A stretch of 64,000 nucleotides of DNA from Bilabrum cf. latius (lineage: Eukaryota): the NCBI GenBank assembly GCA_965178125.1, contig OZ237768.1, positions 124,001-188,000 of the forward strand, given 5' to 3'. How positions within the stretch are numbered: the stretch's first letter is position 1; every line of letters starts with the position of its first letter. The position numbers were made by a program, and so were the translations under genes. Shown here in pieces: positions 1-64,000 of the stretch. The notes under the pieces are model-generated. The model saw only the letters and a program-made list of their open reading frames with translations. It ran no database searches and was not told the origin of the DNA.

Positions 1-1271
1 ACCACATGTCTCGGTGCTGCACCCCTAGCCTGGGCGATCCTTGCTACCAACTCCGAGCTCGTGCGGATCTACTTAGGCGCAATGATGTACGCTCTGGCGT
101 GTGTATCCTCACAGCATCTGGAAATCGATCTCGCGCCTGTCAGCATCTGGGCCACACTTGCTCTGCCGCTCGAGTCTGGGTCTCGACGCATCAGGATATT
201 GATGTGTTCTTTCGTGAGGCATCCACCGACGCACATGCTCATGGCGCGGGTAGCACACGATTCTGAGTCGCTGCTGGAGTTTGGCAGTCTCAGCTTGGCG
301 ATCGTGCCGTCCGGGCTTTTGCAGTGGATCGTTGAGCCGTCTTCACAGTGAATCGCACAGAAACCATTCTTCGATTCGTCGAATGTCTGTAGCAGATCTT
401 CCGCGTCGGTGTGCATGCAGTGGAGCTTGATGCCTTGGCCCATGTACTTCGACAGCGATGATGCGAGTTTGGCTTTGAGGCGAGAAGGCTCAAAGACCAT
501 CGATCTTGCGGAGTATGGCTGGTATGGAGCCACCCCTGCTGCGTAATCCACCGAAGTTACGATCACTCGTGCATTCCAGGCTTCCTGGTAGATTGGTAGT
601 GATGGTCTCGGGGCTGTCTCCGGGTCTGCTGCAGTTGCCACGAGTTGAGCCTCCTCTTCAGGTCCAGATACCTTTAGACGCATTCTAGCGGGCAGGTACT
701 ATCGGACAATGCAGGTTGGTTCCCCCGTCGTGGTGATTTCCGTGATAGGTAGATTCGTCGCCGTGGCTGCAGACTGGAGTAAAGAGCTGTTGCCTCGGAG
801 CGGGGCCCAGTTCTCCCACTCCATCTCTCCCATGGCAGAGAGTTCCTCTTCGCCCTCTTCGCGTAGGTACGTTGCAAACCTTCTGATTCTCTGGTACTTC
901 TCCGAGAGTTCCGTGGTCCTTTCCGAGTCTGCAGCTGTTGCTGCTCCGGGTGGGACCTGGGGTGGCTCTCTGGTTAGGAGTGAGTCGATCTGCATGATTT
1001 CCTCAGTCGAGGGTTTCGGGCGGGACGTCGCGTACATAGACTTTAGTCCAAAGGTGATCGCCGCAGTGCAGTAGTCATGGAAGTCTTGAAAGAATGCTCG
1101 CCGTCCGGTTGTGGTCTTGAACTGGGGCGCTCGGCAGTGTGATTCGTTGTGCTTCTCTCGGGTTCGTTGGATCCACGGATCGACACTGAAGTTTTAACCC
1201 TGCCGGTACACCGCATCGTTGGGCTTATTCGATCGGTGTTGCACCCTGATGTCAAATTTTTGTATATGCAT
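1..1271 (-). CDS. Hypothetical protein, 3' end beyond the window edge, start uncertain (ATG 1037 or 1271)
   Basis: ORFs 699..1037 and 69..683 share a frame, are joined across TAG 699-701 and continue through TAG 69-71 to the edge. An upstream in-frame ATG at 1271 is separated from them by one TAA at 1194-1196. No recognisable domain. Confidence 0.45.
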
Positions 1272-1386
1272 CTTGCTATCCGTGTGCGCTACTTCGCTTG
1301 GAAGGCGGGTACAGCGGCAGCGGGTGCTGTCAGCCCAAAACGCTGACTCGAACGCTGAGCTCGTGAGCCTTAGTGGCGATTAGATT

Positions 1387-2429
1387 GTGCATGACTTTGC
1401 CACGCAGAAGTCGACAACGGTATTTATTCAGGACAAGCTCCAAAGCACCGATGGTTCGGCGCTAGAGTTTGACCCAGAGGCGATACGCTGGAGAGTAACT
1501 CTGCTGTATCGGGGCGCGGCTGTGCCTCCCGACCAGCCTATTTTCCTTGGCACCGAGGTGAATGATCTGTACAACTATGGCAAGTGGGTCCGATCGTCGG
1601 GGCGGTCATACGCACAGCATGGGGGTGAGCAGCAACCGCTGGTACGGGACGCGCAGAAATAGTCCTGTCCTGTTTCCAGTCCTGCCTCGCGAGCAGCGTG
1701 CAAACAGCGCATGCCCCGGGTTCAGCCGGCTTCAATCCAGCTATCTTAGAGCATGCACTACTCTCCATCGCAGAACATCCCGTCGCGGAGTCCGCGCTGT
1801 ACATCGCCCAGCACCACAAAGAGCTGCGGGACGCATCCATCGAGCGGCCCCCGCCCGCCGCCATCCGATGGCTTTGCGACACCCTCAACAACATGCGCGC
1901 AGAGGCCGCGGTGCGCGGGCAGTACAAACGGGTCCGCGATTGGTTTCTCGTGCTCATGCAGATCGCCCGCGCCGGCTCGCTCTCGGGTGCCTGCAGTGAG
2001 CTCGCTGCCACGGGCGCGGCTCTGGTGGAGCCTTGGCCGGATGCGAGCCGGCCCAGCCTCGGGTACCTTCGGTCTGCCATCTGGCACGTAAAGCAAGGGG
2101 ACATCGAGGAGCTGCAGAGCATCGGCAACATCGCGCAGAGCGACTGCGTGCTTGTGGCTGATGCTGCGCTGGAGGACCTGAAGCGGCTGCCGGGCTATCA
2201 CGACTCCAGGATGGCAGCTGGGGAGGAGGAGCCCGAAGCGGGCGCGGAGGAGTCCGAGTTGGAAACGGAGCGGGAGGAGGACTTCGGCACCGGCGCTGGG
2301 GGGGTCGCTGAGGGTGGTGCCGGTGGTGCGGGCGGGGGTGCAGCGGCGGGGGGCAGCAGCGGGGGAGCGAGCGGGGCTGGACCACCGGCAGGGGTCAGGT
2401 ACCCATTTAAGAGCGCGGGGGGGACGTGA
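1387..2429 (+). CDS. Hypothetical protein with acidic/Gly-rich C-terminus; 5' exon structure uncertain
   Basis: ORF 1698..2429 has coding-like GC-rich codons and ends in TGA. A possible intron donor GTGAG at 1625 could link it to upstream ORF 1387. Confidence 0.4.
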
Positions 2430-2632
2430 TTCATCCTTGTCATGTATTGCTTAGCTTTCTTTTCCGTGGCATACGAGGCCCGAGGTCAATATGCCTCAGC
2501 CCGATCCTGGTTCCGATCGGAGCAGAGCTTGGGCTGCAGTCTTCTTCCGCTCTCCCATGCAGAAACGATAACGATACCACTCATGCGGTACTGATTGATG
2601 ACCGTGCATGCCATGGACTAGCTTAAATTCTG

Positions 2633-4231
2633 ATGGACAGCAGCGCGGCAGATAAGTTCGATTGGCAGCCGCCAAGGTCGCGATTCGAGTGGACGCTTGA
2701 AGAGATCAAGGACGGCTCTGTTGCCAAGAGGTACCCGTTGTCGGGCGCAATGACCACGATTGGAAGGTAGGATGGCGCTGTGGATATTGTTGCTTTGCAT
2801 CCCAGTGTCTCGCGGAAGCACTGTCGAGTAGGATTCGGGCCAAAGGGCTACCTGTATGTCTGCGACGATAACTCAACTCACGGCACCTTTGTAAATAAGA
2901 AATAGCTCCCGCCTGGCAAATCTACTAGAGTGGATGTTGGTAGCACGATCCGGCTTGGCACATCGTCTCGGCTGTATCACATCGACAGGTAGCTGAACGG
3001 CGAAGACCATGCCGAATCGAAAGACGAGGCCTGTGCAGCCAGCGAGGGGGCAGACCAAACATCAGTCTCTTGGGGGTTCAACCGATTTCAGGAGGAAGCC
3101 GAGGGTGAGCAAGCCCCTCCGCAGCCGGGCTTGACCAACAGAGGCCGCCCGATGCTTGGCGCCAGCACCGCCGCGGCGGCAACCACCCATGCCAGCGGCG
3201 GTTCGATGGCCGGTGCAGGTGGCAACGCAGGCACCGACACAGCGGCGCGACAGCACGATGTCGACGCCAGGGACACTCGAGAAGCCCTCCTGCAGGACCA
3301 GCTGGAGTCCGTGAGGAGCGCCGGCGGCATGCTCGACCTCGACAGAGGCGCGGTGGCGGGAGACACCTTGGGCGCTGGTAGTGCGGGGGTCATCGGGGGC
3401 TTGCCGATGGCGGCTTTGGGGCGGCCATCGCAGGCTCATGGGAGGAAGGGTCAGTATTTGCTGGGTGCAGCGCTGCCACGGGGCACGGCTGGCAGGAAGC
3501 GGGGTCCTGAGGGCGGGCCCGTGTGTGAGGAGGGGGCGGGGGGGGGAGGCGCGGCCAAGAGGGCGAGGGTGGAGGCCGGGGGCGATGGATCCAGCGGGGG
3601 GGATGGTGCGGGGATGGGACAGCGAGGCACGGGCAGGTCCAAGCTGAAGTTTGGGTCATTCCGTCGGCTGGCCAAGAAAAAGGCGCCATCAGGTGCCAAG
3701 CAGCAAGGTGCAGATGGAGGCAGTGCGCGAACTGCCACAACCACTGTGCCGCCAGTTGGATCGCAGGGGGAACCAGCTGGTAATAGCACTTCACAAAGCC
3801 GCCCGCAGTCCTAGGCAAAGGCCCGGGTCGGCATGGAAGGCACTGGGACGGCAAAGGCCCGGGTCGGCAGGGTAGGCACCGGGACGGCTGCCTCTGCATC
3901 CGACGAGCCCTAGCCCAGCAAGCCCGTGGCCCTCGGTGAAGCAGCCCTGCGTCGACTGGAGGGCAAGGCACGGGAGCTGGAGAGAGAGGTGTCCGTGCTG
4001 CGTCCACTGGAGCAGCAGCGAGAGAGGGCAGTGGGAAGAGCAGAAGAGCACTTGGGCCGGGTTCTGCAGGCGGATGGAGGCGGGCACGGGTCCATGGCCG
4101 AGTTTGATGCAAGGGCAGCGGTTGATACAGCCAAGACGAGGCTTGAGGAGGTGAGGCGCGACCTGGCCGCCGCCAGAACCAGCCTGGCCGAGGTCGAGGG
4201 CAAGCTGGCTGGCAAGTCGCTCAGCACGTGA
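2633..4231 (+). CDS. FHA-domain protein (kanadaptin/NIPP1-like FHA) with C-terminal coiled coil
   Basis: One frame from ATG 2633 to TGA 4229-4231 with 5 in-frame TAGs (2768, 2903, 2990, 3812, 3911). FHA motifs: TIGR*DGAVDIVALHPSVSRKHC...DDNSTHGTFVNKK*LPPG...IRLGTSSRLY. The ORF track misses the FHA part. Confidence 0.85.
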
Positions 4232-4348
4232 AGTGGATCCGGCGAGGGGGTGGTCACCTGGCTCGGGTACCGCGGATTGCAAGGATCCAGGGACGGTAGA
4301 CGAGAGTTAAAAATAAAAACAGGACATTCATCCTCGAATGGGTCTAAA

Positions 4349-6746
4349 TCATTTCATAGGAACCTGCCCTGACCCGGATTGGCTGCCCTCATTCTGCGCA
4401 TGCCCGCCCCTGCGCAAACAAGCACCCATCGCAGTAGTGCCACCCTCGCCCGCAACGCCAGCGCTACAAGTACTCGGGCTGAGCAGGCCGCTCCGGGGGT
4501 CTGGTGCAGCGGGGGCACCTGACAGGCTGCCGCTTCCCGGCGCCAGCCCGCTCCCGCTCGGGGCCTGCGCCGGGCCCAGCACCGGAGTGTGCTGCATGGA
4601 GCTGCTGCTCCAGCCCACGGAGCCGCTCGAGGCCGCGCTCGCGCTTGCACCCGCATTTGAGCTGGCTGCAGAGGATGCCGGCCTCTCGGCGCTGCAGCCG
4701 AAATCGGACGCGGTGGACACTGTGGCATTCGAGCCGGCTACAGGGGTGCGCAGCGGGCTGCGAGCGCACTCCGGCCCCCTGGCACCGGCACCGGTGGCTG
4801 TATCTGCGGGCGACAGTGCCAGACTGCTGGATTGCATGTTGGGCTGCATGCTGGGCTGCGGCGTGACAGGCGACTTTTGCTGCTGCTAGGGCGGCAGGCC
4901 CATCCCCATTGGATCGAAGGCCCCTATGGGGGCGGACGGCGAGGATGAAGACGAGGAGGAGGAGGAGCGGGGCGCATACCCGACGCTGAACCCTGCCCCC
5001 GCTCCCGCTCCAGTCGCGTGCACCAACCGATCTAGACCTCCCGCCCCCGCGCACCCGTCCCAGCTCATGCCCCTCGTCCGCCCCATGCCTCCGATGCCTC
5101 CCATTGCTCCAGCCCCCGTTGCGTTCCTCCAGGCCAGGTCTGCCCTCCGCTGCTCCTCGGTCCTCACGAACCTTCCCTTAACCCTGACCCTTTTATCCGC
5201 CAACTTCTTCCTGCAGTTGTACCTAACCTTCCGACTCCAGACCCTCCTCTTCCTCTTGTCATGGAACCGCTTCAGCAGCGCCCGCCGCTGGTCCACGTCA
5301 AACACCCCGATGCGCCCGTCCTCGTTGTACCCCAGTGCCAGCTCCGGCTCCAGCACGCCGCAGCACACACGAGCGTACTGCATGCTGGCCAGCGCGGCGG
5401 GCATCGACTCTGACCTTGCGCGCTTGCCGCTGCCCCTCCCGAACAAATTGGCGGCGCTGCCCGCAGCAGCGAGGGCAGCCGCACTGGGAGTCCGCTTGCG
5501 CCTGAGACCGGCCAGCCGACCCGTCCTGGGCCTATCGTCCCTCGAGCTGGTGATGGACCCGCTGCGGCCCAGCCAGTAGGCGGCCGCGTCGCTGGCTCTT
5601 CCCCTGGTGCGTGTGCCCGCTTGTCTCGGCGTGCCCGACGATGATGACGATGAGGAGGTGCTGGAGGAGGTGGAGCTGGATGGACCCAAAGGGCTGGCCT
5701 TGGCTTTGCCTCGAGCCTTGCCCGGCTTGGCACCGGATGGGCCGACCGCTCCTTGCAGCCCCCGGCCCGACGCAGAGGAGGGCATGCCTGCGAAGGACTG
5801 CGCCCTGCCGCGGCGCCGCGCATGGTTCCGCCCTGCGGGGGTGCCCCCCATGGCTTCGTGGTACCTGCTGGCTGCTTCCTCTAGCAAACTGGTCGCAACC
5901 ACCGGGCCGGGTCCGGAGCCGGGGCTGACAGTGCCCGGCAGTGCCGACGAAGAGGAAGAGGAGGTCCCGGCTGGCTCGGCCCCCTGGGGTTCACCCCCGC
6001 CCACCGCGCTGATACCGACGCTCATGCTGCTGCCAGTTCGACTGCCCGAAGTCGCGACTGTGAGCGCTGCGTCGGTAGTGGGCGGGCTGCCCGCGCCTTG
6101 AATCGACCTCGCAGGGCAGGGCCGGCCCTAGCTCTGGCCCTGGACCTGGTTATCGGAGCGGTTCGGTTGGTGCAGGCTGCCTGCTGCAATCGAATACAGA
6201 ACGTCTGCGGCTCGAGTAGCATGAAAGAAACGGTACGTCCTGATGAAAATCAGTAGACACATCTAAAACGATCCAAATCCAGCGGTGCGACCAGCCTGCA
6301 ACAACCGACCCGGCGGCGGATGACCGTGTGCTAGAGCCAGCACGCACACGAGAAACCGAATTGCGGAATCCGGGCCGAGCTGCCGTTTCAGAATAAGTCA
6401 TCTCACCGATAGAACCCGACCGTGCGCGGCCGCTTTGGCCGCTCTGCTAGGACGCTCGCTCGGCGATCCACTGCTAGCTGAAGTCATTGCGACCAGCTGC
6501 ATCGCTGCAAGCAGATGCCGACTAGGCAAATGAGAGCAGATCATGTGCAGTAGCTCGAGTTGGGCTTGGTAGCGGCTGCGAGACCACAGACTCCGACTGC
6601 GTCTCGGTGGGCAACCGAGACCCAGATTTTGCGCCCGACGCCCCGGATTGGTCCAAACGGGACGCAGGCGCCGGCTCACTGGAATCAGAGCTAGTTTCTT
6701 TTACTGTAGAAAGCTGGACCAACTCTGCTCCGTCTGGTGGGGCCAT
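4349..6746 (-). CDS. CCT-domain protein, probably 2 exons
   Basis: CCT motif RRALLKRFHDKRKRRVWSRKVRYNCRKKLADKRVRVKGRFVR. ORFs 4886..6025 and 4349..4849 are joined by TAG and end at TGA 4349-4351. Probable first exon from ATG 6746 to a GTGAG donor at 6406; acceptor near 6170-6190 not resolved. Confidence 0.8.
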
Positions 6747-7241
6747 TTGCAGCAAGCCACCCCCTCCTGAACCGCTCTCATCGGAAGTTGCAGTAGCGCT
6801 CGAACGGTTTTGGCCTGCTACTGCGTTCTACTGAAGTTCCAGGAGCAGTGCAGCCTCATCTCGGGACGGTGCCTGCGATACAAATCAAACTGTTGATGTT
6901 ATTGGCTTGTTGATGGTGCATGGAACATAGTTCTCGCATCTCATTCAAGATTTTCCCTGCGTCAACTGAACACAATACGCACTATTCACGACTAACCCGG
7001 GATCTTTGCATCTATGAGTGCATTGAATGCATCTAGAAGTATAGCTTTGGCTGAAATTTACGCAGTAATACTTAGTGAAACGCTTGAGTCTAGGCTAGAA
7101 ACTACAATCCATTGGCGAGCCGTTTTGAAATGTCTACCTTATAAATATATTAAATCAGATTACGAGACGTTGACGACCGAACTAGAAATTCTTGCAATCA
7201 GTCCGATCTGTGGCACGCTTCTATCACACACACGCTGTAAC

Positions 7242-10200
7242 ATGGACCACATACTATCAAACACTCGGTTGAAGAGGGGTAGCCATGAAAAGGGGAGGAA
7301 TCAAACAGCAACCTAGCACCCTCGCATCGGAGCATCAGCTGTGTCCGAGTCTGAGGGTGTAGCAAGCTCGTGCGTCTCCTCGCTCGCTTCTACAATGCGA
7401 GCATCCACTGGAACGCGTGGTTCGGAGCCAGTTCAAGGATCCCACGCCTCGATGGCAGTCTCGTACGCCTCGGTGCACATGAGCGAGAGAAAGCGAGCCT
7501 CCACGTCCCAGTCGGCTGTGCGATACGGTCTCAGCGAGCAGGCCAGGTCCGGCATGCAGGCTGCGGCAAAATCGAGTAAAGACGATAGTTTTTCGGGGTT
7601 GTCGGCCATAAAGCCACGGCCAACACCTGGGGTTGGCCGGCTTGCTCGCTCACGTAGCGAGGGGAGACGCTCGGGAGCAGACTTGCTCGCGCCGTCGCGT
7701 CAGCTCTTCCCGGGCCCATCCGCCCCTATGGATGAAACGAATCCTTCTCAATTTTCATCTCCAGAGCATTGCTCTGCTCCTGGCACCCGCACGACACACC
7801 GTGACAGCCCCGGCCGAGCGGGAGCAGACGGAGGCTGGCCCGGCGCTGCGGCGCATCATCTCGAGGGCGCCTCGGAGGGGCCCGGCCTCTTTGGCTCCCC
7901 GGATGTAACTCGCGCGCGATTGTCGCATGACTAGAGCCAGCACGCTGACGACCTGGAGACCGGTGCCGGCCTGCGACTGGAGGATATGGACATGCGTGCC
8001 AGCGGGGAGGAGGAGAACCATCGGTATGGGGAAGAGGAGGAGGAGGAGGAGGAGAGCGATATGACTGACAGAGCCAGAGCAGGTCGATGGGGCAGCAGCA
8101 CCCCTCGAGCCACGCTGTTCGGGTCATCTGGCAGCGGAAGCAGCAGCTGTGCTGATGGGCCGAGTGCCAGTGGAGCAGAGGCTGCGGCAGCAGCAGCGGA
8201 CGGTGGAGAGGAGGGTGACGACGACGACGAAGATGAAGATTGGAGAGAAGGGGCTGGGGGCAGGCACCAGAGCAGGTCCCAGTCCAGGACTCATCAGCGG
8301 GGCATGCGCGGGGGGGGCATCCCCCTCCCCAGCATGGCACTCTCAGACGACGAGGATGAGGACGAGGGGGAGGAGGAGATGCCGGGAATGAGGGGGGTGG
8401 GGCGCCCCTCCGCCTCCGCCTCCTCCTCCACTGGCCCGCTGTCCAGCGACAGGTCCGAGGGGAGGCACAGCCGCGACTCGTTCAGGCCTGTCCCGGACCA
8501 GAGCGCCTTCGAGGCCAACGAGACCACCGAGTTCCACGCCATCGGGTCTCCGGGGGCGCAGGGGAGCGTCGCCCAGCTGAGGGCCCCTCCAACTCCAGTG
8601 GCCAAGCGGGTCAGTCGGTCGCATGACCGTGACCCGAATGGGCTCCGGCGAGTGCCCTCGGTGGAAGAGACGCAGCTGCTGGTCGTGCTAGAGACGGTGA
8701 GGCTGGATGTACGCTCGCGCTGGGATGCACTGCACTGCACTGCATTGCCATCTTCCCGTGCCACACTACTACCTTTTGCATGCCCCCTAATTACCCCTGG
8801 CCCGGCATTCCTACTTCTCTTTCTTGCCCCCTTCCCTTCTCTTGTCTTCTCCTCCACCGCAGGGGCACCCAGAGGACTACTCCCTCTTCAGGGCCATGGG
8901 AGTGGACTTCCACGCCCTCAAGGAACACGAGGTAGCGGCGGTGGGCCCGAGGCAGGGGGAGGCGGGGAGCGCAGGAGTGATCCGGTCCGGCTGGTCACGG
9001 AGCTCGCAAGGGGCCAGCAGCGGCAGCCATCTCCAATCCGCCCGCCTGCCCGTCCCCAGCCCCTCTGGCTCCATGGGGGCCCGCACCGATGCCACTGCTG
9101 TGGAGAGGAGGTCTGCCGCATCGCCGCTGGCATCTGGGGGCCACAGGCTCGCGCTGCGTGCAGCTGCAGGCGGTGCTCTGGCCCTCCCCGCCGGCATTCG
9201 GAGGGCGGACTCGTTCTGCTCCTAGAAATCGGGCCACAGCGGGATCAGCGCCGTGGTGCGGCCGGCGCTGATGGACTCCATGGCGCCCTCTGCCCGCGCG
9301 AGCGACGTGACGGTGCATCCGATGCCCCAGTCCGCCGGCGGGTTCAGCTTCAACGAGTGCTTCGAGCAGCTTGGGGTGTTGGGCGAGGGCGCATTTTCCG
9401 TGGTGTATGCTGCCCGAGCCAAGGCCAACGGGGTGGTGTACGCCGTGAAGCGCAGCAGAGACCGCATGTCCTCCGCCGCGGAAAGGAAGAGGAACATGCG
9501 AGAGTTCTTCGCTGCGCAGCGCGCCGGGCCCCACCCGCGGCTGACTCGGTACATTGCTGCGTGGCAGGAGCAGGGGCACTTGTTCTACTGCGAGGAGATG
9601 TGTCCGAAGGGGAGCCTCAAGGATGTCGAGGCGCTGGTGGCCAAAGGAGACATGAGGGGGGCGGTGCCTGAGGAGGAGAACCCACGGGCGCCTGCTGGGG
9701 CCTAGTCCTCGTCCTAGTCGTCGTCCTCGTCATCTGCCCCGCTGCACGAATCGCACGGCGCTGCCCGCATCAAGGCGTCCAGGGTGCTGCCCGAGTCGGC
9801 CGTGTGGCTCGTGCTCGCGGATGTGGCGGGTGCTCTGGCCCACCTCCACGGCCGCGGGATGCTGCACATGGACGTGAAGCCTGACAACGTGTTCGTGGGT
9901 GATGACGGCCGCCTGAGACTAGGCGACCTCGGGATGGCCGTAAGGACCAAGAGAGCGGGGAGGAGGGGTAGCAACAGAGGCAGAGGGAGGGGCAGGGGGT
10001 GGGGGCCGAAGCGGGGCAAGGGGCGCGAGTCGTAGAGGTATCATTAGAGCCAGGATGATGCCAATGCAGTGGACTGTGCATCGGGGCGAGCCACCGAGGG
10101 ATGCGCGGGGAAATCTCGCCGAGCCTCCCTCGCCGCCACCGCAGCTGCAGCAGCAGGCAAGCTGGACCTGCCGTCCGGGCAGTCTCAGGTAGCGATGGGA

Positions 10201-13200
10201 GACGAGGATGATGACGATGAGTATGATGCAGGGCCGTGCAGCAGGGTGCACAGCGGGAGGGGGAGTCCCGTGGGTGATGAGGCTGCTGCTAGGCACGGCA
10301 TTGCAAAAGCTCACCTGGGCGAGAACAAAGGCTAGGACGTGGAATAGGAGGGGTGGGGCGAGATGCCCACCGCTGGGCGCGCAGGACGACCTGACCGACC
10401 GTCTGCAGCCCCCGGCACTGCCGTCAAGAGCAGGAACAGGAACAGGAACAGTCGGACAGACGGACCCAGGATCCTGTCGTTTGCCAGCGGGCCTCACACG
10501 CAGCCTCGGCCTCGGCCTGTCCCTGTCCCTGGTCCTGGTCCTGCGATTGGGTCCTCGCCCATTGGCCGCCGGGCCTTGTCTGGCTCGATGGGTCCACTGG
10601 GGGGAGGGAGGGGTGCCGCCAGGACCCTGCAGCTCGGCGGCCTGCCAGTGACTAGCAGCAGCGAGAGAGGGGGAGAAGAGCGGGCGGCGGTGAGTAGGTC
10701 CATTCGGCGCATTGACACGGCCGCGTTGGAGCTGGAGGCCGAGGCTGCCCTGGGACTGCGGGGCGTCGGCAGGGGCAGAGGCAGAGGCAGGGGCAGGAAT
10801 GGCAACAGAGAGGCGCATGCACATGCCCAGGTTGGAATGGACGATTCGGCTCAGTTCGTGGACAGCGATGAAGCAGGAACTGACTCTGATTCCGAGTCGG
10901 ACAGCGGCACGGAGGGCGGGCCAGAGCAGGAGCAGGATCAGGACAGCGGTAATGACCCCGGGGTGCTGCACGTGCGACGAACGGCCTCGGCTTTGAACTG
11001 GAGCGACAGCAGCGACAGCGATGAGTCCTCGGGTGACGACCGGGAGGAGGAGGAGGACAGGGACAGGGACAGCAATGACAGCCCGATGAGCGCCGAGAAC
11101 GCCTCCGAGGGCGACGCTCTGTACATGGCCCCCGAGCTGCTCGCGGCGGGCAACGCCTCCCCCAAGGCCGATGTGTTCTCCCTGGGCGTGCTTGCCTTCG
11201 AGCTCGCGTGGGGGCTGAGGGCGCCCGCCGCGGGGGATGCGTGGCACGCCATCAGGGAACACAGGCTCCCGCCCATCCCCCCCGTGCTGCACCGGTGCAG
11301 GACGCGGGTCCTCGCCAATGCGGTGCGCGCCATGCTGCACCCGGACCCGTCCAAGCGGCCCACCGCCAGGCAGATCTAGCAGCACCCCCGCGTGAAACAC
11401 GCTGCCGCCTCGTGCTGCGCGCGGCCAAAGCACGCTTCTGGTCCAGGGCCCGGAGGCAGCGGCGGGTTCACGCCTGCCCAGAGCTAGGGCCAGGGCCAGA
11501 AGCAGGCTGCTTCCGGCAGCGGCGGCCAGGACCCCTCGGGGTACTTCAGGCTTGCCCCCGACAGGGACCTCGCGGTGCAGGACCGGCAAGGCCAGGACTC
11601 CCTGCATGCGCGGGGGGCGCAGCTGGGCAGATCTGCTTCGTGCGGCGCTGATGCGCTCGAGGGTCCCTTGGCGGCTCTCCAGCAGCAGCAGCAGCAGCAG
11701 CAGCTCCAGATTGACGTCAAAGGTGCCAACCAGGCCGCTGCCGTCGCAGGGGGCGCTTGGCACCAGAGGGCAGGGTCTGGCGCGGCCAGCCAGGGGCATG
11801 CGATGCTGTCCCCCACGGATCTGGTCACTCCGGTGGGGCAGCACGAGGGCAGCGGGGCGGCGAGGGTCCCTTGGCTCGGCGCGCTTCCGGCTGCCATCCT
11901 GGAGGCTGCACCCGCTGATGGTGGTCGTGGCAACCAGAAAAATCAGAAAAATTAGAAGGCTGCTACATGCAATGGTGATGACGTGACCATGGCGAGGGGT
12001 GGCGGGACCTGGGCGAGATCGGAGGAGGGGGAGGAAGCCGGCAGTTGGGGCGAGCTGGCGCAGCGATAGTAGCAGAAGCAGCCCTCGATCGAGTTGCCAC
12101 CAGCTGGCGACAACCCGTGGTCGCAAGCAGGCGCAAGCACGGACGGGGGCAAAGGCTCTGCATGGTCACCCCTCCCGAAACACCCCCGCAAGCGCAGGCA
12201 GATGAGCGGGGGCCGGTACGAGGCGTCCTGCAGCCCCGCCGCCAAGGCCCAGGGCAGGCGCGCAAGGAATCGCCGGGGGTCTGTGGCGATGGAGGCAGCA
12301 GAGGACGGGGAGAGTGAGAGTGACGAGTGGGGATCCGGCGTCAACGAGGAGGATCGCGAGGCTCCCCGTGCGCAGAGGCATGGAGGCGACCCCGAGCAGC
12401 AGCGGATGCGCGACCCTAGGGCGAGCCTGTGGCCAGCAGCCGTCCCACCCACCGCCCGCAAGCCCCAAGGGACTGGAAGAATGCGACTGAGGCCGCAGAC
12501 GGGGACGCCGATCGGCATGCCACAGCCCCGAGGCGCAGCACCTGCTGGCCCGCTGGCACACGCGATCGACTTTGGGGACGGTGACAGGGTGCATCGCACT
12601 GCAGCTCCGTCCAGGTCCGCTAGGACGCCAGCCATCATTGGGGCCGGCCGCAGTCCTGCTCCTGCTCTAGCGCCCTCATCCTCCTCCTCGTGCTCCTCCA
12701 GGTCCTCCCAAGCCTAGTCTTTCCCATCGTCCTCCGCGTCCTTCACCCCCCGGCATGGGGGCAGCGGCGCGCGCAGTGACAGCGGCCGGGGCCAGGGCCA
12801 GGAGGCCCCTCCCACCACTGCCGTGAAGAGAGCCAGGCCGCTGGAGGAGCAGGGCAGGGTGCTGGGGCCCAGGTCACCTCAGGCTGCTGCCAACAGGCCC
12901 GCGCCCCTGACCGATGGAAAAGCGAGCGATGGTGGTCGGGGCATGGGCATGGGAGGGAGGGCACCCCGGAGACTCGACTTCAACTAGAGGATGGGCACGG
13001 CCAGATCAGGCGTGATACGGATGGAGGAGGATGAGGACGATGATCAGGTCGCGGGCCAGAGCGCGGGAGAGGGAGAGGGAGGGTCTTCGCTCGGGTCTAG
13101 CTGGACGGAAAGCAGGGGGCTGAGGGGCGGCAGTGGGGATGGGAATGGTAGCAGTTGGGATGCGGAATCGTGTGGGGTTGGGTCCTTTGCTCGCCGCGGG

Positions 13201-13269
13201 GAGTCAACAGGGAGGGAAGCTGTTCGTGCGGCTCGGGAGCAGCTCAGGAGGAGCAGGGGTGGAATTTGA
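7242..13269 (+). CDS. Wee1/Myt1-like protein kinase with long low-complexity extensions
   Basis: Motifs LGEGAFSVVY, AVK, HMDVKPDNVF, GDLG, EGDALYMAPE (the EGD motif is typical of Wee1/Myt1), ADVFSLG and RPTA. Intron 8697..8862 (GTGAG...CCGCAG). About 15 in-frame TAGs; ends at TGA 13267-13269. Start ATG 7242 is inferred. Confidence 0.8.
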
Positions 13270-13550
13270 TGGCGAGTAGGGCCCTGAGTGGCATGGAGTG
13301 TGCATGTGGGCCACGTATTGTTTGAGTTAGTTTTCCATCGCAGCGTCCACACTGATCCAACGGGTGTTTTCCACGACTTTCCAACCCCCGGAATATAGTT
13401 CCGGTTTTAAGACCAGGAACACGAGACGTGTCAGCGGAACGACACGGCTCACACACTAAAAAGAGTATCGATAGGAAGCAGGAATTTCTGCAGCCTTCCA
13501 AATTGGAAATCATACAGGTCGATCAAGCAGGATAGGTTTAGACGCTAGTC

Positions 13551-13940
13551 ATGGAGCGAAGTCACGTACCAGCGCAAACACAAGTACATGAGGGCACTGC
13601 TGCCCACATGGAACACGCGGATGGCCTCAGCGAGCAGGCCCAACTGAAGTCAAGAGGCAAGTCTAAGCGATTCAATAGTAGGAAGGATCGAATTCTTGTT
13701 GACCAAGAGCGATTTTGGCTGGCACAGCCGGCCCACGGGAATTACGCGGCGAGGAAGGCCGATGCGGACGCGAGGAAGACCATTTCCAGTGCGCTACCGG
13801 CTGCACCAACAGCCAGCTCAAGCTAGGGCAAGCGTCGCTCTAAGGGGAAAAGGAAGCCAATGGGGTCGGGCGTACCGTCAGGCCGGTCAATCTCGAGGCC
13901 GAGAGGTAAGGGTGTGCGGCGTGGTAAAGCTAGCACGTAA
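13551..13940 (+). CDS. Small Lys/Arg-rich hypothetical protein
   Basis: ATG 13551, read through TAG 13824-13826, ends at TAA 13938-13940. No recognisable domain. Confidence 0.4.
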
Positions 13941-14181
13941 TTTGAATAGGGAAGTCCTAGGTGACGAATAATGTCAATTTCAAATCAATTGACTTGTCGT
14001 AGCAGGAATCCACAAAGTACCACGCAACACCGTGACCTAATCGAAGGGGCGAAACCCGTCAACCATTCCACACGCTACCGCCGGCGCCACCGGTCGACAA
14101 GCCGCCATGCTAATCAAACTGAGCCACAAGGAGTTGATTCGGCAGCCATCTAGAAAACTTCTAACTGGCTGCATCCATCGC

Positions 14182-15630
14182 ATGAAGATTACCGCCACGT
14201 GCCTTGCTATGGCTGGGACCATTGGGATTTCGCTGTCGCCGGCGGCACGCGCTCGTGCAAGTGCTGAGAACGGCGCGGGGTACCACTAGTTGCAGGATGC
14301 GCTTCCTGCGCCGCAACAATATCCTAAAGGTACGCCACGATACCGGGGGGTGAATCTGTCGGGGTCGGAGTTCGGAAACAAGTTCTACGCTGGCCTCGTT
14401 CCAAAGATCCCGGATGACATGGTCTCTCTCGCCGTAGCTGGGTCGAACGTTGCGCGATTTCCCATAAAATGGGAGTTTGTGCAACCCAAGGTGTTGGATA
14501 CGCTCGATTCGACGTACGTCTCTGCGATACTTCCCCCGGTTACTGCGTTGCTGTCGAGCGGGTACAGCGTCCTGCTTGACTTGCACTCGTATATGCGGCA
14601 CTGCTCGCCGTCGACCGGCAACTGCACGATCGCAAGCTCCGATCAGCTCGCCGATGTATGGAACAGGCTGCTTGACCCGAGCGTGTTCGGCTCGCTCGCT
14701 CAGAAGCACGGCGGGGACGGCACAGAGACGGGCGCCCAGCTCATGCTCGACCTCATGAACGAGCCGCACAGCATGCCCACCGAGCAGGTGCTCCAGAACT
14801 TGAACGCCGCCATCGGAGCGGTCCGCAAGCGCGGTCTCAAGAACCTCGTGCTTCTGGAGGGCAACGGCTGGACGGGCATGCACAGCTGGACCCAGGCGCA
14901 GGGGCCCGGGAACCCCTCCAACGCGCAGGTGTTCACCAGGCAGAGCATACAGGACCCCGCCGACCACTACGCCATCAACGTGCATCAGTACCTGGACAGC
15001 GACAGCAGCGGCTCCCACGTCCAGTGCGTCCCCATGGGCGAGCTCCCCGGGAAACTCAACTTCGAGCCGTTCCGCGCCTGGATGCAGGCCCAGCGCATGC
15101 GGGTGTTCCTCTCGGAATTCGGGGGGGCCTACAACCAGGGCTGCATCGAGGGAGAGAGGTACCTGCTGGGGCTAGTCACCAACGCGTCCTCGGCGGGAGG
15201 GCCCCAGGACTCTGGATTCATCGGCTGGACGGCGTGGGCCGCGGGGCACGCCTGGGGAGGGGGTTACATATACGGCCTAAACCCTGGGGATCAGGCGCAG
15301 GCCATGGTGGTGGAGGGGCTGGGGCCTTTCCTGCAGTCGCCCACGTGCCGCGCCCCGGGCTTCATCGCGAGCTTTAACGGGACGCCTCCCGGGATCGATA
15401 CCGGGTACAGCGTGCAGCTGCACAACCCGGACTGGAGCGACAAGTTCAGCCTTCCCGGGGGCAAGCCCGGCTCCCCTCCTCCATTAGCTTGCGTGAATGC
15501 GACGCGAGTGACGCGCGGCGACACCATGGTTGCCCTGTACGACGAGCAAGGGAAGCAGACGGTCTGCAAGCAAGAGCTCAGTGCGACCCAGCCCGTGCTC
15601 GACATGGGGTCCTGTGGGGATGCCGTTTGA
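14182..15630 (+). CDS. Secreted glycoside hydrolase family 5 endoglucanase (GH5_5-like), intronless
   Basis: Signal-peptide-like MKITATCLAMAGTIGISLSPAARA joined to the catalytic domain across TAG 14287-14289. Motifs GVNLSGSEFG, RFPIKWE, LLDLHSY, LMNEPH (acid/base Glu), VHQYLDSDSSG, FLSEFG (nucleophile Glu), WAAG. Ends in TGA. Confidence 0.92.
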
Positions 15631-15984
15631 GCTGTGCTATACTGAACTGCACTGATGCACGTTGCTGGAATTTCCTCCCTGTTTTCATGAGTGACTTTCT
15701 CGAATCTTGTCGTATCAATCAATGCCAACAGTTGAAACCAGCTTGGTCGCAATAGTCTACGTGTCCACCCGTTGCCCCGATGCCGCGGCCCGGCCCTGAT
15801 TCTAAAAGATACGATGTGTGCATTGCCTGAATGCTTTGGTTCGTGGCTGAAGCGGTCCACCACTTGTCCTACTGCCCATTTGGTGCATCCCAAAGAGACG
15901 AGTCCACCCCGTCGTCGCAGTGATGGTTGCAACCATGGCGTGGCGTTGGGCGCGTTCTCTGTGACTCATCTATCCAGCGCAACA

Positions 15985-16578
15985 ATGGAAAAAGACGAAG
16001 AATCAGACAGTGTTAGATCACCAACGTTACCTAGCATGATCTTGGCAGTCAAAGGCAACGGGCGGGGCTCTAGGGAACGCGAGACCGCCGGGCCGATGGC
16101 TGGAGCGGTTCCGATGCAGTTAGCAGCGGCAGCCAGCAATGCAGAGACGGCGGTGGGAATAAGCTTAAGTAGCGACATGAAAAAAATATTGCGCCTTGAT
16201 TTGTCGGAAGGATCGCTGGGGCAGCGCGCAGAATCATCACAGGGGCTCCCCAAACACTTGGGTGAAGAAAGCGAAGAATCCGCCAAGGTCGGATTGGCCG
16301 CCAGCCTCGTTCGGCCAGCAGATGCTGGTAGCCGCGATCCGACGCCACGGCGTACAAAATGGGGCCAGCATTCACTGTCAACTCGACCGCATGTGTCTCC
16401 ATCCTCTCCGTCGGCCGCGCTGCAAGGGCCGGTCGATAGGGCACGATCGCGAACGTCGGACATCACACTTGATGCGTTTGGTCGCTCGGAACTCTCAGGC
16501 GTCAGCACGAGCCCGCAGAAGACGAAAGCATCTGCTTTGGAAACGAGCGGGGGTTCGGCCTCAAAGAAGCCGTCTTGA
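15985..16578 (+). CDS. Hypothetical Ser-rich protein
   Basis: Open frame 15772..16578 ending in TGA, with a plausible ATG at 15985. No domain recognised. Confidence 0.4.
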   Translation: MEKDEESDSVRSPTLPSMILAVKGNGRGSRERETAGPMAGAVPMQLAAAASNAETAVGISLSSDMKKILRLDLSEGSLGQRAESSQGLPKHLGEESEESAKVGLAASLVRPADAGSRDPTPRRTKWGQHSLSTRPHVSPSSPSAALQGPVDRARSRTSDITLDAFGRSELSGVSTSPQKTKASALETSGGSASKKPS

Positions 16579-16622
16579 GCTGAAAATATATCTCGGAAGA
16601 ATTCAGGCAACAGCTTGTCAAG

Positions 16623-17225
16623 TCAGGTTCGGTCACCACTTTGTTCACTCCCATCCTCTTCCCCATCGTCTTGCTCGGCATCGTACCATTGTTTGGCTCG
16701 CATCGCTTCGTATGCTGTGTCTCCTACAGCGATTGGGCTCACGATCGTGGGCACATTCAGCCATCCCGGCGTTGCAATGGACCTGCGTAGCATCACCGCA
16801 GACAGCACGGCGCTAGTTCCCGCAGCAAGAGCGTGCCCCTCCGCACAGTCCCCTGTAGATATTAAATGGGCGGCGTACCCGTAGGCGGCGGCCAGTCCTA
16901 CAGATGCAAAACGGAAGTGATAAGGTGGGCGCACAATCAAGCAATCGTCTGCGACAGGCATGGGCCCTAGATACTAGCTAGCTCACCAAGTCCAGCTACA
17001 AGGGATGGCACACTACGAGACTTGGCGAATGCATACATCCCAGAGCCCGCCGATATCCCTGCGGGGCTTCGTGACGCACTATCGTGGCAGATGCAACACT
17101 GTTGCAGCATTTGGGTAAAGTCGCCAGTCTTCGAAATAGAGAAACCCAGAATAAAACATACCTGCCATAGTGAGGGCCATGTGAGCCTTCCCTGTCGGCA
17201 TTGCTTGTTTCAAGCTCGTCGACAT
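16623..17225 (-). CDS. TMEM14 (Tmemb_14) family small membrane protein, 3 exons
   Basis: Exons 17225-17162, 17058-16987 and 16897-16623 with GT-AG introns give ...HMALTMAGISAGSGMYAFAKSRSVPSLVAGLGLAAAYGYAAHLI...GHALA...; the SVPSLVAG motif is typical of the family. Ends in TGA. Confidence 0.75.
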
Positions 17226-17357
17226 GAGATGAGGCGAAAATACGCAAGCAGCTTTTTTGGCGGTTCCGGTTCGCAGGGACTTGTTTTGGCTCGCTCCAAA
17301 TCCCGTCCAAGGCTCTTAAGGTCAATGTTGGCCCTACAGCCCGGTCATTCATCGTCG

Positions 17358-19478
17358 TCAACCCCGCTCCAGTTCCTCCTCCATCGTTACGTCCCTCGCC
17401 GCCCCCGACAGCAGCATGCCCATCATGTCGCTGGCAAAGTGCTGTGCAGACCTGCGGGTCACCTTGGAAAAGATCTGACCCCCTTGCTCCCTCTCCCACG
17501 TGCACCTCTCCTGCATGGACACGTTCGTGGCATACCACCACGAAGATCTCAGGCTCTGCCTCTCCCCCCGCTGTAGGGCGTGCATCCATTGAGCCAAAGC
17601 AACCTGCTCCCGCTCGTCTGGGCAGTAGATGGGATACCCGATGGCTCGCACACCCGTAGCCGCTGCCAGCCTGTAGATGGGCAGCCAGTACTTGTAGGAG
17701 GATGAGGCAGGAACGAACTGGCCCACAACCGAGTCCATCCGCATCGACATCAGGTGGAACAGCCCGGCCCCGTGCACGCCCACCAACACGTCAGCAGCGC
17801 TCGCCAGCCGCACCTGCTCGTGCGCCTTCAGTTTCTCAAACTCGCCCACCGCCACTCGAAAACCCGCCAGGTGCAGCTCCAGTGCGAGCTGCTGGTGCGT
17901 GGCCGGGTCAGTGCTCCGCCTGGAGTCCTGAGGCCGCCGCACGATCACCGCGGTCGGGGGCCAGCTCCTGGGCCTGCGCCTGTCCCCGCCTGCTGCGGCC
18001 ACGATCAGGTCGGCCAGCGCGATACCTGTCCTGGACGCGCTGGCAAGCGCCTGCCCCTATTGCTGGGACAGGTCGAAGCTGGGCCGCGCACCGACTCGGA
18101 GCCGACGAAGGCAAACGAATCCGGGCACACCCCCGCTCGAATCATGACCCGCACCCCCGCTCTCTTGTTCCCCAGCCCTCTCCAAGAACTTCCGCCCCCA
18201 GGAGTGCCCCCCTCTGGCCGCCTCCTCGTACAGAGCCCGCACCTGCTCCCGGGTCTCGATGTGACCTCCGCTCCTGGTCAGCCAGGCCAGCCGATCCGCC
18301 ACCATCTCCGAGTAGCCTCCAGTCTCCAGCCTGACAGACAGCATCTAGCCATCGCGCTTGATGGCCGGCATGAACAGAACCGTGCCGTCGTTGTGAGGCG
18401 CTGGCGATCGGTAGGGACTAGCCACAGTCTCGCCGTAGGACTGCTCGAATGCCCGCAGGATGTGACGCGTGGCCCGCTGCATGCTGGCCTCTGTGGGGGG
18501 CCGCTCAAGAGCCACGTCCTCTGGCCTAGCCGCCGCGGATCGTTGCGCCCTCGCTCGCTGCTCCTTGGTGGTCTCCAGGGGCTGGAAGAGACTATCGATG
18601 CCCTGCTGCTTGCCCATCTCGTCCCAGCGGGCGAAAGCGAGTGGGAAGGCATTGTGGATGAGCATGTGACCCACATGGCCCAGGTTAATCAGAGATGGCA
18701 CAAACCAGGGGGCCTCCCACCACGGAGAGAAGTAGGTTGAAGAGTCCACCCCGGCTCTCGTCCCAGCCGTCCCATCCCCGGGACTACCAGAATCGTTCCC
18801 TTGGTCGTCCCATCCGTCGCACCGCACCCACGGATGCTCGTCCGTCGTGGAGGCGTGCAGGTTGTATTGCGTCAGTGCATTTGCCCACTAATTCGCCAGC
18901 TACCGCCGATGCCTCCCGCCAAAGACCACGGCGCGGCCAGACACAGCCACGTTGTGCAGCACCAGCGTCGAGTTGGCCTCCACGGGCTCCTCCGTCCCGA
19001 CTCCGCGCTGCTCAGGAGCAAGCCGGCTGGGCTCGACGACCCACAGCTCGCGCACGAAGCTATCATTATCTACGTATTGTCGGCCATTGCTGGCCTTCTC
19101 CGTATTCTTGCTCGGCTGCCACGTCGAAGCCCGGCGACGAACTACTGCAATGCTCGCTCCGACTGACCTGGAAGCGAACTTGGCAGCACCCTCCAGGAAT
19201 GCAGAGTTGGTCGACGCATCAGATTTGTTGTGCATCAATTGCGGGCTTGAGCTGGGCAGGCTAATTGCCGAAACAACGTAGCCATCAATAGAACAATGCG
19301 AGACTCCGCGGTTCATTGCTCGGACACTGAGCAACGCTTCTGATTCGTTTGGCGCAAACTGTGCAGGGCCCAAGCATGAACCTACTAGCGATGATGCCTA
19401 TGATATCGCCACAACACTTGCCTCTGCGTAACCTGTGCACAGTGCCACCGACAGGATAGCACCCGTTCGAAACCACAT
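17358..19478 (-). CDS. Glycosyltransferase family 61-like (EOGT-type) protein with N-terminal signal/anchor
   Basis: C-terminal motif EQVRLASAADVLVGVHGAGLFHLM. One frame from ATG 19478 (MWFRTGAILSVALCTGYAEA) to TGA 17358-17360, crossing TAGs at 19398, 18900, 18888, 18345 and 18057. Confidence 0.8.
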
Positions 19479-19911
19479 GGATCACCTAGCCGTACCCACC
19501 CTTTCGCGCCCTCTTCCAGCGGAACCCTCCCCTAACAACTAAACAGCAAACTTTCTCGCTTCGTTTTTGCGCTGGTCCGCTCGTTCACGGTTGATTGTGC
19601 TCATCACTTCCAGCATTGATCCGAGCCGAGCGCGCGGTTCAAACTTTTGAATTATCAGAACCCCCGAGCGCCGGACCATTCGTGCCACTCTTACCTAAAA
19701 ACAGAGGGGAAAAGTAAGTATTATTAAAACAGAACACCTCTTAAGTTATTCTGTTCCAGAAACACCCACTGTGTCCGTATTGTGTTTCATCCCTACGGGA
19801 GATGGCGGGACCGTCCCGGCTGTTGCGTAGGCACCTGTACGGTGCCGACTATTGAGCCTTGTGCTCGACCACATAGAATGTGTTCCCAGATTGACAGCTT
19901 TCGTCACTCCG

Positions 19912-22900
19912 TCAGCTTCTCCGGCTACGGCCGACTGGTGCAGGCATGGCTGGCCTCCCCTTGCTGCCAACCATGGACTCATCCAGCACGACAGCACCCG
20001 CCCGGAAGCGGTCCATCTTCTCCGCACTCGTCATGTGGCGGACCTCGTGCTGCCGGGGTCCCTTTTCCGCCCCGAGTCGCTCCGTCCTCTCCAGCTGTTC
20101 CCTGTGCTCGGCCCGCTCCCTCGCCGCCCTCTCCCGCTCCGCCCGCCTCCCCGCCCTCGCCCTCGCCGTCTCCTCCCTCCGGGCCTGCTCCGGGTCGAAG
20201 TGCAGAGGAGCCACCAACAGCCTACCCGGCTGCGCGGCCTCCTTGCGCGCCGCCTCCTCGCGCGAAAACGTCTCCCGCACGCGCTCCCCCGCCGCCCGCA
20301 GCTCCTCCCGCACGCTCGCCCTGGCCCTCTGGCCCGTAGTCCCGACCCCGTGAGGCGGTGCATGCGAATGCGAATGCGAATGCGAATGAGAATGAGAATG
20401 GGAATGCGGCTGAGGATGGGAGGCGGGCATCGACGCGCTCGCACCTGCACCGCGCGGCGCCTTCCTCTCGTGCGGAACCAGGGGCAGCTCCCCTCTCCTC
20501 TGCTTGTCGAAGGCCGAGGCAGACGTACTCATGAGCCCACGCTCCCGCCTCATCTGCTCGTCGAACTGACGGGCTGCGGGCGTCTTGGCGTTCTGGTCGA
20601 GAGCGCCCTTCTGGAAGCGGGGGTCGAAGGTGTGCTGCCGTCGGTGGAACATGCGCTGCGCCGAGGCATCGCTCCGCAGCCAGTGCGCCACGTGACTCGC
20701 GATCCCCTGGGCCACCTTGGCGGGCGGACAGGCCGCCCCCACTTGCACGGCTCTAATCTCTGGTAGGGGCAGGCCCGGCTGGGGCTTGATGGGATACGCC
20801 TCCCCCAGTGGCTCTGCGAGCGAGCGCCAGGGCATGTGCAGGAGCGTGCCAACAGTCGAGTAGCCCGAGCGCCTGAGGGCGGCGATCCACGGGCGGGCCA
20901 TGGCCCGGGCCACTCGGAGCCTCTCGCGAATGAGCATGGTCTGTTTCTTCAGGGCGTACGTGGCTTTGGATGAGACGGCAGCGGATCCGGATCCTGCTGC
21001 TGCGGTGCCCTGGCGACTCTCTCCTGCTCCCGTTCCCCTGCTGCTGCCGCGACTGCTGGGCCTGCTCCCGTTCCTTCTCTTGCGTTTCCTCTTCTACTTC
21101 TCCTCCTCGAGTTTAGCCCGGGCGTCTGCCTGCAGCGCATCCGCGTCGATGGCCACCAGCTACCTGAGGAACAAATCGTAGGGAACAAGCACCCGCAGCT
21201 GCTCCGAGGCTGGCCTCTGGATGGCCTGCCGGAAGTCGGACATGCCCACCACCGTGGGGCACGGCAGAGGGAACTAAAAGGCCAGCTGCATCACGGCGGG
21301 CTCGATGTCCTCGTCCAGCCCCCGCACAGCCCTCAGCAGCGACAGCTCCCTGTGCATCTTGCCCATGCGCTCCACCACGCTCACCTGCAGGGCCTCCACC
21401 TCCATCAGGGCCTGCTCGCTGAAGTCCTGCTGCGCCCTCAGGGCACCCATCCCGTAGGCAGCCGCCGCCTCCTCTTCCTCCTGCTCCCCCTCCCCGCCCT
21501 AGCCCCCGCCCCTCCTACCCCCCATTCTCCTAAGTGCCAGGGGACTCCCCCCTCCCCCCCCCCCGAGCCCCATGGACTGCAGGGCTCGATCGGCCCGCCT
21601 CTCGCTGCGAGCACCAAGCGCCGCCCTAAGGCGATGTGCCGCCAGTCCGTCGTCGGCCTCGAGCACAGTGAACCCGGGGGGCAGCACGAAGCAGTCCTGC
21701 ATCTCGTCGGGCCCGGGACCCCCGTCCTCTGTGCGCAGGGACCGCCTCCCTGGGCGAGCCGCCCTCGCCGCCCTGCTGACCTTCATCTCCGAGAGGTCCG
21801 TGGGAGCGATGAGCCTCGAGCTTGACGATTGCGCGACCGCCAGAGCCTCCTGGAGCCCGCCGGCGTCCGTGAAGCCGTACGCCTCCTCGGGCCCTGAGAA
21901 CAGCCCTAGCTAACGGAAGAGCAGGCCCATGGGAGCCGCCCGCCGCCCCGCCGCCCCGCCGCCCATCGCGGAGGAAGGGGGTCTCCGGGGGAACAGTCCA
22001 CCGGGACGCCCGGGGTCTTCTGCGAGGCCCTCCCCTCTCTGAGTCGTGAACGGGACCATGGACCCGGCCGTCGCCGCTGTGTCCCCCATGGTGGGGGTAG
22101 GCGAAAACGACGGGGAGGGCTCGCCCCCGGGGGCCTGGAGGGGGGAGGCAGGTGGCAGCAGCTGCGCCCGGTGCCCTTCCCCGGAGGGAGTGGATTGCCG
22201 TATGCCAGTGTCTCCCATGGCCACACCACCTCCCGCGGCCGGCCCACCCGTGATGAAGACGGGCGGGGGCGAGCCGCCGCCACGGCTTCCCTTTGTTGTT
22301 CCCTTTCTGCCCCTGCCCCTGCCTCTGCCCTCCCTAGACCCAGGCCTAGACCCCTGACGGGAGCCGCCCACCGGAGTGCCCCCCCTCCCGAAATCCACCG
22401 TCGCGTCGGGTGACAGGCCCATCCGCTGGCCCCGGATGGTGTTTCCTCCCCAGGCCGCCGCTCCCTCCATCGCCTTGTGCCTGCCGTCCTCCTCACCTTG
22501 TTCCCCGGTGTACGTGGCCTTGAGCCCCTTGCGCGCAGCCAGCCTGCCCGCCGCCTTCTCGTCCGATGCGAGGTCTTCCAGAAGCCTCTCGCCCATGCTT
22601 TTGTGCGGCTAAACCAGCGCCTTGGTCTGCATGTCGCTTCGCCGGTGCTGGCTCAGCGTCCGGGTGCCAGTGCTCAGCAGCGTGGCCCCGGCGGGCTTGG
22701 GCCGGCTCGCATAGAGGGCCCTCACCAGCGATGGAGTGGACAGCTGCTCAGCGGCGGCCACCACCCGCAGCAGCCTCTGCAGCGCCGCTGCCACCGCAGG
22801 CTCCACCCCGGCGCCCTCCAGGTCCACGCTCGCCACGTCTGCGACGGTGCGGGCCCCCACGGCGAAGAGAGACGCGATGGCTGGGGCCGCCACCTTCCTC

Positions 22901-25900
22901 GCCGCAGTCTCCCACTGCACCTTGAGCAGGCCGGGGGGCAGTTCCCCGAACAGCCGGGCCGCCTCCTCCCCCGCCCCGATCCTCGCAAAGTCCGGAGGGG
23001 CCTCTTCAAACCTGCCCTGAGCCCCCGCCTGTCCCAGGCCCCCTCCCCCCAGCCGCCTGCCCTCCTCCCCAATGGGTCCGTCCAGCGCGGAGCCCGTCTT
23101 TGTCTCGCCCGCAGCCCCTCCCCTCCTGTTCCCGGGGCCCTGTTTCCTCTCCTCCTCCTCCCTTTGCTGCTCAGCAGTGGACCGCATCAAGTTCCCCGCA
23201 CGTGCTGCCGCCTCCGCGATTGCCCTGGTCTCCGGTGATAGCATCCGCATCCGCTTCTCCTCCCCGAGAGAGTCCAGCCACCGGAGAACACCTTCGGGGA
23301 TGGGCAGCACCCTGAAGGCAGCGTGCAGGCACAGCAGGTCCGCAGGCCCGCGCATGCCCCGCACGTCCAGAAGCAAGGAACGGCCCGAGGGCCTGCCCCC
23401 GCCGTGCTTGGCCAGCAGGCCTTCCGCCTCGGCTATGGCCTCCGTCCCGGTGCGCACCACCATATGCGCCCCCGAGGCCGAGTCCTCGCCCGCTCCCGGC
23501 TGCCCATGCACGTTGCCGTTTGCTGCCCCGTGTGGCACCATCGCCAGCCTCTCACCCTCGGCTCCTGGGGCGGGATCCACCGGCGGATCCGCAACCGCCA
23601 GCGGATCTCGCCGCGCGCCGGCACCGCCATCTGCTCGAGCTTCCTGCCCACCACCTCCTAGCCGGTTCAGCTGCCCGGTCAGAGGGGTGTTCACTGCCAT
23701 GGTGGGTGCGGGGGCCGCCGGTTCCCTCCCCTCTGTCCGACTAACGGCTTCCTGCGGCTGCATGCGACCAAGCCGCTCCGCCTCAGAGCCTGCGCCCTTG
23801 GGCGGGAACTTTGTCTCGTGCAGCACTTCTGCCTGTCTGCGCTGCAGGTGCGCCAGCGCCTCCTGCCCCAGCTGGGCGGCTGGCGTGGCTGCCTCGCCGG
23901 GCGCCAGGCCCGTGTCGATACCTGCAGGACTGGCACTGGGATCGGCGCTGCTGCTCTTGCCTGTATCGCCCATTGGTCTTGCGTGCGCCTGCACGGCTTG
24001 CTGGGAGAACAGGCCCCCGGATCCACTGGCAGATGCCGCCGCCTGCACCTAGCCCATCCCATCCGGACTGGCGAACGGCCGGCGACTGCCCACCGCGCTC
24101 TCTAGAGGAGCCACCACGGGAGTGGCCAGGCTCCGACGAGACTGCGCGAATGCATCCAAGGCGCCAGGGTGACCCGTGGAGGGAGTTGGAGCTCCGGCGG
24201 GGAGGGATGGAGGCACGTGGGACCGCACGGTCTGCTGGAAGGGGTCTGCCAAGGGCTCCCCGTGGGATCGCACGCCGACGAAGCCGTTGCCGGGGAGGGC
24301 CGCAGATGCCGCGAGGGAGGGTGCAGCCGAGGCCACCGTGCCCACGGACCCCTGCGTGAGTCCCATGCCCGCACCACCACCACGAGCCAAAGAAGCAGAC
24401 GTCCCGCTCCCCCTGCGGCCCGCCCCGCTGCCACTCCTGCCCCGCCTCACGCCCGCCAGCTCCTCGATGGCGCGCATCTCATCTGCCAGGCGCCGATCCT
24501 TCACGCCGTCCCGTAACCCACGCAGCACCTCGCTGTTGTTTGCGTCCACCACGAAGCGAGTGCCACCATGCGATAGGGGATTCCCGGGCTCGTCGTACCC
24601 GGTCCGCATGCCCCCGGTGCTGCCCTGGCTCGCCCTCCTCCTCCCCCCAGATCGAGACGCAGACCCAGCAGCATTGGACCTAGACGAGACAGAGGCAGAG
24701 GACCGTCTCCGCCGCCCCTTCTCCTTCCACTGAGTGCCCTGCCTCGCCGCCCACGTCGGGTCCAGCATGGTCTCCTCCTTGGCGTTCTGCACCGTCAGCG
24801 GCAGCCCCGAGCCTCCCTTTCCTTGCTCCCTGGCCAGGGCCTCTGCTGCTCTATCCCGCCGGTCCCTCTGCGTGTGGTGCGACAGGTACATGCGCTCCAC
24901 CAGGGCCAGCTGCAAGTCACCATCAGTGGCCCCAGCCCCAGCCCCTGCGCGGCTACCGGTGCCGCCCCTGACCCCTCCCGCATTGTTCTTCCTGCTTTTC
25001 CTGCCGCCCCCGCCTTTCGTGGCGCTGCCCGCCACTGCTCTGAATTGCGCCATGTCTCTGTCCTCCCTGTCCCTCTGCTCGCCCTGCTCCGACTTGAGGT
25101 TCTGCAGCTGCTGCAGGAACGCGAAGGCCTGCCTCTCCTCCCTCAGCCGCATTGAGTCGGCCTTCTCGAACTCTCGATTCACGGCCGCCAGCATGCCCCA
25201 CAGGTCCCCTCCAGCCAGGAATGCATCCGCCATGCCCCTGAGCCGCGGGTGCGAGATGTATCCCAGCTGCTTGCGCATGTAGGCTTCCCTGCGCCCGAAC
25301 ATGCCCCTCACCACCCTCTGGATCTCCGCGGCAGCCCTGTCTCTAAGGGCCTCCCTCCTGGCCTTAGCCCTCTTGATCCTCTCCTCCCTCTTCACCACCT
25401 CCTGAGTCTTCCTCCTCCTCAGCTCCCCGAAGATCTCCTCCCTCCGCCTGTACACGGCGTGCATCCTCCACACCGTCTGGATCCGGATGGCCTCTTCCCA
25501 CTGCCTCCCGTACATCTTTGCGTGCCACTTCTCCCAGTACACCTTCCTCGCCCGGTGCCCCCTCCACACCCTCTGCAAGCCGATCGCAGCCTCGTGCTGC
25601 ACGTGGTTCACCAGCCGAGGCAGCACCCGAGACCTGACCAGGTAGCCCTTCCACACCGCCTGGATCGCGACCGCGGCGCTCTCCACAAGCAGCTTGTACC
25701 TGATCTGAGCCACCCGCACACGGGCCAGCCTCCCCCTGACGATCCTCGTCAGGTGCGGGGCCGCCAGCTCCCTGATCCGATCCTCGCACACCCTCTGATT
25801 GTCCACGAGCCTCAGCACGGCCTGCTGGCTCTGGTTCAGGAGCGGGTCTAGCTGCGGCCGGATCTGGTCCACCCTCACTCGCTGTGGTGTCCCGTGGATG

Positions 25901-26574
25901 AGCGTGGTATCGATGAAGATGCCCGAGCCGGCCCCCAGCGCGATCACAGTGGGGTCCTCAAGCTGCATCAGCAGCGTCTCACGGCCAGCCAGCATGGCCT
26001 CGGCGCGGACCTGACGCGCCGCAAACGTCCGTATGGCGCTCCGCAGCGCCAATCGGCTTCGTCGCCACGTCCATATGGACTTTCCGAGTCGGGCATCAAA
26101 CCGCGGATCCGGGCAGGTCGCCGCACGGCTCCACTCGATCCGGTAGTCGTCGCCGGCCCGCGATATTACGGCAGCATCGTAGGTGGACGTCTTGCTCAAC
26201 TTCGTGTATGCTTCATAATCCTACTTGGCTGCGGCGGAATGTGAAGAGGGCGGGGCGCAACACCACGACAGCGTGCACCGCGTGCAATCGCTAACGGCAA
26301 TCTACCAACAAAGCGGTGATTCTGCCGCGAAGCAGAGCTTGATTCAAAGCAAGCTTCATGAAGCGTGTTTAAAACGTAGACATGCAACATCATGCAAGCA
26401 CTTACTGCTAAATACTGCCTCAAACTTAGGTAGCTCGCCCATGTCACCTCGTGCAGTCGATGCTCGCCGGCGATCGGCAAGGGACATGGCTTTCGATTTT
26501 TTCTTGCCCTTGCCGGTTCTACCGCTCTTGGTTGATGTAGCAGCGCTTCCAGAGGCCCCGCTTGCGGCCGCCAT
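19912..26574 (-). CDS. Large IQ (calmodulin-binding) motif protein, about 2150 aa, 2 exons
   Basis: IQ motifs AIQAVWKGYLVR, GLQRVWRGHRAR, RIQTVWRMHAVY and EIQRVVRGMFGR. ORFs 24049..26199, 22609..24048, 21910..22596, 21499..21786 and 19912..20937 share a frame joined by TAGs and end in TGA. First exon from ATG 26574 to a GTAAGT donor near 26405; acceptor near 26229. Confidence 0.75.
20366..20410. repeat. (GAATGC/GAATGA)n hexamer microsatellite encoding a Ser-His repeat
   Basis: Tandem hexamers visible directly; reads HSHSHSHSH in the minus-strand IQ-protein frame. Confidence 0.8.
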
Positions 26575-26760
26575 GGCCGTAGCAACGTGATTTTCATTTT
26601 ATTCGCACAGCACACTTGTGAACGTTCGGTTCCGGTTCGTAGACATCTGTTCGTCGCAGGAGAGGGCTCGACATGGTTGGTGGTCGAGAAGAAGCTCACT
26701 GGATGTATGATTCATGCGCAAGCATGGCAACGCCTCCACGGTCGGCAGCCATGCGCAGCC

Positions 26761-27922
26761 TCACCTGCCGCCGCTGCCCTTGCCCTTGCTCACCCGGTAC
26801 GTCACCTCGTGCCTCTTGCTGCCCCTGCCCTCCGTCCTCCTCCATCCCGCGGCATCAAACACGGCCCCAATCGTGCGGCAGACACTCCCTTCATCGCCGG
26901 CAGCACCCTCAGACGACGGCACCACAGCTGCCCCGAACCTCATTTCCAGCCCCTGCGCGAGCCTCCGCTGCACCTTGGCGGCCCGCTTGTCCTCCTTGAG
27001 TGAGCCCAGGTCGGCGTGGGGGGGCAGCGGGGCCCCCTCTTTGGCCACCCTCTCGTAGATCTCTTTGGCCCCGGGTGCCAGCAACTGCGCCGCGAGCTTC
27101 TTGCATACGTGCTTGCGGAACGCCTTGACGCTGTGGGTCCACTTGAGTCGCATGCCCTTGCTCACTCGCGGCAGGGAGCTGCCGGTGGAGGGGCGCGCGT
27201 ACAGCTGCACATTCTCCGGCGAGATGGGCTCGTCTTCTTCTTTTTCTTCTTTATTTGCCCTTACCCCTGCGCCCGATTTCGAACTCGATGTCTTGCCTGC
27301 ATCTGTCTTTGCCCCTTCCGCTGGCTTGGGCTTGGGCTTTGGCTTGGGCTTGTTGGGCTTCAAGGCAACCTTTGGCTCTGGCTTCGGTTCAGTCCTGGAT
27401 TTCTTCGCTACCGGTGGAGCATCTGATTCGAGCAAATGTGCCTTATCCGCCTTTGACTTTACGTTTGCCTTCTTGGGGGCCTTGGATGCAGCCGGGGCGC
27501 TGCTCGCTCCACTGGCGGCGCCAGCGCCCGCCTGGTGCTCAGTTTCACCGGATGCGTCCCTCGGTCGCTTGCTGCCAACTTTAGTGGCTCTATCCTATGC
27601 GATTTCTTCCTTCCCAATCCCTGGGGCAGATGCAGCGGAGCTGGAGCTTGACGACAAAGCAGCTGCTGTCGCAGAACTGGACGAAGCAGATGCTCCGCTC
27701 GCCTTCGTCGAAGAAACCTGCGGGATACGATCAACTCGCGTTCCACTGACCAAAATTTCGATAATTCTATCGAAATCCTTGTCTTCACTGCGATCCAATC
27801 AAGAAGTGGATAAATATTGGGCTCATTCAAGCAAGCAAACCGCGCAACCACGGGCAAGCGACAAGTCTGCAAATTTTGAAGCTTACCGCAGCTCGCGACG
27901 TGACTTGACATCCTTTCGGCAT
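26761..27922 (-). CDS. Hypothetical Lys/Ala-rich protein
   Basis: ORFs 27595..27798 and 26761..27435 are joined by TAG 27595-27597 and end in TGA. Possible short first exon from ATG 27922 with a GTAAGC donor. Confidence 0.55.
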
Positions 27923-28589
27923 TGAGGGCAGCCTTTGCCCTTTTCTTTGACTGCTCGTTCTATGCAGGTCTTGCAAAAGCGGTGCTAGCACTGCGAGTGC
28001 GGCGCAGGAAGTTCGATGGTTCCACAGATCGGCAATCCTGGTCACAGGCCAAGTCCCAAAAGTGCACATAACAACTAGTGAGAGACATTGTAACATGAAT
28101 TGAGGTTTAACGAGGATGAACAGCGTGCAGCACACCGTGATTTTGCTGGCTGCTCACTCCTTTTGTTACTCTGCAATCTGTGATCACATCCATGCAAATA
28201 GGGCACTAAACTAGATCCTAGAGCTGTGACATCTATATGTAAGCAAGATCATCGAGAGATACCGCCATAATGTCTGCAGCTGCCGCTTATTCTAGCTTGT
28301 CAAAAGTACAAGCTCGAGATCGCCGATTATGCTCATTCATCTTCAAACTAGCTGGCCCGCGGTTGCAACCGGTTGCAGCCAGTAAGACCTTTCAGTGGCC
28401 TACCTGAAAGCGTCTAGTCAAAAATGTAGTCGTCTTCCAGGCTGTTGTAGTATTCATCATCCATATCTCGATTTCGTGTAAGAAAAGTTGGAGTTGATGC
28501 TCACACTTTGAAATTATCACCATCGCAAGGCCTGCAGAATCAATCGGTTGTCCTAAGATCAGTCGCAGCCTGGGATTTGCCTATCACAA

Positions 28590-31500
28590 ATGCTAATGAA
28601 GGAGTCTATGCGAGCCATTAAACGGCCTAGGTAGCTCGTGAGCGCTGAGCAGGCTCCAAAGAAAGGAGTGCGTCCGACCGATGCCGCGAACGGGACATCG
28701 CAGGGCTTGGCTGCAGGCTCACAGTAGGATGTTCCCACAGATTACACCGCCCCTGGAGTCGCAGTGTCCTTCTACTTCAGACAAGGGGGGTTGCCTGGTG
28801 CAGCTGTTTGCCTCAAAGATATTCTTGCCCATGCCGATTCCCCAGGTACCCCAGAATCTCCTGCTCGGCTTTAGGTCGCTACGCGGGCATTTGTGCGCCA
28901 AGCCCTTGCCAGCAACGATTTCGCGGCAGCTTGCACTGCGGTCTGTTTGATTCCAAGCAGCGAGCTGCAACTCGCAGACGTGGCCCCTTTGGTCCGGGCG
29001 GCGGGTGCGAGCGGCGCCGGCAGGCAGCTGCTCCAGCTACTGGAATGGGCGCGTGGCTCGGCCTCGTTGGCAAACATGGGTGCCGTAGCCCGCGCTGGTC
29101 TGCAGGCCCGACTGGCGGCGCTGAGCCCCGCCGCAGCGCAGCTGGCTGGATCGATGGAGACTGGAGCTAGACCTGGGGCGGTGGCGGTCGTGCAGACCCC
29201 CGTCGAGCCTGCCTCTCACTCGTCACACGGCCAAGAGCTTGCCGCCACAGTGCTGAATCTACTGCAGCCCGTCGGCAAGGACTTGGCCGTACTGGCGCAG
29301 GCTGCCTCTTCGCCGGAGCAGGCGGCGATGGCGGCAGGGCGGGTGGGAGCGCGGCTGCTCGAGGTGGGCGCGGCGGGGCGGCGCGGCGGCTCGAAGGATC
29401 AGGAGAAGGATCATGGGTTTCAAGGGCAGCTGGGGGCAGGGGACAGGGGTCAGGTGCGGAGGGGGCTCCGTGGGATCCTGTCGGGCATGGCGCGGGCTGC
29501 TGGGATTAACAGAGCCACCAGGAATGGCAAGGGCGGGAGCGAGGCTGTGGGTGCAGCGGATAGAGAGGGTGTGAGGGGGGCGCATTTAGGCCGCGATGCA
29601 GGCGCAGGGGGTGTCGTGTCTCTGGTTGGGATCGAGCGGGAGAGGAAGGGCCTGCCGGGTCTGGACCTGGTGGCGAGGATGGGTGCATTGCACGCTGGTG
29701 GAAGCACGCCGGCCTAGACGGAGGCCATGAGGCCAGCCAGAGGGGCGTGGCCGCCGCACGGGTACATCATGGCCAGGGGCACCTCGGCTGGACTGTGGCG
29801 CTCGAGTGAGACCCAGCTGGAAGCGAGGGGTCTCAAGATAGGCCCTGTGTTCCCTCCGGTGAGGGTGCGCAGGAGCGGGGCAGCAGCCATGCGGGAGCAG
29901 GTGGGAGACGGGCAGCTGCTGCGGGAGGGCGAGCGAGGGAACACGCCAGGGAACACGAGGTCCTGGGCTCACAGGGTCGTGGGCGGGCAGCTGCCAGCGG
30001 AGGCTGCGCTGGGCCGATTTGAACGAGTGGCGGCGACCTACGGGACTCGCGACTCGGGCTATGGTAGCACAGCGGAAGGGTCCGCATCGTAGGGGCTGCA
30101 AGCCGAATTGGAGCACGGATTGCGCGGAAGCGGGCAGGCACAGGGGCAGGGGTCGCGAGAGGGAGAGGGAGAACAAGCCGCTTTGGACCTTGGCAGCGCG
30201 CTGCAGGCCGTGGAGCGGGAGGCTCAGGGAACACGAAACGCTTCCAAGCGTACCGATGGCGCTGGCACCGAGGCCACCGTGGTGCACCGCATTGCGGCGC
30301 GCAGGCAGCGCCACATCGCCTCCAACCGGCTGCTGGAGGGCCTGGGCAAAGGGTCCGATGCCTTCAGCGCCGCGCTGGACGCAGTCCTTGGGCGGGTGTC
30401 TGCGAAATCAAGGGCGAGCGCGGGTCTTCTACGGGCAGGGAACAAGGCAGCCGCCTCTGCGGTGGCCGGCATGATGGGCGAGGAGGCCCTGGCGGGTGCG
30501 AGGGGGCTGCGGCTGGGGAGCGTCGAGGCGATGGCGGGGCAGCTTGCGCTGAGAGAGAGGCTGCTGAGGTCGAGGCTAGGGCAAGGGCAAGGGCAAGGGG
30601 CGGAGGCTGGGGGTGCTAGCCAGGGGGTGGGGAGTTAGGGCACCGGCACCGGCTCCGACCCTTCAGACCTGTTGGGGTCGCTGCCCAGCGGCATGCGCAG
30701 TGTCGCGGCCGCGTGGGGCCAGCACGGCCCGGTTGGCTCTGCTCCTTCATCCTCGCCCTCCTCTTCCTCTTCCTCTTCCTCTTCCTCTTCCTCTTCCTCT
30801 TCCTCTTCCTCTTCCTCTTCCTCTTCCTCTTCCTCTTCCTCTTCCTCTTCCTCTTCCTCTTCCTCTTCCTCTTCCTCTTCCTCTTCCTCTTCAAATCCGG
30901 AGTGGAGGCGCGCCCGGCTGCAGCCCGCGCCGCAGTCCAGTGCATCTGAAGCTAGCGAGGGCTTCCGTCTCGCTGCCCGCCGAAGAACAGCCCTCGCCGA
31001 GTCTGCGCGCTTGTGCACTGCACTGCGGATCGGCGAGGAGAGCGGCCGCATCGGGACGCTGGCGGTGTAGCTGCTGGAGAGCGGGGAGCAGCTGCCTGGG
31101 GAACACGGGGATGGGCGGGAGCTGCTGGAGCAGCCCCTCCCGCGGCACCTCGCTGCCACGGCCCGTGGTGTCGTCCCCGAGCTGACAGACAGGGACGTGC
31201 GGGCGCTGGCTCGCCGTGTTGCAGCTGCTGTGCTGCGGCAGGAGAGGGAGGGCACGGTGGGTGCTGACGAGTGGCTGCAATCCCAGGATGCGGGCGAGGA
31301 GCTAGGCGCCGGGGCCGCAGGGGGCCAGCGGGAGCGAGATGGTGCGGGCCGCGCGGGAGCACCCGGTGATGACGGCAGCGGGGGTGCAGGCGGGAGATAC
31401 AGATTCAAGGGCTTGCGCGAGGCGGCAGATGCAGTGGGCTCGAGCACGTCAGAGCTGAGGAGGGCGGCGCAGCAGGGGGCGCGGCCCGCCGGTGCTGTGC

Positions 31501-34500
31501 AGCTGCACGCGGTGCTGGACGGCCTGGCAGTGGACCGTGAGGTGGAGGCGGTGGCGATGCAGGTGCACCCCGATGTGCTGGCCGCGCGCACAGTAGCACG
31601 GTCGGTGGACTGGGGCTTCGCAAAGGCTCTGCAGAGCGCGGGCGTGCCACCCGAGGGCAAGGGGGCGGGCATCGAGGGACAGTTGACGGTGCAGGAGGAG
31701 GGCAGTGGGCACGGGGATCAGCTGGTGCTGCCCCCCGATTCCATCCGTTTGCCCCGCAGTCGCACCGGTAGGGCCCTCCTGACGGGCCTGCCTGCCTCCC
31801 ACGGTGACCTGCTTGCCGCCTGTGCCAGCGTGTGGCGATGTGCCCTGGATCTGGGGCTGGACCTGGGGCCCGAGGCGTGGGAGGACACTGCCCTCGCTCT
31901 CAGCCGCGGGGGCGCCCCTGTCGAAGACATCGACTGGGTGCGGAGGGCGGCGCCAGACGGGGCCTGGCGATCGGGGCGGCTGGCGCGAGCCCTGGCCCGG
32001 GCCCAGCTGGAGCACGAGGCGGGGCCCAATCACCACGCGGCCATGCAAGCCCTCGAGATTGCGGCCAGGAGGACGGCCCGTAGGACACAATAGAGGGATG
32101 CGGGGCGGAACGATGGGGAAAAGGCTGTTCAAGAGAGCGAGGTCAGCGATGGTCAGAAGAGGGACGTTTCGGTGCAGCGGGCTGCCGTGGACAGCAGCAG
32201 AGATGCACTGATGGCGGTGCTGCAGACGCACCTGGTGGTGGGTCCCGATGCGAGAGCCACGATGGGGCGTGGAGGTCCAGCAGGTGCTGCCGCAGTGGGC
32301 ATTCGGACGCTCGAGTATGCACTGGAGGCCGGTGTTCCGTTGCCGACGCGGGTGCTAGCAGCTGCGATCCTGCAGCTGCCGCAGGTGTCCGCTCCTGGTC
32401 ACCAGCAGGAAAATACGTCCGTCACTGGCCTTCTCCAAGCGCTCGGGATGCCACAAGCAGGCGAAGAGCCCTTCAGCAGCGACGGTGGTGGTGGCCGCGT
32501 GGCTGCAGCCGACGCACGGCTGTCTGTGGACGACCTCTGGGGTGCCCTGCGGCCGACGCTTCTCCGCGTGCTGGCGGGCAACCGCGGCGATCAGGTTGCA
32601 ACCGGTGACATTGTTCCCTCCGATTTGCCCTCGGCCGCCCCCGGCTCGGAGTCTGTTCCCTCGGGCAGGGAGCTGGGGCGCGCGGCCCGTTTGGCACGGG
32701 CGTGCTTCGCGTCTCTGGTGGTGGAGGGGAGGCACTCGGAGGTGGAGGAGTTCGTCCAGGAGCTGGTGGGGGCTGCAGCTGGGCGCCAGGGGGAGGGTGC
32801 AGTCGATGCTGGGGAACCCTTAGAGAAGCACCGCCGCAGGGCACATCGGCGGGTCGCGTCTGCCGCTGTGAGAAGCCTGGCGGAGGGGGGGCACCTGGCC
32901 GAGGCGCTGGCACTGGCAGGGCGGTAGGCAGGAGGAGACAGCGGGTATGCCCCGGGTGGTAGAGACGTGGCCGCGATGATACAGGCGGCCGCAGGGCCCG
33001 ACGCGCTCAAGACGGGTCTGGCCATCGCGCGCCATGCCTCGTTAGCTCTGGGCGCCCGGCTGGGAGACGGGCGCGAGGTGGTGCAAGCCCTGGTGGATGC
33101 CGCGCAGGAGTCTGCGTCCTACGGGACACCCTCAACGGCTGATTCCCGCGGTTCGTCCTCCTCGTTCTCCTCGCTGGGGGCTCTTGGGATCACGGCCGAG
33201 GCACTGCGAGAGGCCATGACGAGCTCGAGTGCAGCAATTGCGTGTGAGGGAGGCGATGCAGAGGAAGATGAGGAGCGCGATGGTCTGCTGCAAGAGGAGG
33301 AGGAAGAGGAGGACTCCGCCGAGACACCAGAGAGGGCGCTGGCTCGGCTGGGTGCCTCGATCGCAGCCGACGCCCTGGCAAGCACCAGCACTGACTCCGG
33401 CACCAGAGCTGGGAGGATTGAGGCCCCTGGCGCTGAAGCCTCGGGCGCCGAGGGGGGGCTGCAGCTGTCCTCCATGGCTCGATTGCTGGGCGCGGATCCG
33501 TCGGCGTGTTGCCTGGAGCTGGACACGGCACTCGACCGCGTCCTATCCGGCGGAGAAGACCACTAGCAGGCACCATGCAGGAGCGCTGCTCCCCTGTCGG
33601 ACGTCGACGGCGCCCTGGCCATCGCGCTGGAGGTGCTGCAGGAGGCCGTGGCGCTGTGGCCGGTGAGCAGGGCGAGGCACGGGGCGGCCTGGGGCGTGCA
33701 CGCGCGGAGGGTGGAGAGGCGGAGGGTCTACGACGGCCGGGTGTCGGGGCGGGTGGTGCGCGCGCGCCTGCGACGTGCAGAGTACCACAGGCACGAGCGG
33801 AAGGAGCGAGCAGCGGCTCTAGACCCGCACTCGAGCCTGGCACACGCAGATGGCAGCTTTGGGCCGGTGTGGGCCTTTGGGCCGGTCGAGATGCAGAAGA
33901 GGCTGGATGCTCCCACTGGGATCGACCTGCAGCGCACTGCGGTGGGCGCCCGTGCCATGCCCGTGGGGGAGCAGAGGGCCAGGCGGGCTGAGGCGCGGGC
34001 GAGTGCCGGGGTGTGCCTCGCAGGGGGCGATAGAGAGATGAGCGTGCCCTTTAACAGCAACATGCTTCCTGCCAGCGGGCCGGTGGATGGAGCAGGAGCA
34101 GCAGCAGCAGCAGCAGCGCTTGATGCAGAGTCGGCTGGGAGGGCCCGTCGCCTGGAGCAGCAGTCGGCAGAGGCGGGGCTGCAGGGTGTTGTAGACGAGC
34201 ACGAGGAGGACGGCAGCAGTGGAACTGACGTGGTGGGGGTGAGGGCAGGTGGGTTGGGCGGCTCTAGCCAGATCCCTGAAGGTGGGGAAAGTGAAGGTGG
34301 GGAAGTTGACAGCAAGGCTGCCAATGCAGCTGCACAGGCGACCGCCCTGCGTCAGAGGCTGCTGCAGGACGCGCGAGCAGCGCGGGACCGCAACGAGGCC
34401 GCCGAGGTGGCCGCGGCAGAGGCCCGTCGGGCGCGTCAGGAAGCGCTCCGGGAGAGGCGGCTCCAGGCGCAGGGCAGGGCGTCGGGGGGGAATGGGAGCA

Positions 34501-35393
34501 GTGCTGCAGGGGGGGCTCAGGGCGGGTCTGCCGGCCAGGAGGGGCCTATCCAGGGAGCAGTCAGGCTGATGCTGCGGGCCGCTTCGCAGGTCCTGGGCCA
34601 AAGGACCGGGACAGACGGTGGTCAAAGTGGAGCGAGTGGGCAGGGCAGCGCCTCGTAGGCCAGCAAGGTGCAGGCTGTTGCAGATGGCAAGAGCAGCGAG
34701 AAAGGTGGCGGGGATGCCTCGGAGAGCGTCGGGCACGATGTGACCGATGACGGGGGAGATGCCAACGAGAGTGGGGTGGGTGGTGATGCGGCGGTGCGGG
34801 CAAGGGCGGTGGAGCTGCAGCAGGGCCAGGCGCTGGAGGATGAGTTTGAGGGGGCTCTGAGGCGCGCAGCGATGGGCTGGGCTGCGCATGATGCCGAAGG
34901 TCCGAAGGAGGGCAGCGTAACGCCGGGACTTGCAGGAGATACCGACGTCGACTGGGACCGACTCATGGCTCTGGCAGCCACTGCCGATGTATCGGCGAGG
35001 AGGGCCCGTTTGGTGGGGGGCTAGAACCATGGGGCTGCGAGGGATCACCAGGCCTGGCTGCAGCGGCTGCAGGGGGCGGGGGCGGGCGCCGTGGCGGGTG
35101 GGAACGCCGGCGTTGGAGTGGTGCGTCGCGAGTACCGGGGCAAGGGCCAGCGCGGGCGTGAGCTGGGGCAGGCCCGTCGGGAGAGGGAGAGGAGGGAGGC
35201 AGCGGAGGTGTTAGAGGGGACGCTGGTGGGATAGGCGGCCACGCGGGCCATGCGTGCTGCTGCGAATCGCCGGTAGGAGGCCACTACCGCTCGCAAGCGG
35301 AGGGCCCGGTGGGCGCCGGCCGGTCAGCGGCATTCGGGCTCGCCTTTCGTGGGCGATGGCAACGGTGCGTCTCCAGGGCTTGGGAGATAGTGA
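28590..35393 (+). CDS. Very large Ala/Gly/Arg/Leu-rich hypothetical protein, about 2260 aa
   Basis: Nine consecutive track ORFs from 28893 to 35024 lie in one frame separated only by TAG (about 15 in total). The frame opens at ATG 28590 and closes TAG-TGA at 35388-35393. No domain recognised. Confidence 0.7.
30759..30890. repeat. (TCCTCT)n microsatellite, about 22 units, encoding poly-Ser
   Basis: Perfect hexamer array, in frame within the 28590..35393 CDS. Confidence 0.95.
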
Positions 35394-35831
35394 ATGTAAG
35401 CATCCGGATGAACACACGTCTTTCAAATTCTTAGTTTGGAACTCGGATGAACTACTAAGCATCATGATCCGATTTGGATGGTGTTTGAGTCCAAGCTTTG
35501 GACCGAAGACTCATAACTTGCAATTGATGTTTTGCCACCTGTCGAGCCTCGACTCGGAGTAAATCCATGATTGGATCTGGATCCGAATCTGATCCATTAG
35601 GGATCTAGGTCTTTTGCATGCTTTAAGATGGATCTATGCTGCTGTTCAGATATTCAAGGATACGCTCAAGTTACAGCCACGAAGAACACAATTCACGTTT
35701 TCGAATCAAGGGTTCAGCGCCGAGCCCCTCTCCTGATATCGGCTCGTTGCCCTGCCGTGGGGCAAATTGAGAAGGTTAGTGGACATACTTGTTGCCGCTA
35801 GAATGTTCAAATTACGAGTTTAATGCAAGAT

Positions 35832-37208
35832 CCTGGGTAGACTGCATGGAGCTTCACCCGACCCTACTACCGGCCGTCGAGATACCACGGCGCCAGGCGT
35901 CCCTGCGCATTTGGCCAACAACCATACAGCCAACGCATGCATACTAATATCATCCATACCAGTTCGAGGAGTTAACAACCTCATCTATGCTGCCGTGCGC
36001 CGCCCTTGAGCCTCCTGTTAAGGTCCGGCCCAGGTCCCTGCCCCTCGAGGTGAAGGAGGGGGCCGGTAGGTGCACACCAACTAGAAAAATCGTAAAATCG
36101 TGCCACAGCTCCACTGTGTCAGTCCTTTTCCCCTACCTCAATATGCCGAACCAGAATACTGTGGCTTGCCTCGCCATGGGTATCCCTCACCAAGGCCCCG
36201 TGGCCCCGACCTGCCGTTTTGCCACCTGTGGGACGTCCTCTCCCAGTGACCCGTCCAGTCAAGCGCACGCTGGCCTGGCCCCAACACGCGCATGGGGACT
36301 AGCAGCAGCATGCTTTGGAGGCCATGCGAGCGCAGCAAGTCGCCGGATGGATCCAGACTGGTGAACCGCACCGACAAACCACGGAGCAGCACAAGCAGAC
36401 TGTCGCACACGCTGGATTCGCCGGAAGCATGGATGAACCGCCAGTACGCTATGAATGATGATCACCCCTGCGTGAGTCGCTTCAGTGCACTGTGACTGGA
36501 CCAGCCCCCGATGAGCCGCTGGAGTTTGCTGTGAATTGAACCTGGGCAGACTAGCTGCGTGGAGCTCCATCCGACCCAACGATCAGCCGTCCTCTTTGGC
36601 GCCCTATCCCTTGCTCTGCCCAACGACGATGTAGCCAACGCATGCATACTAATATCATCCATACCAGTTGGAGGGCTTCACAGCCTCGTCTATGCGGCTG
36701 GGTTCGGCTTCCGCGCTTGCGCGGGTGTTGGCCCAGGTCAGAACCCGGCTGCGGTTGTCGAGGGGGTCCGAAAAGCGCACACGATTGCGGCCGACCAAAA
36801 AAACAACAAAAAAAAAACAAGAAAAAGTGCCACGGCTCCACTGTGTCAGTCCTTTTCCTCTACCTCAATATGCCGAACCATAATACTGTGGCTTGCCTCG
36901 CCATGGGTATCCCTCACCAAAGCCCCGTGGCCCCGACCTGCCGTTTTGCCACCTGTGGGATGTCCTCTCCCGGTGACCCGTCCAGTCAAGCGCACGCTGG
37001 CCTGGCCCCAACACGCGCATGGGGACTAGCAGCAGCATGCTTTGGAGGCCATGCGAGCGCAGCAAGTCGCCGGATGGATCCAGACTGGTGAACCGCACCG
37101 ACAAACCACGGAGCAGCACAAGCAGACTGTCGCACACACAGGATTCACCGGAAGCATGGATGAACCGCCAGTGCGCTATGATTGAGGATCACCCCTGCAT
37201 GAGTCGCT
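35832..37208. repeat. Tandem segmental duplication of about 0.7 kb (two copies)
   Basis: 36106..36481 is nearly identical to 36833..37208 (offset 727). More diverged upstream blocks also match (cctggg.agact...ggagct.ca.ccgaccc; gccaacgcatgcatactaatatcatccataccagtt at about 35929 and 36634). Confidence 0.9.
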
Positions 37209-39661
37209 CCAGCTCCTTGTTGGCCGCGGCCACCTCGGCCTCCCTCTGCTGGACTGCCTTGGCCGAGCGCTTCCGAACGAGCGCGTTCTTGGCCTGCGAT
37301 AGCCGCGCGCGGGCGGCCCGCAGCGCCTCCTCCGCCAACCTCACCTTGCGCTAGGCAACGGCAAGGGCAGCGGGATCCACGGTCGCTGCTGCTGCTCCTA
37401 ACGATGACGATGACGATGATGACGATGATGATGGTTGTGCAGCTGCAGGTGTGCTCGGCTCCACAGAGACAGGAGCTGCTGCTGCCCCCGATCCTAAAGC
37501 CGGAGCAGAACCGGCTGCCGAGACAAGCGCACTCGTGGCCTGCGCTACCGAGGGAGTACCCACATTGCTCACAACAGAGGACGCCCCTGCAGAGACCCGT
37601 GGACCTCCCGAGACTGCACCGTGGCTGTTCGGACTGGCAGCCGGCAGACCGATGGAGCCAGTTGGACTGCTCTGAGGCAGATCTACACCTCGCTGACCTT
37701 GCCCTTGCCCTTGCCCTTGTCCTTTCCCTTGCTCAATAGACTCGCCGGTCAGATTTGTGACAGGCTCCAGGCCAGTGATCCGATCCAATCCACCGGTGGA
37801 TGATCCGTCCTCCACAGATGCGGGCCCAGCAGTCTGATGCAAGCTCCCGTGGCCCTCGGTCCCCATCGAATGATGCGCTGCGCCTGCCCTAATTGAGGAA
37901 GAGACACCGGACTGGTCCTAGCCAGCAGAAGAGGGTGCAACGGGAATGGGCACTTCTTGCTGGTGCGAGCCAGATGCTGCCCCGCCACCACCGGGCTAGT
38001 ACTGTTGGAATGTCACGCTGCCAAGCCGAGTGGCCAACATGCCAGGACCTCCAGCACCAGCACCAGCACCAGCACCAGCACCAGCACCAGCACCAGCACC
38101 AGCACCAGCACCAGCACCAGCACCAGCACCAATGCCACTGCTACCACCGCCGGCCTGAATCCCAAACGCACCAGAAGTGGGAGTGCCCCCGCTGCCACCA
38201 TCTGAGGGCTTGCTGGACTCGAAGCTAGACTGCCGCAGTGCAGTGCTCACGGGCCGCAGCTGCGCGCTGCCCCTGCCCCCCAGCACCCCGCTGCTCGACC
38301 TAAAGGCCACGCTTCTCATGGCATCGATGCTGGGTGAGGCCCGGGGTACGTCCAGCAGGGGAGGGGAGGGCTCAGGGTAGCCCAGTCGGGAGGAGGACGA
38401 GGAGGCGGAGGCGCCGGCCTGCTGAAGGGAAGCACTGCCTGCACCTGCATGCCCAGCACCCGCACCTGTGTACGATACACCAGGGCCAGACCCCAAAGCT
38501 GGGCTCTTTTTGCTCCTGTTCCGCAACAGCGCCAGAGGCACGGCTCCAGAGGCCGAGAGCTGCGGCAACTTCGCAGTGCCTGTACCAGGGGCCCCGCCCC
38601 CTGCGGTGCCTAGGCCAGATACACCCTCCGCTCGGAGCACCCCGGCCCCTGCTTTCCCATCCGTGAGCTGACTCAGCCGCTGCAGCCGCTGGTCGCTCAG
38701 CCTCGTGGCCCTGTACGGCTGTCCCTCCAGGAAATCGATCTGAAAGCCCGAGGGCAGGGCCTGCATGTAGGCCTCGGGCTCGATCAGGTCGTCCTGGATA
38801 GAGACGATGCCGCTCTCGCGGGACATGGTGCCGAGGAGGCGCTCGGCCGCGCGGATCTCCGCCCTGCTGCGACCCCCCATGATGGCCCGTCGGGCCCTGT
38901 TGAACCTGCGCTGCACGATGTGACGAGTGGGCGGTGCCAGCCCGCTGTCGAGCACCTGGTCGCGGGGCCCCGAGGACACCACGCGCACGTCCGGGAGGTC
39001 CTCTGCCCGCCGAGGCAGGCTCGGTGGCTGCATCTCCATGCCGTAGCCGTCCTCCTCCATGGGCGCCTGCCCGCCTGGGCCGCCTGCGAGCAGCTGAGTG
39101 GGCCTCGTGGAAGCAGAGCTGGAGGCGTGCTCGCCCGGAGCAGCACTCCGCTTGGATTCCGATGCAGCTACACTGACGGATTCGTCTATGGATTGGTCGA
39201 ATGTGTTCCCGTCGTCGTCCTCCTCTCCGTCTTCATCAACCATGCCGTCTTGAGACTCAGCCTCATCCTCATGCGCAGCCTCCGATGCATTTGGTAGCAC
39301 AACAAGCATTCCCGACACATTTCCGGATTTTATGAGAGACGTTCCATCCATAGTGCGATGCGTTTCGATCACCGTAGGTAGTGGGATCTTCTCTGCGCGG
39401 TACTTCTCCTTGCCGATACGGAGCGTGTACTTGCGCCGGAGGGATCCGGGCTTGCCTGCGCAGAAAACCTCACATAACAGAGAATATACAACTAAATTTA
39501 TGGAGCAACATATGTTTCGTCGTCCGCAAGTGCCAGCATATGTACGCACCTTTCGGAATTAGCTGCATTTGAAGCGCGTGCTCATCTTGTTGCGCTTCGA
39601 TAGCCTACCTCAGCTATGAGGCCAACAATGGAGGCGCTCTTAGAACCAACTATTCTTCCAT
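37189..39661 (-). CDS. TAF7: TFIID subunit 7 (TAFII55 N-terminal domain), 2 exons
   Basis: N-terminus MEE*LVLRAPP matches the MEEQFILR-type start; LPTVIETHRTMDGTSLIKSGNVSGMLVV; SGLAPPTRHIVQRRF; C-terminal coiled coil. Intron 39549..39456. Ends at TGA 37189-37191. Confidence 0.85.
38051..38130. repeat. (CCAGCA)n microsatellite encoding a Gly-Ala repeat in TAF7
   Basis: About 13 tandem hexamers visible directly. Confidence 0.9.
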
Positions 39662-39805
39662 GCTGTCGATATTTAGCGCGCTGTAGAGGAAAGACAAACT
39701 TGCATTGAAATCGATAACGTGCTGTTATTGAGTAAAATCAGTCTACCTGCCGTTGACCAAATCGTACTACTGACTTTCCACTACCAGAAAGTCCCACTTT
39801 TCAGC

Positions 39806-42800
39806 ATGGCAGCTTATGCTAGTGAAGATGACTGGTCAGATGCGGCGTACGTGAGATGAACTTGCGATTTCCTCCGATGTAGAGCTCCGTTCTCAGTTGC
39901 TCGCAAGCCTCGCGCCAAGATGATCGCAATCCATCACGGCCACCAACACATTCTTCGCAGGATGAAGACGCGAGCGACGATGACTTTGATGTAGAAGAAG
40001 ACTTCGATCCAGCGCCAAAAAAAGCGGCAAAGGGAGGAAAGAAAGCTGCAGGGGGCGGCGCAAAGAAGAAGGCTGCTCTCGCAGAAGTATCCTCGAACAC
40101 TGCACCCAAATCCTCGAAAGGAGGACGAGGTGGCAAGAAAACCATCGAGTAGATATACTAGAAAAAGACCCAGCTGGAACATATTCTGCTGCGGCCGGAC
40201 ACTTACGGTGAGACATCAAGATGTCAACGAGAAGCAGCTGCTTGTGCTCGCTTGAGCTTGCCGCTCATCTCCTCAGCGATCCCCCATCGGGAAACAAAAA
40301 TCCATAGAATCCTTTCTATACATTACAATAGATACTTTCTTGCACTGCAGTCGGGTCCATGAACAAGGTGACGCAGCCCATGCACGTCTGGGACGATGCC
40401 AAGGGAGCCATCGTGCAACGCTCCGTCACGTTCGTGCCGTCCTTGTACAAAATTTACGACGAGATCCTCGTGAATGCCGCGGACAACAAGCAGAGAGATC
40501 CCAGCATGGACGCAGTGAAGGTGGACATCGACCAGGAGGAGGGCTCCATCTCGGTGTGGAACAACGGTGAGCGAGCGAGCACTGGGGCTCCAATGGTCGA
40601 CCGTCCCGAGCCCAGCCGATGGCCCGATCCCATCGCTCGCACCTCGCGGTCATTTCATTGTCGGCAATCATTTCCACCCCATCGGACCGCGCCTCTATCC
40701 CGCCCATCCCCGCAGGCCGCGGCATCCCCGTTACGATGCACAAGGAGCACGGGGTGTACGTGCCAGAGCTCATCTTCGGGCACCTCCTCACGTCCAGCAA
40801 CTACGATGACTCGGAGCGAAAAGTCACGGGTGGCCGCAACGGGTACGGCGCCAAGCTCGCCAACATCTTCTCTGACGAGTTCACGGTGGAGACGGTGGAC
40901 AGCGAGCGAGGGCTGCACTACAGGCAGGTGTTCCGAGACAACATGCAGGACAAGGGGGAGCCGGAGATCACCGAGCTGAAGGGGGGCAAGCAGAAGAAGA
41001 AGAAGGCCAGGTCCCCGGGCCAGGACTTCACGCGCATCACCTTCAAGCCGGACTTGAAGCGCTTCAAGATGGACAAGCTGGACGACGATACCGTGGCGCT
41101 GCTCAAGAAGAGGGCATACGACATCGCGGGCGCCACGCACAAATCCGTGTCGGTGCACCTGAACGGGACCAAGATCGACGTGAACGATTTCAAGAGCTAC
41201 GTTGACCTGTATATCCAGGACGACGAGGCCCCTCGGCTGTTTGAGAACTGCGGGGACAGGTGGGAGATCTGCGTGTCTCTCAGCGACGGGCAGTTCGAGC
41301 AGATCTCATTCGTCAACAGCATCTGCACCTACAAGGGCGGGCAGCACGTCAGCCATGTGGTGGACCAGATCGCGCAGGAGGTGTGCAAGGTGGCCAACAA
41401 GAAGAACAAGGGCGTCAAGGTGAAGCCGCACCACGTCCGCAATCACATGCGGGTTTTCGTAAACTGCCTCATCGAGAACCCTACCTTCGACAGCCAGACC
41501 AAGGAGAACATGACCCTCAGGCCGCAGTACTTCGGCTCCCAGGCAGAGCTGGCCGCCAAGTATGTCAAGTCCGTGGTGAAGTGCGGGCTGGTGGACCGCG
41601 TGCTCTCCTGGGCCAAGTTCAAGCAGGTCTCTGAGCTGAAGCGCAAGGGCGGGGCCAAGAAGCAGACCGTGCTGGGCATCCCCAAGCTGGATGACGCTAA
41701 CCTCGCGGGCGGGGCCAAGGGGGAGCAGTGTACGCTCATCCTGACAGAGGGTGACTCGGCCAAGGCGCTGGCCGTGTCTGGCCTCAGCGTGGTGGGGAGG
41801 GACCGCTTCGGGGTGTTCCCACTCAAAGGCAAGCCCCTCAACGTGAGGGAGGCCACCCACCAGCAGATCCTCAAGAACGCTGAGATCCAGAACGTGGTGA
41901 AGATCATGGGCCTGCAGTTCGGCAAGGAGTACACCTCGGCCAAGGGTCTCAGGTACGGGCACCTTCTCATCATGGCGGATCAGGACCATGACGGGTCCCA
42001 CATCAAGGGGCTCATCATCAACCTGATCCACCACTTCTGGCCCTCGCTGCTGCGAGTGCCAGGCTTCCTGCAACAGTTCATCACGCCGATCGTCAAGTGC
42101 CGCAAGGGCGGCAAGAGCCTGTCATTCTACACTATGCCCGAGTACGAGGCCTGGCGCGAGCAGACCAACGGGGGCAAGGGCTGGAGCATCAAGTACTACA
42201 AGGGTCTGGGTACCTCAAACTCGCAGGAGGCCAAGGAGTACTTCAGGGACCTCGACGCGCACGTGATCGATTTCGTGCTGGACGACGAGAAGGAGAAGGA
42301 TGGAGCCAAGGGGGGCGCGGCTGCCATGTCGGACAGCGACGAGGACGAGGACGAGGACGATGACTGGGAGGGTGCGGGCCGCGCGGCTGCCAGCGGAGCT
42401 GGTGCCGACAGCAAGTCCGCGCCGAAGGCTAAGGCTAGCAGCGAGGACCTCATTGACCTGGCTTTCAGCAAGAAGAGGGCGGACGACCGCAAAGCCTGGC
42501 TGCAGGCGTACCAGCACGGGACCCACGTGGACTACGCCGTGGAGGCGATGAAGATCTCCGACTTTGTGAACCGCGAGCTGATCCTCTTCTCGAGGGCAGA
42601 CAACGTGAGGTCCGTGCCCTCCGCCATCGACGGGCTCAAGCCATCGCAGCGCAAGGTGCTGTTTGCTTGCTTCAAGCGCAACCTTAGGAAGGAGATCAAG
42701 GTGGCGCAGCTGGCCGGGTACGTCTCGGAGCAGTCCGCCTACCACCACGGCGAGGCTAGCCTGGCAGCCACCATCACGGGCATGGCCCAGAGCTTTGTGG

Positions 42801-45800
42801 GGTCTAACAACATCAACCTGCTGGTGCCCTCGGGCCAGTTCGGTACCCGGCTCATGGGCGGCAAGGACGCCGCCAGCCCCAGGTACATCTTCACCAAGCT
42901 GCACGCGATCGCCCGCCTGCTCTTCCACCCCGATGACGACGCGCTGCTGGCCTATCAGGAGGAGGACGGGCAGACCATCGAGCCGGAGCACTACGTGCCC
43001 GTGCTGCCTCTGGCCCTGGTCAATGGGGCGGACGGCATCGGGACGGGGTGGAGCACCTTCGTGCCCAACTACAATCCGAGGGACGTGATCGCCGCCCTGA
43101 GGGACCTTCTGGCCGGGAGGCAGCCCAAGCAGCTGCGGCCGTGGTACAGGGGCTTCAGCGGAGAGGTCATCGGCAAGGCGCCCAAGGGGTCGGGGCGAGG
43201 GGCCGGTCGGGCCGTGGCTGCCGTGCCCATGTCGGACGATGGCGGGGCTGCCGCCGGGCCAGTGGCTGCGGCCCAGGAGCCCGAGCCCACGACGTTCATC
43301 TTGCGGGGCAAGGCCGAGCTGAACGACAAGGGCGACCGCTTGGTGGTCTCTGAGCTGCCTGTGAGGCGGTGGACCTCGGACTACAAGCAGTTCCTGGAGG
43401 AGCTGACCCCCCAGGCCGAGAAGGAGCGAGAGAAGGGCAAGCCCAAGGGCAAGAAGGGGGCCAAGGGTAAGGGGGCGGCCGCCAAGAAGAAGGCCACTGC
43501 CAAGGGCAAGGGGAAGGGGAAGGGCAAGAAGGGCGCGCAGGCAGACATGGAGGACGACGAGGACGAGGACTTCGACGACTCCAAGTCGGTCGCCTCCACC
43601 ACCTCCACCGTGGCAGAGTCGACCTCCACGGCACTCGTCAAGGAGCTCAAGGAGGGCCACACGGATACCACCGTCCTGTTTGACCTAGGTCTCACCCCTT
43701 TCGCGCAGAGGGCGCTCCGGACCAAGAGCGAGATCATCAAGACGTTCAGGCTTGACGCGCAGGTGTCTGTGGGCAACATGCACCTATTTGACAGGGACGG
43801 CCGCATCGCAAAGTACAAGTCCCCGCTTGACCTCCTGAGGGAGTTCTTCGTCGTCAGGATGGAGCTCTACGGCAAGCGCAAGGCGCACATCCTGTCGGTG
43901 CTCCGCGAGGAGCAGCGCATGCTCCGCGCCAAGGCCCGTTTCATCACCGAGGTGGTGGAGGGGTCGCTGGTCGTGTCCAAGCGACCCAAGGCGGAGCTCG
44001 TGGAGGACCTCGCCGAGCGCGGGTACCCCGAGTGCGAGCCGTCCAAGATCAAGCAGATGAGGAGCGGGGCGCACCAGCCCGCCAAGCAGACGGACGACGA
44101 AGAGGAGGAGGACGATGGGAACAAGGCCAGCGGCACGGTCAGCCGCACCGGCTACAACTACCTGCTCGGTATGCCCTTGTGGAACCTGACCCTGGAGAAG
44201 GTGCAGGAGCTCAGGGCGGAGGTGGACGCCAAGGACCAGGAGGTGATCGAGCTCGAGTCCACGGCCCCTGAGCAGCTGTACATGCGGGACCTGGACGCGC
44301 TCGAGGGGGGTCTCACGGAGATGGACGGCGAGATGGCGGACGCAGAGGCGGACGAAGCCAAGGCGAGGAGGTCCTACCAGAAGCAGGCCGGCAAGGGGAA
44401 GAAGGGCAAGGCGGGCGGCAGGAAGGGCGCCCTCAAGCGAGCCCAGGCAAAGGCAGGAGCCAAGAAGGCAGTCAAGAAGGCTAAGCGAGCCGCTGATGAT
44501 GATGACGAGGACGAATTCGACTCTGATGCATCGGTGGACGAGCTTGAGCTCGAGCTAGCAAGCGATGGAGAGGACAGCGACTTCGATGAGGAGGACTTTG
44601 CGCCCGCCCCGAGCAGAAGCAGGAGCAAAGGGGCTCGTGCGGCCCCAAGGCGGGGCGGCGGCCGAGCAGCTGCCAAGAAGGCCGCTGCGAAGGTATCTGC
44701 CGTGGCCACGCCCATGGAAGACGATGGCGACAGTGATGGGGATAGCGAAGCCCAGTCCCGTCCCGCCGCGCTTCCTGCCAAGTCGAAGCAAACTGCGGCA
44801 TCCAAGGGCAAGGGCAAGGCGGCGGCTCGTGTCGCCGTGCAGGCAGCCTCTCCCGTGCCCCAGGCCCGCCCCACTACTGCCGATGACTCAGACAGTGACA
44901 GCGATTCGGACGAGGAAGAGCCCCCGATCGAGACGATGAGCCTGGCGGCGCGACTCGCCATGCGGACGGGCGGCAGCTCCTCCTCTTCTGCTTCTGCATC
45001 CAAGGCCTCCTCCTCGTCGTCTTCGTCAAGTTCCAAGGCTGCGTCCTCGTCTGCTGCTGCTGCTCCCAAGAGCAAGAGCAAGCCGAAGAAGGCAGCTACC
45101 AAGAAGGCCAAGAAGGCAGCGCCTGTCTGGGAGGACAGCGACGATGAGGATGACCTTGAAGCGGACGACTTCAGTCTGGACGAAGACGACGACGATTTCG
45201 AGCCTGCGCCAAAGGCCAGGGGCAAGGGTGGCAAGGCCGGGGCCAAAGCCACAGCAAGCCGACGCAAGCAGGCCAAGGGCGCAGGGACAAAGCAGGCCGG
45301 TGCGGGCGCGGGCAGGCGCAAGGGAGGGCTGGCTGGCATCAAGCGGCCCACGATTTAGGCGAGGAGGGAATCGCTCCTGGATGACGATGACGACATGTCC
45401 GCCATGGCCAGTCCGGGAGTGGCGATGGACGCTGTGGTATCGCCCAAGAAGCCCCCGGCCAAGAAGAGCAGAGCAGCAGCAGGTGGCAAGAAGAAGGGCG
45501 GCAGCAAGGCGGCGGCCTCAAAGGGCAAGGCGAAGGGAGGAAAGAAGACCGGCAAGGGGGGCAGCAGCCGGGCTCGCAAGTCGTACGACAGCGACGCCGA
45601 GGAGGACAGCGACGAGGGCGAGTCGTTCGGCGTGGGCAGCGAGGAGGACGAGCTCGAGGTGGCGCCCAAGCCGAGGGCCCGGGCCAGCAGGAGGGCAGCG
45701 GCAGCCACCCGAGCCAAGTTCGTGGAGCTGAGCGACGAGAGCGGGAGCGAGGATGGGGCGGATAGCGATGACGGTGAGGCAGAGTGGGACGATGGAGATG

Positions 45801-45814
45801 ATTCCGATTTCTGA
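39806..45814 (+). CDS. TOP2: DNA topoisomerase II (eukaryotic type IIA), 4 exons
   Basis: Motifs KKTQLEHILLRPDTY, EILVNAADN, GGRNGYGAKL, LILTEGDSA, PLKGKPLNV, MADQDHDGSHIKGL, DGLKPSQRK, YHHGEASL and ASPRYIFT (catalytic Tyr). Introns 39851..39960, 40208..40350 and 40567..40715. In-frame TAGs at 40150, 40159 and 45356. Ends at TGA 45812-45814. Confidence 0.97.
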
Positions 45815-46030
45815 GGCATCCGTGGATGTGCAGCATACTACCCAATTATAGGAGGGGCACCGGAATGAAGTGGTCGGCAGCCAGAAGCCAGCATTGAGAC
45901 CAGACGTAAGACATAAATGCATGACAACTTGCACCATTGACAAGATGAATTCTATCAGATTGAGAATATCAGTTTGAGTAATTAATCCTTTTGGATCCCA
46001 GTAGTTCGAGTCTAGCCATTAAACTAGCCC

Positions 46031-47452
46031 TCACTGGAATGAGTCGTGCATGACCATCCGCCTTCGCCTGGGCGACTTGCGGGCTGAGGCTGGTTGCCGC
46101 CTCCTACTGGACGCAACCATGCCCCCTGCATCCCCTCCACCGTGTTCTCCTCCCCAATCAGCCTGCGACTGCGCCTCCTCGCCCACATACGCAGCACCTC
46201 CTCTTTGACTGCCCTTACCAAAGTCCACGCCCGGTCCTCCGTCCACGATGCCATCGTCCAGCTCACCAGCGCGCTGCTCCTCCATCATCGTGGACAGGAA
46301 GCGCGACACCGCCAGAGTCTCCCCAAGGTCCCCACTCCCATGCCCTTGAACTTGCCCTTGTCCTGCCACCCTGCTGCCCTCGCCCCCAGCACCATGCATG
46401 CCGCCCCACTCCTGCTCCATGTCCATGGTCCCATCCCCGCCCCACGGCGACCTTGCACCCTGCTAGTGCATTGCACCCTGCTAGTGCATTGCACCCTGCT
46501 AGTGCATTGCACCCTAGTCCATCGCCGTCTACTAGCGCCCTGCAGATACTCCACTGGGAACACCCGCCCCGTGCTGCACCCGCGCCTAGTGTGCCGGTAC
46601 CTCCCCGCTGGCAGGGAACAAGCCGAATCCTGCACCTCCCTCTCCCACTCCCACTCCCTCTCCCCTTCCCACTCCCTCCGCTCTATGGGCGGCGGATGTT
46701 GACCGGTCAGCGCCAGAGTCGCGTCCGAGGCCCGAGGCAAATCGAACGTGGGGGCCTTGATGCCGCTGTGGATGAGCTTCCCTTCCTTCCCATTCCTCCT
46801 CCTCCTCTTCCTCCTCCTCCTCACCGCCCGCAGTGCCCCGCAGGTTGAACAGCTCCTCCCGGTTGACCTGCTGCTCCTCGCCAGGGCCCACCAGGTCATC
46901 TGGGCGCAGGGGGGCACGGTTGGCAGGTTCTACGGTAGGCTCAGAACCCCATTCCTGAAATGAAGCCTCGTGGGAGTTCCAGCCGTCCTCAGGCTGGCCC
47001 GGAGCGTCCACACGCCCCTCAGAGCGTGCGTTTCGGTCCCGGGAGCCAGACCGGCTTCTTGCTGGAGATGACCCTGGCGACCTAGCAAACGTGTCAGATC
47101 CTTTCGACGTATCGTTTGGCGGGATTGCAAACTCCAAGACGGGGTGCAGCAGTGCCCAACCTACCAAAACCATCACCATCTCTGTCAGCACCCCCACTGC
47201 GGCACGCCCAGCGAAAGATATCGTGCCAAGCGGCGTAAATAAAAAGTTACCCCTATTCATTATACACCAAAGTAGCATCAGGGACCCGGCAATGACAGGA
47301 AGAACGCTAAAATTGCTGCTAGGCTTTGCTGTAACGCCGGCTAGTCTAGCGGCCGCGCCTGCTGAGGCCAGGATGGCAATAACAGCGCATACACCGGGCA
47401 AATGGCTCTCTAACACAGGCTGAATGGCTGCCAATCTGGCGTCCATGGTCAT
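46031..47452 (-). CDS. Hypothetical membrane protein with about 3 N-terminal hydrophobic segments
   Basis: ORFs 46586..47452 and 46031..46426 share a frame joined by several TAGs and end in TGA. The N-terminus is hydrophobic. Confidence 0.6.
46452..46517. repeat. 18-bp tandem repeat (ttgcaccctgctagtgca), about 3.5 units
   Basis: Visible directly; in the coding frame each unit reads ATG CAC TAG CAG GGT GCA. Confidence 0.85.
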
Positions 47453-47702
47453 CGATTTGTCCTAATTCTGGCCGGAATGCTCGGTTTTGCTGTAACGTGC
47501 AGTTTGCAATCCGGATCAGCTTCGGACCACAGTTCGTGTTCGGCTCCAAAGGGTGCTACTTTAAGTAGTAAACATGCCAAGAAAGCAAAGAAAGATTGTA
47601 AGACTCATCGACAGTCAGCGCACACTTCCCAAGCTTATGACCTCTGGACTAGTTGTTGAAGCGTCCTGCCACTGAGCGCAGTTTGGGACTCCTCGTAGCA
47701 TA

Positions 47703-50700
47703 ATGGACGGAATACGCTCGCTGAGTGTTGCAGTTAGCCGGAAAGAAAATAAGTATCCCGTGGATGACTAGATTCATGTCAAGCATGGTGGCCAGTTAGC
47801 AGAATCTTCCCTCGAGTTGGACGGCTCAGTCGCTGCCATGCCGCCCCAGCTTCCGAAACGGAGTTCATCGAGCAGAGATGCCGTCAATCACGCGCGCAAC
47901 CGCAACAATAGTTCTCAGACCGCTGTCGTAGGCACCTTTGACGGCATATAGCCCGACCAGCGTGGTTTGCGGGTACCAGCTCAACCAGGTATTGCTGACT
48001 AGAGCGGAGCTAGGCTATCGGCAGTAGCGGATTTTCCAACAGAGCTGGTGTATGAAGGCAGATCCACTGCTATTGCAAGACCTGCATCCAGTACCACCTC
48101 CCAGCAGCAATCACGCCGGGAGCCTAAGACCGCATTCGAGAAACTAAAAGGCAACCAATAGCGCTTCGCTCAGTACGTGCTAGCCAGCATCGAGGCTGGC
48201 ACGCCCCCCAGCGATGCCTTCGATGCGAGATAGTCTCGTTGGCATGTGCCTACCATGTGGCAGCAGGTACAAAGAAGGCGCCGAACCGAAGCGCAGCTGC
48301 AGTTTCTAGAGCAGCGGGCCGCAGCATACATGGCAGGCGAGACGGAGGACAGCTCCAGATACACGCAGAGTCTCGAGGAAAACGCGAGCTTGGAATCAGG
48401 CGTGCCCATGATCAGTCCCTCTGAAAGGCTTGCTTTGCGTGAGGATATCATCCAGACGCGAAAAGAGCTGCTTGACCGTCGCGTGCGATCCGTCAACTCG
48501 GTTTTATCGCTAGTGCGGCGCGGCACTCCCGTTGACGACTCGGTCGTCTGCTACGGCAGAGGAGGGATGCATCAGATGCCAGAGTCCGTGTCCGACAGGA
48601 CACGACAGCTGCTGCAGGCACACGCCGAGGCCGGCACATTTCAAGCCCGCCTTCTGTCGCACGACAAAGAGTACGCGCCTGGTAGCGAAGATGATGCAGC
48701 AGTTGGCGGAACCAGCACTCCAAGCATCGGGGATCGAATCTAGGCTTCGACAAGACTATCTTGGGATGCACCTGCCCGCGCCAGATCACGCTCCACCGGG
48801 TCATTATCCGTGGTATCGCAAGAAAAGCTGATGCGCCTGCGGCAGATTGTCCGAAGGAAGCACTCCGAGTCGTTGAACTCGTACAGCCCGGACGGGGGCA
48901 GCATGTACGAGGTCGATGATGCCACTGGCGAGGCAATGCGGGGGGCGGGCGCAGCTGGAGAGCTAGTGCACCCGCACGCAAAGCTGCTGGCCGTGGCTGC
49001 AGCCAGCAGGGGCAGTGCCCCAGCACCCGGGGGTGGTGGTGGTGGCGGTGGTGGCCAACTTTCTCAAGGCGCTCGGAACTAGAGCCAGTACCACTGGCAA
49101 AGTGCCGGCGGCGAGCGCTTGCATGATCCTCGTGGGAAGACTGGCAGCAACAAGAGGAATTCTGCCTCTCTAATGCTGGAGGGGCTGGTGGACTCCCCTG
49201 TGCCATCCACTGCCACTGCAGTCGCTGGCGACGCCCAGTCACGCCACGGGGCGTGGAGGCACAGGAGGCCAGCGAGGCGACGAGTGGGAGCAGTGTCATC
49301 TGCGGATGCGTTTTTGTCCGGAACGTCAGCAGTGCCAGAGTACGGGTACAAGAGAGCCCGCGCCTCGAGCCGGATGGAGCTAGACGTCCACGAGCTCAGG
49401 CAAATACGGGATAGTCTGCGGCGCAGAGTGGGAGAGAACCAGCAGCGGCTAATGCGTAGAGAGTTCGAGGACAAAAATCAGCCAGGACAAACAAATACGG
49501 TCTCGAGTGACCAGGACCACAGCACGGGCAGCGCGCAGTCGGCCAGCCCCCTGCCAGTGATGTACCCACTCGCGCGGATCAAGCTGCCCACAGCATCACC
49601 ACTGGCAGTGAAGTGGGGCCCAGATCGCACCAAATCCCCGCTGCAGCTTCCACTTGAGAAGCAGATCCGCGAGCTTGTGCACGGGCAGAGCTTGCAAGGC
49701 GCCAGCCGCGATGAGCGCGCCCAGCGCATCGCATCTCTTGTCAAGGATCACGTGCTTGCACAGCTGCGGCAGCCCTCGAGATCAGCAGCAGGTCGGAACG
49801 AACTGAGGCAAGGAGCGACGCAACAACCCAGTGATCCTGCCGCCTAGGCTGCCAAGAGCAGCGAAGGGTCTGTGCATCAAATCAGCGGTGGAGTGGGAGT
49901 CGCATCGCCGCTCACCAGACCCCCGAGCGATCCACGCTCGAGTACCTTACTCGAGGCTGCTCGTCCCGAGGGCCCTATCGCCTCCAAGAGTGATCAAGAA
50001 GCCATCGCTAGCCCTCTGGAACGACCACGAGAAGCACTATATGCCAGCCCGAAGCGCGTCAGGTACCATACTGGCAAATCCATGGAACCCGACGGTGGGG
50101 TCTCGTGTGCAGTCGGGCGCTTGTCGGAAGCTCAGGATACTTCGGAAGGGTAGACCAGCCCGGGGAGCATCGAGCCCACCTCACCGATTCAGCGGCACAG
50201 CCAGAGAGGCATCGGCGTGGACGCTGTGATTCATGCAATCAGCAGCAGCAGGCACCCGCCAGAGATCCCGGGGGGCATCTCGGCCATGGCAGCCCAGCTT
50301 GGCGTAATCCCTGCGCCGCGTGGTCGAGGCGGGCCGGCCATGAAGAGCCGAGATGATGGCGCTGCAACAACGGATGCCGCAAAAGCCCCCGTCCTCCAGC
50401 AGCAGGCGCAGCTGAGGGCAGTCTTGCAGGAAGCTTTGCCCGAGGTATTCGAGATGAGGCGAGAGCTAGCAGAGGCACGGCTCGAAATACACAGGCTGAA
50501 GGCACAGCAGGGCCGCAACGGGCAGAACAGAGCACGTTCCGGTGGAACCGGTGCCCCCTACGGGTCTACGGCTGGTCTATGGCCCCAACGCACGCCGCCC
50601 AAGCCGGTGGGAAACGCGCCAACGTTCCGGTCCTCACTTGGGGACGGCCTTGAGGTGGCCAGCGTGCCGATGCATCTGGGCGCAGTTAGCATGGACAAAT

Positions 50701-51080
50701 CTGCCAGCACACTGGGAAATACAAGATACCCCCATGGTAGACGGCGGGAGCTTAAAGACACAAAGATCCACAGAGTTCACCCGGCGCAGCCGGCCCAAAC
50801 ACCTGAGGGGCTCGTCTTGCACACTGCCAGTGCCACCAATGACAGCCAAGGTGAGGCCTCTTTAGTGGGCGAAACAGGCAGCTTGGCTTTGTCCAGCGCA
50901 AAGCCGCCGACCCCCCCTGCCTACGACCTGGACCTGGAGAGGACGGCGGCTGCTGCGGAAGGTCAGGTTAGCACCGGAAGGGCAAGTCTAGGTGCTCATG
51001 ACAGCCGCGAGGCTTCGACGCAGCATGTTGGCAACCCTATCTCTCACCGCGGCCCTGGATTCATGGAAAGTGTGTCATGA
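47703..51080 (+). CDS. Hypothetical protein, about 1125 aa
   Basis: One frame from ATG 47703 to TGA 51078-51080, interrupted only by TAG (at least 9). Joins ORFs 48246, 48810, 49119, 49872 and 50217. Confidence 0.65.
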
Positions 51081-51226
51081 TTTTGCAAGCGCCGAAAGAA
51101 GCGCAGCTGAAACACTCGTAGACTCTCATAGTCAGAAGACTACACAAAACCATCAGGATCGGATCCGAATCAGATCCATTCCAGCACACTCTCACCGCGT
51201 AGGCCACTGACACCAAAATGCCCAGC

Positions 51227-51611
51227 TCAGTCCCTCCAGTCTTCGCTGCCATCGAATAGATGCTCAGGCTACCACTCCCGTACGATTGGGTTCCACACCA
51301 TGCCCTCTCTATCCTCTTCCTCGTCCTCGTCGCTACTCTCAGATTTCTCCACCCTAGCCCGCTTGGCGGCAGGACCGCTGTCCCCATCACCCGCGGAACC
51401 GCCCTGCGACTTCGGGGTCGCAAGCCCGAGCACCTCGTCATCGTCCCCCGCGTCCAGCAGGCTAGCGATACCACCGGGCCGGCCCGACCGCTTGCTGCCG
51501 ATCGAAGACAGGGTGGACTCCCGTGACACTTGCCGGACTGGGATGCTCTTCGCGGCTCGAGGCGAGGCAGACACCAGCGGCGTAGAGCTACCGGCATCTC
51601 CTTGCGATGTA

Positions 51612-51652
<41 letters not shown>

Positions 51653-52900
51653 ACTACTGCCGCTGCTTGCAGATGCGGCAGCCGCCGTGGATGGGACCGA
51701 CAGGTGGCTGGGAGCCCCGGATGTGCCGCTGCCTCCCTACCTGCCGTCCATGCTGCTGGTACCCTCTGGTGGGGCCGCCACTACCACTACCTTGTGCCCA
51801 CCTCCCGCGGCCCTCTTCTCCGCCGCGATGGCCCTGGCCCTCCCCAGTCGTCTCAGCGCCGCCTCTATCCTGCCCGCCCTCTCCCCCGCTTGTCTCGCCT
51901 TGTTCTCCAGCACAGGCACCTCTTGCTTGAGACGAGCCACCAGCTGCACTCGCATCCCCCTGGCCTCCTGCGCCACGCGATTCAGGTCTTGCGCCGTCCT
52001 GACGTGCTTGTCAAGCTACTCGCAGAGCCATCCCAGCTCATGTTCCCCCACATCAGCCAGGGGCATTCCCGGGGCCAGCACGGCGGCGGGCATCGCCTCC
52101 ACCTTGCTTCCCATCGTGGCGCTGGCCCGCAGGCGAAAGACAGCGTCCTCGAGCAGCTGCTCGGTGCTGGCAGCGCCGGCCCTGGCGACGTAGTCCGCCT
52201 CGGAGGGCGGCTGCACGATGGCATGATCTGCCTTGAATGCATCCTCTGGCACATCACCCGATGATGACGACGACGACGCAGCTGAGGGTGATGAGGCAGA
52301 GGAGGACGAGGAGGAGGAGGAGGCGCGGCCGGGGCCCATGACCTGCTGCAAGCCCTATCTCTGCTTCATTATCACGATCCTGGCCCATGGGGTAGGACTG
52401 AAGGTTGTGGGATGCACCAGCGAGGCACGAGCCGCGTCCGGGCGGTCCAGCCTGGCTGACAGCTGGGCACCGCGCTCAGGGGACAGCGCACACTGAGGAC
52501 CGCTCTGCAGCTACAAGATCTTTTTCACGCTGGGTACATGCTCCGGGGAACGGTATGCTACTACGTCCATTGCGTCGCTTAGGCATCCATCCAGCGTGGC
52601 CACCCAAACCGCTGGCGATACCTTGGGTTTCGGCCCCACCGATCCAGAGTCAGCATTCTATCGAGCGTGGTTGGCCTTAGCGAGCACATCATTTGCAACG
52701 TACATAAGCGGAAGTACCCGATCACGAGTAGCGGCGTGCAAGGCTCCAGTCCAGAGCTTCGAGATCTGTTCGCTGTATTTTGAGTCTGCCAGCATCGCAT
52801 TGGCTAGTCGAACGATAACTGACTGTGTCACGGTTGCAGCATTCAGCTCTTTACAAAGCCGTTTAATGTCATTGCTAGGAAGGTCGGTAGCCCCTGGCAT
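51227..52900 (-). CDS. CID (RNA Pol II CTD-interacting domain) protein, RPRD1/RTT103-like
   Basis: N-terminal ...LNAATVTQSVIVRLA...W...LPLMYVANDVL, matching the CID LYLANDV motif. Same-frame ORFs joined by TAG; ends ...DWRD-TGA at 51227-51229. Confidence 0.7.
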
Positions 52901-53028
52901 TTTGATGTATGTGCCGGGAACCCTTTTTTCGGCAGATTGCACGTTCGGAGCGAACCCGAGCGAACCGGCATTCTTTCAAGTGCAACAGCGTCCAACAAAT
53001 ATCAGTGTTCGTGTACAAGAAATCCAGA

Positions 53029-54150
53029 ATGTTCAGTAGAATCGGTCTGAGCGCACGGAAAACCTCTTTTTGCCCGATATTGCATGGGGCTATGAGGCGC
53101 CACATGGCCGCAGCGGCGTCCCGAAAGCCTAGGATTGGGGTCGTATTTTCTGGATGTGGGCGAGAGGACGGTACTGACATAACGGAAGCGATTGCCACTA
53201 TTGCAGCGCTAGAACGCAACCCTGATATACACGCTTAGTACTTTGCCCCGTGAGTGTGCGAAGATACCTTTGTAGTTTTGGCTGCAGGTGATATTTTGGT
53301 AACGACAAGGTTGGTGCACGTGTACGCCCGCAAAGTATTGCAGAGACATGGACCACCGCCATATCGTAAACCACCGCTATTTCGAGACCGAGGAGTATAC
53401 TGCGCGAATTATCCACGATGAAGTGAGCCGATTCCTGCCGGGAGAAATACAGGCCCTCCAGGAGATCCGCGGTAGGGACCTCGATGGCTGTATATTTCCT
53501 GGCGGGATGGGACCGGCCAAGAACCTGACAGCCTTTATCAAATCCGCCAAGAAATACACAGTTAGCTGTAAGAATCCGCTCTCGACGAGGACCGATGCCT
53601 GCCTGCTTGCCCGCTGCAGATCTCATGTGCATCCTGATCCTGAATCTTGCTCCCTTTCCTGTGCTCACCTTGTCTCACTGCTGGCTCTGAGAGCCAATCG
53701 ATGCACAGTACGCCATTGGAACTCTCGTTATTTATCGCAGCATACCTTCTGCACGCGCTTCGTGACATCATGGGCGAGGGCCGGCCCGTGGGCGTCGCTG
53801 GGTTCGGCGTTACCGTGATCGCCAGCAGCTGCCCCGGCCTGCGCTTCACATTTGGGCCCGGGCAGGACGTGGAGGAGAGAGACGGAATCGAGTACAAGTA
53901 CAGGGGGACCATCGGGCTGCTATAGCAGGAGCTGGGGCTGGAGCATGTGCCCACTGACGGGGCTGACGTGGTGCACGACGAGAGGTACAACGTGTTTTCC
54001 ACTGGTGGATCCGTGGCCACGGGCCGCGCTGCTGTGCCCCTCGTCCACGACAGCAGCACAGCCCTCGCTAACTCTGTGGTGGATGCGGTGCTGCAGGGAA
54101 CGAAGGGAACGGGCCCCAGGCCTACTTTCGACGCTGGCAACCGGGCGTAA
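53029..54150 (+). CDS. ES1/ElbB/GATD3-like (DJ-1/PfpI superfamily) protein, probably mitochondrial, 3 exons
   Basis: IGVVFSGCGREDGTDITEA...A*YFAPD...HIVNH; IFPGGMGPAKNL. Arg/Ser-rich N-terminal presequence. Introns 53250..53343 and 53568..53740. TAGs at 53236 and 53923. Ends at TAA 54148-54150. Confidence 0.8.
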
Positions 54151-54315
54151 TTTGGGTGCAGTGCAGTGCAGAGTTGTGGCGATCGACTTGAACAGAGCAT
54201 CGAATGACCAGTGCGCATCGATCCCATTTCGACAGCCAGAAAGCTGAGTCATTGTAGGCTCGCAGTTCAGGTTATTTCAATCAAGGCAAGCACCAGCTTC
54301 CTTCCACTGCAGTCC

Positions 54316-55931
54316 TCAGTAGGACCTGCCCTCCGCCGCTCTCTCGTGGATCCGCGCCGAGATTCTTCTGAGCGCCACGGCCGCCTACTTGAGCGCGTCA
54401 AAGGTCCCGCTCTCCTGCGCGCTCTTGGCGCTCAGATGCAGCACTCCATGGGTCTAGTCGATGTGGCCAACGAGGCGGCCGTCCAGGATCAGCTGCGCCA
54501 CGAGCTGCTCCGCCTCGGTGCCCTCCACGTCTAGTTCCTTGGCAAGGAACTCAAGCCTGACCACCTTGTACGGCCGCACGATCTGCAGCACCACCTGTCC
54601 CCTGAAGTTCCTCATGAGGGGGGCGAGGTACTCCAGCATGAAGGGATCATCCTGGATGTGCGCCTTGGGGTCTGCAAGCACGCGCTGGAAGCCGTTGATG
54701 TCGTTCTTGTCGAATGCTCGCCGAAGCTGCACCATGGCTGTGATCTGGGGGTCATTCTCGTACGCCTTTGCCTCCTGGGAATCGAAGGGGTTCACCTCGA
54801 TGCCGGCGATCATGTTGGCCAGCAGAACGCACTTGAGGCACCGCACGGCCCTCGTGTTACCCGCCGCCTGGTAGTTCTTGAAGGACTCGAAGAACTCGTC
54901 AAAGGCCTGCTTCCAGTTCTTCTAGGTCATGTGCATCTCACCGAACGTCTCCCTGATCGTGCCCATCACCCTCGGGTCCGCAATGGCCACTTTCTGAAGC
55001 TTGTTGACAGCGTCGTAGTACTTCCGGATCGCGTCGAATTTCTTGGTGATTCCGCAAAGCTGGATTCTGAGCGCGTACACGTCCATAAGGTACGTGGCCT
55101 TGGCCTTGTCGTCCTCTCCCGCGGGGGTGCGGCAGCTGTCGTGCAGTGCGTCCACGGCTTCCTGCAGCTTGGTGGCGTCCCTGTGCGCCACGTGGGAGCG
55201 AGCCAGCTTGAGCTACGTGGAAAACCACAGCCTCTCGTTGGTTGCTTTCAAGTGGACGAGCGCCTTTTCGTACATGGCGCTCTGCAGGTCGACATCATCC
55301 GCCGTGGATACCTCGTCCAGGATGCGATCCATCGCGCTCGTGCCATCGTTACTCGTCACCAGCGGGAGCAAACTCATGAGCTACGTGAATGATTCAGAGG
55401 CCAACTCTTTTCGATTCAATTTCACGGCAAGTACCACGATCTCCTTGAGGGCCTGGAATCGGCTGCGAGCACATGGTCAGTCGGTACACACACACATCCA
55501 GGCGAATTCGGAGGGGCAACGGCAATTGCTCAGGCACTCCCGCCCGCATGCGAAATATCTTACTATTTGTTGCTATCTGGACTCAATTTGGACTCCTCTT
55601 CGACCACGCTTTGGAACAGGGTGATGGCTTTGTCGGCGTCGCCTCGTCTCAGCACGTCCTCGCCTTCGTAGTAGTTATTTTCGATCTAAATGCTGGGGTC
55701 ATCCTCCTCTCTGCGAAAACAAAAGAAATGACACACGGAATACGCCGAGCTTATGTGCAAAAAAAATACGCTGTCGTTGCAAACGCAAGATGGGCTCGAT
55801 CCGAGAACGTATTGGGTATCGATGCCTCACGCTGCACCACCGTCCCCTTCCCCCCCATCATCGTCACTAGGGTACTCGATCTCTGAATCTCCATCATCAC
55901 CGTACTCGTACTCTTCTTCATAGTCAGACAT
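54316..55931 (-). CDS. CSN2: COP9 signalosome subunit 2 (PCI domain), 3 exons
   Basis: MSDYEEEYEY...IENNYY, FQALKEIV, NERLWFST*LKL, VYALRIQ, PRVMGTIRE, FFESFKNY, INPFDSQEAK-like EVNPFDSQEAKAY, IVRPY, LILDGRLVGHID*. Introns 55830..55711 and about 55563..55463. Six in-frame TAGs; ends in TGA. Confidence 0.92.
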
Positions 55932-56088
55932 AGTTGCTATTTTTGCCTGGAGGTCTTTCGCCTCAATGCGCTGCTCTTTTTATATCTTCATCAATTCGTA
56001 TTTTGACGCGAAAACTTTCAGCAACCCAGCGTAGCTCTCAGAGAGTATTTAGGAGCTGGTCTTTGTGCTTATATTGAGTATCTGAAGA

Positions 56089-59000
56089 ATGGCATCCGCC
56101 TCTGGCGGGCCCACTGGCGGGAAAGCTCCAGCCTCTGGTGCTGGTGGGTAGGACTCTTCGCTGCGCGGACTGGCCTCGTCCTTTCTGTCTCGTTTTTCTG
56201 GAAAGGGAGAGGACGGCAAATCCCCAGGAAAGAAAGGCAAAACAAAGCCAAAGGTGGATCCTATGGCTGGACTAACCCCCGAAGAAAAGGCGGAAAGTGA
56301 GACCAACCGCACCCAATCGTTGAGTTGCTATGCGCTCGTTTTTACTAGTTCTACCTTGAATCATATTGGTGGCAAGCGAGACTGAGTATGTGCATGCTCC
56401 TTTGTATTACCTCGCGCAGGGCGGAAGGCTCTAGCAAAGCGAGAAGAGAGGCTCATCAAGCTGTTTGCAAACTTCGAGCTGCATGGCGGGCCGTACTAGA
56501 CGGATGTCGTGCTTGCCAAGAGCGAAGGCCGGCTCATCGGCGGGCTGGCAGACGACGAACTTCTTAAAATGCAGTGGTATCGCGCGGGTACAGGAAGCGA
56601 TGGGGGTTTCACGGAGATCAAGGGCGTGCACGGCGGCTTCTACCAGCCGTCTGCCGAGGACGTCAGCTGCCGCCTGCTGTGCCGCGCCACCAATACGGAA
56701 AACGAGGGCTAGTCAGGATTCGGAGAGTGGGGTCCCCTGGTCCTCGACCCCGATATCCGTGCCCGGGCCCTGGAGGTGGCAGCCCGCCGGCGCGTGGTCT
56801 TCGAGGTCGAGAGGAGCAAGGAGCACGACCAGAAGAGGCGCCTGTCCATCGAGCCCGACGGGGCCATGGTGCTAACGGGCCCGGGGTACTCCGAGATCGG
56901 CTCTCTCAAGTCCAAGGCCTCCCGTGGGGTGCACTTGGAGCTGGACCCTGTCAGTGTCACGGAGCTCCTTCTGACGGTCCCTCGCACGGGTGTGGAGTAC
57001 GTCCCCGAGCTGGAGAAAATGAAGGTGGTGCCAACCAAGGCGCTCAACAAGAAGAAGTTCTTCAGGGTTAGGCTGCGGGCCCAATCCAACGAGGAGAGAG
57101 ACGTGCTGGCGCTGGTGCTGTGGAAGAAGTGCGGCCTGGACAGGGGTCGCTTGCTGGACGATGAGGACGAGGACGACGAGGACGACGACAGGGAGCTGGA
57201 GTAGGAGGTGCATGGTGTGGCCAGTAGTGCTGATGCTGATGCTGATGATGATGATGGGGAGGCAGGGGCGGCGGCGGGGGGTGCCTCTGGCGAGGGGGAC
57301 GATGGCGAAGACGCAGGGCGAGCAGGCGATGGTATGAAGGCCGAGGACGAGAAGGGTGCTGGTGCTGGTGATGGAGATGGAGATGGCACAGCTGGTGATG
57401 GAAGCATAGAGGCCGACGTGTCTGAGAGTGGTGGCGGCGGTGGTGACGATGTGGATGCATAGGAGGACAGCCCAGGCAAAGACAGCAAGTCTGGGGATGG
57501 TGGGGAAGACAGCCCAGGCAAGGAAGATGCTGGCGGCAGCAATAGCGACAGCGACAGCGACAGCGACGATGACGTGGAGCTGACGGCGGATGGACCTGCC
57601 GCAGGAGAGGCTGGACTGGTGGGCCTGGAAGACAAGGAGGAGGATGACAAGGAGTAGGACAAGATAGCGAATGAGGGATAGGACAAGATAGCGAAAGAGG
57701 GATAGGATAGAGGTGGCTCGGAAGAAGCAGGCGCAGGTGACGCAGCTGGGGATGTGGCAGGGGTTGCCTCTGGCGGAGACGACGGTGGGGGCGCTGAATC
57801 CAGCGGAGGCACTGCAAGTGGCAGCGCTATCGTCGGGGAGGATGGCCATGGGGATGCTAGCGAAGAAGGCGATGACTCTTCGCCTCATGCGAAAATAGGC
57901 AAGCCAGATAAGCCAGACGGAGACAGCTAGCAAGCCGACTCGGGCGCTGGCTCCGGGTCAGGCCCCGAACCGGCCTCGACGGAAGCAAGCAGTCCGCAGC
58001 AGGGGCAAAGTGGCTCGGCAGCCCATCCGCCAGCCGCTGCCACGGCCTCCCAGCAGGCCTCCAAAGAGGGCGAGCCCGCCTTAGTGGCCGAGGTCTCTCG
58101 GCTCCGCTCCCAGGTCCGAACCCTCCGTCAGCAGCTGCAGGATCAGTCCAAGCAGCAGGTCACCGAGCTGCGGGCCGCGCGAGACGGTCAAGACAGAGCC
58201 AAGCGGGCGCTGCGGCAGACCCAAGACAAGCTGGAGAAGGTGCAGGCGGAGGCGTCCAGCGGCAAGCGGGCCGTGGAAGAGTGCAAGCGGCTCAGGAGAG
58301 ACATCGAGAGGGCCAAATCGAGCCAGGCCGCGGGCCGAGAGGACCAGGACAGGGTCAGGAAAGAGGCCGCCAGCGCCAGGAAAGAGGCGCGGGCCATCCA
58401 GCAGACGCTCACCCAGGCACAGCGCAATCTGGCAGACACGAGGCGGCAGCTGGAATCGGCCCGAGGCCAGCTCGTGGCTGTGGAGGAGCGCGCGGAGCGG
58501 CTGCAGGGCGACCTCGAGCAGGCGCGCGAGGCCAGCGACTCCAAGTCCACGCAGATCAGCACCCTGAGGCAGGACCTGGATGCGGCGCGGGAGGCCGCCG
58601 AGGACTGCAGGGAGCAGCTCGCTCGCGCAAAGGATGACGCGGAGAGGGCGAGGGAGGAGGGGGAGGCGGACAGGAGGCGACTGAGGGCCAGTGAGCAGAG
58701 GGAAGCGGATGCCAACGACAGGGCGGCAGAGATGGAGGCACAGAGTGCCGCGAGGAAGGCGCAGGTGGACTCTCTTCAGAAGGACCTGGCAGCCGCCACT
58801 GGCAGGGTGCGGGAGGTGGAGAAGAGGTGCGACGTGCTGCAGGAAGAGAGGGATGCCATGCGAAGAGAGGCGGACACGCATGCCAGGAGCGCGGAAGAGG
58901 CCAGGAAACGAGCGGCAGAGGCAGACAAGGAGGCGGCAGCTGCGCTCGAGCAGGTGAGGGCGGCGCAGTCAGCCCAGGCGGGTGCCCTTGGCCAGGTCGA

Positions 59001-59814
59001 GGAGGCGGGGCAGGAGCTGGAAGGTGCGAGAAGGGAGGTGGAGCGGTGGAAGGCCAAGGCAGAGGAGGCTGGCAGGGCGGGAGAGCTGCTAGAGGAGGCC
59101 AGGAGGGAGAAGGAGGAGCAATCGGGGGAGCTGGACAGGCTGCAGGCGGAGCGGAATGCCCTGAGGAGGGCGAACCAGAGCCTGCGGCGTGACGTGGCGA
59201 GGATGATTGCGGGCGGGTCCGGGTCCGGGAGTGGGGGAGGGGGTGCAGGGGGTGGTGATGCGCACGGGGGTTCTGGTGGCAGGGAGCTGGAGCAGGCTCG
59301 GAGCAGGGCGCAGACTCTCGAGTCGGACCTCGCTGCGGTGCGCGGCCAGCTGGAGGACGCGAGGGCGGAGCTGAGGAGGATGAAGCGAGCCGGGACCGGG
59401 GCCGGGGCCGGGGCCAGTAGCGGTGGCAGGCGAACGGGAGGCGGCGGTGGTGCAGCTGCCCCCTTGCGGCATGGGAAGGGCGACTCTGTCGGTTCTGGTG
59501 GGGTCGGAGCTGGGGCTGGATCGGCCCCGATGGACTTCTCCGGCGGGCTGGCGAGCCTGCTGGCTCCACCCGAAGTGGGCGGGGGCGGCAGCACAGGGGC
59601 GCAGTCTGGGCTCGCGGCAGGCGGGTCCCAGGCCGGTTCGGCAGGGCCCGCGGGTACGGGTAGTGTTGTGCTGGACCTGCAGCGGCTAGTGGGCAGCCTG
59701 ACCGAGGCGCTCGATGACAAGGAGACGGCGCTCAAGCAGCAACGGAGGACCAAGGAGATGCTAGCGCAGAGAATAGGGGAGTTGGAGGAGGAGCTCCGGA
59801 AAGCCAAAGCGTGA
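56089..59814 (+). CDS. Protein with an Ig-like (AIR9/SCAB-type) domain, acidic linker and long coiled coil, 2 exons
   Basis: MQWYR...EIKGVHGGFYQPSAEDVSCRLLC resembles the A9/SCAB Ig repeat. Intron 56297..56419. About 10 in-frame TAGs. ORF 58084..59814 is a heptad-rich coiled coil ending in TGA. Confidence 0.7.
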
Positions 59815-59943
59815 CTTACTGCACGCCAGTTTTACGCAACTGCTGATCATGTAAATCTCAGAGGCTCTATATGCGGGCCGCCGATGTGATTTGCGGAACC
59901 TCTTCGTTGCCGTGCTCGGTGCAGACTCGCGCAACGCTACGAA

Positions 59944-62900
59944 ATGCGCGCCTCCGATTTGTTAAAAGGCAGGCGTCGAGTTTTATTGCTAGCGAAGGCT
60001 AACCCAGAAGACAGCTTGCAGGCACTTGTTGCAAGCGAGCGTCTTGTAGCACACCAATCTGAGTGCTGCCTTGTCGCTGCGTACCGAGTATCGCGAACCC
60101 CAAGCAGCCTCCGGTGCGCCAGCGCTTTTGTAGTTGAAAGCCAAGCACTGTCTAATCTGCTTGATTCCATCAGCGTGGTTCTCAATACAGTCAGTGGCAG
60201 AGCGACTAGCCTGAATTGGTGCGGCGAGCATGGAGCTGCCGTTGCGGCATCCCACAGGCTTCTTGCCATCATCGCAGAGCATTCAACGAAATCGCTCCTT
60301 CTGGTCTCTCTTGCATGGCGCGCTGCATCTGAGCAATGGTAGGAGGACCGCCCGCGCACGGCATGGTTCGGCAAGATCAGCACCAGTTGCCACTCGCTTC
60401 AATCCTCCATGCTCCGTGCATTGATGGTGTTTCTTCGCCAAGGCACAACAATTCGAGCAGCACGGCTAGTGAGTGGCCGCGCAACCTCGCAAGACGCGGC
60501 AGCGGTCCTGAGCATGGCCGCCGGCTGCGTTGCTCCGCGGGAGGAGTCCATGGAGCCTCTGGACGACGATGAAGCCATGGTTCTGGCGTCATCTTCGCCA
60601 AGCCGAGACGCCCGGCAGACCGCTGATCAAGGAAACTCTCTGCGGATTAGGGTGCTGCGGGCCGGGCAAGAAGGAGCTGACGCCGACAAGGCCAACCTTC
60701 AAGTCGGGCTGCGCACGGTCCCTTCCTTCTCGCCGGGGTAGTCACCCCTGTCTATCCCTCCCACTGGGAGCCGGCTCGCGAGCGACCCTGGGAGTCCGTC
60801 GCTGCTCGCACTCGCTCCTGCATGGACCAGAAGAAGTAGCGTTGCATCGGTTGGCGCTGTCGGTGCCAGTCGGACTGCTCGCTTCCTGCCTGACCTCGGA
60901 GCAGTTGCCAGGGCAAGAGACGCGATCGTGGCCCATTCTGGTCTCGCGGCCCTCGCGCGCATGTGGGCTGCAGCAGCGGCGGCGGGTGCTCTCTCTACGG
61001 ACGACATTGTCCGACAGGCGCGCCAGTTCCAGATCTAGGGACAAAGAAGGCTAGGAAGCGGAAGCATGAGCACGAGCACGCGGGGGCAACAAGGGCGCGG
61101 AATCGCCCCACTGGGCGCGGCGCAGTCTGCCATGCCAGCTGCCGGTGGAGGCTACAGGCCAGGGGTATCTGCAGGCGGCGATAGCGCCTCAGACTGGTCT
61201 GATCTCGTCCGACAGGCCACACATACAGCATCCGCAACATCATCCGCAACAGCAAGCCTGGCAGCAAGCAACGAACACGATCGAGCACCGAGTCTCGCGG
61301 GGGCGTGGATGAGCGCGCCGTGTGGCGATGGAGGCCAGGAAGATATTACGGGCACGGCTGGTTCGGCTGAATCTGGCTTCTGCGAAGAAAGCGGTCATGA
61401 TGATGATAGTGATGATGACCTTGGGTTTGCGGGGCTCAGCTTGGAGCAGCTGGCTATAAGATGCTAGCGCGGACTGGCTCGCCTGGCTCAGGCACTGCTA
61501 CCACTCGCAGGGGAGGACGAGGAGCAGGAGGAGCCGTAGGAAGATGGAGAAGGCAGTGAAGATGGCACTGGTGACGTGGATGGTGATGGATAGACAGGCC
61601 ACGACGGGGCGCGGGCAGCCGATCCGGACAGTCGAGCTGCATCGGATGCGACGGCTTCCATGGGAGTGCAGCGGGCGTGGCAGCGCGTGGTGGAGGCAGA
61701 GGTTCAGCGCGGTGAGGTCGTTCCAGCGATCGAGTGCGCGTCCTGCGGCGAGCCAGTAGTAAGACAAGCATGCCTTGCCACAGTGCTGACCGCTGGTGCT
61801 TCGGCAAGCTGGTGCCTCGTGGCTGCCCGGGTGTCAGCTGCTTTGAGCCAGGCTGGAATGGACCGAGGGACACATAGGGCAGATGCAGCAGCAACTGCAT
61901 CAAAGTATAGGTCCAGAGCTGGGTAGGCGTCGCCCAGCGGCAGCTTTGAGGGGGACGACCCGGTTCCTGGTCATCTCGAGCGGACAGACAGCAGGGGTCC
62001 CGCATTGCGCGCCTCTGTGTTCCAGGGCGGGTCAGTTGGCGGTGGTGGTCTTGGACCACCGATGGGGAGAGAGGGTTCCATGCCGCTGCAGCTGTCTGGT
62101 TCGAGGCAGTCGTCAGCCAGGGACGTGCTGGCCTCCCAGTCTATGGCGGGCACGTCAGGAAGCAGAGGGGTGGCTAGTGCAGATAGGTAGGACGTAGTGG
62201 CAGTCGCAGCTTGCGTGAATGCATCCGTGAGTCGCCTTCTAGGGGGAGAAACGGGCTGGAGGGAGCTGGGTGGCAGCCCAGAGGAAGCAGCCGTGGGAGG
62301 ATACGCGCGGCATGCCGCACTCGCACATGCGGTGTCTTTCGTTGCGAGCGTGGCTGCCAGCAAGTCTGTGACCGCTGATCGTGCGGCAAGAGCTGCCGCG
62401 GTGGACGTGTGTGAGCATGCGGTGACTGTTTTGCTGGAGTCTCTCGGCAACGAGAAAGGCAAATCGAGCAGCGGAATGCAGCATGCAGCGCTTGGGGATC
62501 AAGGCAGTGGCACGGCTCGACTCATGTTCCTGCTGATTGCTGCGGCTAGGCTGCCCGTGGATGTGGCGGCCTTGCATGGGCCTGTTGGAGGGGCCCGATG
62601 CTACCTGGACAGGCAAGGCCGGTTGCCGGCGTGGGTGTTTGCAGCTCAGGATCGTTGCTTGGAGCGGGTTCTCGGGTACATGTCTCCCACCGGGCAACAG
62701 GAGCTGCTGCATATGGCGGGGCCAGCGGGAGCTCGGCTACTCGCCACCACGCCGGGGATCGGGCCTGGCACCAAGCCCTCCATGCCGTCTCGCCTTGGGC
62801 CAAGGTCGGTCAGTAGCGGCAGCGGCGGCATCAGCGGGTCTTAGGGGAACCTCAGCAAAGGTTCCTGGAGGCCATGTGGCGCTGCTGGCGCTGGTGGCCC

Positions 62901-64000
62901 GGCTCGCTCTATGCTGCAAGAGCTGGTGGCGATGCTGGTGCAAGGCGAGGGAAGGTAGGCGCAGCTAGAGGCAGGCAGGCTCGACCCCATGGCAGATGAT
63001 GCTGCCGGCCTAAGCAATCAAAGTGGGATGCGCCTGCCCTGGGCGAGGCATAGGCTTGCTTCTCAGCACGCAGGCACCGGGAGTGCTCTATAGCCATAGC
63101 CTGGTGAGGCATCGCCGACCACTCGCTGGTCCACATCGCGCGCAGGAGGCGCCGTGGAGCAGGCCATGGTACAGCTGCGGGCGCTGGCGGCCCGGCACGA
63201 AGACCCCGACCGGTCTGAAGGTGGGAGTTCTCGCTCCGGGTCCTCACGTTCCCTGCTCCGTCGGCTTTTTGGAAGACATAGCACGCGGCAGGTCGGCGAG
63301 GACGAGCAGAAGAGGGCAGCTGGCACCGGTGGCGGCGTGGCTTCCCCCGTACAAGGACAGCGACCCCCTCGCGCTGCGGTTGGCGCGTCTGCGCGGGGCC
63401 ATGGCGCGCAGCTTCGTGCCCTGCAGCAGGCAGCTGTCATGCACGTGGTGGCAGTGGCACAGTGCGCTTGCGGTGTACTGCAGCTGGCATCCCGCCCTGA
63501 GTGCCCAAGAGACACCGCGCATTCCACCTGCATGCAGCTGCTGTCGGTGCTTGGCTCCGACCTGGCGGCATGGCCGGAGGTGCGCAGGGCGAGGGAACAA
63601 GCCAGGGCGTCTGCGCGGAGGGAGGGAGCGGTGCGTCCGCCCGAGAGCACGCGGATGTAGCGGCGGCATGCAGAGCTCCGCGCCGCATCCCATCTCGCCG
63701 TCATGGGCCACATGATGCGGGCAGCTTGTTCCCTGGCTGGCCGGTCCAGCCGGTCCACGATGGCGGTGAATCGTCTGCTGGAGTCAATGTACGTGTCTCC
63801 ACAAGAGGAGGCCAGGGACAGAGGCAGCCTTGGATCGGTGGGTCGGATGGATGGACCCGCGCCGATGGTACCCCGTGCGATCGGAGAACTGGCACAGGCC
63901 GTGGTGGCATCTGGGGAGCAGTCGAGGCACAGGCGCCTCGTTCTCCTCTAGACCCTGCTGGAGCGGACATGCGAGCTGACCACTCGGTTCGCAGGGGATG
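59944..64000 (+). CDS. Large Ala/Leu-rich hypothetical protein, runs off the window end
   Basis: Eight track ORFs (59944, 60409, 61066, 61660, 62005, 62197, 63154, 63703) lie in one frame separated by TAG. Confidence 0.6.

What the first reader, a model, noticed from the sequence alone, without database searches (positions are those of the whole stretch)
2633..64000. Non-standard nuclear genetic code: UAG reassigned from stop to glutamine
Seen: almost all genes on both strands carry in-frame TAGs (about 100 by hand count) with no frameshifts. The fragments rejoin in one frame and end at TGA. Affected genes include essential ones (TOP2, TAF7, CSN2). Established: at the informative sites the family consensus residue is Gln. 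Inference: this eukaryote decodes UAG as Gln, which needs a tRNA-Gln(CUA) and an eRF1 that does not terminate at UAG; neither is in this window. Reassigning UAG without UAA is rare in nuclear genomes, where the two usually change together. The lineage could be a new, independent origin.
Basis: partly seen in the sequence, partly recalled or inferred. Interest (0 to 1): 0.97.

Follow-up and report, generated by a model that had tools for sequence, protein, structure and literature searches.

The report
Nuclear UAG read as glutamine
This GC-rich, intron-poor protist genome uses the stop codon UAG as an ordinary glutamine codon while UGA ends its genes, a rare kind of genetic-code change that here sits in a lineage near the stramenopiles where it has not been described.

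Summary
Fifteen long reading frames on both strands (16,023 codons; 10 with a Pfam family) carry 106 in-frame TAG and no frameshift. All 14 complete ones end at TGA. Five more TAGs lie in spliced exons of TOP2, CSN2 and an ElbB-like gene.

TAG is best read as Gln. Over 8 alignment columns Gln is the only residue with positive summed log-odds (+10.1; Glu -2.3). Close relatives have Gln at 12 of 17 compared sites, including CAG/TAG swaps in the TOP2 core. Spliced contigs from three runs carry the CSN2 TAGs unchanged, which argues against editing and introns.

TAA is not a sense codon: 0 in frame against about 25 expected if it were coupled to TAG. It probably ends one gene. The code therefore matches the UAG-only type (NCBI table 15 pattern).

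TOP2 and CSN2 trees place the organism with unnamed environmental sequences, beside the named stramenopiles and with Cafeteria. Seven literature searches found no report for such a lineage.

No tRNA-Gln(CUA) or eRF1 could be examined, because no genome is held.

The parts
2633..4231 (+). FHA-domain (kanadaptin-like) gene; 5 in-frame TAG; ends TGA
   Evidence: Pfam FHA 8e-15; PDB kanadaptin 7e-13; TAG at codons 48, 93, 122, 396, 429 of frame 2627-4231
4349..6397 (-). CCT-motif gene; 3 in-frame TAG; ends TGA
   Evidence: Pfam CCT 6e-15
8791..13269 (+). Wee1-like protein kinase frame; 14 in-frame TAG; ends TGA. An upstream exon probably lies in frame 6996-8790.
   Evidence: Pfam Pkinase 2e-35; PDB Wee1 1e-8
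14041..15630 (+). GH5 cellulase-family gene; 1 TAG; ends TGA
   Evidence: Pfam Cellulase 6e-27
17358..19481 (-). GT61 glycosyltransferase-family gene; 5 TAG; ends TGA
   Evidence: Pfam Glyco_transf_61 5e-10
19912..26343 (-). 2143-aa frame with IQ motifs; 9 TAG; ends TGA
   Evidence: Pfam IQ 7e-12
28557..35393 (+). 2278-aa frame with no family; 15 TAG. The last TAG (35388-35390) lies directly before the TGA (35391-35393).
37189..39558 (-). TAF7 (TAFII55) gene; 3 TAG; ends TGA
   Evidence: Pfam TAFII55_N 8e-13; orthologue in L001
39856..45814 (+). DNA topoisomerase II. Exons ..40207, 40351-40566 and 40716-45814, with GT..AG introns. TAG at 40150-40152, 40159-40161 and 45356-45358; ends TGA. The start codon is uncertain.
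   Evidence: Pfam and PDB; exon 1 by tblastn; sequence; gene model; 72 homologs
46031..47515 (-). 494-aa frame with no family; 8 TAG. Several lie in a perfect 18-nt coding tandem repeat (46453-46515), one TAG per unit.
47676..51080 (+). 1134-aa frame with no family; 9 TAG; ends TGA
   Evidence: contigs of run X5 cover 47682-48665 and 49279-51055 without differences
51227..52975 (-). CID-domain gene; 6 TAG; ends TGA
   Evidence: Pfam CID 5e-9
53107..54150 (+). ES1/ElbB-like (DJ-1/PfpI superfamily) gene. Exons ..53249, 53344-53567 and 53741-54150. TAG at 53236-53238 and 53923-53925. The only gene model here that ends at TAA (54148-54150).
   Evidence: Exon 1 matches PDB ElbB at 4e-5 and exon 2 at 4e-6, colinear. 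Contig ends at 53249 and 53741; splice signals and frame. The last exon gave no family match of its own.
54316..55933 (-). COP9 signalosome subunit 2. Exons 55831-55933, 55564-55710 and 54316-55462; 464 codons. Six TAG with first bases 55688, 55383, 55215, 54924, 54456 and 54387; ends TGA.
   Evidence: PDB CSN2 1e-78; spliced contigs in runs X5, X7 and X8 with 0 other letters; gene model
56386..59814 (+). Coiled-coil gene with CC149-like C-terminus; 8 TAG; ends TGA
   Evidence: Pfam CC149 5e-8
59890..63999 (+). 1370-aa frame with no family, open at the window end; 14 TAG. It has the lowest coding score of the 15 frames (0.043).

Best explanation
This is nuclear DNA of a GC-rich, intron-poor eukaryote in which UAG is a standard sense codon for glutamine. 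About 13% of the Gln codons in the 15 frames are TAG: 106 TAG against 582 CAG and 136 CAA. UGA is the main terminator. UAA is not used as a sense codon and probably still terminates.

Shown here:
- TAG lies in frame in essential genes.
- The frame is kept across every TAG.
- Spliced transcript contigs retain the TAGs.
- Gln is the best-fitting residue.
- TAG and CAG swap between close relatives.
- In-frame TAA is absent.

Inferred from established knowledge of other stop-to-Gln codes, not tested here: decoding by a tRNA-Gln with anticodon CUA (one base away from the CUG isoacceptor), and an eRF1 that no longer recognises UAG but still recognises UGA and UAA.

A plausible route is codon capture. 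In a genome where UGA ends nearly all genes, UAG stops could become rare enough to be taken over.
For: 1. Frames. There are 106 in-frame TAG in 15 frames of 16,023 codons, and 14 of 14 complete frames end at TGA. Ten of the 15 have Pfam families.

2. Embedded-stop test. Stop triplets embedded in coding-like sequence on both sides: 37 TAG, 0 TAA, 2 TGA; both TGA cases are artefacts.

3. Residue.
- TOP2 exon 1 reads TIE-TAG-IY-TAG-KKTQLEHILLRPDTY. In 72 homologs with the motif, the two columns are Q 43 / E 23 and Q 60 / T 12.
- The CSN2 'HID-TAG' column is Q in 105 of 113 homologs.
- Summed log-odds over 8 window columns: Q +10.1, E -2.3, N -5.5, all other residues lower. With two columns from a relative added: Q +13.0.
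- Calibration in CSN2. The mean share of homologs with Q is 0.243 at the 6 TAG columns and 0.220 at the 18 CAG/CAA columns. It is 0.008-0.085 at columns holding the other residues tabulated.

4. Close relatives.
- CSN2: P0001 (86% identical) has Q at 4 of 4 TAG sites, P0002 at 2 of 3 and P0003 at 4 of 5.
- TOP2: relative L001 (718 of 806 aligned residues identical; L038 shows the same two sites) has two TAG in the catalytic core. The window has CAG there, and the standard-code relatives L002 and L049 have Q.

5. Transcripts. One contig in each of runs X5, X7 and X8 (two studies) joins 55462/55564 and 55710/55831, with GT..AG ends on the minus strand. Each has 0 other letters over the CSN2 exons it covers. 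Two of the three cover all five TAGs of the last exon and one covers four; all three cover the exon-2 TAG. Run X6 holds the unspliced form.

6. TAA. None lies in frame, against 106 x 136/582 = 25 expected if it were coupled to TAG. Reading TAA as sense extends the long frames by only 15-30 codons. The ElbB-like gene model ends at TAA.
Against: - At weakly conserved sites TAG does not align to Q. The three alignable TAGs of L001 in TAF7 face T, R and G in the window.
- Window TAGs face L/N/E and R/R/P in three FHA structures and V in human Wee1.
- Five of 8 window columns have D, E, N, E or K as the majority residue.
- No tRNA was found in the window and no genome is held, so the decoding machinery is unseen.
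- The run kinds are guesses; X5 is marked 'probably DNA'. Calling these contigs RNA rests on the canonical splice joints.
- Contigs drop rare variants, so a minor edited fraction cannot be excluded.
- All 14 TGA ends would arise by chance with probability about 0.17, given the out-of-frame TAA:TGA ratio of 62:459. That count says nothing about UAA.
- UAA as a terminator rests on one gene model whose last exon has no family match of its own.
- One frame ends TAG-TGA (35388-35393), so a residual stop role of UAG there is not excluded.
Confidence: 0.9

Rival explanations
1. Both UAA and UAG are reassigned to Gln (the common UAR=Gln code, NCBI table 6). UAA is just too rare to be seen in a GC-rich genome.
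For: All 14 complete frames end at TGA and none at TAA. This is the commonest nuclear variant (passages of PMC5304391 and PMC11687900).
Against: A-ending codons are not that rare: CAA/CAG is 136/582, GAA/GAG 165/842 and AAA/AAG 96/454. About 25 in-frame TAA would therefore be expected, and 0 are seen. None of 316 TAA triplets is embedded in coding-like sequence. Reading TAA as sense barely lengthens any frame. The ElbB-like gene model ends at TAA.
Confidence: 0.04
2. UAG is ambiguous: mostly Gln, but still a terminator in some contexts such as the very 3' end of a coding region, as in codes with context-dependent stops. This overlaps with the best explanation.
For: The 2278-aa frame ends TAG-TGA (35388-35393). 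Three more frames have their last TAG only 14, 23 and 54 codons before the TGA.
Against: After the last TAG of CSN2, the 22 remaining residues are conserved in relative P0001, so translation goes on. No frame needs a TAG end. No transcript 3' ends could be measured, because contigs cannot show ends.
Confidence: 0.08
3. UAG is a sense codon for another amino acid: Glu, Leu, Ser, Lys or Tyr, as in other UAG reassignments.
For: Glu is the majority residue in two CSN2 columns and the second residue in one TOP2 column.
Against: Summed log-odds are Q +10.1 against E -2.3, N -5.5 and all others below -10. The 'YQKK' column holds no E, L, S, K or Y in 72 homologs. Relatives show TAG/CAG swaps.
Confidence: 0.02
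4. UAG is not decoded at all. The TAGs would be assembly errors, pseudogene lesions, intron sequence, or sites edited to CAG in the mRNA.
For: None found.
Against: The same letters stand in runs of several studies. Spliced contigs run across the TAGs unchanged. Fifteen of 15 long frames are affected without a single frameshift. A relative in metagenomes has its own in-frame TAGs at other sites.
Confidence: 0.01

Closest known systems
UAG-only reassignment to Gln in Iotanema spirale (fornicate), Protocruzia tuzeti and two phyllopharyngean ciliate lineages (NCBI table 15 pattern)
   Same: UAG is read as Gln while UAA is not reassigned. These cases are listed in the discussion passages of PMC11687900 and in the abstract and passages of PMC5304391.
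   Different: The organism is of another kind. It is 62% GC and intron-poor, and it falls beside stramenopiles in the TOP2 and CSN2 trees. It is neither a ciliate nor a metamonad. UGA dominates as terminator. The tRNA and eRF1 were not seen here.
UAR=Gln codes (ciliates, Hexamita, Streblomastix, ulvophycean green algae, aphelid Amoeboaphelidium protococcarum)
   Same: A stop codon is reassigned to Gln and UGA is the terminator (passages of PMC5304391 and PMC11687900).
   Different: UAA is not a sense codon here: 0 seen against about 25 expected. The aphelid was considered as the source and rejected. Its genome is 40.5% GC (Table 1 of PMC10608142) against 62% here, and the nearest named CSN2 is Cafeteria, not a fungus.
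Other UAG-only nuclear reassignments: rhizarian exLh (Leu), Scotinosphaera (Ser)
   Same: UAG is uncoupled from UAA (passages of PMC11687900).
   Different: The amino acid differs. Leu and Ser score far below Gln here.
Code 15 in crAss-like and other phages
   Same: TAG is read as Gln (abstract of PMC9523058 in the listings).
   Different: Those are phage genomes in bacteria. This is nuclear DNA with spliceosomal introns and eukaryotic genes.

Membership tests
UAG=Gln, UAA/UGA=stop nuclear code (NCBI table 15 pattern) | In-frame UAG in bona fide genes, present in the mature mRNA | tested here: met
   106 TAG in 15 frames, plus 5 in spliced exons. Spliced CSN2 contigs in 3 runs have 0 other letters. 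That these contigs are RNA is inferred from the GT..AG joints.
UAG=Gln, UAA/UGA=stop nuclear code (NCBI table 15 pattern) | UAG aligns with Gln in homologs | tested here: met
   Log-odds Q +10.1 against E -2.3 over 8 columns. Q at 12 of 17 close-relative comparisons. Calibration against CAG/CAA columns.
UAG=Gln, UAA/UGA=stop nuclear code (NCBI table 15 pattern) | UAA is not a sense codon | tested here: met
   0 in-frame TAA against about 25 expected. 0 of 316 TAA embedded in coding-like sequence.
UAG=Gln, UAA/UGA=stop nuclear code (NCBI table 15 pattern) | UAA still terminates | tested here: inconclusive
   One gene model (ElbB-like, 53107-54150) ends at TAA. Its last exon has no family match of its own. 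A genome-wide count is needed.
UAG=Gln, UAA/UGA=stop nuclear code (NCBI table 15 pattern) | UGA terminates | tested here: met
   14 of 14 complete long frames end at TGA. The CSN2 and TOP2 ends agree with the homologs' ends.
UAG=Gln, UAA/UGA=stop nuclear code (NCBI table 15 pattern) | A tRNA-Gln with anticodon CUA | not testable with these tools
   No tRNA in the window and no genome held.
UAG=Gln, UAA/UGA=stop nuclear code (NCBI table 15 pattern) | eRF1 altered in its stop-codon recognition motifs | not testable with these tools
   eRF1 is not in the window and no genome is held.
UAR=Gln nuclear code (NCBI table 6) | In-frame UAA as well as UAG at Gln positions | tested here: not met
   No in-frame TAA.

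The most novel reading that the evidence does not exclude
This would be an independent, recent origin of the UAG-to-Gln code, with UAA kept out of the change, in a non-ciliate and non-metamonad lineage: a GC-rich heterotroph-like clade near the base of the stramenopiles, close to Cafeteria in CSN2.

The change appears confined to a shallow clade. The window organism and relatives at 86-91% protein identity have in-frame TAGs. Relatives at about 65% TOP2 identity have a TOP2 without TAG, and one neighbouring gene there seems to end at TAG.

If so, the clade offers a young, datable case for testing codon capture under a strong UGA-stop preference. Sister lineages with the standard code are available for comparison.
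Probability: 0.5. Interest if true: 0.82.

Novelty: new member of a known kind. Interest (0 to 1): 0.72.

Why it matters
Nuclear code changes are few, and UAG and UAA nearly always change together. According to the papers read here, only a handful of lineages split them. A further case in a very different genome (62% GC, UGA-dominated stops, near the stramenopiles) would add an independent data point on how a stop codon is captured. It would also show how eRF1 can lose UAG yet keep UAA.

The relatives help. Some have the same code and others, at greater distance, have the standard code. The change may therefore be young enough to trace its steps: the tRNA anticodon mutation, the eRF1 substitutions, and the loss of UAG stops.

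There is a practical point too. Any annotation of this genome, or of its transcripts in other organisms' data sets, under the standard code will truncate nearly every protein.

Tried and rejected
No genome-wide count, tRNA search or eRF1 search was therefore possible.
- The look-up of sequencing runs: no RNA holder listed. The RNA reading of X5, X7 and X8 rests on splice joints only.
- Homolog search with a 411-aa piece of the GT61 gene (4 TAG) gave no hit at E<=0.001, so it added no comparisons.
- PDB search of the CID region gave no hit.
- FHA and Wee1 structure alignments put TAG opposite variable positions (L/N/E, R/R/P, V). They are uninformative.
- The last exon of the ElbB-like gene had no Pfam or PDB family match.
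- Six-frame Pfam scan of 35400-37188 found nothing.
- The listing of cluster members gave no organism names for the nearest proteins.
- Aphelid source (Amoeboaphelidium protococcarum) was rejected on GC content and on the nearest hits.
- Frame lengthening alone was rejected as proof, because reading TGA as sense also lengthens frames.
- Searches (wrong frame; window row out of frame) were my errors. They were redone. One search was a script error, redone.
- Literature searches for this code in stramenopiles, thraustochytrids or bicosoecids, or as 'code 15' in eukaryotes, found no such report. The library lacks most subscription journals. Supplements were not consulted.

Full report
**What the window is**

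The 64-kb window is 57-70% GC in 4-kb bins. It has no tRNA gene. It is densely packed with eukaryotic genes on both strands.

Pfam and PDB searches identify the following:
- an FHA (kanadaptin-like) gene and a CCT-motif gene;
- a Wee1-like kinase;
- a GH5 glycosidase and a GT61 glycosyltransferase;
- an IQ-motif protein;
- TAF7 and DNA topoisomerase II;
- a CID-domain protein;
- an ES1/ElbB-like protein;
- COP9 signalosome subunit 2;
- a coiled-coil protein.

Introns are few and short, with GT..AG ends.

**Checking the observation**

Under the standard code the longest frames are 1595, 748 and 723 aa. With TAG read through they are 2278, 2143, 1747, 1492 and 1370 aa. Reading TAA through changes almost nothing. 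Reading TGA through also lengthens frames, because TGA is the commonest stop triplet in GC-rich DNA, so frame length alone is not proof.

Fifteen long frames (16,023 codons) carry 106 in-frame TAG, and every one of the 15 has at least one. All 14 complete frames end at TGA. Ten of the 15 have a Pfam family.

I also ran a test that does not depend on how the frames were drawn. It asked for a stop triplet flanked on both sides by 60 coding-like codons free of TGA and TAA. It found 37 of 836 TAG, 0 of 316 TAA and 2 of 1402 TGA. The two TGA cases are out-of-frame readings of an acidic repeat.

Five more TAGs lie in spliced exons. Two are in TOP2 exon 1, one in CSN2 exon 2 and two in the ElbB-like gene.

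**Are the TAGs in the mRNA?**

Public runs hold the stretch under several coded organism labels. When these were laid on 40001-60000, one contig in each of X5, X7 and X8 (two studies) joined 55462 to 55564 and 55710 to 55831. The skipped 101 and 120 bases begin GT and end AG on the minus strand.

Joining the exons this way gives a complete 464-codon CSN2 with a homologous N-terminus. These contigs have 0 other letters over the exons they cover. Two of the three cover all five TAGs of the last exon and one covers four. All three cover the exon-2 TAG.

Run X6 holds the unspliced form, as DNA would. I read the spliced contigs as transcripts. The run kinds are only guessed by the tool, and contigs cannot exclude a minor edited fraction.

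Taken together, this argues against the TAGs lying in introns, being assembly errors, or being edited to CAG in bulk.

**Which amino acid?**

All searches used X at the TAGs, so that Gln could not bias the alignments.

TOP2 exon 1 reads TIE-TAG-IY-TAG-KKTQLEHILLRPDTY. Among the 120 TOP2 homologs fetched, 72 have this motif. In those, the two columns are Q 43 / E 23 and Q 60 / T 12.

In CSN2 (118 homologs, the two closest kept apart) the six TAG columns have these majority residues:

| Column | Majority residue | Q count |
|---|---|---|
| 1 | D | 7 |
| 2 | E 41 | 36 |
| 3 | N | 5 |
| 4 | E | 4 |
| 5 | Q | 105 of 113 |
| 6 | K | 8 |

Summed log-odds over the 8 window columns are +10.1 for Q, -2.3 for E and -5.5 for N, with all other residues lower.

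As a calibration, I compared the share of homologs with Q at different kinds of CSN2 column. It is 0.243 at the 6 TAG columns and 0.220 at the window's 18 ordinary CAG/CAA columns. It is 0.008-0.085 at columns holding the other residues tabulated. TAG columns therefore look like Gln columns.

**Close relatives**

Three unnamed CSN2 proteins were compared at the TAG sites they cover:
- P0001 (86% identical) has Q at 4 of 4 sites.
- P0002 (83%) has Q at 2 of 3 sites.
- P0003 (52%) has Q at 4 of 5 sites.

Metagenome locus L001 has 718 of 806 aligned TOP2 residues identical to the window. It carries two in-frame TAGs in the TOP2 catalytic core, and L038 shows the same two sites. The window has CAG at both, and the more distant L002 and L049 have Q.

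Against this, the three alignable TAGs of L001 in the less conserved TAF7 N-terminus face ACG (T), CGC (R) and GGC (G) in the window. Overall Q stands at 12 of 17 close comparisons, where about one would be expected from the Gln content.

Distant structure alignments (FHA, Wee1) put TAG opposite variable positions and say nothing either way.

**UAA and termination**

No TAA lies in any of the 15 frames. A-ending codons make up about a fifth of each two-codon pair here (CAA/CAG 136/582). If UAA were coupled to UAG, about 25 in-frame TAA would be expected.

All 14 complete frames end at TGA. That count is uninformative about UAA, because the out-of-frame TAA:TGA ratio is 62:459 and chance alone would give this result with probability about 0.17.

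One gene model does end at TAA, the ES1/ElbB-like gene:
- Its exons 1 and 2 match ElbB colinearly (4e-5 and 4e-6).
- Contig ends and GT/AG signals fix the outer splice sites at 53249 and 53741.
- The only frame left open through the last exon stops at TAA 54148-54150.
- The last exon gave no family match of its own.

I therefore call UAA 'not sense, probably still stop'.

One frame ends TAG-TGA (35388-35393). A residual stop role of UAG at that site cannot be excluded.

**Who is it?**

The aphelid Amoeboaphelidium protococcarum was a lead, because it is a known UAR=Gln organism (passages of PMC5304391). Its genome is 40.5% GC (Table 1 of PMC10608142), so I reject it as the source.

- TOP2 tree (29 rows, quick search, SH-aLRT support). 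The window and L001 are sisters (100). They sit inside a clade of 10 unnamed environmental sequences (99). That clade is sister to the named oomycetes plus ochrophytes (100 for the union). Green plants and opisthokonts lie outside.
- CSN2 tree (27 rows). The window, P0001 and P0002 form a clade (100). It lies inside a 7-row clade (100) with the bicosoecid Cafeteria.

Both trees have few named taxa, and no alveolates, rhizarians or haptophytes. 'A stramenopile outside the oomycete-ochrophyte group' is therefore a lead, not a placement. A cluster look-up gave no organism names.

The sister subclades (L002, L049) have a TOP2 without TAG. The gene next to TOP2 in L002 appears to end at TAG, with only 15 further codons before a TGA. 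This suggests, on thin data, that the change is confined to a shallow clade.

**Comparison with what is known**

Two papers were read as passages (PMC5304391; PMC11687900). According to them:
- UAG and UAA nearly always change together.
- UAG-only changes are known for Gln in Iotanema spirale, Protocruzia tuzeti and two phyllopharyngean ciliate lineages.
- UAG-only changes are also known for Leu in a rhizarian and for Ser in Scotinosphaera.

The pattern here (UAG=Gln, UAA not sense) is therefore a known kind of code. The lineage and genome type are different.

Seven full-text searches found no report of it in stramenopiles or any similar GC-rich protist. The library lacks most subscription journals. 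The runs that hold the sequence date from 2025, so a description may exist that I could not see.

**Mechanism**

Shown here: UAG is in mature messages of essential genes, the frame is kept, and Gln fits.

Inferred from established knowledge of stop-to-Gln codes: a tRNA-Gln(CUA), derived by one anticodon change from the CUG isoacceptor, and an eRF1 that has lost UAG recognition. Neither could be looked for.

TOP2 has the strongest codon bias of the 15 frames (GC3 0.85). It has only 3 TAG against 57 CAG, whereas the other frames average about one TAG per 140 codons. This fits TAG being a minor Gln codon.

**Verdict**

This is a new member of a known kind of code variant. Its interest depends on whether the lineage is indeed undescribed.

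Noticed in passing
window 53107-54150 (+): A three-exon ES1/ElbB-like (DJ-1/PfpI superfamily) gene lies between the CID gene and CSN2. It is the only gene model in the window that ends at TAA, and it has two in-frame TAGs (53236 and 53923).
   Followed up: partly
window 35388-35393: The 2278-aa frame ends with TAG directly followed by TGA. This is either a C-terminal Gln or a trace of a former TAG stop backed up by TGA.
   Followed up: no
window 46453-46515 (-): A perfect 18-nt tandem repeat (3.5 copies) inside a coding frame. Each unit encodes G-A-M-H-TAG-Q, so the TAG codon has been multiplied along with the repeat.
   Followed up: partly
window 35912-37111: An intergenic direct repeat: 300 nt at 36085 and 36812 (96% identical), and 82 nt at 35912 and 36617 (85%), about 705-727 nt apart. 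A six-frame scan found no Pfam family.
   Followed up: partly
window 51000-60000; runs X1-X8: The same sequence, with 0 other letters in the listed contigs, is held by runs filed under four different coded organism labels (A, B, C, D) from four studies. Small shares also occur in an 'algae metagenome' and a 'protist metagenome'. The organism may be a co-cultured or contaminating protist in other organisms' data sets.
   Followed up: no
L002 2-1702 and L049: Relatives at about 65% TOP2 identity have a TOP2 without TAG. In L002 the neighbouring frame reaches a TAG and then runs only 15 codons further to a TGA, as expected if TAG is a stop there.
   Followed up: partly
P0001 and P0002 (CSN2 relatives): The called protein P0001 begins at the first Met after the window's first TAG site. 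P0002 ends just before a position where the window has Gln. This is as expected if the gene callers were cut short by in-frame TAGs in those relatives too. Their DNA could not be fetched.
   Followed up: no
window 28557-35393 and other frames: Very long homopolymeric runs occur inside frames: about 60 Ser in the 2278-aa frame, plus Gly-Ala, Ser and Asp/Glu runs elsewhere. They are typical of this genome's low-complexity coding sequence.
   Followed up: no

Follow-up and report, generated by a model that had tools for sequence, protein, structure and literature searches.

Introduction

Changes to the nuclear genetic code are rare, and those in which UAG has changed without UAA are rarer still. 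The joint reading of UAG and UAA (UAR) as glutamine, listed as NCBI table 6, is described for ciliates, ulvophytes, hexamitins, Streblomastix and Amoeboaphelidium in excerpts of two surveys (PMC5304391, PMC11687900). According to the same excerpts, UAG alone encodes glutamine in the fornicate Iotanema, in Protocruzia and in two phyllopharyngean ciliate lineages, and it has been assigned to other residues in the rhizarian exLh (leucine) and the green alga Scotinosphaera (serine) (PMC5304391, PMC11687900). No stramenopile is found among the UAG or UAR cases in these excerpts (PMC5304391, PMC11687900). In open-access papers and bioRxiv, supplements aside, we found no account of a stramenopile nucleus in which UAG has been reassigned.

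Here we analysed the window, the whole 64-kb stretch of DNA, which holds a gene for topoisomerase II (TOP2) with in-frame TAG codons. The systems of the table 15 type, namely Iotanema spirale, Protocruzia tuzeti and the two phyllopharyngean lineages, resemble the window in that UAG is a minor glutamine codon, and in systems where only UAG encodes glutamine, as here, nothing points to a sense meaning of UAA. In the excerpted data for I. spirale, UAG makes up about 8% of the glutamine codons (PMC5304391, PMC11687900), compared with 104/752 in 14 long open reading frames (ORFs) of the window and 3/66 in TOP2; its main stop is given as UAA, whereas every ORF end visible in the window is a TGA and TAA was not seen as a stop. 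The lineage differs as well, since the window host is GC-rich and looks stramenopile-related. The table 6 systems share with the window the change from stop to glutamine with UGA as the stop, and the mechanism, a suppressor-type tRNA-Gln together with an altered eRF1, is probably the same; they differ from the window, where TAA is absent in frame against 104 TAG codons. As in the window, UAG is uncoupled from UAA in the nuclear genomes of the rhizarian exLh and Scotinosphaera, as described in the excerpts (PMC5304391, PMC11687900), but the residue in the window is glutamine, and neither leucine nor serine occurs in any of 63 homologs at the two TOP2 columns concerned.

We are highly confident that UAG has been reassigned to glutamine genome-wide in this host, in a code of the NCBI table 15 type and apparently without UAA. 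The assignment to the table 15 type rather than to table 6 is made because UAA does not seem to have changed its meaning together with UAG. The three TAGs of the TOP2 gene are very probably minor glutamine codons of an intact, spliced and expressed gene that ends in TGA: they were observed unchanged in the mRNA and at positions where orthologs carry glutamine, and the codons flanking them are under purifying selection. The same correspondence of TAG and glutamine was seen in further genes of the window, and it holds in the reverse direction for a close relative. This is a known kind of code in an apparently new lineage.

Results and Discussion

Structure of the TOP2 gene

The gene encodes the eukaryotic type IIA domain set in one chain, comprising the ATPase/transducer, TOPRIM and DNA-gate (GyrA-like) regions. 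The order of the domains is the same as in human TOP2A/B and yeast Top2, and the window protein differs from these by its long low-complexity inserts, a long acidic/basic tail and three glutamine codons written as TAG. Exon 4 matched the Pfam families DNA_gyraseB (PF00204), Toprim (PF01751), TOPRIM_C (PF16898) and DNA_topoisoIV (PF00521), and its translation aligned with human TOP2A (chain 6zy5_B) with an E-value of 0 and a score of 1025 bits. The tyrosine within its SPRYIFT stretch falls opposite position 805 of that chain, Tyr805 being the presumed catalytic residue of the DNA gate. Exons 2 and 3 align with the N-terminus of the human ATPase region; a Pfam scan of these two exons alone gave no match.

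The coordinates of the gene and of the other features discussed below are given in Table 1. Exon limits were set from the contig pieces by the GT..AG rule, and the limits of exon 2 proposed in an earlier note on this DNA agree with the spliced pieces. Exon 2 begins with an acidic/basic N-terminal stretch, which is followed by a conserved motif containing two TAGs. Between 40141 and 40182 the window reads ACC ATC GAG TAG ATA TAC TAG AAA AAG ACC CAG CTG GAA CAT, just as the earlier note had read it, and the frame from 40141 extends to TAC at 40204, after which a G|GTGAGA donor follows. That note had counted two in-frame stops near the 5' end of the gene; both TAGs are confirmed, and a third lies in the C-terminal tail. 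Downstream of this third codon GC3 is 0.81, as against 0.41 in the 3' UTR, which extends to at least 45963. The spliced ORF is 1868 codons long, opens at the first ATG of the contig (21 nt from its start) and closes with the TGA at 45812. It encodes glutamine by 60 CAG, 3 CAA and 3 TAG codons; it contains no TAA. GC content across the window is 57–71% (counted over 2 kb at a time), and the sequence contains no N.

Table 1. Positions of the TOP2 gene parts, its in-frame TAG codons and the other features of the window, with the evidence for each.
Feature	Position	Strand	Basis or remark
TOP2 exon 1	39806..39850	+	First ATG (39806) of the contig that begins at 39785; similar first exon in L001
TOP2 exon 2, phase 0 start	39961..40207	+	Spliced pieces (X5 record 18, X6 record 22); PDB alignment
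In-frame TAG no. 1, codon 79 of spliced ORF	40150..40152	+	CAA in L001 and L002 (67% identical), CAG in L044 (65% identical)
In-frame TAG no. 2, codon 82, YQK position	40159..40161	+	CAA in L001, CAG in L002 and L044
TOP2 intron 2	40208..40350	+	GT..AG
TOP2 exon 3	40351..40566	+	Spliced contig; GT..AG rule
TOP2 intron 3	40567..40715	+	Spliced contig
TOP2 exon 4, stop TGA 45812-45814	40716..45814	+	Spliced contig; Pfam; human TOP2A alignment
In-frame TAG no. 3, C-terminal tail, 152 codons before TGA	45356..45358	+	GC3 after the codon
COP9 signalosome subunit 2 (CSN2) exon	54319..55476	-	Five in-frame TAGs: codons 32, 88, 185, 341 and 364 of the ORF
Kinase gene tandem repeat	11929..11964	+	AAC CAG AAA / AAT CAG AAA / AAT TAG AAG

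TAG, TAA and termination in the window

The occurrence of TAG is not limited to TOP2. Across 14 other long ORFs (13,977 codons) there are 104 TAG, 517 CAG and 131 CAA codons and no TAA, with the reservation that the TAGs were counted in stop-to-stop ORFs and may include some from UTRs, introns or flanks. In-frame TAGs are present in all 14 of these ORFs as well as in TOP2, and Pfam domains above the curated cut-off were found in nine of the 14, TAG-carrying ORFs among them.

It is conceivable, though unlikely, that both UAG and UAA encode glutamine, as in the ciliate, dasycladacean and Hexamita code (NCBI table 6), and that TAA is simply too rare to be seen in a GC-rich genome. The two codons usually change together, with at least 13 independent coupled cases in the excerpted account of Panek 2017 (PMC5304391). 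TAA is indeed the rarest of the three stop trinucleotides on the + strand of the window (165, compared with 425 TAG), and no window ORF ends at TAA. Rarity is, however, an insufficient account of the counts: use in proportion to the CAA:CAG ratio of 131:517 would give about 26 in-frame TAA codons, and neither the 14 ORFs nor TOP2 contained one. Within the frames of the main genes, TAA was confined to the 5' flanks, 14–35 codons below the next upstream TGA. Within the window, which holds about 16 genes, UAA does not appear to be used as a sense codon, and the assignment of glutamine to UAG alone is the one that we retain.

TGA is the terminator of each of the 13 ORFs that visibly end within the window, and none ends at TAA. 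This is weak evidence on the use of UAA because TGA outnumbers TAA by about 4 to 1 (TGA makes up about 81% of the TGA and TAA trinucleotides), and such an outcome would arise by chance with a probability of about 0.07. The same ends bear on a dual role of UAG, by which it would be read as glutamine inside genes and as a stop near the 3' ends of mRNAs, as in Condylostoma or Blastocrithidia, where the code depends on position. In ORF 28557-35390 the last codon is a TAG directly before the TGA, and occasional or rare use of TAG as a stop may therefore occur; moreover, the actual 3' end has been located in just two genes, TOP2 (from the RNA contig) and CSN2 (from homology). Both of these genes nevertheless continue beyond their last TAG to a TGA, with coding signal or homology in the part that follows, and none of the 13 visible ends is a TAG. 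We consider a dual role quite unlikely, and favour UAG as a glutamine codon throughout.

The residue encoded by UAG

Conserved columns in homologous proteins can indicate which residue a reassigned codon encodes. When the 82-residue exon 2, with TAG read as glutamine, was compared with the PDB, nine of the ten sequences at E ≤ 1 were TOP2 and the tenth was a lectin (E 0.026); the best match was human TOP2B (E 3.7e-06). The human TOP2A/B motif is S-V-E-R-I/V-Y-Q-K-K-T-Q-L-E-H-I-L-L-R-P-D-T-Y, with arginine at the first TAG and glutamine at the second, and the 15 residues that follow the second TAG in the window are identical to those of the human enzymes.

A wider set of homologs, taken as the best 120 of 8000 scored, contained the LEH-IL-RPD-Y motif in 73 cases, the other 47 being mostly models with a later start. 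Among the 63 of the 120 that carry a stricter form of the motif, the column of the first TAG held glutamine in 43, glutamate in 17 and lysine in 3, while that of the second held glutamine in 51 and threonine in 12. The glutamine of the YQK motif, described in the earlier note as highly conserved, is thus common but not invariant. Tryptophan, leucine and tyrosine, which the note had argued against, do not occur at either column in the 63 homologs. A scan of metagenome contigs returned 80 loci, of which 12 were examined and 10 covered the TAG sites. The codon aligned with the first TAG specified glutamine in six of these, glutamate in three and aspartate in one. In the same alignment with orthologs, of the kind that the note had recommended, the second TAG faced a glutamine codon in nine of the ten loci and a lysine codon in the remaining one.

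The nearest ortholog, L001 (86–89% identical), lies in a syntenic locus, where a TAF7-like gene is found upstream in the opposite orientation. It has CAA at both TAG sites, in agreement with the reading of UAG as glutamine put forward in the note. Conversely, the TOP2 gene of L001 has four in-frame TAGs of its own, each of which is CAG in the window, and two of these four are in common with L036 (91% identical). At all six sites where one of the pair has TAG, the other therefore has CAA or CAG, and apart from these sites the blocks are identical.

The CSN2 gene provided a second case. Its exon matched human CSN2 with an E-value of 1e-78, and the match crosses four of the five TAGs. The closest relative, P0121 (86% identity to the window protein), has glutamine at all four TAG columns that it covers; P0122 (83%) has glutamine at two of three and leucine at the other, and P0123 (52%) has glutamine at four of five. 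In 120 distant CSN2 homologs, glutamine predominates at a single TAG column (106/120), and the other four are mostly glutamate, asparagine, glutamate and lysine, respectively. As the distant homologs are mostly non-glutamine at four of the five columns, the CSN2 case rests on the close relatives. In the kinase gene, one copy of a tandem repeat has TAG where its sister repeats read CAG. The TAF7-like gene gave no glutamine match, the three aligned TAGs of L001 facing threonine, arginine and glycine in the window; this comparison was taken as uninformative because the protein is only 63% identical.

Could UAG encode another amino acid? Glutamate is the next best candidate, present in 17 of the 63 homologs at the first TOP2 column and in 41/120 and 92/120 at two of the CSN2 columns; leucine and serine are known for UAG-only codes elsewhere, and leucine stands at one CSN2 column in P0122. 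Against this, the summed log-frequency over seven TAG columns of TOP2 and CSN2 was −10.8 for glutamine, compared with −18.8 for glutamate and −25.0 for asparagine, and the six reciprocal TOP2 sites, the four CSN2 columns of P0121 and the kinase repeat (CAG, CAG, TAG) all point to glutamine. A residue other than glutamine is very improbable.

Transcription and selection across the TAG codons

The spliced form of the gene was seen in contigs of the runs X5 and X6; no run is on record as RNA. Record 18 of X5 (5777 nt) spans 39785-39850, 39961-40206, 40350-40565 and 40715-45963 with no other letters. In X6, record 22 begins at 39961 and ends at 40159, and record 23 connects 40565 with 40715. Record 1 of X1 and records 9 and 12 of X4 are colinear, unspliced DNA over TOP2. 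We treated X5 as a transcriptome because its depth in bins that hold an intron corresponds to the exon share alone (10.3 in 39814-40027, that is 104/214 of 21.2), and because 113 bases without X5 cover separate the TOP2 transcript from a neighbouring transcript that ends at 39671. The TAGs at 40150 and 40159 are each covered by X1 record 1, X4 record 9 and X5 record 18 with no other letters, and none is listed for the stretch across four runs from two studies. As the spliced X5 contig equals the window at every base, both TAGs are present in the mRNA unedited. The absence of exon 2 from the mRNA, named in the earlier note as an outcome that would count against its reading, was not borne out, X5 record 18 joining the exon to its neighbours. 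No second long TOP2-like piece of at least 90% likeness, a level that a diverged paralog would escape, was found among the X1 and X4 pieces listed.

Over the 26 codons at 40129-40206, the window and L001 differ by 18 synonymous and no non-synonymous changes, in addition to the two TAG/CAA sites. Protein-level selection thus acts on the TAG-bearing frame both before and after the two codons. This has direct consequences for the idea that the TAGs are real stops, whether in a pseudogene, in an untranslated upstream exon followed by a start at a methionine in exon 3, or at sites of inefficient programmed readthrough. The standard code does close the frame twice within 10 codons, and an in-frame methionine is available in exon 3. 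Selection, however, extends around and upstream of the TAGs, exon 2 is part of the spliced mRNA, and elsewhere the 1868-codon frame stays open, with all TOP2 domains in it; in addition, L001 has its TAGs at other conserved glutamine sites, and the other ORFs of the window contain 104 more. We regard real stops as extremely improbable. An assembly or sequencing error, or the editing of UAG to CAG in the mRNA, is equally hard to credit, as DNA contigs (X1, X4) and the spliced contig (X5) agree over both TAGs and nothing was found in its favour.

Lineage and extent of the reassignment

In the TOP2 tree, the window groups with P0004 and P0006 (SH-aLRT 99) inside a clade of 12 rows. This clade is sister to 34 rows of named oomycetes and ochrophytes, and the union of the two has an SH-aLRT support of 100 in a tree whose outsiders are limited to three green plants and one chytrid. 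The clade of seven rows that holds the window, P0121 and P0122 in the CSN2 tree also includes Cafeteria roenbergensis; its support is 100, and long branches were flagged. Cafeteria is also the source of the closest named CSN2. Neither tree placed the window with green algae or fungi. Judging from these sequence relationships, the host is likely to be a non-gyristan stramenopile, a GC-rich protist.

The relatives differ in their use of TAG. In L044 (GC 70%), two standard ORFs, 1752 and 2185 codons long, are free of TAG, where about 29 would be expected at the rate of the window, and the TOP2 gene of L002 likewise has no in-frame TAG. The reassignment therefore seems confined to the clade of the window, L001 and L036. 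A tentative reading, to which we give slightly less than an even chance, is that UAG alone changed to glutamine independently and recently in a clade of GC-rich heterotrophic stramenopiles near Cafeteria, in which UGA has in effect become the sole stop and UAA has gone out of use. For the Cafeteria-related branch of the stramenopiles, no report of a nuclear code variant was found in open-access papers and bioRxiv, supplements aside. If this reading is true, the clade offers before-and-after genomes for stop-codon capture under GC pressure, with L002 and L044 (about 65% TOP2 identity) still free of TAG.

A possible route to the reassignment

The probable decoder of UAG is a tRNA-Gln whose anticodon, CUA, differs by a single base from that of tRNA-Gln(CUG). 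Such a tRNA would be expected to read UAG and not UAA, a specificity that is stated for Tetrahymena in an excerpt of PMC5304391. At the same time, eRF1 has probably been weakened, in that it would no longer terminate efficiently at UAG, and UGA would do the terminating. Under a strong GC bias, TGA would have become the usual stop, and UAG was probably freed for capture in this way. A search with ARAGORN found no tRNA genes in the window, L001, L036, L002 or L044, and the eRF1 gene is absent from the 64-kb window. A further lineage in which only UAG has changed, with a sequenced genome, a transcriptome and apparently standard near relatives, would make a good system for studying stop-codon capture, and it would equally suit the study of the origin of tRNA-Gln(CUA) and of the change in eRF1.

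Consequences for annotation

Gene models depend on the code under which they are predicted. In-frame TAGs occur in all 14 other long ORFs and in TOP2, and standard-code annotation of this genome will leave a large part of its genes truncated or split; NCBI table 15 translates exon 2 of TOP2 as an open frame. An ORF-length statistic was also considered and dropped because it does not separate the codes: the 6 ORFs of at least 500 aa become 22 with readthrough of TAG, 26 with that of TGA and 7 with that of TAA. Among the best 120 TOP2 homologs, the closest database models begin at the first methionine of the large exon, and the models of these relatives look N-terminally truncated.

Base composition and probable promoter region of the topoisomerase II gene

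The third-position GC content (GC3) of the TOP2 exons was found to be uneven, at 0.51 in exon 2 (39961-40206) versus 0.86 in exon 4 (40715-45355), and the low-GC3 exon 2, near the 5′ end of the gene, contains two of its three TAGs. Upstream, a gap of about 113 bp (39672-39784) separates the minus-strand RNA contig of the TAF7-like gene, which ends at 39671, from the TOP2 contig, which begins at 39785. This interval between the two divergent genes is probably a bidirectional promoter. The same head-to-head order of the TAF7-like gene and TOP2 is retained in L001, the nearest orthologous locus.

Topoisomerase II in related loci

In the closest TOP2 models in the database (P0002, P0003, P0005 and P0007), translation begins with the first Met of the large exon, so that the ATPase N-terminus is missing. 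These models seem to be gene predictions cut short on intron-bearing contigs; that upstream exons exist is shown by the metagenome locus L002. A further related metagenome locus, L044 (1-21935; GC 70%; TOP2 identity 65%), carries ORFs of 1752 and 2185 codons, neither of which contains a TAG. Its code looks standard, and it is useful for comparison.

TAG codons in other reading frames

The 2278-codon ORF at 28557-35390 (+) has TAG as its last codon, followed immediately by TGA (35388-35393). This TAG can be read either as a terminal Gln or as part of a tandem stop, and the arrangement is relevant to whether TAG still has any stop function. The same ORF includes an unbroken run of about 50 Ser codons. 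This run and numerous Gly/Ala/Ser low-complexity tracts are located in very long ORFs for which the Pfam scan returned no match.

TAG was also observed within two tandem repeats, at a position constant across all units of each, and in two adjoining carbohydrate-enzyme genes.

Repeats and carbohydrate-enzyme genes containing TAG
Feature	Position	Strand	Remarks
GH5 cellulase	14041-15627	+	Signal-peptide-like start; in-frame TAGs
GT61 glycosyltransferase	17361-19481	-	In-frame TAGs
Tandem repeat GGT GCA ATG CAC TAG CAG, three units	46448-46540	-	Short, in-frame; ORF without a named domain
Tandem repeat GAG GGA TAG GAC AAG ATA GCG	57643-57714		Short, in-frame; ORF without a named domain
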